DNA from: a virus | IMG/VR virus record: IMGVR_UViG_3300010361_000003 | Location: 5,470-69,469 of that record | Strand: one strand, 5' to 3' | Length of the DNA: 64,000 nucleotides | In this document: piece after piece, positions 1 to 64,000 of the stretch | Position numbering within the stretch: position 1 is the stretch's first letter | Layout of the letters: every line of letters starts with the position of its first letter | Translations under genes and position numbers: made by a program | The notes under the pieces: generated by a model | The model's database searches: none | Told to the model about the DNA's origin: nothing | Seen by the model: only the letters and a program-made list of their open reading frames with translations

Positions 1-1
1 T

Positions 2-547
2 GAGGCCTTCACACTCCCCGAAGGGATGACCTTTGACGAGACCCGGCATAGCGAGGCCACGGCACTGTTTGCCGCCGACAATCTCTCGCAAGAGCGCGCC
101 CAGGCTTATGTCGACTACCACGTCGCCGAGCTCGATCGCGCCGTCAATGCCGAGCGGCAAAGCAATCACGACCATTTTGCCGAGCTACGCCAACAGTGGG
201 TGCAACAAGTCATGGCCGATCCCGAGATCGGCGGTGCCCGCCACCAGACGGCAATGACCTCGATCGCCCAGATGCGCGATCTCTTTGTCTCCTCAGCCGA
301 GCCAACCTCCGAGCGCTATGCGCAGGAGATGACCGAATTTAACAATTTTCTGCGGACCACCGGGGCCGGTGACCATCCGGCCTTTAACCGCTTTCTGCAC
401 AATGTCGCGCGCAAGTTCCAGGAACCGGCCGCGCTCTCGATCACCCCCCGGCCCCCGGCCGATATCGGTCTGCGCCCCAATGGCGCCGCCAATCGCCGCG
501 AGGCGCTTTACGGACCCGGTACCGTCAACTCGGTGAACCGCGGATGA
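2..547 (+). CDS. Capsid scaffolding protein (5'-truncated; frame open from window start)
   Basis: Immediately upstream of the major capsid gene. Frame reads EAFTLPEGM from nt 2; helical protein with GAGDHP motif and C-terminal RREALYG, as in BPP-1/APSE-type scaffolds. Confidence 0.75.
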   Translation, partial: EAFTLPEGMTFDETRHSEATALFAADNLSQERAQAYVDYHVAELDRAVNAERQSNHDHFAELRQQWVQQVMADPEIGGARHQTAMTSIAQMRDLFVSSAEPTSERYAQEMTEFNNFLRTTGAGDHPAFNRFLHNVARKFQEPAALSITPRPPADIGLRPNGAANRREALYGPGTVNSVNRG

Positions 548-561
548 TGAGGTAATAAAGG

Positions 562-1608
562 ATGGCAACCGGCCAGTGGCTAAGTATTCTTGACCTTGCC
601 CATAGGTTAGATCCCTACGGAAAGATCGATTATATTGCAGAGATGATGAGTCAGGCGAATGAGCTATGGGATGACGTGCCCTGGATGGAAGCTAATGAGG
701 TAGGCGGCCACCAGTTCACATTCCGTACAAGCATTCCGCCTGGCGCATGGCGCGCGATCAATGCCGGTGTCGCCTACGGCAAGTCAACGACAGCGCAGGC
801 GCGGGTCGGTGTCGGCTCGCTCGAAGGCTACTCACAGATCGACCGCTGGGAAGCCGAAGCCTCAGGCGATATCGACCGCTACCGCGAGTCGGAAGATGTC
901 GCGTTTATGGAGGGCATGGGCCAGACCATGACGCAGACCGAGTTTTACGGGAACTCGGTCGCCAACCCGGCCCAGTTTATGGGGCTCTCACCCTTTTACA
1001 ATACGGTCGCCACCGCCACCGCGCTCAATGCCGCCAATGTCACTGACGGGCTCGGCACCGGCAGCTCCAACCTCTCGATCTGGCTTTTGTGCTGGGGCGA
1101 GCGGACGATCCACAATGTTTATCCCCGCGGCTCGCGCGCCGGTCTGACCCACGAGAACAAGGGCGACACCGTCCCCGGATTTGACAATCTTGGCAACCGC
1201 TTTGAGGCCTATACCTCGTGGTTCCGCCATCAGGGCGCCTGTGTACCAATGGATTGGCGCTATGGCGCCCGGCTCGCCAATGTCGATGTCACCAATGCCG
1301 GGCTCGCCGGCCCCAATGCCGCCGACCTCTTTGCCCTGATGGCGCAGCTGGTCTATCTGCCGCCGACCCTCGGCAAGCGTTCCTCCGGCATCACCCGCAC
1401 CGATGCCCCCGATGAGCCCTCGCCCGGCATCCGCCCGGTCTTCTACACCAATCGCACCGGGCGCCACTGGATGGATGTCCAGGGGATGCGTGACCGCAAC
1501 GTACTACTGAGAATTGACGATTACGCGGGACGCGTGACTGACGGGTTTAGAGATATACCAATCCGCATTATAGATCAACTCCTCATATCTGAAGGTAGGG
1601 TGACCTAG
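562..1608 (+). CDS. Major capsid protein (HK97 fold, BPP-1 Bbp17/epsilon15 gp7-like)
   Basis: 348 aa with GAGG RBS. Motifs IAEMMSQANELWDDVPWMEAN, FMEGMGQ..FYGN, FMGL, SIWL..WG and FRDIPIR..DQLL..E.RV typical of this capsid family. Confidence 0.92.
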   Translation: MATGQWLSILDLAHRLDPYGKIDYIAEMMSQANELWDDVPWMEANEVGGHQFTFRTSIPPGAWRAINAGVAYGKSTTAQARVGVGSLEGYSQIDRWEAEASGDIDRYRESEDVAFMEGMGQTMTQTEFYGNSVANPAQFMGLSPFYNTVATATALNAANVTDGLGTGSSNLSIWLLCWGERTIHNVYPRGSRAGLTHENKGDTVPGFDNLGNRFEAYTSWFRHQGACVPMDWRYGARLANVDVTNAGLAGPNAADLFALMAQLVYLPPTLGKRSSGITRTDAPDEPSPGIRPVFYTNRTGRHWMDVQGMRDRNVLLRIDDYAGRVTDGFRDIPIRIIDQLLISEGRVT

Positions 1609-1610
1609 CC

Positions 1611-2156
1611 ATGATGACGGACGCCCAAGCGATCTTTGTCCCGATCAGTTCGCCGCTGACGATGTCGACTGGCACCGGCGGTGCGACCGCGACTCCATGG
1701 ATCGATCTCTTGGGGCAGGGGGTCGGCACCGCTCCGGTCGCGATTATTGGCACTACCGCCCTTTTTGGCATGGATTGGGGCATCGGTAAGCAGCAGCTTG
1801 AATTGATCGCCACAGTCTCGACCGCGTTTACGACCGGCACTGCGGCCACCCTGACCGCGCAATTCCAGGTGGCCCCCGATACCGGGTCCGCTGGCGGCTA
1901 CAATCCGGGTACTCCGGTGACCTTGCTGGAGCAGCCCGGCATCGCTGCCGCCAATCTCGGTTTGGGTGCGACCTTTGCCCGCTTTGACTGGCCGCCGGTG
2001 ATCCCGCTGACCCTGCGGCCGCGCTTTGCGCGGATGAACTTTGTTGCAGCGGCGGCGACCTCCTTTACCGCCGGGGCGATCGGCTTTGCCGGGGTCGTGC
2101 TGTGCCGCGATGATCAGGCGAACCGGCAAGCTGCGAAGAACTTTGCGGTGGCCTAG
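1611..2156 (+). CDS. Capsid cement/decoration protein (Bbp16-like)
   Basis: Directly after the capsid gene; 181 aa beta-rich; M..D start, 'IDL', 'V.TAF', 'R.F.R..F' pattern. Confidence 0.7.
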   Translation: MMTDAQAIFVPISSPLTMSTGTGGATATPWIDLLGQGVGTAPVAIIGTTALFGMDWGIGKQQLELIATVSTAFTTGTAATLTAQFQVAPDTGSAGGYNPGTPVTLLEQPGIAAANLGLGATFARFDWPPVIPLTLRPRFARMNFVAAAATSFTAGAIGFAGVVLCRDDQANRQAAKNFAVA

Positions 2157-2933
2157 ATGGCGCAGACCCGACACCTGCCGGCTGATGACGACCGCTGGAT
2201 GGATCAGGCGATCGACGGCCCGACCGAGGAAGAGATCGCCGATTTCACCCGCACCCCAGAGTTTCAGAACGCCCTGGCCGCGGCAGTCGAGAAGGCGCTC
2301 GCCGACCGCACCCAGGAGATCATCGATCGCATAACCGCGCAGCGCGGTGCCCCGGCAACGACGCAAGAGGCGGGCTTTGCCCGGGTGCTCGCCGGACAGA
2401 TCGCCGAGCTCGTTGATCAGGATCGGGTTCGCCGCGGACAGGCCGCCCGGTTGCCGGCCGAGGAGATCGAGCGCCGAACTCATGCGGCCGAGTGCATGGA
2501 AGTGCTGTTGACCGATGCTTTCGCCAAGCAAAAAGAGCCGCTCTACGATGTCATGAAGCCTTGCTACTTTGAGGAGCAGCTGATCGACCCGACATGGCAG
2601 AACCCGGCGACCAAGGTATTGATGCGGCGGCAGGTCACCTGGTATGGCGTCCCCAATGAGCAATTAAGCCCAGCCAACGAGGTCGCGCTCGCCATCTACC
2701 GAGAGTTTCTGGTGATGATCGGCGGCGAGACGCGCGCCCTCAACCGGCCCGATCTCGGGCGCAAAAAGCTGACCATCGTCGGCTCTTCGGATGTCGCCAA
2801 TTCCAGCCCCGAGCCGGTCGGCACGCCAAGGTCGATCGGCATGCTCAAGCTCAAGGGCGACACGGTGCAGGGGCAGATTTCCGAGACGAGAGTCTTGGGC
2901 ACCATAGCGGCTCCGGCAAGACAACTGGCGTGA
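2157..2933 (+). CDS. Hypothetical head-module protein
   Basis: 258 aa ORF abutting neighbours in the operon; phage-typical codon usage. Confidence 0.65.
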   Translation: MAQTRHLPADDDRWMDQAIDGPTEEEIADFTRTPEFQNALAAAVEKALADRTQEIIDRITAQRGAPATTQEAGFARVLAGQIAELVDQDRVRRGQAARLPAEEIERRTHAAECMEVLLTDAFAKQKEPLYDVMKPCYFEEQLIDPTWQNPATKVLMRRQVTWYGVPNEQLSPANEVALAIYREFLVMIGGETRALNRPDLGRKKLTIVGSSDVANSSPEPVGTPRSIGMLKLKGDTVQGQISETRVLGTIAAPARQLA

Positions 2934-2934
2934 T

Positions 2935-3618
2935 GTGGGCCAGAATGCTCAATCCGCGCTAATCTCCGGCGTCCCGGCACCGCCGCAGGGCGAGGCGGCA
3001 AATTTTGTCATCGCCAACACCGTCCCGATCACCGCCATCGGCCCGACCCAGCCCTTTCCGATCTATGGTCCGTTTAATGTCTCGCTGTGGAGTGCCGTCA
3101 ATACCGCGCTGACCATCAGCGCCGGCAATCAGACTGCGGGCCAGGGCACGGTCGCCGCGGCCACCGGGCTCGTCAACGGCATGTGGGTCAGATCGACCCT
3201 CGTGCCGCCGGGTACGACCTTTACGATCGCGACGACGACCTTGACCTTTCAGTTCTCGCCAGGCTTCACCAACGCCAATCTGGTGGTCGGCACCGACAAT
3301 AACGCGCTTTACGGGCCGACCGCGTGGGCCGGCACCAAGGCGGTGGTCGAGCGCTCGTTTGACGGCGGGTTGACCTGGCTCGCCGCCGGTCTGCCGTCCG
3401 GCAGCGGGGCGTCGGCGATCTATGAGGGCGCCAATCAGGCAACCCTCAATCCGCTCTTTACCGCCGGCATCGTAGCCCCGGTCTCGCTCAATCTGACCGA
3501 AAGCGAGCGCGGTGTGCTCTACCGGCTCAATTTCATCACCTATGCTGCGGGCAATATGTACTACCGCATCAGCGGCACCGGCCCGGCGGCAATGGCGTGG
3601 TCACCGGGAAGGGTTTGA
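2935..3618 (+). CDS. Putative virion structural protein
   Basis: Thr/Gly/Ala-rich beta protein with VERSFDGG.TW motif; lies in the head operon. Confidence 0.6.
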   Translation: MGQNAQSALISGVPAPPQGEAANFVIANTVPITAIGPTQPFPIYGPFNVSLWSAVNTALTISAGNQTAGQGTVAAATGLVNGMWVRSTLVPPGTTFTIATTTLTFQFSPGFTNANLVVGTDNNALYGPTAWAGTKAVVERSFDGGLTWLAAGLPSGSGASAIYEGANQATLNPLFTAGIVAPVSLNLTESERGVLYRLNFITYAAGNMYYRISGTGPAAMAWSPGRV

Positions 3619-3619
3619 A

Positions 3620-4087
3620 ATGATGACTGACCGTTTCGGCAAAGCCATGACGCTGGCGCCGCTGCTGTGCGCGGGGTGGTTGTGGGGTCAGGCATTGGCG
3701 CAGGCCCCGGTCGGCCGCCCCTCGGGCGGCGGCAACAACCCCGAAGACCTCGACACAATCTCAGGCCCGATGACCGCGGCGACGACGCAGACCCAGGCCG
3801 GGGCCATCGCCGGAGCCACCTGCAACTTTACGATCTGCTATGTCTCAACCGCCAATCTGAATGATGGGGTGGCGCTGCATCTCTGCCCGCTGGCACCCTC
3901 CCGAGTGACGATCATCAACGGCTCGGGCAATGCGATCAAGGTCTATGGCTCCGGCACCGACACGATTGACGGCGTCGCGACAGCGACCGGGGTAACCTTG
4001 CCCGCAGCATCGGCCACCCTCAAGGCCGGAACCGCCGAGTTCACCTGCGCAGTCGGCGGCACCGCCGCCAAATGGTTCTCCCACTGA
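3620..4087 (+). CDS. Signal-peptide-bearing virion accessory protein
   Basis: ATG at 3620; hydrophobic leader ending ALA|Q; C-terminal 'IINGSGNAIKVY..GTDTIDG...KWF' fibre-type beta domain. Confidence 0.6.
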   Translation: MMTDRFGKAMTLAPLLCAGWLWGQALAQAPVGRPSGGGNNPEDLDTISGPMTAATTQTQAGAIAGATCNFTICYVSTANLNDGVALHLCPLAPSRVTIINGSGNAIKVYGSGTDTIDGVATATGVTLPAASATLKAGTAEFTCAVGGTAAKWFSH

Positions 4088-4099
4088 GGAAGCAAAGCG

Positions 4100-4597
4100 A
4101 TGATCCCCTCGCTCAAATCCCTCGTCCCCGCATCCCTGTTGGCTGCTGGTGTCATCGGCTATGCGCTGGCGCAGTATGCCCCGGCGCCGCTGGTTCCCTC
4201 GATCAATGGCGGTGCCGATCAGGTCTCCTCGCTATTGCCCGGCGGCAACCCCAGCAATCCCGGCAAGGTGGCGCTCGCCGGTGCCATCGCATCGAGCTCC
4301 AAATATCAGAACCTCGGCGTGCTGACGACCGGACAGACCATCGCCATCGCCAACGGCACCGGCACCGCCTTTGCCCAGCCCGGCGGCACACTCGCTGCTA
4401 CGACCTTGACAATGATGCCCAATCCCGCTGACGGACAGCGCTTCTGCTATGTCTCAACGCAGACCTCGACGGCGCTGACCTTTTCCGCCAATACCGGGCA
4501 GACCGTTGATGCTGGCGTGCCCACGGCCGGGGTCGCCAAGACACCGATCTGCGTGACCTATGTCGCCACCAACGCCACATGGTACGTCTCGCCTTGA
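4100..4597 (+). CDS. Signal-peptide-bearing virion accessory protein
   Basis: Leader ending ALA|Q; C-terminal 'MP.NPADGQ...TWY' fibre-type domain. Confidence 0.65.
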   Translation: MIPSLKSLVPASLLAAGVIGYALAQYAPAPLVPSINGGADQVSSLLPGGNPSNPGKVALAGAIASSSKYQNLGVLTTGQTIAIANGTGTAFAQPGGTLAATTLTMMPNPADGQRFCYVSTQTSTALTFSANTGQTVDAGVPTAGVAKTPICVTYVATNATWYVSP

Positions 4598-4896
4598 GTT
4601 TGGCTTTGCTCTTTGGTGCGGCCGGCTGTGCCGCCGAAACCTGCTCCTGTGGCGAGTTCGCTTTTGAACGGCGCAGCACCATCGGGGGCGGAGAAGATGT
4701 CATGCCGGGGACCAAGACCGAGACGACATCGAGCGGGGCCGAGCATCGGCAGCCGACCCGTATGGGGACCAAGACCGAATCGACAAGAACCGAAACCTCG
4801 ATCACCCGCCCGACCGAGACCGGCTGGTGCTCTCTGTCGATCTCGGTGCCGCCAAACCGCAACGCCTGCGCCGTATGCTGCTAGAGATCATACGCA

Positions 4897-5355
4897 GTGG
4901 CATGCGAGTTCACGGTCAATCTCAACCTCGGTGGCGGGTTCAATGTCTATCTGCCGCCGCCCCCCGAGCCGCCGACAATCGAGGGCCGGCTGACATGGTA
5001 TTTTGGTGCGATCACCATAACAGGAGTATCGCCGATGGCGACAACCTTCCCGATTGACCAGCCGCCGATGCAGGCAAAGGTTACCTGGGTCGACAAGAGC
5101 GGAAATGCCGCGCAGGTCGATGGCCCGACGAGTTGGGCCTCTTCCGACGAGACGATCGTCACTGTCACTGTTGATCCCAATGATAGCACGGCGGCGGTGG
5201 TTACCGCAGTCGGCACCATCGGGTCTGCCCAAATCACCTCGACCGCTGATGCCATAGTCGGCACCGGTGTTCAGAATATCATCGCGATCGGCGATATCAC
5301 GACGGTCGCCGGCACCGCGGTCGCCGGATCGATCACCTTTACGCCGGGGGTTTAG
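4897..5355 (+). CDS. Ig-like (Big_2-like) domain protein
   Basis: W.SSD..IVTV....VTAVG..G.A.IT motif typical of bacterial Ig-like group 2 domains on virions. Confidence 0.6.
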   Translation: MACEFTVNLNLGGGFNVYLPPPPEPPTIEGRLTWYFGAITITGVSPMATTFPIDQPPMQAKVTWVDKSGNAAQVDGPTSWASSDETIVTVTVDPNDSTAAVVTAVGTIGSAQITSTADAIVGTGVQNIIAIGDITTVAGTAVAGSITFTPGV

Positions 5356-5514
5356 ATGACCGTTGGGGAGTTGAAGGTCTTGCTCGCCAATATCGCCGAT
5401 GAGGTCACGGTAGAGCTGATGATCGGCGGCGAGGTGACCAATTACACCGTCGATGTTGGGGCAGGCTCTTCGGTCGTCATCGCCCCGGTGGACACCGCTG
5501 AGCCGCCCGCCTGA
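5356..5514 (+). CDS. Small hypothetical protein (MTVGEL...)
   Basis: 52-aa ORF filling the gap exactly (TAGATG start, TGATG stop/start coupling); below the ORF track cutoff. Confidence 0.55.
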
Positions 5515-5699
5515 TGCCAGCCGTCAGTGAAGCCCAGAGACGCGCGATGTTTGCCGCTGCCGCTGGCAAGAGCAACATCGGCATCCCGAAATCGGTCGGT
5601 AAGGAGTTTTCCGAGGCCGATCCCGGGGGCAAGCTCCCGGAAAAGGTCGGTGAGGAGAAGAAGAAGACCCGTCGTCAAGCACTTTATGGCAAGGATTGA
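5514..5699 (+). CDS. Small basic phage protein with C-terminal RRQALYG tag
   Basis: MP..SEAQRR.M.AAA....IGIP.SV.KEF..AD pattern common in phage head modules; ends [10 protein letters not shown]. Confidence 0.7.
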
Positions 5700-5972
5700 A
5701 TGCCCGAACCCGGTAATGGCAAGCCCGCGAACGATGACACCGAAAAAGAAAATCTCGAACTCCTCGCCAAGGAGGGGATCAAGATCGGTGGTCTTGAACG
5801 GTTGCGCAGCGAGCGATTGCGCCGCGAATTGGAGGCCAAAGGGCTTAAAGGTTTCAAGCACGGCGGCACGGTCAAAAAGACCGGGATTTATGAGCTGCAC
5901 AAGGACGAGGAAGTCATCCCGGCGGCGGCGGCCCGAAAGACCCGCCGCCAGGCACTCTACGGGAAAAGCTGA
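5700..5972 (+). CDS. Small protein, paralogue 1, F..GG.V..TG...LH..E.V.P motif plus RRQALYG tag
   Basis: Translationally coupled; shares its C-terminal half with 5972..6247. Confidence 0.7.
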   Translation: MPEPGNGKPANDDTEKENLELLAKEGIKIGGLERLRSERLRRELEAKGLKGFKHGGTVKKTGIYELHKDEEVIPAAAARKTRRQALYGKS

Positions 5973-6247
5973 TGGCCGAGAAAGGATCACGCACACCAGC
6001 GTCAAATTTGACCGCCCTCCAAAATATCTTGGATATCGAGAAAGAAGGGGGGACGACCGGAGCCTTGGCCTCCAAAGATATTACCCAAGATCTGCGGCGA
6101 GAATTGCTGCAGAAGGGCCTAAAAGGCTTCAATCGCGGCGGCACGGTGCCAAAAACGGGGATCTACAAGCTGCATAAGGATGAGGAGGTCATTCCCGCCG
6201 GACAGGCGAAGAAGTCGCGACGGCAAGCCTTGTACGGCAAGGACTGA
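5972..6247 (+). CDS. Small protein, paralogue 2, same motif plus RRQALYG tag
   Basis: LRREL..KGLKGF..GGTV.KTGIY.LHKDEEVIPA shared with the previous ORF. Confidence 0.7.
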   Translation: MAEKGSRTPASNLTALQNILDIEKEGGTTGALASKDITQDLRRELLQKGLKGFNRGGTVPKTGIYKLHKDEEVIPAGQAKKSRRQALYGKD

Positions 6248-6255
6248 GTGATGCG

Positions 6256-6981
6256 ATGGCCCAGACAGCGCGCAGCAATGGAGGGCTGACCGAGGCCGCC
6301 AACAGCAATCTGCCCCGCGGCCCCGGCTTTATGGGCGAGGGGCATCCCATTCTCAATGGGATGCGGGATTACGCGTTTCGTCTGCGGGTGCGCTACCCGC
6401 CGCCACCGCCGCTGCCTCCGATACCGCTCTGGGTGCCGCCGCCACGGCCACCGGCACCGCCGCCTCCCCGACCGATCATCCTTGAGGTCACCTTCGTGCA
6501 GCCGAGCCCCGCAGCCATTACCTATCCTGGTTTCCAGCCGGGCCAGCTTAAAGGCAATGAGACGCTGGTGGTCCAGGCCATGGATGTCGAAGGCAACCCC
6601 AATGATCAGGCTTTCCCGACCACGGTCGCGCAGATCGCCGCCCTGGCGAGTGGCCCGGCTCCTGGTGGCGGCGCTCTTACCGGCCAACTCTACACCTCAA
6701 ATGCCTCGCCGCTGATCCTGCCGGCGGTCACCAATGTCCTGACCATCATCAACCAGGCGACCCCGGCCCCGCTGACCATCCAGCTGCCGCCAAATCCCGG
6801 CAACGATATGTATTTAGGGATCAAGGATGGCGGTCAGAACTTTGCTGCCAATCCGGTGACGGTGGTGACGACCGATGGCAGCCAGATTTTCACCGATCAC
6901 CCGATACCGACAATGACGCTGAATATCACCGGCATGGGCATCTATTTTCTCTCGCATGGCTCGCTATGGTACGCGACCTAG
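6256..6981 (+). CDS. Pro-rich virion accessory protein with fibre-type C-terminal domain
   Basis: Poly-Pro linker; C-terminal 'LP..P......IKD....A.N.V.V...G....W' module. Confidence 0.6.
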   Translation: MAQTARSNGGLTEAANSNLPRGPGFMGEGHPILNGMRDYAFRLRVRYPPPPPLPPIPLWVPPPRPPAPPPPRPIILEVTFVQPSPAAITYPGFQPGQLKGNETLVVQAMDVEGNPNDQAFPTTVAQIAALASGPAPGGGALTGQLYTSNASPLILPAVTNVLTIINQATPAPLTIQLPPNPGNDMYLGIKDGGQNFAANPVTVVTTDGSQIFTDHPIPTMTLNITGMGIYFLSHGSLWYAT

Positions 6982-7289
6982 CTGTGATCTCGGTCCTGTG
7001 GGCCACCCCGGCACTCGCGCAGGCGGTCCCTCCTGCGTGCGCGCCCAACACCCCGTATGAGTATTGCGGGCTCATTGTGCAGCGCAACAACGCTGAGAAC
7101 GATGTGATCAACGAACAAGCCACGCGCCACCGCGAGGGCGACTACTGGGCGCGCTGGGTACAGGGCGATCTTGACAAGGCGGCGTGGTGGCAGCGCTACG
7201 ACGAAGGCGTGGCGTTGAAGGAGAAAGAGGCGGCGGCGGCGGCCGAAACTCGGGCCGCCCGAGCCGCTGAGAAAGGAGCTCGACGGTGA
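6966..7289 (+). CDS. Hypothetical exported protein
   Basis: Leader ending ALA|Q, a Cys pair, helical C-terminus. Confidence 0.5.
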   Translation: MVRDLAVISVLWATPALAQAVPPACAPNTPYEYCGLIVQRNNAENDVINEQATRHREGDYWARWVQGDLDKAAWWQRYDEGVALKEKEAAAAAETRAARAAEKGARR

Positions 7290-8164
7290 GAAAGATTGCG
7301 GCTCTGCTGGCCGGGCTGTTGCTGACGCAGCCGGCGTTTGCCGCCTACTACCCGACCCCGGTCACGGTCAATGCTGGCGGCACCGGGGCCACCACCTTGA
7401 CCGCACATGGCGTGCTGCTTGGCGAGGGCACCAGTGCCGTCGTCGCGGTCACCCCGGTCGCCGATGCCGCGATCGTCTATACCGGTGGGGCCTCGGCCGA
7501 TCCGACCGCGATTGCGGTCGGCAACTGCGCCAACGCGCTGACCTATTCGACCTCGACGCACACCTTTGGTTGCGCCAACCCGACCCAGCACGCGATCGTC
7601 ATCGGCGGGGCCTCGGGTGCCGCCTTCTCGACCTTGGCCAATGTCGCTGATTCGGTCGTCGTCTTTGGTGCCACCGCTACCGATCCGACCACCGCAGGCA
7701 CATCGGCGACTGCCGATTCGGTGCTCGGATGGGCGGCTGCCGGCACCACCCCTGCACCGCTGGCGCTGCTCAGCTGCTCAAGCGGCTCCTCGGCGCTGAC
7801 CTACAATACCGGCACCCATGTTTTTGGCTGCAACTCGATCACCGGCTCGGGCTCGGTCGCGGTCAATGTGCTGACCGCAGCGGGTCCATTCACGCTCTCA
7901 AGCACCTATGACACGGTCAACATCTCGCGCATGGGCACGCCAGCGGCGGCAACCTATAACCTGCCAAGTGCGGTCACCGCAGGCAACGGCTTTCGCGGCT
8001 GTCTCAAGGACGATACGACGAATTTTGCCACCAATACCGCATCAATTAAATCGCCGACTGCAGGCAATATCGATGGCACTACTGGGTCAACCGGCATCAC
8101 CTTCACCGTGCAGCGCGGGCAGATCTGCTACGTCAGCGACGGCAGCAATTGGTTTCTAAACTGA
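7286..8164 (+). CDS. Signal-peptide-bearing fibre-like protein
   Basis: MRKIAALLAGLLLTQPAFA|AYYP; V..GGTGA fibre motif; internal repeat C...ALTY.T.TH.FGC; C-terminal 'LP....G....KD...IDG...SDGSNW'. Confidence 0.7.
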   Translation: MRKIAALLAGLLLTQPAFAAYYPTPVTVNAGGTGATTLTAHGVLLGEGTSAVVAVTPVADAAIVYTGGASADPTAIAVGNCANALTYSTSTHTFGCANPTQHAIVIGGASGAAFSTLANVADSVVVFGATATDPTTAGTSATADSVLGWAAAGTTPAPLALLSCSSGSSALTYNTGTHVFGCNSITGSGSVAVNVLTAAGPFTLSSTYDTVNISRMGTPAAATYNLPSAVTAGNGFRGCLKDDTTNFATNTASIKSPTAGNIDGTTGSTGITFTVQRGQICYVSDGSNWFLN

Positions 8165-8593
8165 ATGCGTTGGCTACTCGCCCTTGTTCTGCTGCTGCTC
8201 AGCATTGGCTCGCTGGGGCCAGCGGGCGATGCCGCCTATTACCCGGCTTCCGCCGGATGCACATTGCAGATCGCCGTCAGCCAGACCGCATCGACCGATG
8301 TTAAGACGTTCACTAATAATGGCTACATATGCCTTATCTATCTTCACTCCGACACGGCACAGTTTGTTTCGATCGTTCAGGGTACTGGCACAACCTGTGC
8401 GACGAGCACGGTGGCGTTGGTCGGGGCGACAACTGCGGCGAACGGTATGTCGTTTGCTGGCAATGCAGGTACCGTGGTTCCGATGCCAGCGGGTAGCAAT
8501 ATCAAGACCACCACCACAGCGCAGCACCTCTGCATCCTGCAGAGCGGCAGCGGCCGACTATCCGGCGTTATTAGCTATCTGGATGCACCATAA
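8165..8593 (+). CDS. Exported Cys-containing beta protein
   Basis: Hydrophobic leader, mature start AYYP as in 7286..8164; four Cys. Confidence 0.65.
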   Translation: MRWLLALVLLLLSIGSLGPAGDAAYYPASAGCTLQIAVSQTASTDVKTFTNNGYICLIYLHSDTAQFVSIVQGTGTTCATSTVALVGATTAANGMSFAGNAGTVVPMPAGSNIKTTTTAQHLCILQSGSGRLSGVISYLDAP

Positions 8594-8986
8594 ATGGCTG
8601 ATACTCCAAATACGCTTACGATTAACGTTCTAAACAACATCGCGCTGATCATGGACGCGTTGAGCGCCGCGTTTATCAATGCACAGTCGGCCAATCAGCA
8701 ATGGACCCAGGCTAATCTCGGCACCTTCGTGAGCGGGTTCACGACTGCTCCGTTGCAGGCTGACGGTCTACAGTCAACGACGGCTGACCCTAACCCGGTC
8801 GCAACAAATCCGGTACTAGCGTCGAAGTACGTGTTGCTCAGCCGTGCGCTCTCTGCCAATGACTGGAATTTAGCGATGCAGTTCATCGGGCAGTTCATCA
8901 CTTTTATGCAAGGCAACAGTGCCGTGTATGCGAGTGCCCCTGAAGTTTTCGCCAAGTTTGTCGTCCAGCCGCCAATGGCCCAATGA
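8594..8986 (+). CDS. Hypothetical protein
   Basis: 130 aa, coupled to both neighbours. Confidence 0.55.
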   Translation: MADTPNTLTINVLNNIALIMDALSAAFINAQSANQQWTQANLGTFVSGFTTAPLQADGLQSTTADPNPVATNPVLASKYVLLSRALSANDWNLAMQFIGQFITFMQGNSAVYASAPEVFAKFVVQPPMAQ

Positions 8987-9726
8987 TCTGCTGGCTCCTC
9001 ATACTATTGCTGCTGGCGACGCCGGCAAGGGCGGCGTGGGTACAAGGCAAACTCGGCGCGATCGGGGCTTCTGGGAGCACAACTGCGGCGACGGTGTCTT
9101 TCACTGCGACGGTAGGTGCTGGCAATACGGTAGTTGGAGCGATATTCGCGGGGCTCACTAACTTTGGCACGGTTACGTTCACGATTACTGATGATAAAAG
9201 CAATACGTACATTCCGGTGGCACCGAGGGTTGTTCCCTCAGGAGCCCCTGGAATGCAGATGTTTGCGCTCTACAACATACGTAATGCTCCGCAGACGATC
9301 ACAATAACTCCAAGCGTGGCGGTTGACTTTCTACAGGGAGTTGCAGACGAGTATTCTGGTACGTTAGTTATCGATGCCGCTACAGCACAATCATTAGTGG
9401 GTCCTGGCACACTCCCTAATGTCATCACTTCTGGAACCGTTACGACGAAGCAGCCGAGCGATATTGTATGGGGGATACAGGGAAACCAAAACGGAGTGTT
9501 GACACCCGCTGTTGGCACTGGCTTTACGCAACGTACGAAGAGCGTGAGTTCTGGTAGTGATTGGGGGGAGTTTAGTGAGGATCTAACGCTCACCACTCCC
9601 GGTGCGACGGCAGCGACTTACACCGATACAACGAATAGTAATGCCTCATTCCTATACTATACGATTGGCGTCATTACGTTGCGGCCGTTTTGCCAGCGCG
9701 GCGCGTTAATGGGGGTTGGCTGCTGA
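8983..9726 (+). CDS. Exported Thr-rich beta-sandwich (adhesin-like) protein
   Basis: Leader ending ARA|A; more A/T-rich codons; domain shared with the C-terminus of 32462..33892; ends LMGVGC. Confidence 0.65.
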   Translation: MICWLLILLLLATPARAAWVQGKLGAIGASGSTTAATVSFTATVGAGNTVVGAIFAGLTNFGTVTFTITDDKSNTYIPVAPRVVPSGAPGMQMFALYNIRNAPQTITITPSVAVDFLQGVADEYSGTLVIDAATAQSLVGPGTLPNVITSGTVTTKQPSDIVWGIQGNQNGVLTPAVGTGFTQRTKSVSSGSDWGEFSEDLTLTTPGATAATYTDTTNSNASFLYYTIGVITLRPFCQRGALMGVGC

Positions 9727-9767
9727 TGGCCGGACAGCATCTGACAATCGTGGATCTCAAGAGCAGG

Positions 9768-10037
9768 ATGGCACCAATGGCAAATTTTAGAACGGCAGGC
9801 GGCAGTGTCAGTGCTGCTGGGCGGCAGGAAGCCGAGAAGAAGGGTCAGACCCAGCCGGGCACGGACAAGTTTCCCATTCGCAACAAGAGCGATCTTGAGA
9901 ACGCCAAGTCGTCGTTTGGCCGGTCCAATACACCGGGAGCTACCAGGCGATGGATCAACAAGCGCGCCAAGGAGTTGGGCGAACCCTCGATGGGCGGCGA
10001 GAAGAAAAAGTCACGACGCGAGGCACTCTATGGCTAA
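9768..10037 (+). CDS. Basic phage protein (FPI.N..DL.NA....GR, DUF6582-like) with C-terminal RREALYG
   Basis: Motif FPIRNKSDLENAKSSFGR...WINKRAKELG; the start could be 9726. Confidence 0.6.
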   Translation: MAPMANFRTAGGSVSAAGRQEAEKKGQTQPGTDKFPIRNKSDLENAKSSFGRSNTPGATRRWINKRAKELGEPSMGGEKKKSRREALYG

Positions 10038-10524
10038 GAGCAGACGCGAGGCCCTCTACGGCGACAAGGAAGACACCGAGGAGACCAAACCGGCGACCGC
10101 CGAGCAGGCGGCTGAGGATATCGAAAAGCCGGGCGGCACCAGCGCTCGGCACAAGGCCGAGCGGGTGGCGATGCGCGAGCGCCACGAGAAGGCGCGCATG
10201 GCGCTGCACGGCTCGCACCGCGACGAGCACCGGGCACTCGGCGAAGCCCACGAGGCCGAGCACGACGAAGAGGGTGCCGATGTCACGGCACTCCATCGCA
10301 AACACGAGCACGCGGAGCTGGAGATGCTGTCGCGGCACATGCGTGGCCGCGGCGATCTTGCTGCAACGCAACATGGCGAGCGGCACGCGATGCACTCCAA
10401 GCACGAGATGGAGCAATTGCAGGAGCACGCCCGCGGTGAGGCGGCAGTCGCCGGCGATACTCCCCCCGGCGAAGGCGGGGCGGCGCAGCCCGAGCGCATG
10501 CGCCGTGAGCCGGAAGGAGCCTGA
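10030..10524 (+). CDS. His/Glu/Arg-rich helical protein with N-terminal RREALYG
   Basis: Starts MAKSRREALYG overlapping the previous gene; repeated (R/K)H..E units. Confidence 0.65.
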   Translation: MAKSRREALYGDKEDTEETKPATAEQAAEDIEKPGGTSARHKAERVAMRERHEKARMALHGSHRDEHRALGEAHEAEHDEEGADVTALHRKHEHAELEMLSRHMRGRGDLAATQHGERHAMHSKHEMEQLQEHARGEAAVAGDTPPGEGGAAQPERMRREPEGA

Positions 10525-10526
10525 TC

Positions 10527-10952
10527 ATGGCTAAGTGGGTAGCCCTTGAGTTGAACGACGAAGAAAAATATGACGCCCAGATGCCGCTGCCAATGGAGCG
10601 GCCGGATTATCCCTGCGGGCTCTGTCTCTCCTTTAACAGACAGACCATCGAAAAACTGGGGATCGAGGAGCTGCCCGATGTCGGTGATTTGCTCGACATG
10701 CGCTGCTTTATGGAAGTCACTCACGTCAGCGATGGCCCGGGCGGTCAATGCTTTGAGACGCAGATCACGATGATCCTCTCGCCGGTCGAGAACGAGACCA
10801 CCGAGATGCCCGAAGCGACCGAGAGAGAGCCAGAGTATGCGATACCGGAGCATGCTCTTGAGCGTGAGGCACCGCTGATGGAGCGCCGCCCGCGCGCCGC
10901 CCAGCGGCTTTACCGCAAGAGCAGCAAATATGATCAGCTGTTGGTGAAGTGA
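10527..10952 (+). CDS. Capsid staple-like protein (epsilon15 gp10-like)
   Basis: GGAG RBS; YP.GL.LS.....EKLGI.ELP.VGD and QIT.M motifs. Confidence 0.65.
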   Translation: MAKWVALELNDEEKYDAQMPLPMERPDYPCGLCLSFNRQTIEKLGIEELPDVGDLLDMRCFMEVTHVSDGPGGQCFETQITMILSPVENETTEMPEATEREPEYAIPEHALEREAPLMERRPRAAQRLYRKSSKYDQLLVK

Positions 10953-11410
10953 TGGACGGCAGACAACCCGACGACCCCACCGTCTTTGGCAGCGATTACC
11001 CGGCCCGCGCAGACCAGCGCACGCACATCGATACCACCAACCGCAACCCGGAAGGCTACAGCCCGGCTTGGCTGCCGGGTGCCGCGCGCTGGCATCCGCC
11101 GGAGGATTTTGAACCGAGGAGACCCATCATGGCAGGTGAGCGCAAATCCTATCAGCTGCTCGAACCGGCTTACCTCAACGATCGCATCGTGCCGCAAGGC
11201 GAGGTGGTCTGGATGACCGAGGAGGAGGTCGGGCAGGCCAAGCATTTTCTCGCCGTGACGATCCGCGAGCGCGTCGAGGAGGGGCTCGAACACGCGGCTG
11301 AATTGGTCGAGACGGTCAAGGAGGAGCACCCCGCGGAGTTCGCCAAGGTCGCCGAGGAAGTCAAAAGAGAGGACGAGCCGCCACCGGCCCCACGCGGAGG
11401 CAAGCGCTGA
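10949..11410 (+). CDS. Hypothetical protein
   Basis: Coupled ORF; the true start may be the RBS-preceded MAGERK ATG at 11129. Confidence 0.45.
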   Translation: MMDGRQPDDPTVFGSDYPARADQRTHIDTTNRNPEGYSPAWLPGAARWHPPEDFEPRRPIMAGERKSYQLLEPAYLNDRIVPQGEVVWMTEEEVGQAKHFLAVTIRERVEEGLEHAAELVETVKEEHPAEFAKVAEEVKREDEPPPAPRGGKR

Positions 11411-14400
11411 ATGAAGCTTCTAGCGCTCTTTGCGCTTCTCCTCCCGACCGCCGCCTGGGCGCAGGGTGCGGTGCAGCAAGTCGGCCCCGGCCCGCAAGGG
11501 CACATGCCGGTCTATTCGAGCCCGGGCTTTGGCGCGACGCAGATCCAGGACATGGGTGCCGCCGGCGGTCCCGGTATCGGTGCGGCCGAGTACCTGCAGA
11601 TCAACCGCGCCACCGGGACCGGGCCGTTCAACTCGCACAACTGTATGTACGGCAATCCGCCGGGCGGCGGCACGCCGGGACCGACCAATCAAAACGGGTA
11701 TTATTTCCTCTGCCTTGACGCTGATGCCGCCACGCCGCTCGGCCCCGGCGGGCTGATCTCGTTTGGTGCGGGAGGTCTGGCGCCGCAGATCCCGCTGGTG
11801 CTCAACATCAACGGCGAGAACGCGACCTTTGGCGGGAGCGGGACGCTGCTGCCGGCGCTGCCGCAATACAAGATGTTTGTCGGCAATGCCCAGAACCAGG
11901 CCTCGACCTATGGTCCGGCCACCCTGACGCCAAACCTCTTTCAGCTCAATTTTAATGCCGTCACGCCGTCGACTTCGCTATTGGCAAACTCAAATTTCCA
12001 GTTTGTCGCTCCCGATGGTGCCACAGCCGGGATGGAACTCGACTCGTTTGGTGGCACGGGATTGTTTGAGGGCGTGTGCGCGGCGGGGACGGGGGCGGCA
12101 CCACAGGCGGTGCAAAGCGGGGCGAATTGCCTGGCCTTGCGCAGCTGGCAGTACAACGGCGCGCAATATGTCCGCAACGGCGGCATCGTCTTTGCCTCAG
12201 CCGAAAATCAAAGCCCCGGGCATGCCGGCTCGCAGATTTCGTTTTGGACGACACCCAACGGTTCCTCGACCGCCGTCGATGTCATGCACATCGGCAATCA
12301 AGGTGGTTTGGTATTGCCGGCGAGTGTGACCGGCGGTTCGCAAGGCGCCGGCACGATGAATGTCAGCGGCGGCTATTATGTCAACGGGCTGCCGGTGCCG
12401 ACACTCCTGGGCAAGAACCAAGCGCCGCTGCCGCCGCCATTTGCCGGCACCGCCTTACAGATCTCGGCTCCGGATGGGGTCAACCCCGGTCTTGATCTCT
12501 ATGCGTTTGGCGGGGTCGGAGCCTCCTTTCGCGGCGCCTGTGCCAATGGCACCGGGGCCATCCCATCGGCCTTCCCGCAGGCGGTTTGCACCCGTCTCCA
12601 AGAATTTCTCTATGACGGTGCCAATTGGATCGGGCCGCTTGCCGCGATCACAATGGGTGCCGCGGAGCAGCAATCCGTTGGGCATGGCGGCTCCTACGTT
12701 GATGTCATGACGACGCTGATCGGCACCACGACCGAGGCCGATGTGCTGCGGTTTGAGAACAATGGCGGGATCACGATCCCGAGCACGGTTACCGGAGGAA
12801 ACAAAGGTCCGGGCACGCTCAATTCGCAGGGCGGGTATTTTGTTCAAGGCAACCCGGTGCTGACGCTCAAGAGCCCGCAGAACCCGGTGTCACCGCTGCC
12901 GATCGGCGGCACCATCCTGCAGATCTCCGGTCTTGATAATGTGCAGCCGGGGATCGAGCTCAACTCGTTTGGCGTTGACGGCACCAATGCTCTCGTCGGA
13001 GCCCCCTATCGCACGACATGCGCCCGCGGCACGGGGGCTGCACCGTCAGCCTTGCTGGCAGGTGACAGCTGCGGACGCTTCAACTCGTATTTCTACAACG
13101 GTGCCAATTACGTGCTCGCGGCACGGATCACGATGTCGACATCCGAGTTGCAGACCGGCACCCACTCCGGCTCGCAAATCGACATTCAGACCACCCCAAA
13201 CGGCACGACGACACCGCAGATCGTGACCCGATTTGGCAATGATGGCGGGATTTCCGTGCCGGCGAGTGTGCTCGGCGGCGATCTCGGGTCGGGCACGATC
13301 AACGCGATGAACCTATTCATTCAGGGTCACCCGGTCCCGCCCTTGCTCGCGACCAATCCAAACCCGCTGCCGACACCGGGGACGGGTGCGATCATGCAGC
13401 TGAGCGGCCCCGATGGCACGGCGCCAACGATCGAGGTCTATGGCTTTGGCGGTGCCCCGGGATTGCGGGCATTTTGTGCCGGCGGCACCGGGGCGGCCCC
13501 GAGCGGAGTGCTGATCGGCAGTATCTGCTCGCGCTCCGATCAAGCGTTCTTTTTTAACGGTGCGAGCTATGTCGGCCCGCTGACCAACATCCGCGCGCTC
13601 GCGGCAGAGAACCAGACCTCGGGGCATGGCGGCACGGCTATCGATTTTATGACGACGCCGATCGGACAGACCACCGAGGCTGAGGTGCTCAAGCTGGAAA
13701 ACGACGGCGGGATCACGGTTCCCGGCAATGTGTCGGGCGGCGACATGGGGCCGGGCACGGTCAATGTCTCGGGCGGGTATTTTGTCAACGGCACCAGGGT
13801 TCCCTCTCTGCTCGCGCAATCCCCCGGCCCGCTGCCGCCACCGCTGACCGGAACGGTGCTGCAGTTGGGTGGTCCGGATGGCAACCTGGTCGCGATGGAG
13901 CTCGATGCCTTTGGCCCCAGCGGTGTCGCGCTGCAGGCGGTATGTGCGGGTGGCACCGCAGCGGTCCCGACCCCGGTGCTCCAAGATGCCTCCTGCGGGC
14001 GAGTGCAAAACTGGTTCTATAACGGTGTCAGCTATGTGCAGGGCGCCAAGGTGTCGGTGCATGCCGCGGAAAATCAGTCGGTCGGTCACGCTGGCTCGTA
14101 TATCCTGCTGCAGACGGTCCCGGTTGGTAGCACGACAATCCAGGATGTGGTGCGGATTCAGGCATCTGGTGGCCTCACCATGCCGCCAACCGTGGCTGGC
14201 GGCGATCCGGGCTTGGGGGCCATCAACGCGCAGGATCTTCGGATCAACGGTGTATCGGTAGCCTCAACCCGCACCACCTTTACCCCGACCCTGACCGCTG
14301 ATGGCGGCGGCACGCCGACCTATAATCTTGGCGGCACCTGGGGTCAGATTGTCGGCGCGCAGGGAAGCTATACCGTTTACGCCCGTGTAGCGCTGACCGG

Positions 14401-14665
14401 GGTCGGCACCTTGGCCGGAGCCAATCTGCGAATTGCCGGTCTGCCGATCAGTCAGAACCCGGCCTTTTCGGCGAGCTGCGCGATCGGCATCGTCGGTTCA
14501 ACGGTACTCTCAACTGGCTATACGCAATTTGGCGCGCTGATCCCGACCGCGGGCAATTTTATCAATCTTGAGCAGTTTGGCAGCAATGTCCCATTTGTGA
14601 ATCTGAATGCCTCGGCATTGACCGCGACGAGCGTGTTCAGTGTCAATTGTCGGGTGGCGCAATGA
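11411..14665 (+). CDS. Large fibre/adhesin-like protein with signal peptide and five ~150-aa repeats
   Basis: MKLLALFALLLPTAAWA|Q; five repeats each with CA.GT.A.P...C and GG..G.GT.N..G; C-terminal 'TFTPTL...I.GLP' phage fibre tip module. Confidence 0.8.
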   Translation: MKLLALFALLLPTAAWAQGAVQQVGPGPQGHMPVYSSPGFGATQIQDMGAAGGPGIGAAEYLQINRATGTGPFNSHNCMYGNPPGGGTPGPTNQNGYYFLCLDADAATPLGPGGLISFGAGGLAPQIPLVLNINGENATFGGSGTLLPALPQYKMFVGNAQNQASTYGPATLTPNLFQLNFNAVTPSTSLLANSNFQFVAPDGATAGMELDSFGGTGLFEGVCAAGTGAAPQAVQSGANCLALRSWQYNGAQYVRNGGIVFASAENQSPGHAGSQISFWTTPNGSSTAVDVMHIGNQGGLVLPASVTGGSQGAGTMNVSGGYYVNGLPVPTLLGKNQAPLPPPFAGTALQISAPDGVNPGLDLYAFGGVGASFRGACANGTGAIPSAFPQAVCTRLQEFLYDGANWIGPLAAITMGAAEQQSVGHGGSYVDVMTTLIGTTTEADVLRFENNGGITIPSTVTGGNKGPGTLNSQGGYFVQGNPVLTLKSPQNPVSPLPIGGTILQISGLDNVQPGIELNSFGVDGTNALVGAPYRTTCARGTGAAPSALLAGDSCGRFNSYFYNGANYVLAARITMSTSELQTGTHSGSQIDIQTTPNGTTTPQIVTRFGNDGGISVPASVLGGDLGSGTINAMNLFIQGHPVPPLLATNPNPLPTPGTGAIMQLSGPDGTAPTIEVYGFGGAPGLRAFCAGGTGAAPSGVLIGSICSRSDQAFFFNGASYVGPLTNIRALAAENQTSGHGGTAIDFMTTPIGQTTEAEVLKLENDGGITVPGNVSGGDMGPGTVNVSGGYFVNGTRVPSLLAQSPGPLPPPLTGTVLQLGGPDGNLVAMELDAFGPSGVALQAVCAGGTAAVPTPVLQDASCGRVQNWFYNGVSYVQGAKVSVHAAENQSVGHAGSYILLQTVPVGSTTIQDVVRIQASGGLTMPPTVAGGDPGLGAINAQDLRINGVSVASTRTTFTPTLTADGGGTPTYNLGGTWGQIVGAQGSYTVYARVALTGVGTLAGANLRIAGLPISQNPAFSASCAIGIVGSTVLSTGYTQFGALIPTAGNFINLEQFGSNVPFVNLNASALTATSVFSVNCRVAQ

Positions 14666-15237
14666 TCTCGGCGGATGTTGTGAATCGTGCGATCCAACTG
14701 ATCGGCGACAATCAGCCGGCGGTCACCGGGACCGGGACTTACCCTGACCCGAGCTTTGATCTCACCCCGGCCGGGCTCGCGGCTCAGGCTTGCTATGTCG
14801 GTGTCGTCAACACAGTCGGACGCCAGTTCGGGTGGGATTTCTCGCGCCGCCATGTGCTACTGACCCTGACCGGGGGCACCCCGGAATCGCCGTGGATCTA
14901 TGAGTATTTCTACCCCGCCAACGGCATTCAGGTGCGCCAGCTGATCCCGCTTGGGGTCGACCCGCTCAACCCGCTGCCGGTGCGCTGGGTCGTCGCCAAT
15001 GACAGCTTTGGCGCCGGCAATGTCAAAGTGATCCTGACCGTGGTCCCGGTGACCACGGCGGTGTTCTCCAATCAGGTCGATGAGAATTTGTGGGATGCCG
15101 GGTTTACCGAGGCGGTGGTGCGGCTGCTCTCGGATTATCTGGCGATGGCGCTGGCCGGGCGCCCGGAAACCTCGCGCATGGCGCTGGAGAATGCTGGGAT
15201 GTTCACCAGCGCCAGCATGGAAAGGGTGGATAACTAA
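14662..15237 (+). CDS. Tail adaptor (tail tubular protein A, T7 gp11/Bbp14-like) paralogue 1
   Basis: N.A...IG, W.F, PW.YEY.YP, WD..F.EA....L motifs; upstream of the nozzle. Confidence 0.7.
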   Translation: MISADVVNRAIQLIGDNQPAVTGTGTYPDPSFDLTPAGLAAQACYVGVVNTVGRQFGWDFSRRHVLLTLTGGTPESPWIYEYFYPANGIQVRQLIPLGVDPLNPLPVRWVVANDSFGAGNVKVILTVVPVTTAVFSNQVDENLWDAGFTEAVVRLLSDYLAMALAGRPETSRMALENAGMFTSASMERVDN

Positions 15238-15797
15238 TGCTCTCGCTCGCTTCTCCCGAAGATGTCGTCAATGATGCGCTGGTGCGGATCGGCTGGAAGT
15301 TCCGCATCGGCTCGCTCTATGATGGCACGCTGGCGGCCAAGACCGCGCTGCAGATCTATTCGCAGACCCGTGATGCGCTGTTGCGCTCGGCGACCTGGGG
15401 GTTTGCCGAGGTCATCGTGCCGGGGGTCGCACTGCCGGGAGCGACCCCGCCGATCCCGTGGACCAATGTCTTTGAGTATCCCGACAATTGTCTGAGGCTG
15501 CGTGACATCTATTCGGCCTCCTACCTGCGCAACAATCCGACCCCCAATCTCTGGACCCTGCTCAATCCGGGTGACGGAACCGGGATCTCGATTGCCTGCT
15601 ATCTTAATGATCCGCTGCTCGTCTACACGCGCCAGGTCCATGACCCGCGGCTATGGGAGAGCATGTTCACCGAGCTCCTATGCGCGCGGCTGGGGCGGCT
15701 GATGGCCCCGGCGCTGGCCTCGATCGATCAGACCAAGGTCGGGGCCGAGGATGAGAAGATGGGCGAGGAAGCCGCTGTGAATGTGCCGACCGGATGA
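15237..15797 (+). CDS. Tail adaptor paralogue 2
   Basis: N.AL.RIG, Y...RD.LLR...W.FA, YP..CLR, VYT..V.DP..W...F.E. Confidence 0.75.
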   Translation: MLSLASPEDVVNDALVRIGWKFRIGSLYDGTLAAKTALQIYSQTRDALLRSATWGFAEVIVPGVALPGATPPIPWTNVFEYPDNCLRLRDIYSASYLRNNPTPNLWTLLNPGDGTGISIACYLNDPLLVYTRQVHDPRLWESMFTELLCARLGRLMAPALASIDQTKVGAEDEKMGEEAAVNVPTG

Positions 15798-16474
15798 CGA
15801 CACCGCTCTCCACCCCCGAGCATATCTGCAACAACGCGCTCGATCGCATTGGCTACAAGGGGCCAGCGATCGGCAATATGAACGAGGGCACGCTCGCCTC
15901 AAAGGTCGCGATCAGCCTCTACGGGCAGACCCGCGAGGAATTGCTGCGCCAGCAGGATTGGGGATTTGCCGAGCGCAACACCAACCTGCGGCTCTTAAAG
16001 ACCGCGCCGGCGGGCGGGTATCTGCGCCCGTGGGACTCGAGCATCGATCCGATCCTGCCATGGCGCTATGAGTACGCCTACCCCGACGATTGCATAAAGG
16101 TACGCTCGATTCGTCAGGCCCCGGTGCTGATCCCAAACTATGACCCGCAGCCGCGGACCTATCGCATCGCCGAGGATGACCGTCTGATCGATCCGCTCTT
16201 GAGCACCTCGCGGGTGATCCTGACCAATGTCGCCTATGCCGTGCTGGTCTACACCGGCGAGGTCAACAATCCGCTCAACTGGGAGCCGCTCTTTACCGAG
16301 ACCCTGTGCGCCGCCCTCGCCAAACGCTTCTCGGAGGCGCTCGCCAAGCTTGAGCCAGCCTTGCCGATTGCCGAGCAAGCCGGATTGCGCCGCGGCGAGA
16401 GCCCCGAGATCTACCGGCTACAGACGGCTGAGGAGGTCGCCCTTGGCCAGATTGCGGAGCGTATTCAGGGATGA
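15794..16474 (+). CDS. Tail adaptor paralogue 3
   Basis: ICNNALDRIG, LLR..DW.FA, PW.YEYAYP.DC, ILTN...LVYT..V..P..W.PLF. Confidence 0.8.
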   Translation: MTTPLSTPEHICNNALDRIGYKGPAIGNMNEGTLASKVAISLYGQTREELLRQQDWGFAERNTNLRLLKTAPAGGYLRPWDSSIDPILPWRYEYAYPDDCIKVRSIRQAPVLIPNYDPQPRTYRIAEDDRLIDPLLSTSRVILTNVAYAVLVYTGEVNNPLNWEPLFTETLCAALAKRFSEALAKLEPALPIAEQAGLRRGESPEIYRLQTAEEVALGQIAERIQG

Positions 16475-16630
16475 ACATTGATTGGAATAAGACGAACAAG
16501 CTGCGCGAGGATCTGATCCACGCCTACCTGGTAATGTGGGCCAATTACGAATGCAATCCATCACCAGAATTGGCGCGGTGCATTCAGGAGCAAATAAAGA
16601 AAATCGAGACGGCACCGTGGGTGCTCCAGG

Positions 16631-16742
16631 GATGAAAGATACCGCATTCTGGGTGATCGCGATCATCCTGGCCCTGGTCATAATCGGGGTCGGCCTTGAG
16701 GCATGGCGCTATTACCGCGGCAAGCCGCCGAGGCGTGAATGA
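16631..16742 (+). CDS. Small single-TM membrane protein
   Basis: MKDTAFWVIAIILALVIIGVGL.. hydrophobic stretch with a basic tail. Confidence 0.4.
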
Positions 16743-17665
16743 GCGATCCCGCGACCATCGCCAACCGCGTGCTTGATGCGATCGGCTGGGAAGGCCCCTC
16801 GATCGGCGATCTTGAGGAAGGCACCGAGCAGGCCCGCCCGATCCTGCGCGCCTATGGCAATGATCTGCGGCAATTGCTGCGGACGGCCAATTGGAATTTC
16901 GCCCGCAAGCAGGCGCCGATGCAGCTGCTCGCGGATGCAACCGGCCAGACACAGGGTGTCGGCACGATCGTTCCGCCACCTTGGGTCTACGAATACGCCT
17001 GGCCGATCGACTGCGTGCGCGCCCGGTTTGTCCCGCACAATCCCGGGGCAATGCAGAATGTGCCGCAATTCACCGGCTCATTCCCGACCGTGCAAGGGCC
17101 GCCGATACCGGGCACGGTCAGCATGACCGGACTCAATGTCATTACCGCCAACAATGTACGGCTGGTGCCGGCGCGCTTTCTCGTCACTCTCGACTACAAC
17201 TACCCGACGACGATCGGGGCGATCACCGATTGGTCGCAGCTCTCCGACCTCAAGACTGGAGAGGGCGACGGCGGCACCCAGCGCACGGTGATCCTGACCA
17301 ATGTGCGAAACGCCAGCCTGATTTACACGGCGCTCGTCGTAAATCCGGCCGAAATGGATAATTTGTTCGTTGAGGCTTTCGTGCAGTTGCTTGCCTCGCG
17401 CGTGGCGCTGAGCTTGACCAAGGACAAGAAATACGCGCTCGCGATCCGGGCGCAGGCGATAGCTTCGTGCAAGGACGCGATCAAAGAGGCGCGCGTCAGC
17501 GACGGCAACGAGAATTGGGCGACGACCGAGCACATGCCGGACTTTTTGCGCATCCGCAGCGCCGGCCCCTCCTTTAACATGCAATACGGCTGGTGGGGTG
17601 ATGGCCCCGGCACCTTTGGCTATGGCTGGGATACCATCAGCTTTGGTGACGGCTCGGCCTACTAG
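16739..17665 (+). CDS. Tail adaptor paralogue 4 (longest, with insertion)
   Basis: IANR.LD.IG, LLR...WNFA, W.YEYAWP.DC, ILTN..A.LIYT, F.EA....LA. Confidence 0.8.
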   Translation: MSDPATIANRVLDAIGWEGPSIGDLEEGTEQARPILRAYGNDLRQLLRTANWNFARKQAPMQLLADATGQTQGVGTIVPPPWVYEYAWPIDCVRARFVPHNPGAMQNVPQFTGSFPTVQGPPIPGTVSMTGLNVITANNVRLVPARFLVTLDYNYPTTIGAITDWSQLSDLKTGEGDGGTQRTVILTNVRNASLIYTALVVNPAEMDNLFVEAFVQLLASRVALSLTKDKKYALAIRAQAIASCKDAIKEARVSDGNENWATTEHMPDFLRIRSAGPSFNMQYGWWGDGPGTFGYGWDTISFGDGSAY

Positions 17666-20239
17666 ATGGCCGTCCCATTTATCAAGACATCAATGGCCGC
17701 AGGCGAGGTCTCACCTTCGTTCTTCGGGCATGTAGACAACCAAAGTTATGCGCTCGGCTTATCAACCTGTAGAAATGCTTTTATAAGCTATAGGGGCGGT
17801 GCCTACTCGCGGGCCGGGACCAAGTTTGTCGGCTACTCGGCGCAGACCACGCATAGCTTTCCGCCGCGGCTGATCACCTTCCGGTTCTCGATCAAGCAGG
17901 GGCTGATCCTCGAATTTGGCCACCTCTACATGCGGGTGATCCAGAACGGGGGCTTTGTCACCGAGAGCGCACAATCGGTCTCGGTCATCACCCAGGGCAG
18001 CCCGGTATCGGTGCAAACTTCTTCGTCGCACGGCTATGCGACCGGGGATTGGGTCTATTTGAGCGGCATCGCCGGGATGCCAGCACTGGAGGCGCAGACC
18101 TTTTACGCGGTCGTCACCGGGCCGACGACATTCTCGCTGTCAACACCGTTTGGAGCGCCGATCGACAGCACCAATTTTGGTGCCTACACCGGGGGCGGGA
18201 CAGCGGCGCGGATCTATACCCTGGTGACACCGTGGGCCGAGAAGGATCTGAAGTGGCTCAAATTTGACCAGTCGGCCGATGTCATGTCGATCTGCTGCTG
18301 GAACCAGGATGATGGCACGCTTTATCAGCCGCAGGAGCTCGCGCGGATCAGCAATAACAGCTGGACCCTGACCCCGGCCAATTTCGTCTCGACGGTCAGC
18401 CCGCCAGCCTCGGCACCGTCATTGACGTTGACGCATCCGGCCGGCGCGCTGGGCACCGCCGACAATAGTGCTGCCACCTATGCCTTTGGGATCACCGCGG
18501 TCAATCCGAACGACGGCTCGGAAAGTGTGATGACCGATCCGGGGATTGTCGGCGGCAGCGCCAATCTGGCGGTGACCTCGGGTAGCATCCTGTTGACTTG
18601 GCCCGCAGTCAGCGGGGTGCAGCAATACAACATCTATGCGGCCGAGCCGATCGCCGGGACCACCGCCGCGACACCGCCCTCGACGATGCCGGCCGGCGTG
18701 CTCTACGGCTATGTTGGGACAGCGCTGCAAACCAGCTTTACCTACGGCAACATCGTTCCTGATTTCAGCCAAGTGCCGCCGACACACTACAACCCCTTTA
18801 GCGGGACCGGGAACGATCCGAGTGTCGTGACCTATTTTCAGGAGCGGCGCGTCTACATGGCGACGCCTAACCAACCCGACACCTATTTTATGTCGCAGCC
18901 CGGCTCATTTCTCAATTTTGACCGGCGCATCCCGACCATCGACAGCGATTCGATCACCGGCACACCCTGGGCGCAAAAGGTCGACGGGATTCAGTTCGCG
19001 GTTGCGATGCCGGGCGGGCTCGTCGTGCTGACCGGCTCATCGGCGTGGCAGCTGACCGGGGTCGGCGGTTCGTCCCTTAATCCGCAACCGATAACTCCGG
19101 CCAATCAGCAGGCCCAGCCACAGGCCTACAATGGCTGCCACAGCCATATCCCGCCCGACAAGGTGAATTGGGAAGTGTTCTATGTCCAAGCCAAAGGCTC
19201 CCTGGTTCGCGCTTTTGCCTACAACTATTTTATCAACATCTACACGGGGATTGACCTGACCTATCTTTCCTCGCACCTATTTCTTGCTGCAGGTCAGGCC
19301 AATGCCGATGGCTCGATCCGCGAGTGGGCCTGGTCCGAGGAGCCTTACAAAGTGCGCTGGGTGGTGCGCGAGGACGGCACCTTGCTGAGCCTGACCTACC
19401 TGAAGGAGCAGGAGGTTGCCGGCTGGGCGCGGCACGACACCTTTGGCCAGTTTGTCAGCGTGGCGTCCTGCACCGAATTGCCGGTTGACGCGACCTATTT
19501 TGCCACCAGCCGCCCGAGCGGTCTGGGCACGGCCTATTTGATCGAGCGCATGGACAACCGGCTGTGGGAGAGCGTGCTTGACTGCTGGTGCGTTGATGCC
19601 GGGCTGGCATTGCCGCAAGGCAGCGGGCCGGTGACCAGGGTCACTGGGCTCAATCATCTGCTCGGGAACTATGTCGCTGCGATCATGGACGGGGTTCCGA
19701 TTGTCGGGCTCCTCGTCCAGCAATTCGGCGACGGTACGATCGGCGTCACCCTTCCGTTTCCGGCGAGCAATGTCAAGGTCGGTATCGGCTACACGGTGCA
19801 GGTGCAGAGCCTCTATCTCGATGCCGGGCAGCCGACGATCCAGGCGCGCCGCAAAAAGATCGCCAAGGCGGCGGTGCGGCTTGAGGCGAGTGCCGGGGTA
19901 CAGATCGGCTGCAACCAGCCTGACGCCAGCACTCAGAGCCCGCCGGCGAGCTTTGTCGAATGGTCAAATCTGACCTCGGTGCCTGATCGCGGGGTGCCCT
20001 TTACCAGCCCCGGCGGTGGTCAGGGAGTGAATTTGTGGACCGGCGATAGCCAGCCCTTGCCGCTGACCGGCGGCTATCAGGTGCCGGGACAGGTGTGTGC
20101 GCAGCAGCTCAATCCGCTGCCGATGCAGATCTTGGCCTTTATCCCGGAGATCCTGCCCGGCGACATCCCCGAGACCGATGCCAAGGAGCCACCGCCGCAG
20201 CGCCAGCAGCCGACCCGGCCGCAGGTGAGGGCGGCATGA
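17666..20239 (+). CDS. Tail nozzle (tail tubular protein B, T7 gp12/Bbp13-like)
   Basis: 857 aa; S...GEVSP, GGA.SR.GT.F, LEFG..YMR, QSADV, PS.V.YFQER, W.VR.DG.L..LTY..EQ.V.GW.RH. Confidence 0.9.
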   Translation: MAVPFIKTSMAAGEVSPSFFGHVDNQSYALGLSTCRNAFISYRGGAYSRAGTKFVGYSAQTTHSFPPRLITFRFSIKQGLILEFGHLYMRVIQNGGFVTESAQSVSVITQGSPVSVQTSSSHGYATGDWVYLSGIAGMPALEAQTFYAVVTGPTTFSLSTPFGAPIDSTNFGAYTGGGTAARIYTLVTPWAEKDLKWLKFDQSADVMSICCWNQDDGTLYQPQELARISNNSWTLTPANFVSTVSPPASAPSLTLTHPAGALGTADNSAATYAFGITAVNPNDGSESVMTDPGIVGGSANLAVTSGSILLTWPAVSGVQQYNIYAAEPIAGTTAATPPSTMPAGVLYGYVGTALQTSFTYGNIVPDFSQVPPTHYNPFSGTGNDPSVVTYFQERRVYMATPNQPDTYFMSQPGSFLNFDRRIPTIDSDSITGTPWAQKVDGIQFAVAMPGGLVVLTGSSAWQLTGVGGSSLNPQPITPANQQAQPQAYNGCHSHIPPDKVNWEVFYVQAKGSLVRAFAYNYFINIYTGIDLTYLSSHLFLAAGQANADGSIREWAWSEEPYKVRWVVREDGTLLSLTYLKEQEVAGWARHDTFGQFVSVASCTELPVDATYFATSRPSGLGTAYLIERMDNRLWESVLDCWCVDAGLALPQGSGPVTRVTGLNHLLGNYVAAIMDGVPIVGLLVQQFGDGTIGVTLPFPASNVKVGIGYTVQVQSLYLDAGQPTIQARRKKIAKAAVRLEASAGVQIGCNQPDASTQSPPASFVEWSNLTSVPDRGVPFTSPGGGQGVNLWTGDSQPLPLTGGYQVPGQVCAQQLNPLPMQILAFIPEILPGDIPETDAKEPPPQRQQPTRPQVRAA

Positions 20240-20691
20240 CGGTCTGCCGCATCATCCCCGCGCTGCCGGTGCATGTCGGCATCATCGCCGGTCAGCTGAC
20301 CTCCGAGGAGCGCGAGCGCTTTAAGGGCTATGGGCGCGATGCGCGGCGGGTGATTCGCGATTTCTTCCGGCGTTCGTCCTATCGGCGCACCGCCTTGCTT
20401 GATGATCGTCCGGCGGCACTGTGGGGCATAACCGGGACGCTGATCGAGCCCAGCGGCATCCTGTGGCTGCGGCTTTCAAGCACGGCGCGCAAGCGGGTGC
20501 GGCTGGTGATCAAGGAGGGCCGCGAGGAGCTCTGGCGCATATTGCAGATCCGCCGCGAGATCGTCTGCTACCTTCATGAAGAGGATATCGTCGCCCAGCG
20601 CTTTGCCGAGTTTTTCGGGTTTGAACTGGCGGCACCGGCGCAGGTTGAAGGGGTGGAGTTTATTGCTCGCCGAGGGGTTCTAAAGCGATGA
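20236..20691 (+). CDS. T7 gp13-like (GNAT-like fold) tail assembly/internal virion protein
   Basis: Position after the nozzle; 'P.A.WG...G.LWL' and 'RF.EF.GF' motifs. Confidence 0.65.
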   Translation: MTVCRIIPALPVHVGIIAGQLTSEERERFKGYGRDARRVIRDFFRRSSYRRTALLDDRPAALWGITGTLIEPSGILWLRLSSTARKRVRLVIKEGREELWRILQIRREIVCYLHEEDIVAQRFAEFFGFELAAPAQVEGVEFIARRGVLKR

Positions 20692-21239
20692 GTTTTATCG
20701 CTCCGGCAATCCCTATCATCTCAGCGGTAGCGGGTGTTGCTGGGGCTGGGATCGGTGCTGTTGGCACGATGCAGCAAGGTGCTGCGACCGCCGCCAATGC
20801 CCGTTATCAGGCACAGATCGCCGCCAACAATGAGATCATCGCCAACCAGAACGCCGCCTATGCCGCAGCGGCGGGCCAGACACGGGCGGCGACCGTCAGC
20901 CGTGCGGGTGCGGCTCGCCTCGCGCAGATTCGCGCCGCCGCGGGGGCCTCCGGGATCGATGTCAATACCGGGTCAGCCGCCGATGTGCAGACCTCCGAGC
21001 GCGAGACCGTAAAGCTCTCGGCGCTGACCGAGGAAAACAACGCGCTCTTACAGGCCTATGGTTATCGTGCGGCGGCGACCGGATTTGGTGCCGAGTCCGA
21101 GCTGCAGTTGCAGGAGGCGCGGCAGGCACCGATCGGGGCCATGCTTGCGGCGGGCGGTGGTCTACTCGGGAGTGCCTCATCGCTTGGGTTCAAGTGGGGC
21201 AGCATCGGGCAAAATCCAGCCACCACGAGCACCAGCTAG
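20688..21239 (+). CDS. Internal virion (ejection) protein, gp14-like
   Basis: Ala/Gly-rich with hydrophobic ends; A..GASG.D...GS motif. Confidence 0.75.
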   Translation: MSFIAPAIPIISAVAGVAGAGIGAVGTMQQGAATAANARYQAQIAANNEIIANQNAAYAAAAGQTRAATVSRAGAARLAQIRAAAGASGIDVNTGSAADVQTSERETVKLSALTEENNALLQAYGYRAAATGFGAESELQLQEARQAPIGAMLAAGGGLLGSASSLGFKWGSIGQNPATTSTS

Positions 21240-24161
21240 ATGGCGCAGTCCCGCTACTCTGAGGGAGTGCCGAGCGTCGAGCCGCAGGTCGGCGTTCCCA
21301 ACCGCTATCTCAATGTGCCCTCGACCCCGGCCGAATTTGGCGGACTCATCGGCGCCGGCATGGAAAGGCTGGGGGCGGGAGCCCTCAAGGCTGGGCAATT
21401 TTACGGCCAGGTCGCGGCCGACGAGGCGACCAATCAATACATGGAGGAAAGCCGCAAGCTCCTCAAAGGTGATCCAAACGACATCCAGCGTGATGAGCAA
21501 GGCAATCCCATTCTCGACGAGAAGGGGCAGACGATGCCAGATCGCGGGTTCTTTGGCTTGGAAGGTGCGGCGGCAATGCGGGCGCAGCCGCGGCTTGAGC
21601 AGCAACTCGCCGATCTGCGCACTCGCATCCACGGGTCAATGCTAACCGGGGAGCAGGCGCTACGGTTTGACGAAGATACCCGCCGCATGCAGTACTACCA
21701 GAGCTTGCAGATCGGCAGCCATGCCGAGCAGCAGGCCCATGTCTGGGCGCAACGCGTCGAGGCGGCTTCCGGGACCAATGCCAAGCAGGGCATTGCCGAG
21801 GCGGCGCTATCTGGCGACCAGGATGCCCTCAGACGTTCCGAGAATGATCTGATCGGCAGCAAGGTCCAGACCGCGCACCGCCTGGGTGCGCAACCGGGCG
21901 ATGATGTCTGGGAGGCGGCCAAGCGGCAGGGCAAGCAGGAATCGGTCGAGACCCAGATCCTGGCGGCGATCGGTGCCAATGACGGAGCCAAAGCCAAGGC
22001 ACTCTATGATGCCAACCAGCCGCTGCTCGCGGGTCTGCCGCACTTTGATCAGCTGACCCAGCATGTCACCAATTTCGCCGACAAGAGCATCGGGCAGGCG
22101 GCGGGTCGGGCGGCGTTTTTTGGGACTGGCGGTGGCGAGGGGCAAGATGTTGGAGAGGCGACGCCTAATGCTTTTCTTGCCTCGCAGCGGGCTGGATTCA
22201 AGGAAGAGCTGGATCGCAATCCGCAGCTAAAAAAGCGCCTTGCCGCAGTCATCGATATTGAGCACCCCGAAGCGGGCACGGCGGTTGCTGAAAGCCTGAT
22301 GAATCGAATGGCCATGTCCGGCGGTTCGATCGAGAGCGGCATCGGCGGCGGAGCAAACAGCTTTTATGGTCCAGTGCGCCGCGGCGAGGATGTCGGCCGT
22401 GTGCGCGAGTTGGAAGCCAACCCAGAGCGTATGCGAGCACGGTTGCAGCAGATCGATCAGGCGCTCGCCGGCAGCAACATTGTCAGAGGCCACACCGATC
22501 AAGGCAGTCTTGGCGATCCAAATTATGAGGCAGGCGGCATCGGGGTGAATATAGCGGGTGAGCGATTTAACGATTGGGGTGGCCACACCGGCGGTGTTGA
22601 GGCGGCTCGGCAATGGCGATTGCAACAGCAGTCACAAATCGGTGGTGGTTCGCAAGCCCCAGTTCGGCTCGCAGCCGCAGGCGAACCAACAGCTGCTGCT
22701 GCGGCACCGCCGTCACAAGGCTATTTCCCGACCCGTGACGAGGTCATCGGACGCATCCCCGAGGGGCTCTCGGATGGAGCCTATGCCCATGCATTTTCCG
22801 AGGCCAGCAAACTCTATAACCATGCCCTTCAGGCCACCTCGGCGCAACGCGCGCAGCAGAAGGCGGAAATCCGCAACGGCATCCCGATGCTCGAAGACGG
22901 GCACGAGTTCAACTACGATCCGAACCGCATCCGGTCATTGTTCCCGCGCGAGCAAGCCGAGCAGTATCTCGATCTGCTTGACGATGCCAAGACGATTGGC
23001 CAGCAGAAGATCGCGGTGCGCGGCATGTCCTTTTCCCAAGCGCTTGATCAGCAGGCCGCCAATCATGCGCAACTCGAAAAGGCCCCGCCTGCCGAATATA
23101 ACAAGATGAAGAAGATGTCGGACGCTTTTGACAAAGCATCCGATCAGCACTTCAAGGCATTGTTTGCCGATCCGGCGGGTTATCTGACAACCTATAATCC
23201 GCAGCTTGAGCAGCTGCGCCAGGCGGCGGGACAGGAAACTCCCGAGCAGATGCAGGCCGATCGGACACAAGGAGTGCCGACGGCCTTTGAGAAGTATGTC
23301 TCGGCGCTGACCGAAGAGGAAACTCGGCTTGGTGTTCCCGAGGAATACCAGCATGTGCTCGGGGTTACCGGAGCACCAAAGATGGCAGCCGATATCATGG
23401 CCAATCCCTCGCAGGCGCCGACCAAGATCCGCCAGATGGAACAGCAATATGGTTCGGCGTGGCCCGCCGTGTGGAATGATCTTGTCAGTGTCGGCAAGAT
23501 GCCGACCGGCTATCAGGCTTTGGGGGTGCTAGAAGAGGCCGATGCCGAGCAACTCGCCCGCGGGCTCGGGGCGGGCAAGGAGGGCAAGGCCTGGGATACG
23601 CTGATCGGGGCAACCATCAAAAACGATATCTCCAAGGGGGTCAGAAGCGACGAGAGCGTGCAGAAGTTGTTGACCTCGATCCGCATGGAAGGGGCGACCC
23701 CAACCCAGATTGCCGACTTTCTCGGGACCATCGACACGCTGGCATTTAGCAAGCAGCTGGAGGGGGATACGGCACCCGCTGCCAATGCCGCCAAGGCGTT
23801 TACCAGTCTTTACAGCTTTATGCCAAACGGCGGCGCGCGGGTTCCGGTCAAGCAATACGATGCCGTCAGCGCAAATGCCCGGGCCGCACTCAATGATCTG
23901 AAAGCTGACAATCTGACGATCCCGCCGGGGTTTTCTAGCGGGCGTCCAGGGATGCCGACCCCGGAAGACTATGTGGGGTTGATCCAGGCGGCCCCGACTT
24001 GGGTCAACACGCAGGGTGATTCGATCATGCTGATGAGCGGCACGCCCCTGTCGCGGATTGTACGCGACAAGGCGGGACAGCCGATCACTGTTAAATTTAA
24101 CGCAGCCCCGCCAGCGCCGAGCGAGCCTATCGTGCCGCCATTGCAAGCCCCGCCAATGTGA
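21240..24161 (+). CDS. Internal virion (ejection) protein, gp15-like
   Basis: 973 aa helical Ala/Gln-rich protein in the ejectosome position. Confidence 0.7.
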   Translation: MAQSRYSEGVPSVEPQVGVPNRYLNVPSTPAEFGGLIGAGMERLGAGALKAGQFYGQVAADEATNQYMEESRKLLKGDPNDIQRDEQGNPILDEKGQTMPDRGFFGLEGAAAMRAQPRLEQQLADLRTRIHGSMLTGEQALRFDEDTRRMQYYQSLQIGSHAEQQAHVWAQRVEAASGTNAKQGIAEAALSGDQDALRRSENDLIGSKVQTAHRLGAQPGDDVWEAAKRQGKQESVETQILAAIGANDGAKAKALYDANQPLLAGLPHFDQLTQHVTNFADKSIGQAAGRAAFFGTGGGEGQDVGEATPNAFLASQRAGFKEELDRNPQLKKRLAAVIDIEHPEAGTAVAESLMNRMAMSGGSIESGIGGGANSFYGPVRRGEDVGRVRELEANPERMRARLQQIDQALAGSNIVRGHTDQGSLGDPNYEAGGIGVNIAGERFNDWGGHTGGVEAARQWRLQQQSQIGGGSQAPVRLAAAGEPTAAAAAPPSQGYFPTRDEVIGRIPEGLSDGAYAHAFSEASKLYNHALQATSAQRAQQKAEIRNGIPMLEDGHEFNYDPNRIRSLFPREQAEQYLDLLDDAKTIGQQKIAVRGMSFSQALDQQAANHAQLEKAPPAEYNKMKKMSDAFDKASDQHFKALFADPAGYLTTYNPQLEQLRQAAGQETPEQMQADRTQGVPTAFEKYVSALTEEETRLGVPEEYQHVLGVTGAPKMAADIMANPSQAPTKIRQMEQQYGSAWPAVWNDLVSVGKMPTGYQALGVLEEADAEQLARGLGAGKEGKAWDTLIGATIKNDISKGVRSDESVQKLLTSIRMEGATPTQIADFLGTIDTLAFSKQLEGDTAPAANAAKAFTSLYSFMPNGGARVPVKQYDAVSANARAALNDLKADNLTIPPGFSSGRPGMPTPEDYVGLIQAAPTWVNTQGDSIMLMSGTPLSRIVRDKAGQPITVKFNAAPPAPSEPIVPPLQAPPM

Positions 24162-25936
24162 TGCCGGATTTCATCTTTAATCGGCCGCAGCCGGAATCGC
24201 CTGAATGGGCGATGGAGCAGCAGGATCTGATGACCCCGCCGAGTTTGGGGCAGGCCTTCACCTCGGGGGTTGCGGAGACCACCGGCGCGATCGGCCGCTT
24301 TCTTGAAGAGAGCCTCTACGAGCCCGAGGGGTTGGCGGCGCGGATCGGCCGCGGCATGACGGCAACCGCCGAGATCGAGGGTGGTGTCCCGCCCGAGCAA
24401 CGGGTCTTTGGTCAGGATTTTGGTGCTGCACCCTTGCCTGATCCCGAGCAGGTTCCGGCCGACCAGATCAACGCGCAGGCTGGTGCGCACATCACCGATA
24501 AGCCGATGGGGCGCCACCTCGCCGATCTCTTGATCTCGGCCAAGCAAAAGGAGACCGAGCGCGAGAACATCTGGGCGCGCTATTCAAATGCCCATTCCTG
24601 GCCGGTCAATCTCGCGGTCGGCACCGCCTCGTTTCTGGCCGATCCGCTTAATGCGGCGACCCTTTTTGTTCCGCCGCTTGGTGAGGAGGCCTTGCTGGCG
24701 CGGCTGGGCGGCGGTGTGGTCGCCAGAACGGTAGCTGGTGCTGCTGGGTTGGCAGCGGGAGCTACCGTAGCCCAGGCCCCGCTGACCGCGCTCAAATACG
24801 GGATCGGTCGGGAAGAACGCAGCGATTATGATCTGCGTGCGGCCTTTGGCGACCTCGCCGCTAATGCCGTAGCTGGGGCAGTCTTTGGGGCCGGCTTTGG
24901 TGCATTGCGGGGAATGCTGCATGGACATGGGATCACACCAGAAGTCGTCGGCCGAGCGGAAGGCGTTGCTCCTGAAATACCGCCGGGCCTCGCGCCGGGT
25001 GTGGCGAGTGCGCAAAAGATTGCAAGCGATGCGGCAGCGATACTTGATGCGCCGGCAGACGCCCAGCACGCCGCCCTGAGTTCGGCGGTCTCACAGCTTG
25101 CGGAAGGTTGGCCGGTCGAGGTCGAGCCATTCTTTCGCTGGCCTGAGCCGCCGCCGGAAGGATGGCCGGCTGAGGCTGGCCCGACAGGTCGAACTGGCAG
25201 CCCCGCCGAGTGGGTGGCCCAGCTAGAGCAGCTGGCCAGAGAGGGCTACGGCAATGGCGTGCCGCAACAGGAATTCGATGCGGTGCGTCAGGCGCTGGCC
25301 GAGCGGGCGACCGAGCCGCCGGTCAAGCCAGCCGAGGAGAAGCTGCCCGAGGGCTGGGGCAAACCTGAGCCGCCACCGGAAGCTGCTCCGGGAAGAGTGC
25401 AGGAAGCCCCTCAAGACATAATTACCGGCGCTGATTTTAGAGATCGCATCACCGCATTAGGCGGCGACATGGGCAGGGCCTCGGACGAATTGGCCGCGCG
25501 GGTTCAAACGGCCTTGGCCGAAGGTCGTCCGGTCATTCTTTATGCCGATGGGAAACCGATACCGATTACCTCGGTAAACCGCGGCATGATGAGCAGCGCC
25601 GATGGTCTGCGCTGGGGAACGATGAGTCTGGCCACCGAGCGCGGAATGGCCAATCGCGTCGAAATCGGGCGACCGCCCGAAATAGCCGAACCACCTGAGC
25701 CAGCCGCGCGTCCTGCGGAAGCCGAAGCTCCGGCTGAGGCCGAGGCTGCACCGGCCGCCGATCCGGAAATTGCTGCGGCTGAGGCTCTCTATGCCCGATC
25801 ACAGGAGGGTGCGATGCCATTGCTTCCCGAGGAGCGGGCCAATCTTGACGAGACCGAGGCAGCGCTGACCAAGGCCCAACAAACCGACCAAGCGCTGCAA
25901 GAGGCGGCAGCCTGTCTAAAGGAGGCGGGAGCGTAA
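24158..25936 (+). CDS. Internal virion (ejection) protein
   Basis: DPLN motif and Gly/Ala hydrophobic segments; ends AAACL as in related podovirus ejection proteins. Confidence 0.65.
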   Translation: MMPDFIFNRPQPESPEWAMEQQDLMTPPSLGQAFTSGVAETTGAIGRFLEESLYEPEGLAARIGRGMTATAEIEGGVPPEQRVFGQDFGAAPLPDPEQVPADQINAQAGAHITDKPMGRHLADLLISAKQKETERENIWARYSNAHSWPVNLAVGTASFLADPLNAATLFVPPLGEEALLARLGGGVVARTVAGAAGLAAGATVAQAPLTALKYGIGREERSDYDLRAAFGDLAANAVAGAVFGAGFGALRGMLHGHGITPEVVGRAEGVAPEIPPGLAPGVASAQKIASDAAAILDAPADAQHAALSSAVSQLAEGWPVEVEPFFRWPEPPPEGWPAEAGPTGRTGSPAEWVAQLEQLAREGYGNGVPQQEFDAVRQALAERATEPPVKPAEEKLPEGWGKPEPPPEAAPGRVQEAPQDIITGADFRDRITALGGDMGRASDELAARVQTALAEGRPVILYADGKPIPITSVNRGMMSSADGLRWGTMSLATERGMANRVEIGRPPEIAEPPEPAARPAEAEAPAEAEAAPAADPEIAAAEALYARSQEGAMPLLPEERANLDETEAALTKAQQTDQALQEAAACLKEAGA

Positions 25937-28543
25937 ATGGCGCGTAGCATTGAGGCCTGCATCGCCCGGGTCGCCGCGCGTGGCCGCATCGGGCAGAAGG
26001 AAGCGCAGCAACTGATCGAGGATCTGGCCGAGCGCGCCGAGAACATGCGGCGTACCGGAGCTGATGATCCGGTCGTGACGGCGGCCTGGGATATGGCCCG
26101 CAAGATGAAGGAAGGGGCCAAGGCCGATCGTATCGATGCGCTGCGCAATGCGACGATCCGCAACAACATCCTCACCCGGATCGATCGCGAAGGCGGGATC
26201 GCCAAGGCTGATCAGACCATTCGCTCGGTATTGCATTCGGTGCCGGGAGCAAATGTCGCCGATAGCATCGAGGGGCGCTGGCATGGTCTCTCCCGGTCAT
26301 GGCGGGCTTCGCTCGGGTTTGAGCTCAGCAAGAACGGTGTGCTTGAGGCGGCGATCTCCGGTCACCTTGATAACGAGGTTGCCGAGGCGCTATGGCGTGC
26401 GCATGGCGGTGCCCCCGACAGCACGGTGACAGTCTCGACCCCGGCACAGAAGATCGCCGATGCCATCGCCCCGCGGCTTGATCTTGCCCGCGATCGCCAG
26501 AATGCCGAGGGGGCGAGGATCGGCGATGCCGTTGATTATGTGACGCGCTCGACCTGGGATTCGCGGCAGTTGCGCCGGGCGGCTGGCCCCGGTGCTGCGC
26601 GCGAGGATGCGTTTCAGGCATGGTGGCGGCGCGAGCGACCGCGCATGGCCGACAAGACCTTTGACGATGTGACCCCGATGGAGGGTGAGACAATAGCCGA
26701 TGCCGAGGAACGCATGGGCCGCTCGATCTATGATGCGACCGAGAGCGGCATCCATATGCGCAATGTTTTCAGCGGCGCTGCTGCCGACGATATCGGCCCG
26801 GCTTTCAACCGCGCCTTTGAAGGGAGCAGTAACCTCGCCCGCCGCGCCTCGCAGCAGCGGGTGGTATTCTGGAAAGATGCCGCCTCCTGGCTCGCCCACC
26901 AGCGCGAGTTTGGCGGTGGCGACAGCATCTATGCGCAGGTTGACCGGACCTTGGATCAAGGAGCACGGCGCACCGCATTGATGCATGGACTCGGGACCAA
27001 TCCGGCCGGCAATCTCGAAATGATCCTTCGCAAGGTGCAGGAGCGCTACCGCACCGAGGATGGTTTGGAGGCTTTTAATAAGCGCATCCAAGGCATCCGG
27101 AATGTCATGGGACGGCTTGACGGCACACTCAACATCCCGGTCAATGTCGACCACGCGCAACGTGCCGAGAATCTGCTGATGTGGGAGGCGATGGCCCATC
27201 TCGGCGGGGTCTCGATCACCCATATCGCTGCCGCTCCGGCCACCGTGACAGCCGAGCTCGCCCAGCATGGCGTCTCGCATCTGGAAGGCTTGGGCCGTGT
27301 GCTCAAGGCCCTATTGACCGGCAGAGGCTCACTGGAGAAACAAGAAATCCTGAATGATGCCGGGGCCTACGCTCACGGTTACGCGCTACAGATCGCCTCA
27401 AAATGGCAGCCAGGCGATGGACTTCCAGGGTTTATGAGCTGGGCCGCCGCGCATTTTATGCGGTTGACTCCGCTTGAGCATTTTCTTAGCCGCTTTCAAA
27501 CCGATGGTGTCAAGTCAGTGCTGATGACGCGACTTGGCAGAATGGCCGAGCAATCCTTTGACCGGCTTGATCCGCTCCAGGCGCGCATTCTCAACCGCTA
27601 TGGCATCGGCACCGATGAATGGGATTTGCTGCGCCGCACAAGCGAGCCGCTGCATGTCGAGGGCCAGCGTTACATCACGCCGCGCGATGCGCTGCATACC
27701 GATCCCGAGGCGGTTAAGGCGCTCCTTGAGGCGCGGGGATTGCCGTCCTCGCCCAAAGAGGTCGAGCGCTTTCAGTGGGATCTCGGTGACCGCTATCTGA
27801 TGTATCTCAACGATGCCGCCGAACATTCCACGGTGACACCGGGGGTGCGCGAGCGGGCATTGGCTTATGGGGAATCGCGACCGGGCAGCTGGGGCTATAC
27901 GCTGCGGCGTTTTACCGCCCAGTTCAAGATGTGGCCGATCGCGGCGTGGAACCAGATTATCACCCGCGAGATCGGTTACAACCTCGCGAGCAAGGCGCGC
28001 ATCGCGAAAAATCTCGGCTGGCTGCTCGCGTTCTCAACCGCTGGCGGGGCTTTGCGGATGTCAATCAATGATGCCCTGGTCGGTAATCCGCAGCGCAATT
28101 ACATGAACCCGGTGACCCTGCTCGCGGCCCTGGCGCAAGGCGGCGGCCTCGGGATCTTTGGCGACTTTCTATTTGGCGAGACCAGCCGCATGGGTGCGGG
28201 TCTTGTCTCCACTGCTGCCGGTCCGGTCTTCAGTCTTGCCGATCGGGTTGTGCAAGTTGCGCAACGCTTTAAGGCCGACCTAAAAGATCAGCCCGACAAA
28301 GCTGTGCAGCATCTCTGGCCGGATCTCGTGCATGTCGTCGTCAGCCAGATCCCGTTTGCCAATCTGTTCTATCTCAAAGGCGCGCTTGATTACCTACTAT
28401 GGTATCACCTCTATGAAGCGGCGAGCCCCGGCTGGTGGGAGCGCACCAATCGGCGGCTGATCAAGGAACGCGGGCGGCCGATGCAGGGCTATCGGCCGGG
28501 TGGTCCGATCCCCTGGAACCCGCTGCCGGGGATTGCCGCATAA
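25937..28543 (+). CDS. Large internal virion (ejection) protein, gp16-like
   Basis: 868 aa; QFK.WP, QGGGLGIFGDFL, IPF.NLFY motifs of BPP-1/APSE-type large ejection proteins. Confidence 0.8.
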   Translation: MARSIEACIARVAARGRIGQKEAQQLIEDLAERAENMRRTGADDPVVTAAWDMARKMKEGAKADRIDALRNATIRNNILTRIDREGGIAKADQTIRSVLHSVPGANVADSIEGRWHGLSRSWRASLGFELSKNGVLEAAISGHLDNEVAEALWRAHGGAPDSTVTVSTPAQKIADAIAPRLDLARDRQNAEGARIGDAVDYVTRSTWDSRQLRRAAGPGAAREDAFQAWWRRERPRMADKTFDDVTPMEGETIADAEERMGRSIYDATESGIHMRNVFSGAAADDIGPAFNRAFEGSSNLARRASQQRVVFWKDAASWLAHQREFGGGDSIYAQVDRTLDQGARRTALMHGLGTNPAGNLEMILRKVQERYRTEDGLEAFNKRIQGIRNVMGRLDGTLNIPVNVDHAQRAENLLMWEAMAHLGGVSITHIAAAPATVTAELAQHGVSHLEGLGRVLKALLTGRGSLEKQEILNDAGAYAHGYALQIASKWQPGDGLPGFMSWAAAHFMRLTPLEHFLSRFQTDGVKSVLMTRLGRMAEQSFDRLDPLQARILNRYGIGTDEWDLLRRTSEPLHVEGQRYITPRDALHTDPEAVKALLEARGLPSSPKEVERFQWDLGDRYLMYLNDAAEHSTVTPGVRERALAYGESRPGSWGYTLRRFTAQFKMWPIAAWNQIITREIGYNLASKARIAKNLGWLLAFSTAGGALRMSINDALVGNPQRNYMNPVTLLAALAQGGGLGIFGDFLFGETSRMGAGLVSTAAGPVFSLADRVVQVAQRFKADLKDQPDKAVQHLWPDLVHVVVSQIPFANLFYLKGALDYLLWYHLYEAASPGWWERTNRRLIKERGRPMQGYRPGGPIPWNPLPGIAA

Positions 28544-28733
28544 TGGCCCGTCACCGTGCGAAAACTATGTCGGTCAAGCCTCGCGGTGAGGCCGTTGCTG
28601 CAGCATCAGCCTCACCGCCGCCCGCCGCCGCGCCACGCTCGGCGACCAAACCAGCGCGCATGCCGGCGCGCACCCAACCGCGCAACTACACGCTCGCCCC
28701 CACCGCCCAACATCAACTGCGAGGCCACCAGGA

Positions 28734-29096
28734 ATGAATATCGTCCGCTCGCTCGCCGGTCTTTACGGGCCGAGCATCCCTAAGGTGGCCAATGACTATG
28801 CCGTGTCGGTCTCGACCACTGGCGGGCTGATCCTAGCGGCGGATGTCGTCAGCATCGCTGCGGGCTCAATCGTCCGGACATCGGTGAGTTTTCACAATCC
28901 CTGCGACTATGAAATCTACATCGCCAAGGCGCGTGACAAGTATGGCAATCCCATTCCGATCATCGCCAAGGGGGCCGGGACATACAAGCTGCCGAGTGGC
29001 GAGACTTGGATCTTTGATGCGCCGGGGCCGCTTGCTTGGAATGGCATCGCTGTTGGCGCTGTCGGCGCGCTGACGATTCTTGAATATCTAAGCTGA
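28734..29096 (+). CDS. Hypothetical beta-rich virion protein
   Basis: 120 aa, AGGA RBS, 'R.S..F.NP....IY' pattern. Confidence 0.5.
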   Translation: MNIVRSLAGLYGPSIPKVANDYAVSVSTTGGLILAADVVSIAAGSIVRTSVSFHNPCDYEIYIAKARDKYGNPIPIIAKGAGTYKLPSGETWIFDAPGPLAWNGIAVGAVGALTILEYLS

Positions 29097-29158
29097 AATA
29101 TCTTCATTAAACATAGGGTTGTCGCGTTTTTGCGCGCCCGAATGGTAGGGCGCGGGCG

Positions 29159-29407
29159 ATGAAATACCTTCTCCTTGTCGCGGCTTTCGCTGCCGGTCTT
29201 GGCTTGACATCGGCATTTGCCCAGTCCGATGAGCACACGCTCAAGCTGACGCAGGCCGAGCTGACGACGATCCAAATGGCATTGCAAAAAGCGCCGATGC
29301 CGATGGAACAAACCCTGCCGCTGCTCCAGAACATTTACAAACAGACCAACCCGCCAGCAGATCCGCCGGTTGCTCAGGCAAATCCGGCACCCCCGCCGCC
29401 AAAATGA
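29159..29407 (+). CDS. Small exported protein
   Basis: MKYLLLVAAFAAGLGLTSAFA|Q signal peptide; Pro-rich tail. Confidence 0.55.
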   Translation: MKYLLLVAAFAAGLGLTSAFAQSDEHTLKLTQAELTTIQMALQKAPMPMEQTLPLLQNIYKQTNPPADPPVAQANPAPPPPK

Positions 29408-29408
29408 G

Positions 29409-32400
29409 ATGTCCCTTCGGCGTCTGCTGAGCGCCGTCGTCGGGAGTCTTCTTCTCGCCACCGCCGCGGCGGCTCAAAACCCGCCCGCTTCTAACAACAT
29501 CGCCACCGTTGTCGCGAGCTGCGGCAGCATTCCGACCTCGGCGAGTCCTGGTCAGAGCCACCCGCTCTACATGGACACGAACGGCAATCTCTGCGTCAGC
29601 GGGCTCGCCGGGCCGACCACTGGCGGCGGCACACCGGGCGGTCTCAATAATGCCGTGCAATTCAATAGTGCCGGGGCCTTTGGTGGCGTCGGTCCTGCAA
29701 ACAATTCGGTCCTGGTCACCAACAGCAGTGGGGCGCCGGCGGAATCGACAACCCTGCCCTCGGCAATAACGATCCCCTCACCCGTCATCACCGGGGCCTC
29801 GATCAGCGGCGGGACGATTACGAGCTTGCCCAATCCAATCAATCCGCAGGATGCCGCCACCAAGAATTATGTCGACAGCAATCTGCGCTTTCCCGCCGGT
29901 AGCAATAATTCGGTTCAGTACAACAGCGGTGGCGTGCTGGCCGGCGCCACGCCGGTAAACAATGCGGTGTTGGTCACCGGCCCCGCTGGGGTTCCGGTCA
30001 TGGCAACGGCCTTGCCACCGGCGATTGCCATTCCCTCGGCGACCATCACCGGGTCCGCGATCAGCGGTGGCACGATCACCAGTCTTCCGACCCCAACCAA
30101 CCCCGGCGATGCCGCCAACAAGAGCTATGTCGATGCTCATGCCGCCATTCCCGGCGGCGGGGCCAACGCGGTGCAGATCAACGCCGGCGGCACTCTTGGC
30201 GGGGTCGGGCCGGTGGTCAGCGCTGTGCTTGTGACCAGCAATACCGGCGTACCTTCCGAGGCGACAACCCTGCCCGCGGGCTTGACCATTCCTTCGGCGA
30301 TCATCACGAGCCCGACGATCACCGGCGGCACGCATACCGGGCTGCCGACCCCGAGCGCATCAAGCGATGCCGCGACCAAGGGCTATGTCGACTCGGCCCC
30401 GCATACGGTCGCGGGAACGACCAACGCAATTCAGTATAACAGCGGCACCGGGTTTGCCGGAGTGACGCCAGCCGCCAATGCTGTCCTGACTTCAAATGGA
30501 GCTTCGCTACCGGGGCTCGCGACGACCTTACCGTCAGCCCTGACGATCCCTTCACCGACGATCACCGGGGCGGCGATCAGCGGCGGGACGATCGTCAGTC
30601 TGTCAAACCCAACCAATCCCCAGGATGCCGCGACCAAGGCTTATGTCGACAGTTCGCTGACCGGGATCAGCCCGGGCGGGGCCACCAACGCAATTCAGTA
30701 TAAAGCTGGCACCTCGACCTTTGGCGGGCTGACGGTAGTCAACAACGCGGTCGTCGTGACCAGCGGCGCCGGCATTCCCTCGGAAGCCACGACACTGCCG
30801 ACCGGGCTGACGCTGCCCACAGCAACGATCACGGGTGCTGCGATCTCGGGGGGTACCATCATCTCGCTCCCCAACCCGACAAATGCCCAGGATGCGGCGA
30901 CCAAGGCCTATGTCGATGCCGCGATCTCCGGCGGTCTCTCACATGCGCCAGTCGCCGCCGTCGCGACCGGCGTGCTGCCAAACACCCCGGCCTATAACAA
31001 TAATACGACCGGCGTTGGGGCCACGCTGACCGCAACCTCGGGGTCGACCCTGACGATCGACGGCTACGCGGTGCAGAACGGTGATCGCGTGCTGGTCACG
31101 GGACAGGCCGCCGGATTGCAAAACGGCATCTTTACCTTTGCCAATACGAGCCCGTGGGTGTTGACGCGCGCCACCGATTTTGATCAGGCGGTTGCGGGCG
31201 AGGTCGCCCTCGGCGCCTATGTCCTGGTCCTCAACGGCACCGCCAACATCAATTCACAATGGGGCTTGGGGTCACCGACCCCCTCCTCGATCACAATCGG
31301 CACCACCGCGCTAACCTTTAACAAGTTGGCGTCGGGAGCGATAACCTACAGCGCCGACGAGACCAGTCTGCATCTGGCTGGGACTGTGTTCTCGGCCAAG
31401 CTGATCCCGGCCGCAGCGGGCGGCACCGGGGTCGTCAACAGCAACACGATCACCTTGGGCGGCAATATCGTGACGGCGGGTGCCCTGACGACCTCGGGGG
31501 CCTTTCCAATCACGCTGACGACGACCGGGGCGACGACATTGACCCTGCCGGTCAATGGTACCCTGCTGACCACGGGAAGGGTGGTCAACACCACGGCACC
31601 GCTGACCGGCGGCGGCGGCCTCGCTGCGGATCTGACGCTCGGGATCACGATCCCCAACAGCCAGCTCCTCGGCGGCAACGGGGCGAACTTCACCTCGGTG
31701 TCGCTGGGCGGCTCGCTTACCATCGTCGGTGGCACACTCAACACAACGCTGACGATCCCGAACGCCAACCTCGTCGGCGGCAATGGCTCGGCGCTGACCT
31801 CAATTACGGTCGGTAATGGTCTGAGCTTTGCCGGCGGCTCGCTCAGCAACCCGATCCCCAATGCCAGCCTGATCGGCGGCAATGGCACTTCCTATGTCGC
31901 GGTTACGGTCGGCAGCGGTCTCAACTACAACGGCGCAACAAACACGCTGACGGCCACCGGCAGCTCGATCCCGACCGCCAACCTTCTGGGCGGGAGTGCC
32001 GGAGCTTTTACATCGGTGACCGTGGTTGCTCCCGGCTTGACACTCTCGGGAGGCAATCTGAGCAATCCCATCCCCACCGCTCAACTTCTCGGCGGCGCGG
32101 CGGGGGGCTATGTCTCGATCAGCGTCGGCAGCGGACTCAATCTGACGGGGAGTTCGCTGACCGCCGTCGCCAGCCCTGACAGCGTGGCCGGTGGGATAAC
32201 GGCGACCGGGAGCACGGGAGCGGATTGTGCGGCGCTGAGTTCACAGCTGAATGTCGTTACCACCGTCTCTGCCGGGGCCGGTGTCTGTCTTCAATCCGGC
32301 TCTCCTGGTATTCACTCGATCGTGCGCAACAGTGGCGCCAATCCGCTGCTGGTTTATCCCAAGGCTGCGGATAGCGCGGCGATCAATAGCCTGGCTACTG

Positions 32401-32480
32401 GGGTAGCCATCGTGATCCAGCCCGATAATACCGGTTATTTCGAGGCTCAGAGTCTGACACAATGGTTCACCATTCCCTAA
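29409..32480 (+). CDS. Long tail-fibre-like protein with signal peptide
   Basis: MSLRRLLSAVVGSLLLATAAAA|Q; five DAA(T/N)K.YVD repeats; IDG....GDRVLV..Q...QNGI..LTRATD domain; IPN..L.GG repeats. Confidence 0.8.
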   Translation: MSLRRLLSAVVGSLLLATAAAAQNPPASNNIATVVASCGSIPTSASPGQSHPLYMDTNGNLCVSGLAGPTTGGGTPGGLNNAVQFNSAGAFGGVGPANNSVLVTNSSGAPAESTTLPSAITIPSPVITGASISGGTITSLPNPINPQDAATKNYVDSNLRFPAGSNNSVQYNSGGVLAGATPVNNAVLVTGPAGVPVMATALPPAIAIPSATITGSAISGGTITSLPTPTNPGDAANKSYVDAHAAIPGGGANAVQINAGGTLGGVGPVVSAVLVTSNTGVPSEATTLPAGLTIPSAIITSPTITGGTHTGLPTPSASSDAATKGYVDSAPHTVAGTTNAIQYNSGTGFAGVTPAANAVLTSNGASLPGLATTLPSALTIPSPTITGAAISGGTIVSLSNPTNPQDAATKAYVDSSLTGISPGGATNAIQYKAGTSTFGGLTVVNNAVVVTSGAGIPSEATTLPTGLTLPTATITGAAISGGTIISLPNPTNAQDAATKAYVDAAISGGLSHAPVAAVATGVLPNTPAYNNNTTGVGATLTATSGSTLTIDGYAVQNGDRVLVTGQAAGLQNGIFTFANTSPWVLTRATDFDQAVAGEVALGAYVLVLNGTANINSQWGLGSPTPSSITIGTTALTFNKLASGAITYSADETSLHLAGTVFSAKLIPAAAGGTGVVNSNTITLGGNIVTAGALTTSGAFPITLTTTGATTLTLPVNGTLLTTGRVVNTTAPLTGGGGLAADLTLGITIPNSQLLGGNGANFTSVSLGGSLTIVGGTLNTTLTIPNANLVGGNGSALTSITVGNGLSFAGGSLSNPIPNASLIGGNGTSYVAVTVGSGLNYNGATNTLTATGSSIPTANLLGGSAGAFTSVTVVAPGLTLSGGNLSNPIPTAQLLGGAAGGYVSISVGSGLNLTGSSLTAVASPDSVAGGITATGSTGADCAALSSQLNVVTTVSAGAGVCLQSGSPGIHSIVRNSGANPLLVYPKAADSAAINSLATGVAIVIQPDNTGYFEAQSLTQWFTIP

Positions 32481-33892
32481 GGGGCCTTGCGGCACTTCTG
32501 GTGCTGCTGCTGCTGCCGTCTGGCGCAGCGGTCGCGGCAAAAAATGTCGCGACGCGGCCCGGTATCATGCGGCTGATCACATCCGGCACCACTGACACCG
32601 CAACTCTCAGCGATATCGGCGGGACGATCTCGTGGAAAAGCCCCACCACAGGCGCCAAGACCCAGACGCTTCCCGCCTGCACATCGCCGTTTAACGGATT
32701 ATTTATCGGCATCACCGATGAGCAGGGGAACGCCGCGACTTATCCGATCTCCGTAACGGCGGGCGGCGGCAGCACGGTGGCCGGCGCTGCAGCGCCGGCC
32801 TTGATCACCTCCAATCTGGGCAGCGTCCTTCTGGGCTGCGATCAGACGGGGACCGGCAATTGGGCGATTATTAGCGGAATCTCGACGGTTGGTCAAATTA
32901 ACTGGCCCAACCAGAATTTTACGTCACCGCCCTCGGCGCTAACGGATGGTGCGTCAATTCCTGTAAATGCGTCCGGCCCTGGCAACTATACGCTGACATT
33001 GCTTGGTGGCACAACTGCCTCGCCACATACGTTGGCATGCCCGACCGGACTTGGGTCTGGTGTCCAATACCTCAGTATTGATATCACGCAGGGAGCTGGC
33101 GGCCCCTATCCGCTAGCTGCTGCCGGTGGTGGTTGCTACTTGGTGCCCAGTGGTAGCGCCATTGGCTTAACACAAACAGTTGGGGCTACGGATACAGCCA
33201 CCTTCAAGTGTATCGGCTCGACGTGCCGCCTCGGCGGCTTAGCGCTGAACCTGCTGGCCCCGGCCGCACCGAAAACCTTTATACGTGGCGTGCTAGGCCC
33301 CTATACCACTAGCGGTACCACCACCACCGCTACGTTCGCGTCGGCGGTTCCGGTTGGCTCAACGATCTTTTGTGGCCTTGTAAACTCGGGAACGGTTGCT
33401 CCCTCTGGTGTGGCGTCTGGCGCGGTGACGTTTACAAACGTTGATAGTAATACAAGCTTGAGTTCGTGGGGTCTCCGAACGTATCAGGCAGTTGTTACAT
33501 CAGCCTCCGTGACAACCGTGACCGCGACCTGGGCTGCTTCGAATACCAATATGCAAATGTTGTGTGACGCTTATGCCGGTGGCACATCGGCTGACGGCCA
33601 TGCGATTGCAGGTCAGGTCACGCCGGGGACTAGTACTGATGCTGTGTCCGCCGGTTCAATAACACCGACGAGCAGTGGTGACCTTGCGTGGGGCGTCTCT
33701 TTTAACAGTGTGGGCACGTCGGCTCAAACCCAGGGCACGGGGTTCACACTTCGGGAACAGGAGGCCACCACGACGGCGTGGGGTGGCACCAGCGAGGATA
33801 AGACGGTAGTGGGAGTAGCTGCAACACCCGTCACATTTACAAACTCCAATGTATCAGCGAACGTATATAGCGGTACGATCTTCCTGCATTGA
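32462..33892 (+). CDS. Exported multi-domain fibre/adhesin-like protein
   Basis: Hydrophobic leader; domains resembling those in 6256/7286, 34342 and 8983. Confidence 0.7.
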   Translation: MVHHSLRGLAALLVLLLLPSGAAVAAKNVATRPGIMRLITSGTTDTATLSDIGGTISWKSPTTGAKTQTLPACTSPFNGLFIGITDEQGNAATYPISVTAGGGSTVAGAAAPALITSNLGSVLLGCDQTGTGNWAIISGISTVGQINWPNQNFTSPPSALTDGASIPVNASGPGNYTLTLLGGTTASPHTLACPTGLGSGVQYLSIDITQGAGGPYPLAAAGGGCYLVPSGSAIGLTQTVGATDTATFKCIGSTCRLGGLALNLLAPAAPKTFIRGVLGPYTTSGTTTTATFASAVPVGSTIFCGLVNSGTVAPSGVASGAVTFTNVDSNTSLSSWGLRTYQAVVTSASVTTVTATWAASNTNMQMLCDAYAGGTSADGHAIAGQVTPGTSTDAVSAGSITPTSSGDLAWGVSFNSVGTSAQTQGTGFTLREQEATTTAWGGTSEDKTVVGVAATPVTFTNSNVSANVYSGTIFLH

Positions 33893-33907
33893 GGAGGTAG
33901 TGTAGAG

Positions 33908-34330
33908 ATGCACTGGTTATTGTGGTTCTTGCTGCTGCCAGGGTTGGCGGTTGCTCAAGTGGTAGCGCCAACGGCAAGTCCTAATTTGCTCGATCAATGC
34001 GCATCCGATGTGGAGGGCGGGAAAGTGCAATTACACTGTCAGGGGGGCAATTGTTCTACCGCTGGCGCAACGGCTGACAGCATTCAATTCGTGCTGACTG
34101 GTCCTAGTAAGTCGGCGATGACATGGTGCTATAGGACGCAGGACGGGCAGTTTGGGAATGGGGTCTTGCACCGTACCGATCCAATGAACCCGCGTTCGTT
34201 CTCCACGCCGCTTGCAAGCACGCAGGTTGCTGATCCGCGGACAGGGGCGACGATCACGCAGTGGCCTTGGGCTGCGTTTGTCTGCGGGTTTACAGGTGGC
34301 GCAGACGACACACCCCCTCCAACGTGCTGA
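33908..34330 (+). CDS. Exported Cys-rich protein
   Basis: GGAGG RBS; leader ending AVA|Q; six Cys. Confidence 0.6.
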   Translation: MHWLLWFLLLPGLAVAQVVAPTASPNLLDQCASDVEGGKVQLHCQGGNCSTAGATADSIQFVLTGPSKSAMTWCYRTQDGQFGNGVLHRTDPMNPRSFSTPLASTQVADPRTGATITQWPWAAFVCGFTGGADDTPPPTC

Positions 34331-34341
34331 GGAGATCGCGC

Positions 34342-35088
34342 ATGTTATACGTCCTCATGTTTCTTCTGTTGTTTGTTGGGGCGGCGAACGCACAGCAGAC
34401 GTTTACCGGGAAGAATGTGGTTATCGGGCAATTCAGCTCGCCTTCCTGTCCCTATACAGGGTCCGGGACGATAACGGTTGATGCAGCGGTGTGTCCGGCT
34501 AATCCGGCGAACTGCGGCACGACTGGGCAACCGGCTTGCTATGGGGTGACACGTAACCTGCTTGTGTTGAATGGTGATGCTACTCTGGCAGTGAAGAATG
34601 CCGACCCGGCCGGCGGCCAGACATTGGTGTTCCGTATTGTTCATCAGGGGCACATGCTTACCGTTCCACCTATTTGGTTTTCGGGCGGGCAGGCACCTAC
34701 CTTTTCGACTGGTATCGATGCTCTATGGTGCATGACGGAGGATGATGCTGCACTGACGTGTAGTTCGCCGATAACGGACTTGACTGGGGTGCTGCGGTTG
34801 ACGCTTAACACGACTACAACGCCACCAGGATCGAATATCGTATCAGCGGTCGCGAACGGTCCCGGAAATCCGACAGACTGGCTGGGTATATACGCTGCCG
34901 GCAGCACAAACCAAAAGAGCTTCCTCAACTGGGCTTATTTGAACGGCAGCCAGACAGCGCCGGCTAGTGGCTTGAAATCAGCGGCTGTAACTATGAAGGT
35001 TCCAGTTACTGTGGGATCGTATGAGATGCGGTTCTTTGCAAATGATCAATTCACTGTGTTGATTTCAACGCCATTCGCAGTCAAATGA
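34342..35088 (+). CDS. Exported protein with C-terminal Ig/SKICH-like domain
   Basis: GGAG RBS; leader ANA|Q; 'DWLGIY...W.Y...G.YEMRFF' C-terminal module. Confidence 0.6.
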   Translation: MLYVLMFLLLFVGAANAQQTFTGKNVVIGQFSSPSCPYTGSGTITVDAAVCPANPANCGTTGQPACYGVTRNLLVLNGDATLAVKNADPAGGQTLVFRIVHQGHMLTVPPIWFSGGQAPTFSTGIDALWCMTEDDAALTCSSPITDLTGVLRLTLNTTTTPPGSNIVSAVANGPGNPTDWLGIYAAGSTNQKSFLNWAYLNGSQTAPASGLKSAAVTMKVPVTVGSYEMRFFANDQFTVLISTPFAVK

Positions 35089-36092
35089 TTGTACGAGTTC
35101 TTGTCGGTACACTGTTCCTGGCTACTTCTGCAGTGGCGCAGCCTTGGGGCGGTAGCGGCGGCATGATGCAATCGTTTATCCAGCCACCGCCGCCCAATAA
35201 CACGTCATGTGGATTGACTCCTGGCCCGGCTGGATTACAGGGGTTTTCAACCTGCGCTCTTAATTCCGATTTTACCCAGCCGTTGCCAACGGGTTATATC
35301 AACTGCACCATCCCCCCAAATCCAACCCCGTCAGCGACGTGGTACGTTGGAGTAGACTGGGGCAGTACTCCAGCAACCCAGATGGCGTGTGGTGTCGTGT
35401 CTCAGAAGACCGATCCCTCGTTTGGTAATCTGGCGCTGGACATGCAATACCAGTCGCAGTATGCGGGGACCAACAAGCCTGAGCTAAACACGGTAAACAT
35501 TCAAACGGTGAGCCCGAGTTATCCGACCACCGGGGGCACTTTTTTTCCGCATGGATACTTTGAGGCTGTCTATCGCTTCGTACATCCACCCACCTTTAAT
35601 AATTGGCAAACGGCTTGGTGGACCCCGGGCGGTGAGCATGGCGATTCTCATATCGAGTTCGACTTTACCGAAACGTGGTCTGATCGCCCGAATATGAACG
35701 GGAACATGATCGACGGCACCCATACTAGCCTTAACATTATCCAAATGTACGCGATCAACTACGGCACGGGGCCTGGGCAGATCGATCTCAGCCAATACCA
35801 CAAATTCGCCGTGCTGGTTACCGGGAATGGAGCGACTGAGGCTGGGTGCGCCTATGTAGACGACAAATTCCAGGGATGCGCCTCCACTCCTGTGCTGGAG
35901 GCGTTTAATCCTCATTACGTGCAGATGTGGAATTCCGTCCACTGTAGCGAGAACGTAAACGACACATCTTCATGCCTAACGGCAAACTCATTTGGAAACA
36001 CTGATGTTTGGGTCAAAAGCATCAGGATCTGGAGTTGTGTAAATTGGCAAACGGACCTTTGTCAGACGCCGCCCAAGACTTCTGGACCATAA
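35085..36092 (+). CDS. Exported GH16-like (ConA-fold) putative glycoside hydrolase
   Basis: Leader AVA|QPWGG; GYFEA, AWW, EFDFTE (E-x-D-x-x-E catalytic motif), YHKF, YVD. Confidence 0.65.
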   Translation: MIVRVLVGTLFLATSAVAQPWGGSGGMMQSFIQPPPPNNTSCGLTPGPAGLQGFSTCALNSDFTQPLPTGYINCTIPPNPTPSATWYVGVDWGSTPATQMACGVVSQKTDPSFGNLALDMQYQSQYAGTNKPELNTVNIQTVSPSYPTTGGTFFPHGYFEAVYRFVHPPTFNNWQTAWWTPGGEHGDSHIEFDFTETWSDRPNMNGNMIDGTHTSLNIIQMYAINYGTGPGQIDLSQYHKFAVLVTGNGATEAGCAYVDDKFQGCASTPVLEAFNPHYVQMWNSVHCSENVNDTSSCLTANSFGNTDVWVKSIRIWSCVNWQTDLCQTPPKTSGP

Positions 36093-36096
36093 TCGG

Positions 36097-36738
36097 GTGA
36101 TAATGCAGATAGGCATCGCGGTGTTTACCGTAGCGATCATCTGCGAGCAAGCGCATGTTCTTTCGCCGATCGTGTTGGCGTGGTCACATTCCGGCTTGCG
36201 TGCGATTGCGCTGCGCAGGCCGATTGAAACGATGTTGCTGCCGAGCGCAGCTATCGGTCTGGCGTTGGCGCTGCCCTTTATGGTGGTGTGGTGGGTTTAT
36301 TGGGTGTGGAACATTTATCATTTTGGCGCGCAGCATTACGGCGTCTCGCGAATTCTAGGCTGGCGCAGCCAGCGTTGGGCATGGGTCAGTGGAACTGCGA
36401 TCGTGATGGTCGGTGTGCCGCTGATTGTCCACGCTTGGTGGTGGCGCTGGGTCGCTTTGGTGATCATCGACTTCAACCATTGGCTGGTCGATATCGGATT
36501 ATCGAGTCGAGTAGCGCGTAATGGTTGGTTCTTTGTCGCGGTGGTTGCCGCCGCCGGCTGCATGGGTTTTCTGTGGTTGACCCCGCGCGTTGATCATATC
36601 GCAACCAGAGCGTGGCCGTGGGTTATCCAGGCGCGTTGGGGTGTTGGCATCGCGCATTTCCTTTATTCGAGATGGGTGTGGACACTCAGGGACCCTGCGG
36701 TAGGCGCAATCATTCGCCCTTGTTTGAAGATCCGATAA
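36097..36738 (+). CDS. Multi-pass membrane protein with His motifs
   Basis: About 6 hydrophobic segments, Trp-rich; YHFGAQHYG, FNHWL, AHFLY. Confidence 0.6.
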   Translation: MIMQIGIAVFTVAIICEQAHVLSPIVLAWSHSGLRAIALRRPIETMLLPSAAIGLALALPFMVVWWVYWVWNIYHFGAQHYGVSRILGWRSQRWAWVSGTAIVMVGVPLIVHAWWWRWVALVIIDFNHWLVDIGLSSRVARNGWFFVAVVAAAGCMGFLWLTPRVDHIATRAWPWVIQARWGVGIAHFLYSRWVWTLRDPAVGAIIRPCLKIR

Positions 36739-36750
36739 GCCAGGAACAGT

Positions 36751-37764
36751 GTGATGATCAAGTATCTCTTTGTTTTGTTGCTCTACCCGTTTGTGGCTGT
36801 AGCACAGCCGTGGGGTGGTGTTGCTGGGCATATGTCATCAGCGCCAATAACAATTCAACCTCCTCCGGGTGGCATCCCAGCTCCGGCCCAAGCAGCGGGA
36901 TTTACGGCGCAGATAATCAACGCCGACTTTTCTCAGCCGGCGTACTCCAACATCGCGACATGGGTTGATGGATGCGGCGGCCCGACAACTGGCGATCGCT
37001 GGGTCTATAGGTGGTGGTACACGGGGACCGCCGGACCGTGCGATCATATCCTCATGGAGACTGATCCGACGATAGGTAGACAGGTTATGCACCTTCGATT
37101 TTTGGTGAGCGACGGATCGTCACCAGCGTCAAACCTGTCTTTGTCGTTCCCCCACCCTTTTAATGTCGACAATGCCAATCACTTTCCAATGGGACTTTAT
37201 GTAGAGACCACATACCGCATTGCAGCGTCTTCGCTGGGCTCACAACCGGGTGTATTCGCAGTTTGGAGCCCCTATATGATTGGCGGTCCGGGGTATACAT
37301 ATCTCTGGGAGGCAGACCAGATAGAAGTACAGCCAAATTCGGCCAGCGGCGGCACTTGGATTTACGGGGATGGGGGTATTGAATGGGATTATACCCAACC
37401 GTCAGGGCAACAAGCAATAGGTGGTATTGGCGCCCCCCTGAGTAATTTGCGGACGGACGAAACGGTATACCATACTTATGGCATGCTATGGACTACTGAC
37501 ACGACAAGCCAGATTTGGAAGTGCCAGTATTTTGATGGGGGGGTCACGACCGGGACGGCCACTGCTTGTGGTGGCAATACCCCCGCTCATCCTGTCATCT
37601 TAACTCATCACGATCAAAACCTCGTGCTTAACTGGGGTGGGGCTCCGGGTGGTGGGTCTCTGACTAGTAATGTAGATATTTATATTCAGTCAGTAACAGC
37701 ATGGGTGTGCCCAAACGGGTTTGGAACATCAACTCAATGCACAGGACCTATCATAACTCATTAG
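36751..37764 (+). CDS. Exported GH16-like putative glycoside hydrolase 2
   Basis: Leader AVA|QPWGG; YVE, WEADQIE (E-x-D-x-x-E), YHTYGMLW, YFDG. Confidence 0.65.
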   Translation: MMIKYLFVLLLYPFVAVAQPWGGVAGHMSSAPITIQPPPGGIPAPAQAAGFTAQIINADFSQPAYSNIATWVDGCGGPTTGDRWVYRWWYTGTAGPCDHILMETDPTIGRQVMHLRFLVSDGSSPASNLSLSFPHPFNVDNANHFPMGLYVETTYRIAASSLGSQPGVFAVWSPYMIGGPGYTYLWEADQIEVQPNSASGGTWIYGDGGIEWDYTQPSGQQAIGGIGAPLSNLRTDETVYHTYGMLWTTDTTSQIWKCQYFDGGVTTGTATACGGNTPAHPVILTHHDQNLVLNWGGAPGGGSLTSNVDIYIQSVTAWVCPNGFGTSTQCTGPIITH

Positions 37765-37960
37765 TCGCGGCGATGGTTTGCCGTCGAATGTAGGAGAAGG
37801 TCCGGCGCGGGCTCTGCCCAGGATTGGGCGTCGATCCCCCGCCCGCGCCGGAGAGCCCATCGGCCTTCACGGCAGACGACGAACTCAAAGTTTGTCGTAA
37901 ACCAGCCACCGTCAAAAAAGCGTCCTGGTTTTGACGCGAGACGGGACAAGGGGGATCAGA

Positions 37961-38272
37961 ATGTTGTGGACATCGGCGCTCGCTGTGCTCCGGAACGAGA
38001 TCCAGCATCTCAAGGATGCTGACCGGGAAAACGAGCAGGAATTGCGCGAGCATGTGCTGGATTGCGTCAGGCGCGGCGAGCGTATCGAGACTTCGGTCGA
38101 GGCGCTGCGAACCCTGATCGGGGTCAACACCTCATCTGCTATAGCGGCGGTCCAAGCGGTTAAGGACCAGACGCAAAGGACAGTGCTGCGCGCAGCCGGC
38201 GCGACAATCGTTGCCTTGGCCACGGTCGATAGCGCGATCTTCGCCGCCTACCTGCAGTTTCATCATGGCTGA
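37961..38272 (+). CDS. Coiled-coil protein with C-terminal hydrophobic helix (lysis module)
   Basis: GGGGGA RBS; directly upstream of the endolysin. Confidence 0.5.
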   Translation: MLWTSALAVLRNEIQHLKDADRENEQELREHVLDCVRRGERIETSVEALRTLIGVNTSSAIAAVQAVKDQTQRTVLRAAGATIVALATVDSAIFAAYLQFHHG

Positions 38273-38825
38273 TACCAGCTTTCTCCTGGCCCTTGAGTTC
38301 ACGCTGGCGGCCGAGGGGGGATTTAGCGATGACCCCCACGATCCTGGCGGGGCGACGATGCAGGGGATCACGCTCGCTGAGTTCCGCAAATACACCGGCA
38401 ACCAGGCAGCGACGGTCGCCGAGCTAAGGGCGATCACACCGATGCTCCGCGATGCGATCTATCGCGATGATTACTGGGGACCGAGCTATGCCACGAGGCT
38501 GCCGCCTGGGGTCGACCTCAGTGTCTTTGACATGGGCGTGAATGCGGGACCGCTGACCAGCGTCAAGATCTTACAGAGCGAGCTCGCAGTCCCGGCTGAT
38601 GGATTGGTAGGGCCGATCACCTTGATGGCGGTCAGCCGCAACATGCCGGATCTGATCGGTTGGCTCGAAACCGGACAGGAGCGCTATTACCGCAGCCTCT
38701 CCGGGTTTCGGTATTTTGGCCGCGGGTGGATCAGCCGTGCGCGAGCCCGCATGCAGGCCGCTCAGGCACTGTCAATGATGATGACCCTTGCCCGTCCCGG
38801 CCAGGCGGTGGAGGGCAACTCATGA
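38265..38825 (+). CDS. Endolysin, glycoside hydrolase family 108 with peptidoglycan-binding C-terminus
   Basis: EGGF.DDP.DPGGAT..GIT, IY...YW, FD.GVN.G, DG..GP.T, FGRGW..R. Confidence 0.92.
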   Translation: MADTSFLLALEFTLAAEGGFSDDPHDPGGATMQGITLAEFRKYTGNQAATVAELRAITPMLRDAIYRDDYWGPSYATRLPPGVDLSVFDMGVNAGPLTSVKILQSELAVPADGLVGPITLMAVSRNMPDLIGWLETGQERYYRSLSGFRYFGRGWISRARARMQAAQALSMMMTLARPGQAVEGNS

Positions 38826-39019
38826 AGATCGAGAGCGGGCACAGCGCCGAGGATAGAGGCCGCTGGAAGGCGATTCGGCTTGATCTGATGACCGATATCT
38901 CTGGCGAGATCCTTACCGCAGACGAACAAACGGGTGCGCTTACCGTAAACGTCGATGGTGAGGTCAAGGCGATGAACTTTGGCCCGGGCTGGTTCCGGCT
39001 CGTCAGGAGGCAAAGATGA
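38822..39019 (+). CDS. Small hypothetical protein
   Basis: GGAGG RBS; MKIESGHS.. coupled to the endolysin stop. Confidence 0.5.
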   Translation: MKIESGHSAEDRGRWKAIRLDLMTDISGEILTADEQTGALTVNVDGEVKAMNFGPGWFRLVRRQR

Positions 39020-39219
39020 ACGCGGTTTTAGCATTTCTCGCCGCTCGCCTGGCCGAGCCTTCAAGCTGGCTGGGGATCGCGGCGTTCTTATCGTCGTGCG
39101 GAGCCGGACTATTGACCGCCGGTCACCCCGAGAGTGCCGGGATCGTCACCGCGATCGGGCTCGGGTTTGGTGGGGTCGGGGCGTTTCTGACCAAAGAGAA
39201 CGGGAAGGCTCAGCCCTAG
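39016..39219 (+). CDS. Putative holin (two TM helices)
   Basis: GGAGG RBS; RL.EPSSW.G motif, two hydrophobic helices, charged tail; near the endolysin. Confidence 0.6.
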   Translation: MNAVLAFLAARLAEPSSWLGIAAFLSSCGAGLLTAGHPESAGIVTAIGLGFGGVGAFLTKENGKAQP

Positions 39220-39459
39220 CCCGCAAGCCGCCAGTACTCGTGTGGCGTATCCGGCCACTCGGGGATGATCAGGCCTCGATCGAGCGCCTCATGGACGGCC
39301 TCGCGGGTAACCTGACCTCCCCTAAAGGTGATGTAGTATTTGCCATCCCGGCCAGCATAGACATTCCGTGGCTGGGTTCCGGTCTGCAGGACGGCAATGA
39401 TCCCCTCGGGCGTGGTGATTATGCGCTCCGGCCACGGTCGCCCGCATACCGGGCAGGGA

Positions 39460-39816
39460 TCAGTGATTCTCTTCGCCATTGGCGTTCTGCCAATAGGCGA
39501 CCGCCGCTTCGACTTGGGATTTGCGACAGCCTAATTGCTCGGCCATCCGGGCTGGGTCATAGTCGGCCCAACCCCACTGGTCCATCTGCTCCTTGACCAT
39601 CGCGCGGATATCGCGGCGCGGCTGGCGCTGCCTGGGCGGCTCGGCTTCGGCTTCGAGCACCCGCTGGATCGAGGCGATCGTTTGCGCGAGGTGATCAGCC
39701 TCCCAGCGAGCCTTTGTCGCCTGTTCGTCTAAATGAGCGGCCGCGCGCTCGGCCTCAACCATCCTGCTCTCAAGCTGGCGCAGCAACTCCTCAAAGGAGC
39801 GCGGGTTCTCACTCAT
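39460..39816 (-). CDS. Coiled-coil/HTH-like hypothetical protein
   Basis: Coupled leftward ORF; C-terminal 'MAEQLGC.KSQVEAA'. Confidence 0.5.
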   Translation of the reverse strand: MSENPRSFEELLRQLESRMVEAERAAAHLDEQATKARWEADHLAQTIASIQRVLEAEAEPPRQRQPRRDIRAMVKEQMDQWGWADYDPARMAEQLGCRKSQVEAAVAYWQNANGEENH

Positions 39817-40189
39817 ATCGCCTCGCTAGATCGATGCTCTGGCGAGCGCGGAAGATGGCGCGCTCGCCTTGCCTCACGTCGCCAGACACGGCCCACAACC
39901 GCAACGCCACATTAAGCGAGTCAATGCCGAGCGCGGCATAGAAGCTCAACTCGCCGATGCTGTGCTGCTTGGCATGACAGGTCAGGCACAGAGGAACGGT
40001 GAAGCGGTCCCCCGGTCTCATTCCGACACCACCATCGGTTCCGACGCGGACGTGTGCGGCTTGGATCGAGTGGCGCGCCCCGCAGGCAAGACATGGCAGC
40101 TGCCGGATAAAGGCGCGATGGGCCGGGCGCAGTCGGGTGTTGGGCTTCGGCTTGCCGCGGAGGACAATGCGGGGGATGCGGGCTCTCAT
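39809..40189 (-). CDS. DUF968-like putative HNH-type Zn nuclease
   Basis: FIR.LPC.ACG, AAH.R, G.G..P.D.F.VPLC..CH..QH. Confidence 0.75.
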   Translation of the reverse strand: MRARIPRIVLRGKPKPNTRLRPAHRAFIRQLPCLACGARHSIQAAHVRVGTDGGVGMRPGDRFTVPLCLTCHAKQHSIGELSFYAALGIDSLNVALRLWAVSGDVRQGERAIFRARQSIDLARRYE

Positions 40190-40872
40190 AGTGGTGCCTC
40201 CAGGCTCTGCTGCAGCATCTCGCGCAGCACGGCTTTGGGCTTGATCCGGACCCCATCGATCAGCCCCATGACCCGCTCGATCTCTCGATTGCACGAGGCG
40301 ATCTCCTTGGCCAGCTTCTCAATATAGGGCTCGTCGCGCTCGACCCGGATCACCGTTGAGGGAAGCTCCTCGCTCCATGCTAAGACATCGACCCATTGGC
40401 GCTCAGCGACATAGAGTTGGCCCTGGACCTGCGGCCAGTACTTGCGCAGCGGGTGCTTGAGCAGACCATTGGTCGCATCGGCGAGCAAATACTCGACCTG
40501 GGCGGCGGCCTCGGGGCATTTTATCTCCAAGAGGCCGTCGTCGCCGACAAGCCGATCCGGTGAGGCGCCGACCTTCCCATCATCGGACATGATGAAGCCG
40601 ATCTTTCGGGTGTCGACATCTTGGGTCAATTCGTACCAATCGGCAGCATCGGCTTCGACGATCTGACCGCGCTCCATCGCCGGCGAGGTATAGGTACCGA
40701 CCGAGCGCTGCAGCAATCGCTCGGCGATCAAGTGGTAGGCGTAGCGTTTCCACTGCTCGCTCGGCTTGCCGCCCGGTGTCAGGATCATGTGGAAGCAGGA
40801 CGAGGTGACGATGCCGAGGCGCAGCTTGTCCCACTCGGCGCTGCGCTGCTCGACCTCATGAATAATCGGCAT
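40186..40872 (-). CDS. YqaJ/lambda-exonuclease family protein
   Basis: Q.S.EW...R.G..TSS, M.RG...E, GASPD.L, LEIKCP, Y..QVQGQL. Confidence 0.9.
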   Translation of the reverse strand: MPIIHEVEQRSAEWDKLRLGIVTSSCFHMILTPGGKPSEQWKRYAYHLIAERLLQRSVGTYTSPAMERGQIVEADAADWYELTQDVDTRKIGFIMSDDGKVGASPDRLVGDDGLLEIKCPEAAAQVEYLLADATNGLLKHPLRKYWPQVQGQLYVAERQWVDVLAWSEELPSTVIRVERDEPYIEKLAKEIASCNREIERVMGLIDGVRIKPKAVLREMLQQSLEAPL

Positions 40873-41028
40873 CAGCTTTCTCTGCGCGTTCGATGATCCA
40901 GGCGCGCACGGCGTGGCCCGCATCGACAGGGTCGGCGAATGGCCCCAGCGGCACCTGAACATTCTCGCCCTTGACATGCCAGAGCCCGTCATCTTCCTGG
41001 GTGATGTGCACCCGCGGCATTTCTTTGA

Positions 41029-41268
41029 TCATTCCGGCCTCTTCATCGCGGTGAGTCCGTTTGCGATTGCGCGGGTTCGCACCTCCGCGCAATCGGGTGT
41101 TTCATTCCATGTCTGCAAAATCAGTTGTTGCCCGGCAATCACCCCACAGCCATAAACGATCGTCTCTTGTTGGCTGTTGAGGATCTGGGTCTGGTGGATC
41201 AGAAGAACCGCGATTAAGCTGCCAAGGATAATCGTGATACCGAGGATGACCGGTAGCAATCGATTCAT
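41029..41268 (-). CDS. Small membrane-anchored protein
   Basis: N-terminal TM helix; coupled to neighbours. Confidence 0.4.
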   Translation of the reverse strand: MNRLLPVILGITIILGSLIAVLLIHQTQILNSQQETIVYGCGVIAGQQLILQTWNETPDCAEVRTRAIANGLTAMKRPE

Positions 41269-41464
41269 TCCGGCATCCCCATCAGCATCTGCTCAAGCTT
41301 GGCGATCTGACGCTCGACCTTCGCGGTCTCGTTGCCGGCCCAGATCACCACTGAGAGAGCATCACTGTTGGTGCCGATCCGCTCAAGCTCGGCGATCCGG
41401 CACCGCGCCTCCCCCAGCGCCAATTCGAGGCTGCGGCGGGCGGCCTTGTGGGCGGGCTCAAAGG

Positions 41465-41845
41465 TCATGAGGCAAAGTCCTGATCATGAACGATCGCAGC
41501 ATGACCGACGATGCGATGCGTGGTGCCGGGCTCGCAGATCTCGTGATAAAGCGCAGTTGCGACCGGATTATCTGGGAGCAAGGCGGCCACGGGCTGCACC
41601 TCGATGTGTCCGTTGCCGTGATCAACAGTGCGGGTCTCGTAGCCATGATCATTCACGATCATCACGAGGTCTGGAAAAGCGCTGCCAGCCCAGGTCAGCG
41701 TCACGAAATCAACTGTATCGGCGTTCATTGCGCGCTTGATCGAGCGCATCTTTGCTTGCTCGCTGATGACGCGGACCTCACCATCACAAAAGATGATCGC
41801 GTGCGATCCCGCTGGAACAAGGCTTTTAAGTTCGGCGATATTCAT
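41465..41845 (-). CDS. Hypothetical protein (DUF3846-like)
   Basis: GGAGGA RBS; 'MIVND.G', 'P.N..AT.LY', 'IVG.A' motifs. Confidence 0.5.
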   Translation of the reverse strand: MNIAELKSLVPAGSHAIIFCDGEVRVISEQAKMRSIKRAMNADTVDFVTLTWAGSAFPDLVMIVNDHGYETRTVDHGNGHIEVQPVAALLPDNPVATALYHEICEPGTTHRIVGHAAIVHDQDFAS

Positions 41846-41968
41846 TCCTCCTCCTTGGTCAGCAGCGTCGAGTCGGCGTCGGGGTTCTCGCGCACCCATT
41901 GGTCGGCTGCCGCGCGGGCCTCGCGGCGGCGGCGCAGCGCATATTCGCGCATTCGCTCCCGGTCCTGC

Positions 41969-43117
41969 TTAGCCTTTTGTGCCGGGGTCAGCTTGCGTGG
42001 TTGTCCCCTCATTTGTCCCTCCCTCGTTGGATCGCTGGGCGATCAGATCCTCTAGTGAGAGGATCGCTTTGCGAAAATCACGCGCGGGCAAATTTCCTAC
42101 CGATGCAATCAGTGCCTCCTCAAACCCCGGTGTGCTCCAATTCCCCTCGACCGCTTCCAGCTTCATATATTTCAGCCAGCGCGGCCCAGCCTTGGCTTGC
42201 TTTATCAGATCGACAAGGCGATGGGCGTCTTCCTCGGCGATCGTGCCGCCGGTGCCATCGTCGTCCTGATTGACAAACACGAGATTAAAGATCCCGGCAA
42301 TCGCATAGCGCGTCAGAAAGGTTTCGGTCGAAGCGCTGCCGTGCAGCGTGGTTTTGACTGCGGCACCTTTGGCCCCGAGCACATCGGGACCAGCTTCGCG
42401 GTAAAAGCGTTCGCTATGGCCTGAATGGCTGCAGGTCACCTCGACCCGAATGTTGCCATCGACGAGCGGCGGGACCGTGTTGCGCTGCAACGAAAATCCA
42501 TGCCGCAGATAAACCGGCCGGATCGCCTCGACGACCTCCTCTAGCTTTGCGTAAAAAGCCTTGCCGCCTTGGATGCCGGTGTTTTGTGTGGTGCGCACGA
42601 TCGGCTCGATCTCGGATTGGACCCGCACCATTGCCTCGTCATAGAGGCGCTTGGCTTGCTGGGCATTCATCCGCTCATAGAGCCCGACCATGCGCTCAAG
42701 GTTCTCAACGTTGGTCTGCGGGTCGGTCGCGAGCCGCTCGATCATCCGCCACATCGGATCGGTCGAGGGGGTTGCCACCGGTAAGGAGTCGGCCGCCAGG
42801 GGAACATGTCCAACGGCCGACTCCCCCGCCGCCGATGCAGTCTCCGGTTCAGGGAAAATAGCGGCGGCGGCGGGACCGACGATGGTGCGGGTCATCTTGT
42901 CCGCGGTATCGCCGGGTTCTGTTGCATAAGTCTCTTTGACGACATCGGGCACACGGCTCTTGGCCGCGTCAAACCCGGGGGTAGGGGTGGCAGCGGAGGG
43001 GTCCATCGAGGCGGTTTCGCGATCGACCTGAAGAACCTCCCTCCGCCGCCGTCCGCCGCCCCGCCGCCCGACTGGTTTGGGTGACGCCGGGGCAGTGGAT
43101 TCAAATAGCTCGTTCAT
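41969..43117 (-). CDS. ERF-family ssDNA annealing recombinase
   Basis: YA.LE....AI.P....HG, H.SGHSE, GS..T...RY....IFN..DDDG; partner of the YqaJ exonuclease. Confidence 0.85.
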   Translation of the reverse strand: MNELFESTAPASPKPVGRRGGGRRRREVLQVDRETASMDPSAATPTPGFDAAKSRVPDVVKETYATEPGDTADKMTRTIVGPAAAAIFPEPETASAAGESAVGHVPLAADSLPVATPSTDPMWRMIERLATDPQTNVENLERMVGLYERMNAQQAKRLYDEAMVRVQSEIEPIVRTTQNTGIQGGKAFYAKLEEVVEAIRPVYLRHGFSLQRNTVPPLVDGNIRVEVTCSHSGHSERFYREAGPDVLGAKGAAVKTTLHGSASTETFLTRYAIAGIFNLVFVNQDDDGTGGTIAEEDAHRLVDLIKQAKAGPRWLKYMKLEAVEGNWSTPGFEEALIASVGNLPARDFRKAILSLEDLIAQRSNEGGTNEGTTTQADPGTKG

Positions 43118-43362
43118 CGGTCAGTGCCCAAGAGTTTTGCGTTGAGCGGAATAAATTCGCGAACCGCTTGAATATGACACTCGATTATTTTAGCGCGCAT
43201 CTCGTCTGTTGTTGTGCGATCGCCGCGAATGACATGGCCAGCCACCCATGTCGCCACCAAATCGGCCAGTACGGCGCCCTGAACAGACGGGTTTTTGCCG
43301 GCCAAGATGGGACCGATCCTTTCCACCAATGGCGCGACTTGTAATTCTAATGGCTTGCTCAT
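43114..43362 (-). CDS. Hypothetical protein
   Basis: Coupled ORF, 82 aa. Confidence 0.5.
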   Translation of the reverse strand: MSKPLELQVAPLVERIGPILAGKNPSVQGAVLADLVATWVAGHVIRGDRTTTDEMRAKIIECHIQAVREFIPLNAKLLGTDR

Positions 43363-43580
43363 GTGCCTCGCCGCTCCTGCCGGGTCGCCTTGAGCCCGCT
43401 GAGTCCGTTCCTGTCATAGCGCCGCCGCCATTCGGCGAGCTCCTCGGCGCTGATCCGGTAGCGGGCGCAGATGTTTACCGCATCCTGACCGGCCCTGATG
43501 GCCTCGATGATGTTGGCCTTATCGCGGGCGTAGAACCGCTTGCCGCATTGCGGCAGATGAATGAGCCGGTGCGATATCAT
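43359..43580 (-). CDS. sciP: DUF1153/SciP-like (CtrA inhibitor-like) HTH protein
   Basis: LP....R...R.KA..I.AIR.G......C.RY.IS.EE...W...YDR.GL.GL.ATR matches my recollection of the SciP consensus. Confidence 0.7.
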   Translation of the reverse strand: MISHRLIHLPQCGKRFYARDKANIIEAIRAGQDAVNICARYRISAEELAEWRRRYDRNGLSGLKATRQERRGT

Positions 43581-43927
43581 TCCGGATTTACCGCGCTGAT
43601 GCGATAATAGCTGCCGTCTCCACAGATCGTTGAGGGCAGCTTGGTCCCATCGGTTTTAATAGTTATCGGCCCGCCAAAGGAATCGGTGAGGATGGTCATC
43701 CAGCCGAGAGCCTGCATCTGGCGGAAGGCGATCACCTGCGGCGAGGGATCAGCGACGACGTTGGTATAGTCTATGGCATAATTTATTCCGGTCTCTACGA
43801 TCCCGATCTTGAAGCAGTTGCCTCCAGCACCACGGAAATAGACGGTGCCGCTGCTGTCTTGAGCCTGGGCAGTGCCGATTGTCAGCGATGCCGCAACCGC
43901 CACGGTTAGAGCAAGTCTTTTCAGCAT
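43577..43927 (-). CDS. Exported hypothetical protein
   Basis: MLKRLALTVAVAASLTIGTAQA|Q; Cys pair. Confidence 0.55.
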   Translation of the reverse strand: MLKRLALTVAVAASLTIGTAQAQDSSGTVYFRGAGGNCFKIGIVETGINYAIDYTNVVADPSPQVIAFRQMQALGWMTILTDSFGGPITIKTDGTKLPSTICGDGSYYRISAVNPE

Positions 43928-43928
43928 T

Positions 43929-44261
43929 TTACGGCTTGCCTCCAGTGAACCCGCGCATGCCCTGGCGCATCGTTCCCGAATAGCGCGGGTCGTCATCGTC
44001 GGGAGCGGCGTTGGTATCGAGCGAGATCGCGCTTACGCGCTGCTCCAGATCGGGCCGCGCGCCCTCGGCGAGCACCGCGCGCAGATGCCGCATCAGAAGC
44101 TCAAATTCATAAGCGTCAGGATATTGGGCACGCTGCAACCACCTATCGATGCCAGCGAGCGCCAGATCCCTGCGGCGCTCCAACTCGGCGATACGCTGGC
44201 CGTGACTTTTTAAACGAGCAATTGCCTCGTCCATCGTGGTGAGTATCTCATCAAGGGTCAT
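43929..44261 (-). CDS. Hypothetical coiled-coil protein
   Basis: GGAG RBS; 110 aa. Confidence 0.5.
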   Translation of the reverse strand: MTLDEILTTMDEAIARLKSHGQRIAELERRRDLALAGIDRWLQRAQYPDAYEFELLMRHLRAVLAEGARPDLEQRVSAISLDTNAAPDDDDPRYSGTMRQGMRGFTGGKP

Positions 44262-44334
44262 TGCCGTCTCCGTTGCAGCGGGACAAAGCCGGCGTCATCG
44301 CGCCACAGGCGCCGGATCAAATGCCATAGCTGTT

Positions 44335-44646
44335 TCATGTCACCGCCGCCTTAACGCGGGCGACCATCGCTTCGTGACCAGCGAGCGCCTCCTCGCGAGT
44401 AGCATAGCGGTCCTGTTCCTGATCGAGATCATGCCCCTTCCAGAAAACCATAGTCTCAAAGAGCAATGGCGGCAGGGAGGGGTCAAAACCGTGGTCGACA
44501 CCGAGAAAAACCGTCGACACATGAGCCTCACCAATCTCAGCAGACCCGATGCGCCGATCGGCATTTTCATACCAGCTTGCCCATTTGAGGAGATCCGGTT
44601 CGGGCACCGGATTGCCTGCGGCATTGAGGATGTATTTGTCGGTCAT
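44335..44646 (-). CDS. Conserved phage hypothetical protein
   Basis: VSTVFLG.DH...P..FETMVF..RY.T..EA..GH pattern, recalled from many phages. Confidence 0.6.
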   Translation of the reverse strand: MTDKYILNAAGNPVPEPDLLKWASWYENADRRIGSAEIGEAHVSTVFLGVDHGFDPSLPPLLFETMVFWKGHDLDQEQDRYATREEALAGHEAMVARVKAAVT

Positions 44647-44785
44647 GTCAGCACCAGGATCAGCAGCAGCAGCCACGTCAGCCCGCCGGCGATGGCCAAG
44701 AGCAGCTTGGCGATCTCTTTGGGCCATCCCTGCCAAGAGAGGTCGGCGGTCATCGCTTCCATCGCCAGGTCGATGTCCTCCTCGA

Positions 44786-45118
44786 TCATGGTAAGGTGTC
44801 CTCGAATTGCTGGTGTTGCTTGCCACGCAATCGGATCTTTGCGGCGTTCTCGCAGCTGATCATCCTTATGCGCAATCCAACATTGTTGCCTGGACCAAGC
44901 TGGTTCATGAGCCAGCCGATGCAGTGAGCGTCATGTGTTTCGTGGCAGGCCATCACAGGGGCTTGTGGCGTTAAACTCTCCAGAGGAGAGCGCGCTATGG
45001 TAATTTTGAGCACGCGATGTTTCGCTTCGGAATATCCGTTCGGGATCTCGTGGGGATTGACCCCGACGATCCACGGGCATTTCCGGCATTGCTGCGTTCG
45101 TTTCAACTTCCAAGCCAT
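44786..45118 (-). CDS. Zn-binding hypothetical protein (DUF6283-like)
   Basis: C..CPW, MACH, C.GW motifs. Confidence 0.55.
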   Translation of the reverse strand: MAWKLKRTQQCRKCPWIVGVNPHEIPNGYSEAKHRVLKITIARSPLESLTPQAPVMACHETHDAHCIGWLMNQLGPGNNVGLRIRMISCENAAKIRLRGKQHQQFEDTLP

Positions 45119-45365
45119 GCGATCAGACCCGCAATCGCTCCGCAAAGCGCCGCCCACAACCCCAACGACAGAACCAATAGGATCAGTGCCGCCGAGCGGC
45201 ATGCAAAGGGTTCGACAATCAGGACGCATTTTTGACGATCGTCCTTTATCGTCGCTCCGATGTCGCCGATCGCCACACGTTAGGGTGGAGTGCATTGTTA
45301 CACAGAGGCATTTGGGAACCAGCCGATTTGACGGTTAATTTTGATGCCCTATTTTCGTCACGCGT

Positions 45366-45400
45366 TGTGAACTGTCAAGCGGAATTTTCGTTGACACACA
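45366..45400. promoter_or_regulatory. Back-to-back TTGACA boxes at the divergence point (putative divergent promoters/operator)
   Basis: TGTCAA 45373-45378 and TTGACA 45391-45396 flanked by TGTG/CACA, between the leftward and rightward blocks; -10 boxes weak. Confidence 0.5.
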
Positions 45401-45447
45401 GCCGAGGATAGCACTTTGATGCTGCCGACTAAGGAGGATCATCAGAG

Positions 45448-45822
45448 GTGGAGTACCGTACCGTCCGTGATCTGGTCGAGGCGCTCGGCGGCACCTTCCG
45501 TGCGGCGGAGCGTTTCAAAGTCGGCGGTTCGGCGGTGTCAAATTGGCTAGGTAGAAATGCCTTGCCGGCATTTCGCCGCGATGCTCTTGAGCAGGCGGTC
45601 TATCCTAACACGATCGCGACCGGACTATTCACCAGCAGTGAGTCGATTGCCCGCAAGAAGGCGCTGCGGCGTACCGCGACGACCGAAGATTTGGTCGCCC
45701 GCGGTCGTGCGGCGACCGCGCGTGGGTTGGAGGCGAGTCAGCGGTTTGACCGGGTTATGCGGAGGTCGCGGGCCGCGGTCGAGCGTGGTGCGGCGGTTCT
45801 AAACGGCAGCCGGCAACGATAA
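45448..45822 (+). CDS. Cro-like HTH transcriptional regulator
   Basis: AGGAGG RBS; LV.ALGG...AA......SAVSNW..R..LP. Confidence 0.75.
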   Translation: MEYRTVRDLVEALGGTFRAAERFKVGGSAVSNWLGRNALPAFRRDALEQAVYPNTIATGLFTSSESIARKKALRRTATTEDLVARGRAATARGLEASQRFDRVMRRSRAAVERGAAVLNGSRQR

Positions 45823-45854
45823 AAAAATACCCGGCTGCAGGGGAAGCAGCCGGG
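45821..45854 (-). terminator. Hairpin with A-tract (intrinsic terminator-like on minus strand)
   Basis: A7 followed by a CCCGGCTGC...GCAGCCGGG 9-bp stem. Confidence 0.45.
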
Positions 45855-46206
45855 CTTAGTGAATGAGCGTTGAGGGTAGAGGTGGGGGCACCGCTACCCT
45901 TGGCGGACGTACCCCGAATCTCTCCCAGAGGACGCCCTGATGCGAAAAATAAATTCCACAGCAGAAAAATTCAAGCGCTTCGTCACAAGCGGTGACGGAG
46001 ATGCTGTTCGCGCGCTGTGGCCTTGCGGCCCAGGGGGAGCGCGCGTCCGGCCCGCGAGTTGTCGTCGACCTCAAAGCGGCTGCGTCCCGCTCGTCCGGCG
46101 GCTCGCGGGCCACCCTCTTTAGAAACACTCTAGCAGAAAGGTCAGTTGCATGGCGCGTCGACTTTCTTCCCGCTCTGAAAATGGTGCGGGGCACAACAGC
46201 AGCGGG

Positions 46207-46596
46207 ATGACCGACCGGGAAGGTCTCAAGCGGCACGTTGACAGCATCCTCAAGCTGATGGGCGACCGCGACGAGATCAATGATGCGATCAAAGAGCGGT
46301 ACGAGAATGCCAAAGAAGCCGGGTTCGTCCCGAAGATCCTGCGCAAGATCGTCGCCGAGCTGCGTATGGATGCCGAGGTCCGGCAAGAGCAGTACAACCT
46401 GCTTGACGAGTATCGCTTAGCCCTTGGGCTGCTCGCTGACACACCGCTCGGCGAGGCCGCAATCGAGGCCGCGCAAGCCGAAGGTGGCGAGATCGCGCAG
46501 CTGATTCCCCGACAGCGCCGAGGTCGCCGGCGCTCGGCCGAGGCGATTCGGGCGGCGCAAGACCATCTCGGGGAGCTCGAGCCGCCAGCCGCATGA
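46207..46596 (+). CDS. gapR: GapR (DUF2312) nucleoid-associated protein homologue
   Basis: LK..VD.I..L......I...IKE.Y..AK..GF..KILRKIV..R.D....E...LD.Y..ALG. Confidence 0.85.
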   Translation: MTDREGLKRHVDSILKLMGDRDEINDAIKERYENAKEAGFVPKILRKIVAELRMDAEVRQEQYNLLDEYRLALGLLADTPLGEAAIEAAQAEGGEIAQLIPRQRRGRRRSAEAIRAAQDHLGELEPPAA

Positions 46597-47180
46597 GTGG
46601 CATCCTCGCCATCGACCAGGCAATCACGTCAGGCTACGCCGCCGCCGCACCGGGTCAGCCTCCTGAGTGGGGGCACAAGCGGATGGGCGGCCCGGGCGAT
46701 TCGGAAGGCTATCTGTTTGCCAGCTTTCGCGCCTGGGTGGTCGAGCTGATTGTGCGGTACGAGCCCATCGATTTGGCGTGGGAGGCATCTTTTGTGCCGC
46801 GGCCGGATCGCTCAAAAGCAGCCGCCCCGTTCAATCTCGACCAAATCAAGCTGGCGATGGGATGGCGGGCGCATTTGCTCGCTTTGGCTGAGGAGTTCGA
46901 TCTCCGGGTGCCAAGAGAATACCAGACCAGCGATGTCACCAAGTTTCTGACCGGTCGCGGTGCCTATCCAGGTGCGAGCTATGAGCAACGCAGGGTGGCG
47001 CGAAATGCTGCGATGGTCATGGCGTGTCAAGCCCGCGGATACGAAGTCGCTACACACGATGAGGCCAACGCGCTCGGTATCCTGCTGTGCGCCGAATACG
47101 AGCTCTACCCGCGCGAGGCGCTGACGCGCCCGCGCACCCTCAAGGCTCCGACCGGGCCGTTGTTCAGTGTGCGGGCATGA
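46593..47180 (+). CDS. RuvC-like Holliday junction resolvase
   Basis: ILAID...SGYA, mid E, K.LTG.G, DEA.ALG pattern. Confidence 0.7.
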   Translation: MSGILAIDQAITSGYAAAAPGQPPEWGHKRMGGPGDSEGYLFASFRAWVVELIVRYEPIDLAWEASFVPRPDRSKAAAPFNLDQIKLAMGWRAHLLALAEEFDLRVPREYQTSDVTKFLTGRGAYPGASYEQRRVARNAAMVMACQARGYEVATHDEANALGILLCAEYELYPREALTRPRTLKAPTGPLFSVRA

Positions 47181-47345
47181 AACCCACAAAATTCCTGTCA
47201 TTCGATGATTGGAAGCTCAGGGCGCGAGATCTTCGGCGCGGGCGCGAACCCACCATCCTCAATCCACGAGCAATACGCAGTTTGTGGGGTGAAGGTGCTG
47301 CGACACGGCTAGCCGAGACCGACCACCAAGCCTCCGCTCGACATG

Positions 47346-47376
47346 AAAAGAGCCCCGGACGGCCATCCGGGGCTCT
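47346..47376. terminator. Perfect 11-bp hairpin
   Basis: AGAGCCCCGGA...TCCGGGGCTCT preceded by As. Confidence 0.4.
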
Positions 47377-47407
47377 AGCTTCACACACGGGGGGTCGTTA
47401 AAGGGGA

Positions 47408-47836
47408 ATGGATAACGACGGGGCGGAATTTATGCCGCCCGAGCCCGATGTCAATGTCACCCGGCTGCGCGAGGATTTCTCCCGGGTCGAGGACGAGCAG
47501 GCGGTGCTCGGGATGATCCTGTTGGCGAATCACCGCTATATCGAGATCCGCGATCTCATCCGGGCCGAGGATTTCGGCTGCCGGGCGCACCGGCTCTTGT
47601 GGGAGGCGATCGGCAAGCTGATGCGGCTCGGCTATAGGGCCGACCCTTCGAGCCTCTCCCGGGCCTTCCGCGCCGATCGTAGGACATTCCCCGGGCACAA
47701 TCCTTCGAGGTATCTGATGCAGCTCGCCGACAGCGCCACGGCGGTCGAGCACCACCCGATTCGCACCTATGCGCTCGCCATCATCCGGCCCGATCCCGAC
47801 GACCGGGTGCTGGATGTGCTGGTGAGGTACCGATGA
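47408..47836 (+). CDS. DnaB N-terminal-like domain protein (stand-alone)
   Basis: EQAVLG.IL, EDF....HR.LWEAI..L, YL..LA; no helicase domain. Confidence 0.7.
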   Translation: MDNDGAEFMPPEPDVNVTRLREDFSRVEDEQAVLGMILLANHRYIEIRDLIRAEDFGCRAHRLLWEAIGKLMRLGYRADPSSLSRAFRADRRTFPGHNPSRYLMQLADSATAVEHHPIRTYALAIIRPDPDDRVLDVLVRYR

Positions 47837-48131
47837 GTTATGGCCAAGATCACCGAGGTCAAAGATCCTGATACCGCGCAGATTTTTCTGCGGTGCCACT
47901 ATCGCAACTGTCAGCAAAGGGTAAGACGGATCATTCGGATCGCACCTTCAGACGAGATGTTTCTGCTGTGCTTTCAGCATGCGAACCTTGCCAAATGCAA
48001 TCTGTCTGAGTTTCTCGGCCGAATCGCTGGCTGGCCTCGTGAGACCGCAAAATTGCGCCGACGGGATCGGCGTCGAGCAGAAAAGGCGAGCGTCGAGTAA
48101 ATGACGAACAACTCTGTCACAAAGGGGGAAT

Positions 48132-49067
48132 GTGATGGCCGAGGACAATGTAATCCCGTTATGGGACGAAGATATTGTTGACACCCGGCGCAGAGCAAAA
48201 AAAGAGGCGCCGCCGGTTCCTCTCGAAGAGCGGTTGTTGGGGGCGATCGACCTCGCCGACATTGAGGACGAGCCCGATGACCCGATCGTCCGCAACCTGA
48301 TCTGTAAGCGCGGGGTGACGATCTTTGCCGGCGCGGCGGGCAACGGCAAGACCTACTGCTGTCAGATGCTCGCCGCAGCGTGCGCGACCGGCGGCGAGTG
48401 GTTTGGCGAGAAAGTCCGGCAATGCCGATCGCTGACGATCTTCTCCGAGGATTGGGCGACGATGCTCAAGCCGCGTCAGGAACGAATCTGCCGACATTAT
48501 GGCATCACCACCTTGGATCTCTCGGGTTGGGTGACCTACATGCCGGACGATGGCGGTGACTTTGAGATCTTTGCCTGTTTTCGCAAAGGGTCAAAGGGCA
48601 ACCCGCGCACCATGTGGGATCAGGTAATTGTCGAATGCAATGCGCGCTCGGCCTCGGGCGAACCGTTTGAGCTTCTGATCCTCGACAATTTTCAGACCTT
48701 GTTTACGGTTGACCCGAACAACGACATCGAGACCAAATCGGCGCTGCGGTTTATGAATGCCCAGGCGCGCATCCTTGATTGCGCGATCATCCTGATCATG
48801 AACCCGCCCAAGTATCCCTTGCGCGAGGGCATGGAAACCTATTACCGCGGCTCGGTTGAGATCCATAACACACCGCGCTATGCGCTCTCGCTCAACGCCG
48901 CACGTGAAGGCAAAAAGGCAATCAAAAATCGCTTTATTCTCAAGGTGGAGAAAAACAGCTATCTGCGCAACGATCACCGCTTCAAAGATCCCGGCATCGA
49001 GCTCGAATGGCGCGATGAGGTGCTGCAGCTACGCGCCGCGGAGATTGCCCGGTGGGCCGCAGAATGA
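48132..49067 (+). CDS. AAA_25/RepA-like ATPase (putative helicase)
   Basis: Walker A GAAGNGKT, SED, Walker B LLILD, RGS motif. Confidence 0.8.
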   Translation: MMAEDNVIPLWDEDIVDTRRRAKKEAPPVPLEERLLGAIDLADIEDEPDDPIVRNLICKRGVTIFAGAAGNGKTYCCQMLAAACATGGEWFGEKVRQCRSLTIFSEDWATMLKPRQERICRHYGITTLDLSGWVTYMPDDGGDFEIFACFRKGSKGNPRTMWDQVIVECNARSASGEPFELLILDNFQTLFTVDPNNDIETKSALRFMNAQARILDCAIILIMNPPKYPLREGMETYYRGSVEIHNTPRYALSLNAAREGKKAIKNRFILKVEKNSYLRNDHRFKDPGIELEWRDEVLQLRAAEIARWAAE

Positions 49068-49143
49068 CCTTGACAAACGAAAGGCCTCAGCGCTTGTCTG
49101 AGGCCTCCCGAGTGGGTTAGCAGCCCATTCGGACCAACTGCTG

Positions 49144-49470
49144 GTGTTCAGTTTGCCCGACACCCATTCAGATACTCAGCTAGAGCGGCCTCGTCAACAG
49201 GGGATCGTTGCACGTAATCTGCGGCGCATCGATAAGGGTGCATTGCGGGCGCTCGTCGATCTCGAAATCCTCGGTTGGCACATCGAGCTGAAAGACTGCC
49301 GTTGGTTTGCCAAAGATGATCGGGAATGGGTCGGTTTCCCGGTCCAGATCTACACGACCCCGAGCGGGCAAAAGAACTACAACGACATCATTAAATTCAC
49401 TGATCGCGACGCTGGCGACCGCTTTGCAAAGGCGGCACTGGCTGCGGTCCATCGCCTGAATGGTTCATAA
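49144..49470 (+). CDS. SpoVG-like putative nucleic-acid-binding protein
   Basis: G.LRA.VD, I...C......WV.FP, Y..II.F.D....F...AL.A. Confidence 0.5.
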   Translation: MFSLPDTHSDTQLERPRQQGIVARNLRRIDKGALRALVDLEILGWHIELKDCRWFAKDDREWVGFPVQIYTTPSGQKNYNDIIKFTDRDAGDRFAKAALAAVHRLNGS

Positions 49471-50551
49471 CCGTGAGGATGCCGGTGATGTGCCGCGCGT
49501 CGCTCGAACGGACAAACAAGAAACGACGCGCTCCCTCTACCCAAGTGACCAGCAGTCCTAGCTGAAAAGCCGGACCCGGTCGGGCACCGGGCGCACTGAG
49601 CAGTCACGTCGGCACGGATAACCGCGATTCTTAGGGACACGCGAAGCGCGCCCAGCGATTGCGGCTAAACGGCAAGGGAAGAAATACATCTTCGGCACTG
49701 TATTTCAGGCGGCGGGCGGGTTTAGAGCTGCGTCTGCAGCGATACGAGAGAGTGGTGGGGATATGTGTAAGGGGCGCGGCGATACGCGCCCCTCACCAAC
49801 CAACGAATCAATCTGCGATGATCTATCCCGGCGCGCATCACGCGCCGTGCCCCAGACCGCGCAGCTTCACCGACAGGGGCACTGACGGATCGGGCACTTC
49901 GAGCCACCGGCCCCTTTTAGATTGCATTCGACGGGGAGCACTGACGGGTGTAGGTGCTGAGTTAACTTAGGTAAGAGTCTGAATATGGCTGAGACTACTA
50001 CTTCAGAAAAACGTGCGCGCGAGGTTTCTCGGCGCGTTCTCGCGCGGGCTGGCGATGAGCCCGATCCCGCGATTTCACCGCAGCTGCATTTTCTCGATCT
50101 CTGAGAGAATTATTCCCCTGAGTGTTCACGGGACATTTCAGGAACGAGAATTTTTCACGCGTTTTTGACGAGAAAAGTGACAGTTTGCGGACCTTTTTGT
50201 GACTATGGTGGTTGTAGTGATGCCGGGTTCACGAATGAGAGGGAGAACCCGTGATGTCCATCGAACGGCAGCTTGATTTGCTGTTGCGCTCCAATCTGGT
50301 GATCATGCGCCACCTGGATGCGCTCACGCGCTCGGTTGACCTCGGAACGATGATCCGCGAGATCGAATTCTTACGCTGGGCTGATGCGCTCGCGGATTTG
50401 CGCCGCGCGACCGGCGGCAGCACGATCTCGGTGCAATTAGCCTCGGGGCTCACCCCGGCCTAGCCTCGGCGGCGCGGCTAGGGCGAGCCCGAAACCCGGG
50501 TCTCACCACCGGGTCTGCCGCGGCGAAACCCCAGGTGAGTAAGGAAGCCAA

Positions 50552-50833
50552 GTGATGAGGAAATCGATAAAAATCAGTGTTGGTGCCGCCGCGATCCTCG
50601 CGGCCGGAGGTGTGGGCATCCTGGTCGACAGCGGCTTTCGGGCCGCTCTTGACCAAGCGGTGAGCCGCGCCATTCAGGTGCGAGCGCTGCAGCAGCAAAC
50701 ACCGCCGCAAGACAAGCTCTATAACGCGCGCTTTGGCGGCGGTGGCGATATCCGCTATGGCGGCGGCGGTGACATGCGCTTTGGCGGTGGCGGTGACATG
50801 CGCTTTGGCGGCGGCGGTGACGTCAAGGAATAA
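50552..50833 (+). CDS. Gly-rich tandem-repeat peptide (candidate RiPP-like precursor)
   Basis: AAGGA RBS; hydrophobic N-terminus; C-terminal 4x R(F/Y)GGGGD(I/M/V). Confidence 0.65.
   Translation: MMRKSIKISVGAAAILAAGGVGILVDSGFRAALDQAVSRAIQVRALQQQTPPQDKLYNARFGGGGDIRYGGGGDMRFGGGGDMRFGGGGDVKE
50729..50824 (+). repeat. Four tandem 24-bp repeats encoding R(F/Y)GGGGDx
   Basis: CGCTTTGGCGGCGGTGGCGATATC / CGCTATGGCGGCGGCGGTGACATG / CGCTTTGGCGGTGGCGGTGACATG / CGCTTTGGCGGCGGCGGTGACGTC. Confidence 0.9.
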
Positions 50834-50855
50834 TAGCACCGTGGGAGGGGCCGCC

Positions 50856-51296
50856 TTGCGGCGGCCCGCTCTCTCTTGCCCAGCCGCACCTCCGCACTGG
50901 CCCGGCGTGGTGGTGTGGGGCATAGCCGCTGGCACACCCGAGCGCCCGCAGGTCATCCCGGTGCCACCCGAGCCGTTCACCACGGCGCACGCGCAAGCAG
51001 CACTGCCGGCGACACCCCGTGAGGTGTTCCGACTCGCTGCGCGGTGTGCGAAAGGATCATGTCCGCACTGGCGGCCCGAAGAGACCGGGGCCGAAGGTGA
51101 CGGCGCCTGCAGCTTGGTACAGCGGGTCATTGCTAAGCTTCCCAAAACCGCGCCGCAGAAATGCGGTATCCGCTCGGTCTGTCGCTGGTTCGCCCAGGAG
51201 GGGCTCGCCGCCTGCCGGATTTGCCCCGGCGTCGTCACCGATCTTGGCGAATTGCCGCAAGACCAGGCGAGTGAAGATCAAGTGAGGTTTTTCTGA
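50856..51296 (+). CDS. Cys-rich putative metalloprotein
   Basis: TTG start after GGAGGGG; eight Cys in SCPAA, C....C.HW, CSL, C.IR..CRWF.QEG..AC..CP. Confidence 0.65.
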   Translation: MRRPALSCPAAPPHWPGVVVWGIAAGTPERPQVIPVPPEPFTTAHAQAALPATPREVFRLAARCAKGSCPHWRPEETGAEGDGACSLVQRVIAKLPKTAPQKCGIRSVCRWFAQEGLAACRICPGVVTDLGELPQDQASEDQVRFF

Positions 51297-51297
51297 C

Positions 51298-51459
51298 ATG
51301 AACAAACAGAGCACAAGATTCGAGCGCAGCTGGCCCGAGATATTCGAGCCCCAGACTGAAGAAGAGATTGACCGCCTGCTGGCGGAATGGGCGGAGAAAA
51401 AACGTGAGCACTGGCGCGAGCAGTCAACACAAAATGCCGGACCGATCTCACACCCGTGA
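51298..51459 (+). CDS. Small acidic/helical hypothetical protein
   Basis: 53-aa ORF MNKQSTRFERSW... bridging the Cys-rich gene and the MFS gene. Confidence 0.35.
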   Translation: MNKQSTRFERSWPEIFEPQTEEEIDRLLAEWAEKKREHWREQSTQNAGPISHP

Positions 51460-52567
51460 TTACCGGCTACTGCTGGCGAGCGGTTTGGCTTGGGGTGCGA
51501 CCTCAAGCCAGGTGACGATCCTAGCGGCGGTCTTTAGGGCGCATCAGCTGCCACTGCCGCTGATCGGCTGGATCTTCACGGTGTACGCGATCGGCCTCGT
51601 CGGTGCCGCGGTGCTGAGCGGCCCGTTAATGGGCCGCTTTGGCGCCAAATCAACAATGCTCGTGGGCTTTGCAGTCTCAATTGGCAGCCTCTTGGCGATG
51701 CCGTTATCCGGCTTTGCCCCCGCACCGCTCTTGGTATTGAGCCTGAGCCGCGGTCTTGGCGGCGGGCTGATCAACCCGTCCGGGACATTGCTGGCGCAGG
51801 CGAGTGTGCTCGACAACGAGCGCGCCCACGCCATCGCGATGTATAGCCTGATGCTGCTGTTGCCGACCTTTGCCGGTCCGACCATCGGCATGTGGTCGCT
51901 GGGACATTATGGCGATGTCGGGTTTTTTGCTCTCGCCGCGGTTCCGGCGCTGCTGGCGATGCTTCTCAACCTCGCCCTGGCGCCGAGCTCGCGGGCGCCG
52001 GCCGAGGTCGCCGGCTATCTGGCGCTGTTGCGCGATCGCCGGATCTGGCTGCCGTGTCTGGCGATGATGATCAGCGGTGTCGGCTACGGCTTTGCCAGTG
52101 GCTTTGTGGTGCTGGTGGTCGGTCAAGTCGCCTGGTTCTGGATGCCGTTTGCGGTTGTGCTCTGCTTGATCCGCTGGCAAGGGTTGAAGCGCCTTGGGCA
52201 GTTGGCGCCGCAGCTGGTGATCATCAGCGGGCTGGTTGCCTACATCGCCGGATTTCTCGGGCTCTTGGGTGGGCTGGCTCTGGTGGCCGGCTTTGGTTTT
52301 GCTTATGGCTACGGGGTGGTCGGGCCAACCGCCAATGTGTGGGCCTCGGCACCTTATCCGCAGGCGGCCCGCGCCCGGCCGATCGCGCTGGTGGCGCTGA
52401 GCTACCAACTCGGCACGATGCTCACCGCCCAGCTGGTGGGTTTTGTGGTGCCGCTGGTCGGCTGGCCGGGTCTGCTGCTGACGCTCGCCGCTTTATCGCT
52501 GCCGCCTTTGCTGCTGTGCCTGCGGCGAATAGGGCCGGTAACTGAGACAAGATACCGGCCCCTTTGA
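51434..52567 (+). CDS. Major facilitator superfamily transporter
   Basis: About 12 hydrophobic segments; motif A G.LMGRFG.K, RGLG.G, ER..A.A, GP..G. Confidence 0.85.
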   Translation: MPDRSHTRDYRLLLASGLAWGATSSQVTILAAVFRAHQLPLPLIGWIFTVYAIGLVGAAVLSGPLMGRFGAKSTMLVGFAVSIGSLLAMPLSGFAPAPLLVLSLSRGLGGGLINPSGTLLAQASVLDNERAHAIAMYSLMLLLPTFAGPTIGMWSLGHYGDVGFFALAAVPALLAMLLNLALAPSSRAPAEVAGYLALLRDRRIWLPCLAMMISGVGYGFASGFVVLVVGQVAWFWMPFAVVLCLIRWQGLKRLGQLAPQLVIISGLVAYIAGFLGLLGGLALVAGFGFAYGYGVVGPTANVWASAPYPQAARARPIALVALSYQLGTMLTAQLVGFVVPLVGWPGLLLTLAALSLPPLLLCLRRIGPVTETRYRPL

Positions 52568-52569
52568 TT

Positions 52570-53118
52570 TCAGCGGAGCGGTCTGACCAGCCGCGACACC
52601 AGAGTGTGGTTGACCGCAATCGCGGGCATTATATTTTCAATTGATGATGTACCTGTATAGCAGTAGGGACCACCAAATTGATGGGAGAATTGCCATTGTG
52701 TTTGATAGTTCGAGGGATCGGCGATCCATAGGATTTTGTTCCAATCGCTCCACGCATGACTGAGGGGCAACGTTATATCGACGACGAGGTACGGCGTGCC
52801 GCTACAATTTGCCGTCAGATAGACAAATGTCGCCAAGGGGGGAATACCCAAGAATTTGTCGACATCGAGAATGACGGGCGTCGAACCCGTTGAACTCCAA
52901 GTCGTCACGCCGCCAACTTGTGCGGGCGAGCCGTTGATCGTGCGGAGCACCAAGGGCGGGCTGGCTTGAATAAGATCACCGACGCAAACCGGCGTCGGCT
53001 TTGAGGAATCAAAGATCGCGGTTTCGGGATTGCTACAATTCTGCGCCACTGCTGCCGCAGGCAGGGTCAGCGCTGCCGGCGCCAAGAGGCAACCGACTGC
53101 GGTGAGGACGTACTTCAT
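52570..53118 (-). CDS. Exported hypothetical protein
   Basis: MKYVLTAVGCLLAPAALTLPAAAVA|Q; Y...NCSG.PY motif. Confidence 0.55.
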   Translation of the reverse strand: MKYVLTAVGCLLAPAALTLPAAAVAQNCSNPETAIFDSSKPTPVCVGDLIQASPPLVLRTINGSPAQVGGVTTWSSTGSTPVILDVDKFLGIPPLATFVYLTANCSGTPYLVVDITLPLSHAWSDWNKILWIADPSNYQTQWQFSHQFGGPYCYTGTSSIENIMPAIAVNHTLVSRLVRPLR

Positions 53119-53292
53119 ACCAGGGCTCCCTTTAGGGCCAGACACCCGGCACGGTGCCAGCCCGCTCAGATCCCCCGATGTTCAAGATAGTATGAGTGGG
53201 TCGCCGAGAGTGTGACCCATCTCACAGGTCTGAGCAAAAACCCCTACGGAGCCCCAGGAGCGCGATCCTCGATCAGCCCTTCTCGGGTACCA

Positions 53293-53322
53293 AAGAAAGA
53301 GCCGCCCCAATCAGGCGGCTCT
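53293..53322 (-). terminator. Intrinsic terminator-like hairpin
   Basis: AGAGCCGCC...GGCGGCTCT stem with A-rich 5' flank, just downstream of minus-strand gene 53340..53729. Confidence 0.5.
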
Positions 53323-53339
53323 CTCTATTGGCGCCAGGG

Positions 53340-53729
53340 CTAGTCTCGGTCATAGCCGTGGGCGGCATCGAGCGGCCAACGCTCGGCGAGCCAAGCTCGC
53401 CCCTGCGGCAACGTCATGATTTGGGCGCAGTACCATTCACCGGCGCGGTGCTCGTCGCCATCCTTCATATGTGCGAAGGCAAGCACCTGATAGTGGACAT
53501 TCGCGCGCGTGTCGGGGCCGAGGAGTTCAAGGCTAACATAATGGTCGCGTTGGTAGCCATGCAGGGGCTGGAGCCCGCCATAGGTGACATCGGTGCGGCG
53601 ATGCGCCGGATGGCCATTGATGCAGCCAGGCAGGCTCGCGAGCACGCCCTCGCGCGGTACGGGCTTCTCCTCGTGGCACGCCGAAGTCGTCAGCAGCAGC
53701 GCGGCGGCAAAGGCCAAAAGGCGGATCAT
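53340..53729 (-). CDS. Lipoprotein with degenerate HNH-like motif
   Basis: Lipobox-like LLLTTSAC; DH.VSLEL.G....N...Q..KD..E. Confidence 0.5.
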   Translation of the reverse strand: MIRLLAFAAALLLTTSACHEEKPVPREGVLASLPGCINGHPAHRRTDVTYGGLQPLHGYQRDHYVSLELLGPDTRANVHYQVLAFAHMKDGDEHRAGEWYCAQIMTLPQGRAWLAERWPLDAAHGYDRD

Positions 53730-54151
53730 CGGTCGGCGAGCAATTTCTCGCTCTCATCAAGAGCGGTTCGCCAGACCTCCAACATATCGCGTATTATTTT
53801 GATGTCGTCCGGGTGGGACACATCCTTTAATTGCCGGGCCACGGATTGAACAAGGTCAACCGGTGTCAGGCGTATGTCTATCGGGAAACTGTTCGGCCAG
53901 AATTGGGCATCAAACTTTGGCCACCATTCTATATAGGTGCCCTCGAAGTCCCAGCGCCCCTCGCGCTTAAAGGCGGCAAAGGCTTCCTTGAGCAAATCGA
54001 TGACGGCCCCGCGCAGACCCATGATGGTTTTGAGTGATCGGTTGGCATCCTCAACCATGTCCTCAAGCTTGACGATCGGATCTTCAAGAGCCGACCCGAG
54101 CTCAAAATCGGCAAAATTATAGGTCAATTCAGGATGTTCGGATTGGCTCAT
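53726..54151 (-). CDS. Hypothetical protein
   Basis: Acidic ORF coupled to neighbours. Confidence 0.5.
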   Translation of the reverse strand: MSQSEHPELTYNFADFELGSALEDPIVKLEDMVEDANRSLKTIMGLRGAVIDLLKEAFAAFKREGRWDFEGTYIEWWPKFDAQFWPNSFPIDIRLTPVDLVQSVARQLKDVSHPDDIKIIRDMLEVWRTALDESEKLLADR

Positions 54152-54344
54152 CGGATCGCCTGCTGATAGGCCGCCCATGCCTCGGCGCGTTTGACTGCGC
54201 GGCGTGCGGCGGCGATGTTGCGGGATAGATGGAGGATGGCATGAAAATAGCCGATGCCATATCCGATCAGCGGCAGACCGGGAAAGATCACCGCCCATAG
54301 AGCCGGATTTTGCATAAACTCGGTTAGCATGTGATAATCCGCGC

Positions 54345-54821
54345 ATGACCCAGCAACGCCGACCGACCTACAGCAAACCTGAGAAGGATTTGCCCAAGCT
54401 GCCGCGCTTTGATGCCCGCTACAACCATCGGCGCGCGATGATCTTCTGTTACGAAATCGCGCAAAACAGCACGAGGGTGCAGGCGGCCGAGCGCGCCGGC
54501 ATAAACTCGGAAATGACAATTTATCAGTGGCTTAAAGATGAGCCCGATTTCCGCGAAGCTTACGAGCAGGCCAAAGAAATGCGGGCGCATAAGATCTTTG
54601 ACCATCTTCAAACGCTTTCGCGCACCGCCAACGCTGAGAACGCGGCTGCGGTCAAGCTGATGGTCAACACCGACCAGTGGATTCTCGGTCGGCTGCTGCC
54701 CAAGGTGTATGGCGACCGTATCGACGGCGATTTCAACGTCAACATGTCACTTGAGCGCCTGGTCCTCGACGCGATCGAGTTGCGCCAGAAAGAGCAAAAG
54801 CAAAAGCTCATTGACGAGTAA
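54345..54821 (+). CDS. terS: Terminase small subunit-like protein
   Basis: HTH (AAERAGI..TIYQWL), F.EAY..AKE, W...RL.PK.YGD as in Sf6/P22-type TerS. Confidence 0.7.
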   Translation: MTQQRRPTYSKPEKDLPKLPRFDARYNHRRAMIFCYEIAQNSTRVQAAERAGINSEMTIYQWLKDEPDFREAYEQAKEMRAHKIFDHLQTLSRTANAENAAAVKLMVNTDQWILGRLLPKVYGDRIDGDFNVNMSLERLVLDAIELRQKEQKQKLIDE

Positions 54822-55049
54822 ACCCCCGAAGGACTATGGATATCTTCTCAATCGTGATTCTCACGCTTGCCGCACCGGTGATTATCTATCTTGCTGGGGT
54901 GGCGCTGGGATTTTGGGCATAACCCCCGCCTAGGCTAGGATTTCCTCTTTAGGGTTCATGGGTGAAAGATCGACACCGGCCGCGGTCCCATCTCGGCCCA
55001 GTGTGGTTGCTCGAAATGGGTCAGCGGTGCGGGCCGATCCGAAAGAGGA

Positions 55050-55307
55050 TTAGTTTCTTCTCTCTTCCTCATCGCGCAGAGCGCGATCCTGCTGCCGCTG
55101 CCTTTCTAACATCATCATGTCATCGTCAAAGCTGTCGTCTCGCCCTGCCCGATAACCCTGGGCATAGGGGTTGGTGCCAAATTGTCGGTCAAACGGCACA
55201 TAGAGGTCGTTATAACCGGCATTGTATCCGCGGTCGTAGGCCGATTGCGCCTGCGCCGACAGCGCCGTACCCAGAACGAGCGCGACCGCCGCGCACAAGT
55301 GTTTCAT
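55050..55307 (-). CDS. Small exported protein
   Basis: Leader ending AQA|Q; Y..GY..G repeats. Confidence 0.5.
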   Translation of the reverse strand: MKHLCAAVALVLGTALSAQAQSAYDRGYNAGYNDLYVPFDRQFGTNPYAQGYRAGRDDSFDDDMMMLERQRQQDRALRDEEERRN

Positions 55308-55549
55308 CGTGATTTCTCCTGCATCTGCGCGATCTCAGCGCGCATATCCAAATAAGGCTGCGCCATTTCCGCCAGCAAGGAATCTAGATCGCTCCACACT
55401 CCCGCTGGCGGAAACATCGCACCCGAGTACCATCGTTCGACCGTGCGCTGATCGACATCAAGCGCCGAGGCCAGACTTACTACCCGATTTGATACCCAGA
55501 GATCGGGATAGAGGGCCGCAGCGACGCGGGCGAACAGCGGTTCGGGCAT
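55304..55549 (-). CDS. HTH DNA-binding protein
   Basis: LA.ALDV..RTV.RW.SG. Confidence 0.65.
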   Translation of the reverse strand: MPEPLFARVAAALYPDLWVSNRVVSLASALDVDQRTVERWYSGAMFPPAGVWSDLDSLLAEMAQPYLDMRAEIAQMQEKSR

Positions 55550-55581
55550 GGCTAGGTCTCCAGCTGCTGCGCCATCTTGGT

Positions 55582-57753
55582 CTAAGGCTGCGTAAACGGC
55601 GTCCCAGCGTCAAAGCGCGCCTTGGCTGGAAGTCCCGAGCAGGTGCCGCCGCAACCGCTTTGTATCGGCGTCGTCCCGTTCTCCGGTGTCACCCACGGCC
55701 AGGATGGATAGTTCGCGGTGAAAAAGGCTGGCTTGGCGGACACATAAAGCGAGTTCGGCAAGCTGTTGGAGTAGCCCGCGGCCCAATCGGGCACGGCACC
55801 GTTTACGTAGTCATAATTGCCGTTGCGGAAGATGAAAGCCGGGCTGGCGGCGGCGGTCAAATTGTGATCAGGGCCGGGCCATTCGCTACCCACCCATCCG
55901 CTCATCCAGATACACTTGTTCGAAGGCACGCACTGATATACCCATCCATTAGCGCTCGTTGTTACTCCTGACAGGCCAAGCACGTTGCCGACGTAGGCCA
56001 GCCAATAGTCGAACGCCATGGGTCCCGCAGCACGCAGCGGCGCACACTGGGTGACCGGAGGCGAGGCGCCACCACCCTGCCCCCAACATCCGTTAGCGAC
56101 AGAGTCGTTGACCGTATGAGCTTGGCTCGGATCGGTGAAGGTCGCCCGAATGCCCCTACAGTGGTTGCGGAAATAGGTGTGATAAATGGCATTGCCGTGG
56201 GTCTCGTCGTTGTCGCAGTTCGACGCTTCGTTGCCTTCAAACAGAAAGTGGTGGGTGCCAGCGTAGTGCGAGCCGTTTACCCCCATGTCCATCCAATAGT
56301 CGCCGATAACGGACTGCATATAGAAGGTGTCATCGACGTAATTGTAGGCGACCACGTTAGCAGGGGCAGCGCGACCCACCATACCTTTGCCACCGCGTAC
56401 AATGATGTTGTTCTGAGCGAGGTTCTCGGTGGATGCCATACTAATATCAAATGGATATTCGGCGCCATTGTTCTCGCAGTCTGTGCAGTCGTGGAAGTAA
56501 TTAGCCTCGACTTGGTTACGCGCGGAGAACAAGATATCAACTGCTCCGGCAATCCAGTTGCCGACTTCGACATTCGTCACCCAAGAATTAGCGGCGAACT
56601 GCAGATGGACGCCGCCATTCGCTGGCTTGGTGATCGATAAGTTCTCGACCCCTGCTTGACTGACAAAGGGATTGGCTGCACCGCCGCTTTGTACAGTCGG
56701 CCAATATACCTGCGCGTTGTGGGAGCCACTCTGGCGGAAGGCCAGACTAAGTGGACTATCGAATGTCAGGGTGCAAGCAGCACCCGGGCATGGCCCCGCG
56801 CCAATCGCCGTGACGAGGTGAATTTCCTGGTTTACTCGATTGGGGGCGAAGCTGTAATTGCTCGACGCGTCGGGATTGGCGAGCCGCATCGTGGCAGGGG
56901 AGCTTGTAGAATTAAGAAACTCGGACGATGCCTGAATGTTGGCGCCGCCCGTCGGATTTGCGGTCGACACCATCTGCGGATCCTCATCAATTAGCACCCA
57001 TCCGCCAACCGAGAAGTTCGTCGTCGAATGAACTTGGACTGTGGTGGCGCCCTGAGCTGCGTCTGCATCGATGGTGGTGCCACAGCCAGTCGGTGTCGAT
57101 CCAAAGCCGCAACCGGCCCAGGCCCAATTGTAAACCGACGACGGCGAGATCAGTATGGCCCCGGTGGGAGCGGAGCACGGGACCAAGTGCGCCGTGTCCA
57201 CACCGCAGTTAGTCCCAGCGGTTGTGCTCGATATGCTCCAATCCGGAATGGCGCCATTATAGACGTTTAGGACGGTAGGCCAGCATGGCGCGCCGCCTGG
57301 AGTGCCGCACGTGTTTGTTGGGCTACCGGAACCACGCAGCGTAACGCCTTTGTTCAGCAAGATATATTCGGACTGGTCTATTTGAAAGGTGCCGGCAGCG
57401 AGCTGAACAACTTGACCAGCGGTGCATACACTGATCGCTGCATTGATCTTTGCCGCATCATCGTTAGCGACGGGTGGCGTGAGCCCGCTAGGAGTGACCG
57501 TCGCATTGCACTGTGTCGTTCGGTTGGGAATGCCGCCGAGCGACAAAAGCCCCACCTTTTGCCAATTCGCACTGACGTTGTTTACAGCTGGCAGAACTAA
57601 GGATGGTGGTGGTCCCCCGCCGCCGGGGCTCGCCATTGTCATCATGCCGTTCCCGCCCCATGGCTGGGCCGCTGCGGCAAGCGGTGTCAGAAGCGCCAGG
57701 ATAATCAGATAGCAAAGCCGGTGCTTAGCGGCGCTGCTGGCCGTAAAATTCAT
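55582..57753 (-). CDS. Exported right-handed beta-helix (pectate-lyase-like/depolymerase) protein
   Basis: Leader ending AAA|QPWGG; DDA..INAAI..C..GQVVQL.AGTF, GVTLRGSG, GVENL, Asn-ladder repeats. Confidence 0.75.
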   Translation of the reverse strand: MNFTASSAAKHRLCYLIILALLTPLAAAAQPWGGNGMMTMASPGGGGPPPSLVLPAVNNVSANWQKVGLLSLGGIPNRTTQCNATVTPSGLTPPVANDDAAKINAAISVCTAGQVVQLAAGTFQIDQSEYILLNKGVTLRGSGSPTNTCGTPGGAPCWPTVLNVYNGAIPDWSISSTTAGTNCGVDTAHLVPCSAPTGAILISPSSVYNWAWAGCGFGSTPTGCGTTIDADAAQGATTVQVHSTTNFSVGGWVLIDEDPQMVSTANPTGGANIQASSEFLNSTSSPATMRLANPDASSNYSFAPNRVNQEIHLVTAIGAGPCPGAACTLTFDSPLSLAFRQSGSHNAQVYWPTVQSGGAANPFVSQAGVENLSITKPANGGVHLQFAANSWVTNVEVGNWIAGAVDILFSARNQVEANYFHDCTDCENNGAEYPFDISMASTENLAQNNIIVRGGKGMVGRAAPANVVAYNYVDDTFYMQSVIGDYWMDMGVNGSHYAGTHHFLFEGNEASNCDNDETHGNAIYHTYFRNHCRGIRATFTDPSQAHTVNDSVANGCWGQGGGASPPVTQCAPLRAAGPMAFDYWLAYVGNVLGLSGVTTSANGWVYQCVPSNKCIWMSGWVGSEWPGPDHNLTAAASPAFIFRNGNYDYVNGAVPDWAAGYSNSLPNSLYVSAKPAFFTANYPSWPWVTPENGTTPIQSGCGGTCSGLPAKARFDAGTPFTQP

Positions 57754-57769
57754 TGTGCATCTTCCGCTC

Positions 57770-58144
57770 TTAGCGATACCAGTAAGTGAAACTGCCGTAT
57801 TCGACGGTCGAATAATCGGTTTGTAGCTCGCGGGCGGCTTGTTCCCAATCAATGCAAGAGAACGGCCATTTTGCGCCACCGATCTCTCTTCCGTAGAGCT
57901 CATCAGCCAATTCCTCAGCATACTTTTGGAAATAGCTGTCTTCGATCAGTGCGCCGGGGTACCAGTCACCGCGCCATTGGTGATCCCCACCATAGCCTTT
58001 AAGCGACCGTATAAGATTGGCAAGCGCCTCATATTCTTCCTCGTCGCCTTCGTCGCGCTCCTCTTGGTCTTCAAGCTCTTCAAACCGATCGGTGATATCC
58101 CGCATGTCGAGGAGATCTTCACCGCTTTCTGTCATGCGTGTCAT
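57770..58144 (-). CDS. Acidic ArdA-like antirestriction (DNA mimic) candidate
   Basis: Very acidic; F..YAEEL.D, IDWE..AREL..DY C-terminal pattern like the ArdA C-terminal domain. Confidence 0.5.
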   Translation of the reverse strand: MTRMTESGEDLLDMRDITDRFEELEDQEERDEGDEEEYEALANLIRSLKGYGGDHQWRGDWYPGALIEDSYFQKYAEELADELYGREIGGAKWPFSCIDWEQAARELQTDYSTVEYGSFTYWYR

Positions 58145-58159
58145 CTCCGGACTCCTCCG

Positions 58160-58369
58160 CTATGAATGGTAGGCTTGATCAAGGTGGGCTATGTCGTCGT
58201 ACGTCAGCGTCAGCATATACACATAGCCATCAGCGCCCTCAACCGTCAGACCGACAGTCCGTGCGCCCGTGTCACTATCAACGAGCGGCCGAATAGTGCT
58301 GCAATGCTCTAGGTTGGTGTAAACAATCTGTCTGCGCTTGCCGAAAGGCTTGCTCTTTAATAGTTTCAT
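58160..58369 (-). CDS. Small early hypothetical protein
   Basis: Preceded by the repeated RBS element. Confidence 0.6.
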   Translation of the reverse strand: MKLLKSKPFGKRRQIVYTNLEHCSTIRPLVDSDTGARTVGLTVEGADGYVYMLTLTYDDIAHLDQAYHS

Positions 58370-58415
58370 CTCCGGACTCCTCCGCTCTTAGGGTGCAAGG
58401 GCGCACGCTGCGTCC

Positions 58416-58703
58416 TTATTCAGTGGGGCAAATCGGCACGTGCCGACAAGCGTGCCATAACAGGGTGCGCAAATGCGAGCGCGGGACCGCCGACACGTTG
58501 GTTCCCTGCGCGGGAAACGCGATTACGTCGCAACCCGGTATCGTCTCGTCGCTGATGACGAGCTTACCAGCCTGCGCGCCCTTGCTCGGGATCGCGAATA
58601 GCGCCAAATCCGACCGATAGCCTTGCTTGCGAAAGAGCGCGTCAAGTTCTGCGCTAATCGCTTTGTGTTGCTCGTCGATCCAGCCGCTATAGGTGAATGT
58701 CAT
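58416..58703 (-). CDS. Small early hypothetical protein
   Basis: MTFTYSGW start preceded by the repeated RBS element. Confidence 0.6.
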   Translation of the reverse strand: MTFTYSGWIDEQHKAISAELDALFRKQGYRSDLALFAIPSKGAQAGKLVISDETIPGCDVIAFPAQGTNVSAVPRSHLRTLLWHACRHVPICPTE

Positions 58704-58749
58704 GCTCCGGACTCCTCCGCTTTCACCGGCATTGCACCAGCTCACCTCT

Positions 58750-58778
58750 AACGTAAGAACACACGACGTGAATGTCAA
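58750..58778 (-). promoter_or_regulatory. Sigma70-type early promoter
   Basis: Minus strand TTGACA-17 nt-TACGTT upstream of the leftward cassette. Confidence 0.65.
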
Positions 58779-58779
58779 C

Positions 58780-59940
58780 CCCTAAATCGCAGCACAACGC
58801 AAATCAAACCGACGAGCCCAACCCGCTCATCCCCGTGCACCAACACCCTAACTCCTCTATCCTCACACCCTTCACACATACGCACAACCCCTCACGCTCG
58901 CAAAACCTCACACCTAAACACCGCGCGCCAAGCCTATCCGCACACCCACACAACATTCTCATCCTCCTCATCCCCTTAAACTCCTATCCCCTTACCCTCA
59001 ACACACACTTCCGCGCGCACACACAGTGAACTCAAAGCCACGCCACATCCCTAATCTCAGGCGGAGACGGTTCAAAATCGGCAGACTGCGCACATTGTGC
59101 GTCCGCACGTGCTACATAAGCGTGCTACATGCCTAAAATGCGCAAATTGGCGGATATATCCTCCGCCTCACTGCGGTAAATACAATAATGCTGTCAAAGG
59201 CTTAGAAATGGCCTAATGACCCATCCCACACTATTGACCATCCTCACGTGAGGCAATGCCTCGACCCATTACCTGCCTACCCCCTCCCCGGCTTGGGGGC
59301 GCCGGCCTCGAAGATGGCCGCTACCTCGCACTCATCTCGGGGCGGGTTTTTGCCGGAAATTTTTCTGGGAATTTTGGGGGTGATCGGGGCTTGCCGTTAC
59401 ACAACATGATATGATAGGGGGGGAGATTACATAAGAGGGAATGAGATGAAGGCGCCTGTATGTCGGTTATGTGGAGTGGCGCATTGGTCATTTGAGGGGC
59501 ACCGATTTGGGGGTATCCGGGAGCAGACTGCGCCGCCACCGGCGGTGGCATCTGTTGAGATTTTGCGTCCCCGTGCGGAGTCGGCGCGGTCTGGGGTTCG
59601 GGAGAAGGCGGCGGTATTGTATGCGCCGAAGGGTGAGTGTGGATTTTGCGACGCGCGTCGGGATTATGCGCGGGATGCGATGCGGCGTCGCCGTCGGCGG
59701 GGTTGAGATGAGGGCGCCGCGGTGTGAGGAGTGTGGGAAGGGGCACTGGGGCTGGCAGCGGCATCGGTGGCGGGAGGATCGCGGGGACGGGGAAGGGGTA
59801 GGGGGAGAGCGACGTGAGCAGGGGGTAGGGAATGAGCAGCGGTATCCGGTATTGCGGGGGAGGCCGCGGAAGATGAGGGGGAAGGAGAAGGGAAGATGAG
59901 GGAAGAGCGCCGGCTGGCACACTGGAAGCTGATGCGTGAC
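58780..59940. other. Strand-skewed region, putative genome end/packaging site
   Basis: G-poor A/C-rich + strand at 58780-59040, C-poor G-rich + strand at about 59370-59940; core has a CGTGCTACAT direct repeat and C/G/T/A runs. Confidence 0.5.
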
Positions 59941-60489
59941 GCATGGGAGCGCTGGAACAATCTAACCCTCGCGCACGAAGAACAGGGTTTCAACGGCCCC
60001 AACCCCTTTCCCAACACCTGAGCAAACCCCCGATGACAGTAGACGGCATCCAGGCAATCGTCGACCACGTCGTGAAGGCGCTTCTTGCGGCACTCCACGA
60101 ACGCGGATGTGTGGCCTTGGATGAAGAGGAAATTGAGAAAGTGGAAGCTGTGATTATCAGATCGCTCGCCAAGAGCGGCGTGCTCAACTAGGTGCGGCGA
60201 TGCCCTGCATGACGACTGACCAGACACAAACGACCAAAAATGCCGCTCAAATCTGGGCTGATGCGATCCGCAAGACTGGCATATGGATGTCTCCGTTCGC
60301 GGACAACGTTGCCGAGCTGGGCCGGCTAATCATTCCTCAAATGCAAGCGCTGGCGGACACGGAGTATCATCGCGGCATTGATGAAGCACGAGAGGTCACG
60401 CTATCGATCCTCGACGAAGAGGGATGGTTAGGGCGTGCGCGGGAAAGGATCGCCAAGCGAGGCCGGGCCGGCGATTGAGGGGGTCGTGC

Positions 60490-60972
60490 ATGACTGAAAC
60501 GACGGAATTGCGGGAGCAGGCTCAGCGGATGGCGGATGCGCTGGGGATTGCGTTTTATGTGCGGGACGGGCGGATTTATCAGGGGCCGCCGGGGGATCGG
60601 GTTGAGCCGCATGTGAGTGCTGGTGTGCCGCACGGGTTTGGCCCGGTGGTTCCGGTCGCCTGTGAGGTTGATCCGGTGGTGCGGCGGACCTTTGCGGTGC
60701 TGCGGGCGCGGGGGCTGATCAGGCGCAAGGCGGCGGTGCGGTACCGGCCGCCGGAGACGCCGGAGAAAGCAGTTGAAATGTCGGCTGAGTTGGGGATGTC
60801 GCCGGAAATGCTGTGCGCTGATCTTTTGGGCAAAGCCGAGGTCACCGTACTTGAGGCGATCTGCCCGATTTGCATTGCGAAGAACCACGGGATCTGCGCG
60901 CTGCCGGAGGATTGTCCGGAGCGTAAGGGGTGGCGGGCGATTGGCAGGCCCTTGCCGGAAGACCAGACATGA
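60490..60972 (+). CDS. Hypothetical protein
   Basis: GAGGGGG RBS; C-terminal Cys cluster. Confidence 0.45.
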   Translation: MTETTELREQAQRMADALGIAFYVRDGRIYQGPPGDRVEPHVSAGVPHGFGPVVPVACEVDPVVRRTFAVLRARGLIRRKAAVRYRPPETPEKAVEMSAELGMSPEMLCADLLGKAEVTVLEAICPICIAKNHGICALPEDCPERKGWRAIGRPLPEDQT

Positions 60973-61149
60973 TCTTCCGCGCGATCTACCGGGACGGGGT
61001 GTCTAAGAAGAAGGAAGTGACCTTTGAGGCCGCTGATCTCGGGGCGGCGATCAATATCGTGGCGACGACGCAGGAGGTGCCGGCGGGGGCGAGTGCTGTG
61101 CGGGTCTTCCCTTATCGCAGCATCCACGAGATCTTTGGGGCCAGGCGTA

Positions 61150-61575
61150 ATGTCAAAAACCCGCAAGCTTAGCGTGCGCCGGCTTCATGCCGAAGGGCAG
61201 GGGGTGTGGCAGCTTGAGGCGTTTGACGCGCCGGCGGTTTTGGCCCTGGCTCTGGTGGCGCGGATCGGTTGGGATCGGCGGGCGGCAAAGATGCTGGGAG
61301 CTCTGGAGCACAGCATGCGCCAGCTGCTTTTGGCAAAGCGCGAACTCTTGTGTCTGACCTGTGATCAGCAGTTTTCGGCGGCGGCACTGCCGGTGCTGTG
61401 GCTGGTGCTCACCCCCTATTGCGATAATCCCTCGGAAGCCATAGTTCATGCGCTGTGCGGGGCGTGCAATGGTCATCCCTCCCGCGAGGACCGGATTATC
61501 GAGAAATTGCGCAATTCGCTGATCTCCGATCTCAAGATCATGCCGCCGCCGCATCGCGAACCGGGGCATGCGTGA
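61150..61575 (+). CDS. Zn-finger-like hypothetical protein
   Basis: CLTC...LCGAC pairs; coupled to neighbours. Confidence 0.45.
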   Translation: MSKTRKLSVRRLHAEGQGVWQLEAFDAPAVLALALVARIGWDRRAAKMLGALEHSMRQLLLAKRELLCLTCDQQFSAAALPVLWLVLTPYCDNPSEAIVHALCGACNGHPSREDRIIEKLRNSLISDLKIMPPPHREPGHA

Positions 61576-61751
61576 AAAAGCCCAAGGCTGAGGTCGATTA
61601 CTCGCGCGGGCACCCGAACTCACGGTGCGGGCTGTGCCGGTATTTCATTGGCAGCCGGGAGAATTGCGAGCTGGTGTCGGTGGCGGGGTCGCCGACGCCG
61701 GGGCGGATCGATCCGCAGTATTGGTGTCGGCTGTTTAAGAGGGCGGGATGA
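61572..61751 (+). CDS. HiPIP-like small Cys4 protein
   Basis: V.Y....C..C.YF....C.LV...G.I.P..WC..F pattern of high-potential iron-sulfur proteins. Confidence 0.55.
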   Translation: MKKPKAEVDYSRGHPNSRCGLCRYFIGSRENCELVSVAGSPTPGRIDPQYWCRLFKRAG

Positions 61752-61999
61752 AGCACACCGAATTTGTGCGCACGGTGATCGAGCGGGAGTTGTTCCGGCA
61801 AGCCGAAGAGCGTGGATATCCGGTTTTGTGGGTGCCGGAGAAGGTCCGCGTCTTTGACGGGTGCCAATATATAAAGGTATCGGGTGAGATCAATCTCGAC
61901 GATCTCGCCAAGCGGCTGAGCGGCGAGGCGGTTCCGGCAGAGGAGACCCGATGTCCGAATTGCGGGCATGAATTTCACACCGATTGGCAGACCGGGTGA
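61748..61999 (+). CDS. Hypothetical protein with C-terminal zinc-ribbon-like CPNCGHEF
   Basis: Coupled ORF. Confidence 0.45.
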   Translation: MKHTEFVRTVIERELFRQAEERGYPVLWVPEKVRVFDGCQYIKVSGEINLDDLAKRLSGEAVPAEETRCPNCGHEFHTDWQTG

Positions 62000-62650
62000 G
62001 CGAGTGGGTCGAGAGTCTGCCGCGATCGGTTGCCCGGGCGCAGCGGCGGTGGGAGCGGTCGCGGCGGATACGGCATGCGCGTTGGCGCGGGGCGACCTAT
62101 ACGGCCATCGCGCGTCAGCTGGGAATATCTATAACGCGGGCGCAGCAGCTGGGGACCTACCGGGACTGCCCGTCGCCGGCGGCGTTGTGGCTATCGCGGC
62201 CGATCGTTCTGGATAGTCGTGAAGAGGCGCGCAGGCTCTATGCGATTTTGGACGGCTTGTACCCGTGTTTGGTTTGGGACCGGGCCGGGGATTGTCCGTG
62301 GCTGTTTTATTCGAGGCCCTGGTGAGCACGCAGATGCGCGAGGCGCTGATCCTCGGGTTCGGGACCGCCGCGGTGCTCGGTCTGGCGGCGGTGGGGGTGT
62401 GGGCGATGCTGCGGTGGCTTTAGATGAGAAGCCGTCCACGCAAACATTCAGACCCCTGTCGGTGCGAGCATATTGGGTCCCGACGATGCGCTTCCGCGCC
62501 TAAGGAATGATACAAAAGTCATGAAGGAAATGGGGTTGTCGAACTGGCGCTTTGATCTCTGCGAGGCCTATCCCTCTCAACTCGGCTAATTTATTTTGTA
62601 GATATATCTGATGTTTGCCATCACGCGCGCGGCGCAGATTTGTCTGCGCG

Positions 62651-64000
62651 ATGCGCAGCCGTTCCGCCCACAATTCAGAGCGCCACAAGCGCGCCTTTAT
62701 CAAATGGTGGGAAGAGCCGCCGACAATGGTGCGCGAGCTCTTTGGCGCCGACCCGGACGGCTGGCAGGATCGCGTGCTCGCCGATTTCCCGAGTAGCCAA
62801 AAGCAGGCGCTCGTCGCGTGTAAAGGCCCGGGCAAGACCTGTGTCGAGGCGTGGCTCGCGTGGAACTATCTGTTGACCCGCCCGCATGCACAGATCGCTG
62901 CGACCTCGATCACCGGACAAAATTTGCAGGACGGGCTGTGGAAGGAGATGGCGCACTGGCGCAACAAATCCGAGCTTTTAAAGTCGATGTTTGAGTGGCA
63001 GCGCAACCGCATCTATGCGCGGCAGAACCCCGAGACCTGGTTTATGTCGGCGCGCACCTGGGATCGCAAGGCGACCTCTGAGGTTCAGGCGCAGACCTTG
63101 GCCGGGTTTCATGCCGATTATGTGATGTTCATCCTTGATGAGACCGGCGGTATGCCCTTGGCGGTGATGGCGGCGGCCGAAGCGGCACTCGCGACCGGGA
63201 TCGAATGCCACATCATGCAGGCCGGCAACCCGACCCAGATCGGCGGCGCCCTGCACGCCTCGGTTACTCGAGGCCACGGCTGGCGCACCTATCACATCAC
63301 CGGCGACCCCGATGACCCCGACCGCGCTTCCCGGGTCGATGTCAAATGGGCGCGCGACATGATCGCCCAGTACGGGCGCGAATCACCTTATGTACTCGCC
63401 AACGTCTTTGGCCGCTTTCCGCCGGGCGGGATCAACCAGCTGATCCCCCTCGATGTCGTCGAGACCGCGACCCGCCGGCATTACCGCGATTTTGACCTGC
63501 GCGGCGCCCCGCGGATTCTCGGGGTTGATGTCGCCCGCGAGGGCGATGATTCGTCGATCATCTTTCCGCGCGAGGGGCTCGCCGCCTATCGCCCGCTGCA
63601 ATACCGCAACATCGATTCGCTGATCGGTGCCGGCGAGGTCTCGCGCAAATGGGACGAGTGGGAGGCTGATGCGTGCTTTATCGACGCCACCGGCGGGTTT
63701 GGCTGGGGCTGGATCGACCAATTAAAACGCCAGGGCTATGCGCCGATTCCAGTGCATTACAACGGCAATGCTCACTTAAAGGAGCGCTATTTTAACAAGC
63801 GTACCGAAATGGCGATGGAACTCAAAGGATGGCTCGAACGCGGCGGGGCGATCCCCGATATTCCCGAACTCTCGCGCGCCTTGACAGAAATCACCTATGG
63901 CTACAAGGAGAACACCGAGCAGATGATCCTTGAGCCCAAAAGCGATCTAAAGGACCGGCTCGGGTTTTCACCCGATCACATGGACGCGCTGATGCAGACC
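62651..64000 (+). CDS. terL: Terminase large subunit (3'-truncated; absent from the ORF track)
   Basis: Manual translation: WQ, Walker A ACKGPGKT, LAGFH, Walker B FILDE, GNP, nuclease GVDVAREGDD, IDATG, N.R.EM, SPD..DAL. Confidence 0.93.
   Translation, partial: MRSRSAHNSERHKRAFIKWWEEPPTMVRELFGADPDGWQDRVLADFPSSQKQALVACKGPGKTCVEAWLAWNYLLTRPHAQIAATSITGQNLQDGLWKEMAHWRNKSELLKSMFEWQRNRIYARQNPETWFMSARTWDRKATSEVQAQTLAGFHADYVMFILDETGGMPLAVMAAAEAALATGIECHIMQAGNPTQIGGALHASVTRGHGWRTYHITGDPDDPDRASRVDVKWARDMIAQYGRESPYVLANVFGRFPPGGINQLIPLDVVETATRRHYRDFDLRGAPRILGVDVAREGDDSSIIFPREGLAAYRPLQYRNIDSLIGAGEVSRKWDEWEADACFIDATGGFGWGWIDQLKRQGYAPIPVHYNGNAHLKERYFNKRTEMAMELKGWLERGGAIPDIPELSRALTEITYGYKENTEQMILEPKSDLKDRLGFSPDHMDALMQT

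Follow-up and report, generated by a model that had tools for sequence, protein, structure and literature searches.

The virions of tailed phages are assembled in the cytoplasm, as are the known podophage fibres. The fibres of the T7 gp17 type, together with those of LME-1, BPP-1 (Bbp9), phiV10 (p25), and Ab31 (gp17), attach to the particle at the junction of the adaptor and the nozzle. The pIII protein of the filamentous phages has a Sec leader, folds with disulfide bonds in the periplasm, joins the particle outside the cytoplasm, and binds the receptor; in these phages, the whole particle is assembled at the membrane, without lysis. Leader-bearing proteins are also encoded among or beside the tail or fibre genes of T5 (Llp) and lambda (Lom and Bor); these are small, sporadic single genes, and are not fibre-like.

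A further system is that of Bdellovibrio bacteriovorus, a predatory bacterium whose chromosomal genes encode mosaic adhesive trimer (MAT) fibres (Bd1334, Bd2439, and 19 others) that are displayed on its own surface (PMC10769870). No description in print was found of exported phage fibre proteins of the type considered here.

The stretch of DNA analysed (the window, 64 kb) represents most of the complete 69.5-kb genome of a podophage of the epsilon15/BPP-1 type, which originated from a soil metagenome, and whose relatives link mostly to the Alphaproteobacteria. No PF00589 or PF00239 recombinase was found in this genome, which is thus without a recognised integrase or resolvase, and the lifestyle of the phage is probably virulent. 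Its structural and lysis genes are the following:

562..1608, + strand: major capsid protein, without a leader (PF20911 GP7, E 8.8e-90)
10527..10952, + strand: epsilon15 gp10-like small capsid protein, without a leader (phrog_825)
14647..17665, + strand: four paralogous tail adaptor (tubular tail A-like) genes, without leaders (phrog_394, four times)
17666..20239, + strand: nozzle (tubular tail B-like), without a leader (phrog_376, E 5e-133)
20095..28543, + strand: internal virion or ejection proteins, without cleavable leaders (phrog_308, phrog_418 / T7_gp14, phrog_684)
38211..38825, + strand: endolysin (GH108 + PG_binding_3), with small membrane proteins on both sides

The capsid protein has ~40% identity to the capsids of phiV10 and Pseudomonas podophages, while the small capsid protein, whose match to PF21628 is weak, also matches phiV10 p13. 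The adaptors, whose span also holds a 68-aa TM ORF, are homologous to BPP-1 Bbp14 and phiV10 p14, the nozzle has ~30% identity to BPP-1 Bbp13, and the ejection protein at 25937-28543 matches phiV10 p20. The endolysin marks canonical lysis from within. This phage is unlike the filamentous phages, given its endolysin and its leaderless capsid, tail hub, and ejection proteins.

The late virion operon contains the candidate leader proteins, which are listed here together with one membrane protein from within their block:

3620..4087, + strand: leader protein, 155 aa, with 4 Cys in the mature part (translation)
4100..4597, + strand: SP-A, a leader protein of a lineage core family (alignments, homologue search)
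4579..4884, + strand: lipoprotein-like leader protein, 101 aa, additional to the original prediction (small-small-Gly-Cys box)
6966..7289, + strand: leader protein, 107 aa, 2 Cys (translation)
7286..8164, + strand: leader protein, 292 aa, 6 Cys (translation, homologues)
8165..8593, + strand: leader protein, 142 aa, 4 Cys (translation)
8983..9726, + strand: leader protein, 247 aa (translation)
11411..14665, + strand: SP-B, a leader-bearing, fibre-like protein of a lineage core family (homologues, repeats, AF2 model)
29159..29407, + strand: leader protein, 82 aa, no Cys (translation)
29409..32480, + strand: leader-bearing, 1001-residue fibre (PHROG tail, tail-fibre, and head-decoration families)
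32462..33892, + strand: leader protein, 476 aa, 8 Cys (translation)
33908..34330, + strand: leader protein, 140 aa, 6 Cys (translation)
34342..35088, + strand: leader protein, 248 aa, 6 Cys (translation)
35085..36092, + strand: leader protein, 335 aa, 10 Cys (paralogue of 36751-37764)
36097..36738, + strand: polytopic membrane protein with four hydrophobic spans, inside the leader-protein block (hydropathy scan)
36751..37764, + strand: leader protein, 337 aa, 6 Cys (paralogue of 35085)

The leaders were called by our own rules and by inspection by eye, instead of SignalP, with a type I signal peptide being defined by a basic N-terminus, a hydrophobic core of ~7-15 residues, and small residues at positions -3 and -1. 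The Sec-type leaders that had been predicted for 14 ORFs are present on all 14: in the translations, the n-region is short and mostly basic, the hydrophobic core spans 9-15 residues, and there is an A-x-A-like site. The predicted mature chain begins, as was also foreseen, with Gln in nine or ten of them. The loose rule flags 12 of these ORFs and the strict rule 10; a single Asp in the n-region is the sole reason why 3620 and 6966 fail the former. Three of the other 32 of the 46 ORFs are flagged by the loose rule: 4579-4884, the 15th leader candidate, whose 7 Cys include one that may serve for lipid attachment; 36097-36738, for which no family was found in Pfam, PHROGs, NCBIfam, or PADLOC; and 20688-21239. 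By this rule, and in agreement with the original prediction, there is no leader on the capsid, the four adaptors, the nozzle, or the large ejection proteins. The one exception by rule among the internal virion proteins is 20688-21239, a T7 gp14-like protein with the hydrophobic N-terminus usual for its type.

A stricter scan, based on greedy ORF calls, flagged 16 of the 96 ORFs in the window (10 of the 14, 4579, the gp14-like protein, and four ORFs outside the module), which exceeds a chance level. In three related cultured phages, the same scan flagged 2/36 ORFs (BPP-1), 3/49 (phiV10), and 1/57 (Ab31), with no capsid, tail, or fibre gene among them.

The conservation of the leaders was assessed in the homologues of six of the 14 proteins. 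A leader is present on 118 of the best 120 of the 360 SP-A homologues found, on 138 of the 150 SP-B relatives listed (most of the other 12 have one behind a mis-set start), on the sole outside homologue of the 35085 protein (P0392, 50% identical), and on the homologues of 6966 and 7286 in one related locus, L001. Conservation is partial in the 29409 fibre, with a leader in only 18 of 120 homologues, which match other domains, most of the closest being included. In SP-A and SP-B, the leaders are kept in homologues across a GC content of 0.40-0.68, while their sequence drifts.

It is highly improbable that these leaders are something other than export signals, with the true starts lying downstream or the hydrophobic N-termini acting inside the particle. 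The gp14-like protein is a virion protein with such an N-terminus, and one public gene call for 35085 (P0391, 236 aa) starts 99 codons downstream. However, hundreds of homologues retain a basic region, a hydrophobic core, and an A-x-A site despite sequence drift, the conserved mature sequence starts directly after the predicted cleavage site, and no conserved internal start was found in SP-B. The listed starts are themselves credible, given that the gaps to the upstream gene range from -19 to +62 bp, and are at most 15 bp in 14 of the 15 cases.

The cysteines also argue for an oxidising compartment. The mature parts of the leader proteins contain 81 Cys in 4634 residues (1.75%), and the 22 leaderless proteins of the module 36 in 6882 (0.52%), which is a 3.4-fold enrichment (Fisher p = 2e-10). 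Apart from the lipoprotein candidate, every one of the mature chains (14) has an even Cys count, zero in one case, whereas seven of the leaderless proteins have no Cys, five have an even number, and ten an odd number. Even counts are also found in 134/142 SP-B relatives and 57/58 parsed SP-A relatives. Judging from their sequences, the leader proteins are thus very probably exported, cleaved, and disulfide-bonded. In this phage and in its large uncultured lineage, fibre-like products of the virion module thus combine export leaders with Cys pairs, and probably mature outside the cytoplasm, the compartment in which the virion is built.

Two of the leader proteins, SP-A and SP-B, are core families of this lineage. 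When 50,697 phage records were searched by tblastn, neither SP-A, nor the SP-B N-terminus, nor 29409 had a match, and no cultured relative was found. SP-A is composed of the leader, a conserved mature N-terminal motif of ~35 residues, which is found only in the 4100 protein within the window, and a small domain with two conserved Cys. All the Atlas neighbours of its long form are viral, and the structural neighbours of this form are CBM- and Stf-like (TM about 0.7). In SP-B, a 17-residue leader is followed by a conserved N-domain of ~125 residues, with an invariant Cys pair, five repeats of ~155 residues, and a C-terminal domain. Each repeat has the predicted two Cys, which lie 16-17 residues apart. 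The SP-B family has 1037 cluster representatives (E <= 1e-3). In nearly all of the 150 relatives listed, which vary from 208 to 1599 aa and have a hypervariable C-terminal fibre, the N-domain begins within the first ~25 residues, and in three at 28-74.

The gene that follows SP-B is the first adaptor paralogue in ~12 of 18 loci, and is separated from it by one ORF in two more, in a hand tally of the loci with at least 1 kb downstream, while a small capsid gene of the 10527..10952 type lies upstream of SP-B in the relatives. One complete related genome (G407) encodes a second SP-B-type protein downstream of the ejection proteins and immediately ahead of the endolysin, in the classical podophage fibre slot, and SP-B is the only large fibre-like protein in the prophage of Rhizobium sp. 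BK313.

Like the podophage fibres, SP-A and SP-B are encoded in the virion module and have a conserved N-terminus and a variable C-terminus. The 29409 fibre, with a Cys pair near each end, five shaft repeats of ~100 residues, and a central domain, shares a domain of ~165 residues with the LME-1 fibre: its residues 486-652 match the 'orf22' chain of the LME-1 portal-tail complex (9EFK, E 6.5e-13), which was taken as the tail fibre by its 18 copies. It is the only protein in the window with tail-fibre PHROG matches, and its shaft repeats match phiV10 p25. These repeats were the sole matches when the BPP-1, phiV10, and Ab31 fibres were compared by BLAST with all the window proteins, and no leaderless protein with a canonical fibre N-terminus was found there. 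The translated BPP-1, phiV10, and Ab31 fibres differ in showing no leader, and the canonical N-terminal anchor of Bbp9, p25, and Ab31 gp17 is absent from the window proteins; the hhalign probability of similarity between these anchors and the SP-A and SP-B N-modules is <1%.

The proposed mechanism begins with fifteen late virion-operon genes whose products would have cleavable Sec (type I) leaders, one of them of the lipoprotein type. These proteins would cross unfolded into the periplasm, lose the leader, and fold with disulfide bonds. SP-A and SP-B, with a receptor-binding layout of a conserved N-terminal module and a hypervariable C-terminal fibre or lectin-like part, would mature in the periplasm and trimerise there (trimerisation being assumed, as for fibres generally). 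The action of holin and endolysin would then merge cytoplasm and periplasm, so that the fibres may meet the tail hub, the putative docking site, formed by three or four paralogous adaptors plus the nozzle. We are not aware of any tailed phage in which exported parts are added to the virion, so the prior for docking at lysis is low. The proposal that exported SP-A and SP-B are receptor-binding fibres which join the virion at or just after lysis is put forward tentatively, as the best reading, with a realistic chance of being correct. Docking is opposed by the dissimilarity of the SP-A and SP-B N-modules to the canonical anchor, and by the nozzle, which in some relatives reaches an enlarged size of 1064-1377 aa and could bind the receptor itself. 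A further point against it is a leaderless family, at 2935-3618, which likewise has a conserved N-terminus and a variable C-terminus.

The main competing reading is that the N-domain anchors the exported fibres to an element of the infected-cell envelope, and that they are never on the virion, which is possible, but rather unlikely. Such fibres might link the infected cell with neighbouring hosts, or modify the cell surface at a late stage of infection. The crystallised parts of Bd1334 (repeat profile against the PDB: 8OML, 2e-10; 8ON4, 2.2e-9) and Bd2439 (8OL4, 8e-4) are homologues of the SP-B repeats, although in the alignment the Cys pair of the latter falls at positions where Bd1334 has other residues. 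In its AF2 model (pLDDT 70), the SP-B N-domain is rich in beta structure, with seven strands, and no structural relative of this model was found (PDB included), so this domain is not tied to any tail hub. The MAT account describes the same layout, of a leader, a conserved beta-rich N-domain of ~130 residues, also without a PDB relative, and a mosaic fibre, the N-domains being compared here by description only (PMC10769870). Surface display stays a live rival, because the closest characterised proteins are cell-surface adhesins (PMC10769870).

In contrast to the MAT genes, however, SP-B belongs as a single core gene to the virion operon of a phage, and all its occurrences found lie in phage or prophage DNA. 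A further difference from the MATs is that no S74 chaperone domain was found in the phage proteins (Pfam). In three host genomes it is confined to the prophage, and it occurs in 1/401 sampled genomes of the class, namely the query's own, being absent from the other 400. Both SP-A and SP-B are virion-operon core members adjoining the adaptors, no other receptor-binding protein is evident in the window, and, without a recognised integrase, display would be restricted to the final part of a lytic cycle. The evidence on the fate of SP-A and SP-B leans to the virion, because of the conserved position beside the adaptors, the conserved N-terminus with a variable C-terminus, and the absence of a recognised integrase and of any leaderless fibre in the genome or the Rhizobium prophage relative. 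Export and disulfide folding, as originally proposed, are well supported by canonical, conserved leaders and Cys-enriched chains with even counts. The exported appendages may then join the virion or decorate the host surface, the two fates originally offered.

The description of these proteins as fibre- or adhesin-like holds demonstrably for only about four of the 14 (4100, 7286, 11411, and 29409), and was to that extent overstated. Residues 22-134 of the 7286 protein, in the N-terminal part of its mature chain, have 41% identity to residues 144-249, a fibre segment, of the SP-B-type protein encoded at 9878-12001 in another related locus (L011), and its C-terminal domain is common to the leaderless 6256-6981. 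The 8983 protein has a paralogue in 32462-33892, whose C-terminal half it resembles with 30% identity across 193 residues (E 1.4e-13). Given that the SP-B domain occurs only in 11411 and the SP-A motif only in 4100, the other leader proteins are without a recognisable anchor, and export is all that can be said, from their sequences, of roughly 11 of them. They may be accessory exported proteins, such as extra fibres, adhesins, or enzymes.

Several of these proteins are poorly conserved orphans: searches of Pfam, PHROGs, NCBIfam, and PADLOC gave no family for 3620..4087, those of the PDB, Pfam, and IMG/VR gave no relative for 32462..33892, and a pattern scan of IMG/VR gave none for 34342..35088. 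Most of the small, Cys-rich leader proteins thus resemble accessory factors, and one leader is of the lipoprotein type, which would fit soluble exported helpers, i.e., periplasmic or released polysaccharide depolymerases, or receptor-masking decoys, that are not virion parts. The T5 lipoprotein Llp, for example, masks the receptor and keeps the progeny from sticking to debris. The 35085 and 36751 pair and P0392 also have in common an acidic E-x-D-x-T-E/Q stretch, which we take to resemble glycoside hydrolase family 16. However, no enzyme family was detected in the leader proteins in Pfam (even at E <= 5), NCBIfam, PADLOC, or a PDB sequence search, and helpers of this kind would not account for the universal presence, the synteny, and the fibre-like build of SP-A and SP-B, which makes this explanation unlikely.

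The leader proteins could also be morons of lysogenic conversion, comparable to lambda Lom and Bor, in which case a prophage would express these secreted or outer-membrane proteins to modify its lysogen. Some relatives are indeed prophages, as in the Rhizobium sp. BK313 chromosome, and the 15 leader proteins of the window, compared with three to five (some of them false, by the strict scan) in the complete genomes G406 and G407, resemble accessory gain. Even so, this origin is very doubtful, given the lack of an integrase or resolvase in the complete genome, and the arrangement of the leader genes, which abut or overlap their upstream neighbours, with no excess above chance of promoter- or terminator-like sites to set them apart. 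Unlike Llp, Lom, and Bor, moreover, SP-A and SP-B are not sporadic, but lineage-universal core families, of up to 1600 residues.

The record that holds the window is a single sequence of 69,469 bp with a 123-bp terminal direct repeat, is rated 100% complete, and belongs to a podophage of the epsilon15/BPP-1 type. All the credible genes between position 1 and approximately 39,000 lie on the plus strand and are densely packed, and a large and widespread family of putative phage fibres, with export signals and disulfide signatures, is found inside the core virion operon.

Gene content of the window, by Pfam and PHROGs, with the two core leader proteins
Scaffold or protease fragment
Major capsid protein of the epsilon15 type (PF20911, E 8.8e-90)
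4100-4597, plus strand, leader protein SP-A
Small capsid protein, gp10-like
11411-14665, plus strand, leader protein SP-B
14647-17665, plus strand, four paralogous adaptors (phrog_394)
Nozzle of 857 aa (phrog_376)
T7-like internal virion proteins and GH108 endolysin
Further along the window, recombination and replication genes and terminase

The capsid and nozzle proteins share just 30-40% identity with those of the nearest cultured phages (phiV10, BPP-1, and podophages of Pseudomonas, Vibrio, and Pelagibacter), and no tyrosine or serine recombinase was found in the genome. The DNA occurs in one listed sequencing run, from a soil metagenome that may be its source, with no RNA runs listed. Scans guided by the capsid protein recovered 13 loci in IMG/VR (capsid identity 62-91%) and four in genome collections, of which one is on the chromosome of Rhizobium sp. 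BK313 and three are in metagenome-assembled genomes (Acetobacteraceae, Hyphomicrobiales, and Salinisphaerales).

The original prediction assigned Sec-type signal peptides (leaders) to 14 proteins, with ORFs starting at 3620, 4100, 6966, 7286, 8165, 8983, 11411, 29159, 29409, 32462, 33908, 34342, 35085, and 36751, and the translations bear this out, with a canonical leader on each. Of the 14, 12 are flagged by a loose rule, which misses the remaining two through a single Asp only and additionally flags a lipoprotein-like protein (4579-4884), the gp14-like internal protein, by its usual hydrophobic N-terminus, and the ORF 36097-36738. The start sites are credible, given that 14 of 15 overlap the upstream stop or lie no more than 15 bp from it, and Shine-Dalgarno-like purine runs precede several of them. 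When a stricter scan was applied to uniform greedy ORF calls in all four genomes, 16 of 96 ORFs were flagged in the genome of the window, 2 of 36 in BPP-1, 3 of 49 in phiV10, and 1 of 57 in Ab31; in these three cultured phages, the flags fall on spanins, membrane proteins, or shadow ORFs, and never on capsid, tail, or fibre genes. Leaders may also be hidden by automated gene calling, as in the protein 35085-36092, whose public call (P0391, 236 aa) omits the first 99 codons, and with them the leader.

The cysteine content follows the same division, with 81 Cys in 4634 residues of the mature leader proteins versus 36 in 6882 residues of the leaderless proteins of the module (odds ratio 3.4, p = 2e-10). 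The count is even in each mature chain that is not a lipoprotein, while seven of the leaderless proteins have no Cys, five an even number, and ten an odd number. The pairing described for the 11411 protein was recovered, with one Cys pair per repeat in five repeats, and further pairs are present in its N-domain and C-terminal domain.

Two of the leader proteins, SP-A and SP-B, recur at fixed places in the related loci. The SP-A gene follows the capsid-proximal genes, and its product is composed of the leader, a conserved mature N-terminal motif of approximately 35 residues, and one of two domain types, of approximately 100 residues with two conserved Cys or of approximately 390 residues. The profile search recovered 360 proteins, and among the best 120 of these, 118 were flagged as leader-bearing and each has 6-8 or more Cys; a profile comparison of P0010 with SP-A was negative (0.8%). 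The Atlas neighbours of a long-form SP-A from the related locus L017 (P0122) are exclusively viral, and its stored model reaches a TM of about 0.7 to clusters whose members include proteins bearing CBM_4_9 and proteins of the lambda Stf type, which is to be read as a lead only.

The SP-B gene lies between the gp10-like gene upstream and the adaptors downstream. Searched against a set of 1.84 billion, its profile recovered 1037 representatives with E <= 1e-3, of which 505 reach E <= 1e-30. In the 150 listed (208-1599 residues), the domain nearly always begins no further in than residue ~25 (at 28-74 in three cases). A leader was flagged in 138 of them, and in most of the remaining 12 one is visible behind a longer called N-terminus. 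Two features are invariant in the alignments, namely one Cys pair and the Ala-Gln of the predicted cleavage site. The leader is also kept in sixteen further IMG/VR loci found with a single-protein query, with GC of 0.40-0.65. A tally by hand of the 18 loci whose downstream sequence is long enough placed the first adaptor paralogue directly after SP-B in about 12, and after one intervening ORF in two more; three loci (L001, L011, and L030) deviate from this order, and L016 has a second SP-B paralogue in the next position. Two SP-B-type genes are present in the complete relative G407, one upstream of the adaptors and the other (852 aa, 12 Cys) after the ejection proteins, immediately before the endolysin.

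The SP-B domain is confined to prophage in three host genomes, and, of 401 genomes sampled from the same class, was found in one, the query's own. In the Rhizobium prophage, SP-B (767 aa) is the sole large fibre-like protein, and the ejection proteins are followed first by a cargo island on the minus strand, then by the endolysin and a spanin of the lipoprotein type. The island (loci L018/L019, about 32-39 kb in joined coordinates, with ORFs of 837, 606, 397, and 311 aa) has a lower GC3 and, lying between the ejection proteins and lysis genes, occupies the site of the second leader-protein block of the window.

The window lacks the canonical fibre N-terminus common to BPP-1 Bbp9, phiV10 p25, and Ab31 gp17, and p25 matches solely the shaft repeats of 29409 there. 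Profile comparison of this canonical anchor with SP-A and SP-B was negative (probability below 1%). Nor is the SP-B N-domain a diverged copy of the protein's own repeats (0.3%), although a local HMM run, which gave no separate score, paired N-domain positions 62-111 with residues 215-264. An AF2 model of the mature SP-B N-domain from 42 sequences has seven strands (pLDDT 70, pTM 0.55); this monomer, possibly part of an intertwined trimer, had no Foldseek relative in the PDB or BFVD at E <= 1e-3, and no VIA-align relative among 48,161 chains (best Z 3.3). Searches of cultured phages by tblastn returned nothing for SP-A, the SP-B N-terminus, or 29409.

The assembly of tailed phages is wholly cytoplasmic in the textbook view. 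The tripartite leader is the defining mark of Sec substrates, and structural disulfides are formed in the periplasm rather than the cytoplasm. The retention of the leaders across hundreds of homologues indicates that they are under selection, and the export and disulfide folding proposed in the original prediction thus follow, as predictions from sequence, from the leader layout, the compartment in which disulfides form, and the conservation of the leaders. We favour SP-A and SP-B as receptor-binding fibres, given their gene position, their universality, their layout of conserved N- and variable C-terminal regions, and the absence of any other fibre; as such, they would have to reach the particle once holin and endolysin have acted. 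In P22, tailspikes are classically added in vitro to heads that are already complete, which makes late docking physically plausible. The capsid, tail hub, and ejection proteins would be assembled in the cytoplasm, while the receptor-binding fibres would pass through Sec and fold with disulfides in the periplasm, attaching to the tail only once lysis joins the two compartments. That the whole lineage assembles its particles in two compartments, with fibres docked at lysis and the SP-B N-domain as a new tail-docking module, is a tentative proposal, to which we give a little less than even weight.

A serious rival is the display of the fibres on the surface of the infected cell, which is sustained by a parallel in Bdellovibrio. 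The profile of the five repeats of 11411 matches the PDB entries 8OML (2e-10) and 8ON4 (2.2e-9), both Bd1334, and 8OL4 (8e-4), Bd2439, which are described as mosaic adhesive trimer (MAT) fibres located on the predator surface, with an N-domain that lacks homologues in the PDB and is presumed to bind an element of that surface (PMC10769870). SP-B shares the three-part layout of these adhesins, which thereby gain a plausible phage counterpart. Under the proposal of two-compartment assembly, the MAT anchor domain may even have evolved from the SP-B N-domain or be its sister. Docking at the tail, the reading we prefer, has a parallel in residues 486-652 of 29409, which match a chain present 18 times in 9EFK (E 6.5e-13). 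[quoted passage not shown] We identify this "orf22" chain as the LME-1 fibre by its copy number, the name being absent from the text of that paper. An exported fibre family would mean either that virion assembly includes a step in the periplasm or after lysis, or that adhesive fibres dress the dying host. Either outcome would be new biology, which can be tested directly because one relative is a prophage of a harmless, cultured soil bacterium, Rhizobium sp. BK313. Leader-bearing receptor-binding proteins may also require periplasmic expression for folding. No paper on leader-bearing tail fibres of tailed phages was found in full-text searches; three papers deal, in the text available, with lysis proteins only (PMC3556154, PMC10747016, PMC3765740), and the available part of a preprint on huge phages describes leader-bearing sortase substrates and outer-membrane proteins, not fibres (10.64898/2026.10.24.761521).

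Leader proteins are far fewer in the complete relatives than in the window, so most of its set appears to be an accessory expansion. Among them, the SP-B domain is found in 11411 only and the SP-A motif in 4100 only. The 7286 protein has a fibre segment in common with an SP-B-type protein of locus L011, 8983 is paralogous to the C-terminal half of 32462, and 35085 is paralogous to 36751 and has one outside homologue, where the leader is also present. No relatives or families were found for the remainder in the searches made, and some of the small orphans probably act as soluble helpers. PDB sequence searches returned nothing for the alignments A2 (SP-A) and A5 or for 32462, 35085, and 7286, nor did IMG/VR pattern scans for 32462, 34342, and 7286, and there were no matches in NCBIfam (0 of 18) or PADLOC (0 of 16). 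A conserved acidic E-x-D-x-T-E/Q stretch follows a Y-x-E-x-x-Y-R motif in 35085-36092, 36751-37764, and the retrieved homologue P0392; this stretch may resemble glycoside hydrolase family 16, with no Pfam match for 35085 or 36751 at E <= 5. The ORF 36097-36738, within the downstream leader-protein block, encodes a membrane protein that is rich in Trp and has four hydrophobic spans, and for which no family was found, and a minus-strand ORF of the early/recombination region (43577-43996) has a convincing leader from an internal start, ending in A-Q-A.

The adaptors form a row of four paralogues in the window versus three in the relatives and one in BPP-1, phiV10, and Ab31, and the extra rings could be docking sites for several fibre types. 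Other Rhizobiales podophages with a dual-adaptor arrangement derive from other capsid lineages (PMC10386132). The nozzle, of 857 aa in the window, reaches 1064-1377 aa in relatives (L014 19563-22757, L034 10484-14386, G407 40858-44991), where the insertion or extension could itself contribute to host recognition. No match to the protein 25937-28543 was found in five related records, and no tandem DNA repeats were found. ARAGORN called a 96-nt tRNA-Ala(GGC) within the SP-A coding sequence (4289-4384, minus strand), which is probably false. The gene next after the capsid protein (1611-2156) resembles by eye the N-terminus of the cement protein of BPP-1 (Bbp16) and phiV10 (p11), with no link by BLAST. 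Between the capsid-proximal genes and SP-A lies a leaderless family (2935-3618, and 11241-13063 in L007, where it is duplicated), with a Gly/Pro-rich N-terminus that is conserved and C-termini that vary in length (134-305 aa), which may represent a head fibre or a second type of appendage.

What the first reader, a model, noticed from the sequence alone, without database searches (positions are those of the whole stretch)
50552..52567. Phage-borne RiPP-like island: R(F/Y)GGGGD x4 peptide, Cys-rich protein, MFS transporter
Seen: a 93-aa ORF with a hydrophobic N-terminus, a spacer and four octapeptide repeats with synonymous Gly codon variation. It is followed tightly by an eight-Cys protein, a 53-aa ORF and an MFS transporter. 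Known: leader + repeated core, modifying enzyme and transporter is the RiPP layout, and Gly-rich aromatic repeats recall GrrA/OscA-type precursors. No radical SAM CxxxCxxC, YcaO or protease is visible. Inference: the Cys-rich protein may be an uncharacterised metal-dependent maturase or peptide partner, producing a signalling or antagonistic peptide.
Basis: partly seen in the sequence, partly recalled or inferred. Interest (0 to 1): 0.75.

Follow-up and report, generated by a model that had tools for sequence, protein, structure and literature searches.

The report
Phage-borne peptide, eight-cysteine partner, transporter cassette
A soil phage carries a three-gene unit (a small repeat peptide, an unstudied eight-cysteine protein and a membrane transporter) that belongs to a large undescribed peptide-plus-partner family found across many bacterial phyla, and that probably makes small exported peptides.

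Summary
ORF 50552-50833 encodes 93 aa ending in four 8-residue units, R[FY]GGGGD[IMV]. An eight-Cys ORF (50856-51296) and an MFS transporter follow it. The record is a complete 69.5-kb phage genome with direct terminal repeats and no integrase.

The Cys protein has no Pfam, NCBIfam, PHROG or PADLOC match, and no PDB match by sequence or fold. It nevertheless defines a family of 1,236 50%-identity clusters. In 127 of 145 loci with enough upstream DNA, a small same-strand ORF of one peptide family lies next to it (control: 7 of 13,118 other ORFs).

These peptides share an N-terminal helix motif and a glycine-centred core. Different clades add double-glycine leaders with C39-ABC/HlyD exporters, Sec signal peptides, or tandemly repeated cores.

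The window sits in a well-supported clade of alphaproteobacterial MAGs, soil contigs and two unrelated phages. Every lineage in that clade has Gly-rich 7-9-aa repeats (G-G-x-x-[IM]-R) and an adjacent MFS.

Best reading (about 0.5): a new RiPP-like precursor, partner/maturase and exporter system. The chemistry is unknown and untested. The 53-aa ORF is not conserved, and the GrrA/OscA resemblance is not supported. The scan had not noted this family before on other DNA.

The parts
50541..50547 (+). Shine-Dalgarno-like AAGGAAG ahead of the peptide start (GTG 50552 / ATG 50555)
   Evidence: Read from the sequence; inference only.
50552..50833 (+). Precursor-like peptide gene, 93 aa
   Evidence: ORF. 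It is a member of the upstream-peptide family by the iterated HMM. No Pfam, NCBIfam or PHROG hit.
50552..50632 (+). N-terminal basic + hydrophobic segment (aa 1-27), signal-peptide or membrane-anchor like. The closest relatives lack it; a cyanobacterial clade has one.
   Evidence: 4 of 118 unique peptides have such an N-terminus. No clear A-x-A cleavage site by eye.
50636..50698 (+). Family 'leader' helix motif (aa ~29-49, ..RAALDQAVSRAIQVRAL..), shared with relatives (e.g. ..KKALDAAVARALAVR.., ..AKQRAIAAREAA..)
   Evidence: Peptides printed; alignment A3.
50729..50824 (+). Four tandem 8-aa Gly-rich units (candidate repeated cores), in register F-G-G-G-G-D-[IMV]-R
   Evidence: Relatives carry 2-5 units of 7, 8 or 9 aa with G-G-x-x-[IM]-R.
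50848..50867 (+). GC-rich 8-bp stem-loop just after the peptide stop, with the TTG start of the Cys gene in its loop
   Evidence: The fold is not better than shuffles for the 71-nt stretch (z -1.25). Similar stem-loops of different sequence follow the peptide stop in L002, L078 and L080.
50856..51296 (+). Eight-Cys partner protein, 146 aa (alternative start GTG 50841). No signal peptide, so presumably cytoplasmic.
   Evidence: AlphaFold2 pLDDT 90.9, pTM 0.84. No family or fold match.
51298..51459 (+). 53-aa ORF, probably not part of the unit
   Evidence: No tblastn match in any of 150 other loci. It overlaps the likely MFS start.
51434..52567 (+). MFS transporter (the ORF is open from TTG 51368; the likely start is ATG 51434)
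   Evidence: Pfam MFS_1 E 7e-20. Weak drug-efflux NCBIfam hits. Homologues at 35-44% identity lie beside the Cys gene in 16 other loci, all in the window's clade.

Best explanation
The three genes are a phage-carried copy of an undescribed but widespread cassette. It consists of a small ribosomal peptide and a conserved cytoplasmic eight-cysteine protein, and in this clade an MFS transporter as well. The most likely working follows RiPP logic. The conserved N-terminal helix of the peptide would act as a recognition (leader) sequence, bound by the Cys protein in the cytoplasm. The Cys protein would be held together by, or act through, two four-cysteine metal sites (Zn or Fe-S). It would modify or otherwise prepare the glycine-centred core units, of which there are four tandem copies here. 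The short Arg-bounded units would then be released and moved across the membrane by the MFS as small signalling or antagonistic peptides. What is shown: the genes, the repeats, the tight and specific peptide/Cys-protein linkage across phyla, the MFS linkage within the clade, the export signals in other clades, and the phage setting. What is inferred: binding, metal sites, any chemical modification, cleavage, export, and biological role.
For: (1) Linkage. An iterated profile of the upstream peptides hits one ORF next to the Cys gene in 127 of 145 loci that have >=250 nt upstream. The same profile hits only 7 of 13,118 other ORFs of the same loci, and all 7 look like extra copies of the peptide.
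(2) Asymmetric conservation, typical of enzyme and substrate. The Cys protein is 55-72% identical within the clade, while the peptides share only a helix motif and G-G-x-x-[IM]-R units.
(3) Copy number and period of the units vary between close relatives: 3 vs 5 units in L005/L006, 3 vs 4 in L079/L078, and periods of 7, 8 and 9 aa. This fits multiple cores better than a structural solenoid. Tandem repeats occur in 11 of 118 unique peptides against 1 of 118 shuffled, and in two separate clades.
(4) Bipartite leaders. In cyanobacterial and Methylomonas loci the family helix lies N-terminal to a separate double-glycine leader. Peptidase_C39-ABC and HlyD genes follow. This implies a cytoplasmic partner for the helix other than the exporter.
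(5) Several loci have more than one peptide gene per Cys gene.
(6) MFS homologues flank the Cys gene in 16 of the 17 other loci of the window's clade; the 17th contig ends just after the Cys gene. The clade has SH-aLRT 97.
(7) The Cys domain is a confident compact fold with 8 conserved Cys and conserved R59, R106, R110, W111, Q114, E115.
(8) Sec-signal-bearing RiPP precursors have a precedent in the bufferins (PMC11626156, passages read).
Against: No enzyme-like domain, cofactor motif or fold relative was found, so catalysis is a guess. A domain of about 135 aa is small for a maturase. No protease is present in the window's module. The hydrophobic N-terminus of the window's peptide could send it to the membrane before a cytoplasmic partner can act. 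Four-base start/stop overlaps in many loci and natural peptide-Cys-domain fusions fit a stoichiometric complex equally well. The Gly-rich cores of this clade differ from the hydrophobic cores elsewhere in the family. No RNA or proteomic evidence exists. The literature library lacks most subscription journals, and supplements were closed.
Confidence: 0.5

Rival explanations
1. The peptide is exported unmodified, as a bacteriocin-like or signalling peptide. The Cys protein is its dedicated cytoplasmic chaperone, export adaptor or immunity factor rather than an enzyme.
For: No catalytic signature was found. Most family cores are very hydrophobic and could need a keeper before export. In class II bacteriocin operons the gene after the structural gene is usually the immunity gene (recalled knowledge). 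Translational coupling and fusions suggest 1:1 binding.
Against: Immunity and chaperone genes are usually less conserved than this protein. Eight invariant cysteines and invariant Arg/Trp/Glu across phyla point to more than passive binding. One leader carrying 2-5 cores fits a 1:1 keeper poorly. The window clade's cores are Gly-rich and soluble.
Confidence: 0.2
2. The pair is an intracellular two-part metalloprotein, or a toxin-antitoxin-like or regulatory pair, that is not secreted. The small protein is a subunit or regulator of the Cys protein.
For: It is a two-gene cassette with a patchy distribution across phyla and on phages. Start/stop overlaps are frequent. Natural fusions occur in at least three lineages. 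The fused model folds with a confident leader helix (pLDDT about 90 for residues 21-40).
Against: Double-glycine leaders with C39-ABC/HlyD neighbours, Sec signal peptides and MFS neighbours all point to export. Peptides as short as 37 aa, and tandem units of variable number and period, are unlike antitoxins or fixed subunits. There is no PADLOC hit.
Confidence: 0.12
3. It is a phage peptide-communication system of the arbitrium or Rgg/SHP kind. Short units cut from the repeats are exported and re-imported (the MFS doing one of these steps). The Cys protein, acting as a zinc-finger-like receptor or regulator, senses them.
For: The unit is phage-borne and has a signal-like N-terminus and short Arg-bounded repeated units. 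A transporter is always adjacent in the clade. Cys-rich small proteins are often nucleic-acid binders (general knowledge).
Against: No DNA-binding or TPR domain was detected. Most family members are chromosomal and sit with bacteriocin-type exporters. The conserved leader helix implies contact before export, not after import. The phage has no integrase or resolvase, so there is no obvious lysis-lysogeny decision to regulate.
Confidence: 0.1
4. The peptide ORF is a chance reading frame over a DNA tandem repeat and is not translated.
For: The DNA is GC-rich, with long ORFs in several frames over the same bases. There are no expression data.
Against: A good ribosome-binding site precedes it. Differences between repeat copies are mostly synonymous. 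Homologous peptide ORFs with the same helix motif and a related unit motif stand at the same place in all eight lineages of the clade, even though the DNA repeats are unrelated in sequence and period. The family profile is highly specific.
Confidence: 0.03

Closest known systems
RiPP biosynthetic clusters with multi-core precursors and a bipartite leader (e.g. lanthipeptide or cyanobactin-type logic; class names recalled)
   Same: A short precursor gene lies directly upstream of a conserved partner. The N-terminal recognition helix is conserved and the core is hypervariable or repeated. Some loci have several precursor genes per partner. Exporters are adjacent (MFS here, Peptidase_C39-ABC/HlyD elsewhere). 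A stem-loop follows the precursor gene.
   Different: The partner is a ~135-aa eight-Cys domain with no similarity to any known maturase, RRE, radical SAM, YcaO, LanC, MNIO, P450 or ATP-grasp family. No protease is present in the window. No modification is known.
Bufferins (MNIO-modified RiPPs whose precursors carry Sec signal peptides; PMC11626156, passages read)
   Same: The precursor has an N-terminal Sec-type or hydrophobic segment yet pairs with a cytoplasmic partner. The family is large and widespread and was long annotated as hypothetical.
   Different: Bufferin precursors are Cys-bearing and are modified by a DUF692/MNIO enzyme with a DUF2063 partner. Here the peptide has no Cys, the partner holds the cysteines, and no MNIO is present.
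Class II bacteriocin / double-glycine-leader peptide loci with peptidase-containing ABC exporters (cyanobacterial survey PMC3140520 and EbfG/PteB paper PMC4997328; passages read)
   Same: Relatives in Nostocales, Moorena, Halothece and Methylomonas have double-glycine leaders and C39-ABC plus HlyD genes.
   Different: The window's peptide has no double-glycine leader context and no C39 exporter. It has an MFS instead, and the extra conserved helix plus the Cys partner are not features of class II bacteriocin loci.
GrrA/OscA-type glycine-rich repeat peptides matured by radical SAM/SPASM enzymes
   Same: Gly-rich repeats with an aromatic residue in a small ORF.
   Different: The peptide has no NCBIfam hit at E <= 0.1. 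None of the ten ORFs tested around the module matched radical SAM. 'GrrA' occurs in none of the 8 papers listed by that search.
Arbitrium (AimP/AimR) phage peptide signalling (recalled)
   Same: A small phage-encoded peptide with a signal-like N-terminus and very short putative mature units.
   Different: There is no TPR receptor and no integrase. The family is mainly chromosomal and far wider than phages.

Membership tests
RiPP biosynthetic system (generic definition) | Ribosomal precursor with a recognition (leader) part and a core part | tested here: met
   A conserved helix motif followed by a variable linker and Gly-centred core(s), seen across 52 aligned peptides and by the family profile. 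This is sequence pattern only.
RiPP biosynthetic system (generic definition) | A dedicated enzyme that covalently modifies the core | not testable with these tools
   The Cys protein is tightly linked, but no catalytic domain is recognisable. This needs LC-MS after co-expression.
RiPP biosynthetic system (generic definition) | Co-located export and/or leader protease | tested here: inconclusive
   An MFS is adjacent in the window and in 16 of the 17 other clade loci. C39-ABC and HlyD occur in other clades. No protease is present in the window.
GrrA/OscA radical-SAM-modified Gly-rich repeat peptides | Match to the family's peptide model | tested here: not met
   0 NCBIfam families at E <= 0.1 for the 93-aa peptide, and 0 for it as first member of the 52-peptide scan.
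GrrA/OscA radical-SAM-modified Gly-rich repeat peptides | Adjacent radical SAM/SPASM maturase | tested here: not met
   No Radical_SAM hit among the ten ORFs tested from 47.4 to 54.8 kb. Radical SAM/SPASM genes do occur 1-2 kb downstream in 6 other loci, next to Nif11 peptides.
RTX / beta-roll calcium-binding repeats | Nine-residue period GGxGxDxUx in tandem | tested here: not met
   The period here is 8 aa and 7 or 9 aa in homologous peptides. No Pfam hit. The consensus is recalled.
NifQ / 'nitrogen fixation protein' (the label on NCBI members) | Match to a nitrogen-fixation protein family model | tested here: not met
   NCBI and UniRef name many members 'nitrogen fixation protein', and the Atlas cluster names agree. 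However, no Pfam or NCBIfam nif family matches the window protein, and none is among the five families matched by any of 66 members. In Nostocales the next genes are Nif11-domain peptides, a possible source of the label (inference).
Major facilitator superfamily | Match to PF07690 above the curated cut-off | tested here: met
   71.6 bits against a cut-off of 33.4, E 7e-20. phrog_2034 E 3e-23.
Known anti-phage defence systems (PADLOC) | Match to any PADLOC model | tested here: not met
   0 families for 6 proteins at E <= 0.01.

The most novel reading that the evidence does not exclude
The eight-cysteine protein founds a new family of small metalloproteins with a fold not seen in solved structures. 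This family binds a conserved leader helix and carries out a so far unknown modification at a glycine-centred motif. That would define a new RiPP class present in over a thousand sequence clusters across Cyanobacteriota, Actinomycetota, Acidobacteriota, Bacteroidota and Pseudomonadota. Unrelated phages, including one that appears virulent, have captured a version with tandem Gly-rich cores and an MFS pump. Infected cells would then release many copies of a 7-9-residue peptide as a signal or weapon.
Probability: 0.35. Interest if true: 0.85.

Novelty: new variant of a known kind. Interest (0 to 1): 0.72.

Why it matters
If the pair works as proposed, it adds a new maturase or partner family, probably with new peptide chemistry, to the RiPP world. 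Its roughly 1,200 sequence clusters are at present labelled 'hypothetical' or, misleadingly, 'nitrogen fixation protein'. The family offers cultured organisms in which to test it: Methylomonas koyamae and DH-1, Chamaesiphon, Nostoc, Trichormus, Streptomyces. The predicted fold is confident and has no solved relative, which makes it a good structural target. The phage copies matter separately. Two unrelated phages carry the peptide, partner and MFS unit as cargo, and the one studied here has no integrase. This raises the question of what a small exported peptide does for a phage during infection.

Tried and rejected
- **Gene neighbourhoods by exact protein look-up.** I used the search for related loci instead, as the tool message advised.
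- **First regex for G-rich repeats.** It found only the window and missed the relatives' TGGASIR and EGGGEIRR units. Reading the upstream ORFs directly replaced it.
- **First greedy gene caller.** It lost the target ORF in 27 GC-rich loci. It was replaced by forced-target ORF lists.
- **Fold searches.** Foldseek against PDB and BFVD gave nothing at E <= 0.001. The first VIA-align wide run timed out. The repeat run reported 0 of 48,161 chains at Z >= 2. That is unusually empty, so I read it only as 'no match found'.
- **Sequence searches.** A PDB sequence profile gave a best E of 0.094. A search for longer fused forms with alignment A2 found none among 8,000 scored candidates, which is weak evidence.
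- **Alignment A4.** It misaligned the free peptides onto the Cys domain and was not used. A5 replaced it.
- **Fused protein P0085.** It is a singleton on a 1.6-kb contig and may be an assembly artefact, so I rely on P0065/P0213/P0072 and the P0073 cluster. I could not inspect contacts in either model because no coordinates are given.
- **Hairpin at 50848-50867.** Its energy is not better than shuffles (z -1.25). I keep it only as a recurring feature.
- **Expression.** No RNA holder was listed; read laying was not used.
- **Literature.** Seven searches found no description of this family. Accession searches found 0 papers. The library lacks most subscription journals. Supplements were closed, so Table S2 of PMC3140520 (domains of unknown function in cyanobacterial bacteriocin clusters) could not be checked and may list this family.
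- **Earlier findings of the scan.** Searches by sequence and by words gave nothing on this family.
- **Peptide-class labels.** My regex labels were crude. In the tree I use only the clade itself, and I read its peptides by eye.
Full report
**What is there**

The window is bases 5470-69469 of a 69,469-bp virus record with direct terminal repeats, rated 100% complete. PHROG hits confirm a phage: major head protein, tail proteins, virion structural proteins, an Erf-like annealing protein and the large terminase. A DnaB-N/AAA_25 replication block and a small terminase flank the finding. No tyrosine or serine recombinase is encoded anywhere in the record, so the phage is probably not temperate.

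ORF 50552-50833 encodes 93 aa. It starts with a basic then hydrophobic N-terminus, continues with a helix-like stretch, and ends with four 8-residue units R[FY]GGGGD[IMV]. These correspond to a 24-nt tandem repeat with 3.9 copies and 87% matches. The copies differ mostly at synonymous third positions.

After 22 bases comes a 146-aa ORF with exactly eight cysteines (50856-51296). A 53-aa ORF follows, and then an MFS_1 transporter (E 7e-20). The module is richer in G+C (0.61-0.68) than its flanks (0.55-0.60).

**The cysteine protein is an unknown family**

It has no hit in any of the following:
- Pfam, NCBIfam or PHROGs at E <= 0.1, or PADLOC at E <= 0.01;
- a Pfam scan of 66 members, which gave no consistent family;
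- a PDB profile search, best E 0.094.

AlphaFold2 on a 66-sequence alignment gives a confident compact model (pLDDT 90.9, pTM 0.84). Foldseek finds nothing at E <= 0.001 in PDB or BFVD. VIA-align reports no chain of 48,161 at Z >= 2. I read that only as 'no match found'.

A profile search of 1.84 billion representatives finds 1,236 proteins at E <= 1e-3, 977 at <= 1e-10 and 267 at <= 1e-30. Nearly all are 130-190 aa.

Eight Cys plus R59, R106, R110, W111, Q114, E115 and G116 are invariant or nearly so. NCBI and UniRef call many members 'nitrogen fixation protein'. No nif family model matches. In Nostocales the neighbouring genes are Nif11-domain peptides, which may explain the label.

I collected three sets of loci that encode relatives:
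- 3 viral loci, from 138 pattern matches;
- 67 genome loci, from 115;

Reading the same-strand ORFs just upstream showed a small ORF in almost every locus. A profile built from 52 of these peptides (A3) and iterated on 526 candidate upstream ORFs hits one ORF in 127 of the 145 loci that have at least 250 nt upstream.

As a control, the same profile hits 7 of 13,118 other ORFs of the same loci. All 7 look like further true copies, for instance one directly downstream of the Cys gene in viral locus L003.

Among the 18 misses, several carry a peptide that my ORF rules lost. By eye these include L005, L082 and L116. Near-identical loci are included in these counts; the 129 peptides comprise 118 unique sequences. 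None of the peptides matches a known family consistently.

**Anatomy of the peptide family**

All peptides share an N-terminal amphipathic helix motif (roughly h..h...h..Ah..Ah..R), a variable linker, and one or more short cores around a nearly invariant glycine. Clades differ in their export signal:
- Nostocales, Moorena, Halothece, Methylomonas and some soil contigs have a separate double-glycine leader after the family helix.
- In Methylomonas aurea the order is peptide, Cys protein, HlyD, Peptidase_C39-ABC, all on one strand. Trichormus has HlyD and C39-ABC nearby.
- A Chamaesiphon/Synechococcales clade has Sec-type signal peptides and 3-5 tandem P-I-I-N-G-x-I-x-N-P units.
- Bacteroidota, Actinomycetota and some Alphaproteobacteria have a longer small-protein form, often overlapping the Cys gene by 4 bases.

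Tandem repeats occur in 11 of 118 unique peptides, against 1 of 118 shuffled ones.

**The window's own clade**

A quick maximum-likelihood tree of 131 distinct Cys domains places the window in an 11-row clade with SH-aLRT 97. The careful search had not finished, and many forks are unresolved. With near-identical loci counted in, the clade holds L002, L005, L006 and L072-L085: 17 loci besides the window, forming eight lineages with it. Its only named members are two uncultured alphaproteobacterial MAGs and two viral contigs.

Every lineage has a short peptide with the family helix followed by Gly-rich tandem units:
- TGGASIR x5 (L002);
- TGSGAIR x2 (L072-77);
- IGGASIR-like x3 or x4 (L079, L078);
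- MRFGAGSG x2 (L080/81, closest to the window's MRFGGGGD);
- VEGGGEIRR x3 or x5 (L005, L006);
- three TGGxxIR-like units (L082);
- two degenerate units (L083-85).

The shared register is G-G-x-x-[IM]-R. The period varies (7, 8 or 9 aa), and the copy number varies between near-identical loci.

MFS homologues (35-44% identity) flank the Cys gene in 16 of these 17 loci. The 17th contig ends just after the Cys gene. The 53-aa ORF has no counterpart anywhere.

The window and L002 share only the Cys and MFS genes; their flanks are unrelated. The module is therefore mobile cargo in two different phages. GC-rich stem-loops follow the peptide stop in the window, L002, L078 and L080. The window's hairpin is not better than shuffles.

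**Fusions**

In at least three lineages the peptide part is fused to the N-terminus of the Cys domain:
- P0065/P0213 and P0072;
- the four-member P0073 cluster, which includes a Longimicrobiaceae MAG;
- P0112.

P0085 is a singleton and is not relied on. AlphaFold2 of P0065 gives pLDDT 82.7, with the leader helix at about 90. I could not inspect contacts.

**Reading**

Five observations together fit RiPP logic best:
- the linkage is tight and specific;
- the partner is much more strongly conserved than the peptide;
- the leaders are bipartite;
- cores and precursor genes come in multiple copies;
- export machinery is adjacent.

Under this logic a cytoplasmic partner recognises the leader helix and acts on glycine-centred cores before export. 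Signal-peptide-bearing RiPP precursors have a precedent in the bufferins (PMC11626156, passages read). Phage-borne biosynthetic clusters have been surveyed; I saw only the search listing and the start of the abstract of bioRxiv 10.1101/2020.10.01.322628 and of PMC11118758.

Nothing here shows catalysis, metal binding, cleavage or export. Coupling and fusions fit a stoichiometric complex equally well. I therefore give the RiPP-like reading 0.5. The rivals are a chaperone or immunity partner of an unmodified peptide (0.2), an intracellular pair (0.12), a peptide-receptor signalling pair (0.1) and an untranslated ORF (0.03).

**Comparison and novelty**

The layout works like a RiPP cluster, but none of the known maturase families is present. 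The GrrA/OscA, RTX, NifQ and PADLOC membership tests fail. Seven literature searches found no description, within the limits of an open-access library with supplements closed. The scan's earlier notes hold nothing on this family. A note on the same phage that proposes a SciP-like alphaproteobacterial regulator agrees with my host inference; I did not test it. I class the finding as a new variant of a known kind, resting on a protein family that is itself new.

Noticed in passing
whole virus record (G000): The complete 69.5-kb phage genome has no tyrosine integrase (PF00589) or serine recombinase (PF00239), so the peptide/MFS module is probably expressed during lytic infection rather than from a prophage.
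   Followed up: partly
window 52570-53145 (-): A 191-aa ORF with a clear signal peptide converges on the MFS gene, ending 2 bases from its stop. It has no hit in Pfam, NCBIfam, PHROGs or PADLOC.
   Followed up: partly
window 50300-52400: The module is 5-10 points richer in G+C (0.61-0.68) than the flanking phage DNA (0.55-0.60), which fits acquisition from a GC-rich host.
   Followed up: no
L017, L020-L023 (Nostocales) and viral locus L004: Directly after the Cys gene come one or two Nif11-domain precursor peptides with double-glycine leaders, then a radical SAM/SPASM enzyme. This looks like a second RiPP pathway in the same cluster, and it may be the origin of the 'nitrogen fixation protein' label.
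   Followed up: partly
L007, L015, L020, L027 (Cyanobacteriota): A PpiC-type peptidyl-prolyl isomerase gene recurs within 1-3 kb of the cassette, beside HlyD and C39-ABC. This is notable because the cores there are Pro-flanked (P-P-I-I-x-G-x-I..P).
   Followed up: no
L053 374-841 (Variovorax sp.): The upstream family peptide contains two uninterrupted glycine runs of about 24 and 38 residues flanking a hydrophobic G-motif.
   Followed up: no
L002 5761-6000 and proteins P0004-P0013, P0021: Many close relatives of the Cys protein (209-234 aa) carry an extra ~85-aa N-terminal domain with no Pfam hit. The window's copy lacks it.
   Followed up: partly
P0065, P0072, P0073, P0112: Natural fusions place the leader-helix peptide at the N-terminus of the Cys domain in at least three lineages. 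These are useful constructs for structural work.
   Followed up: partly
window 50464-50500: An inverted repeat (CCTAGCC..GGCTAGG) follows the stop of the 70-aa ORF upstream of the peptide gene. It may be a terminator that makes the module its own transcription unit.
   Followed up: no
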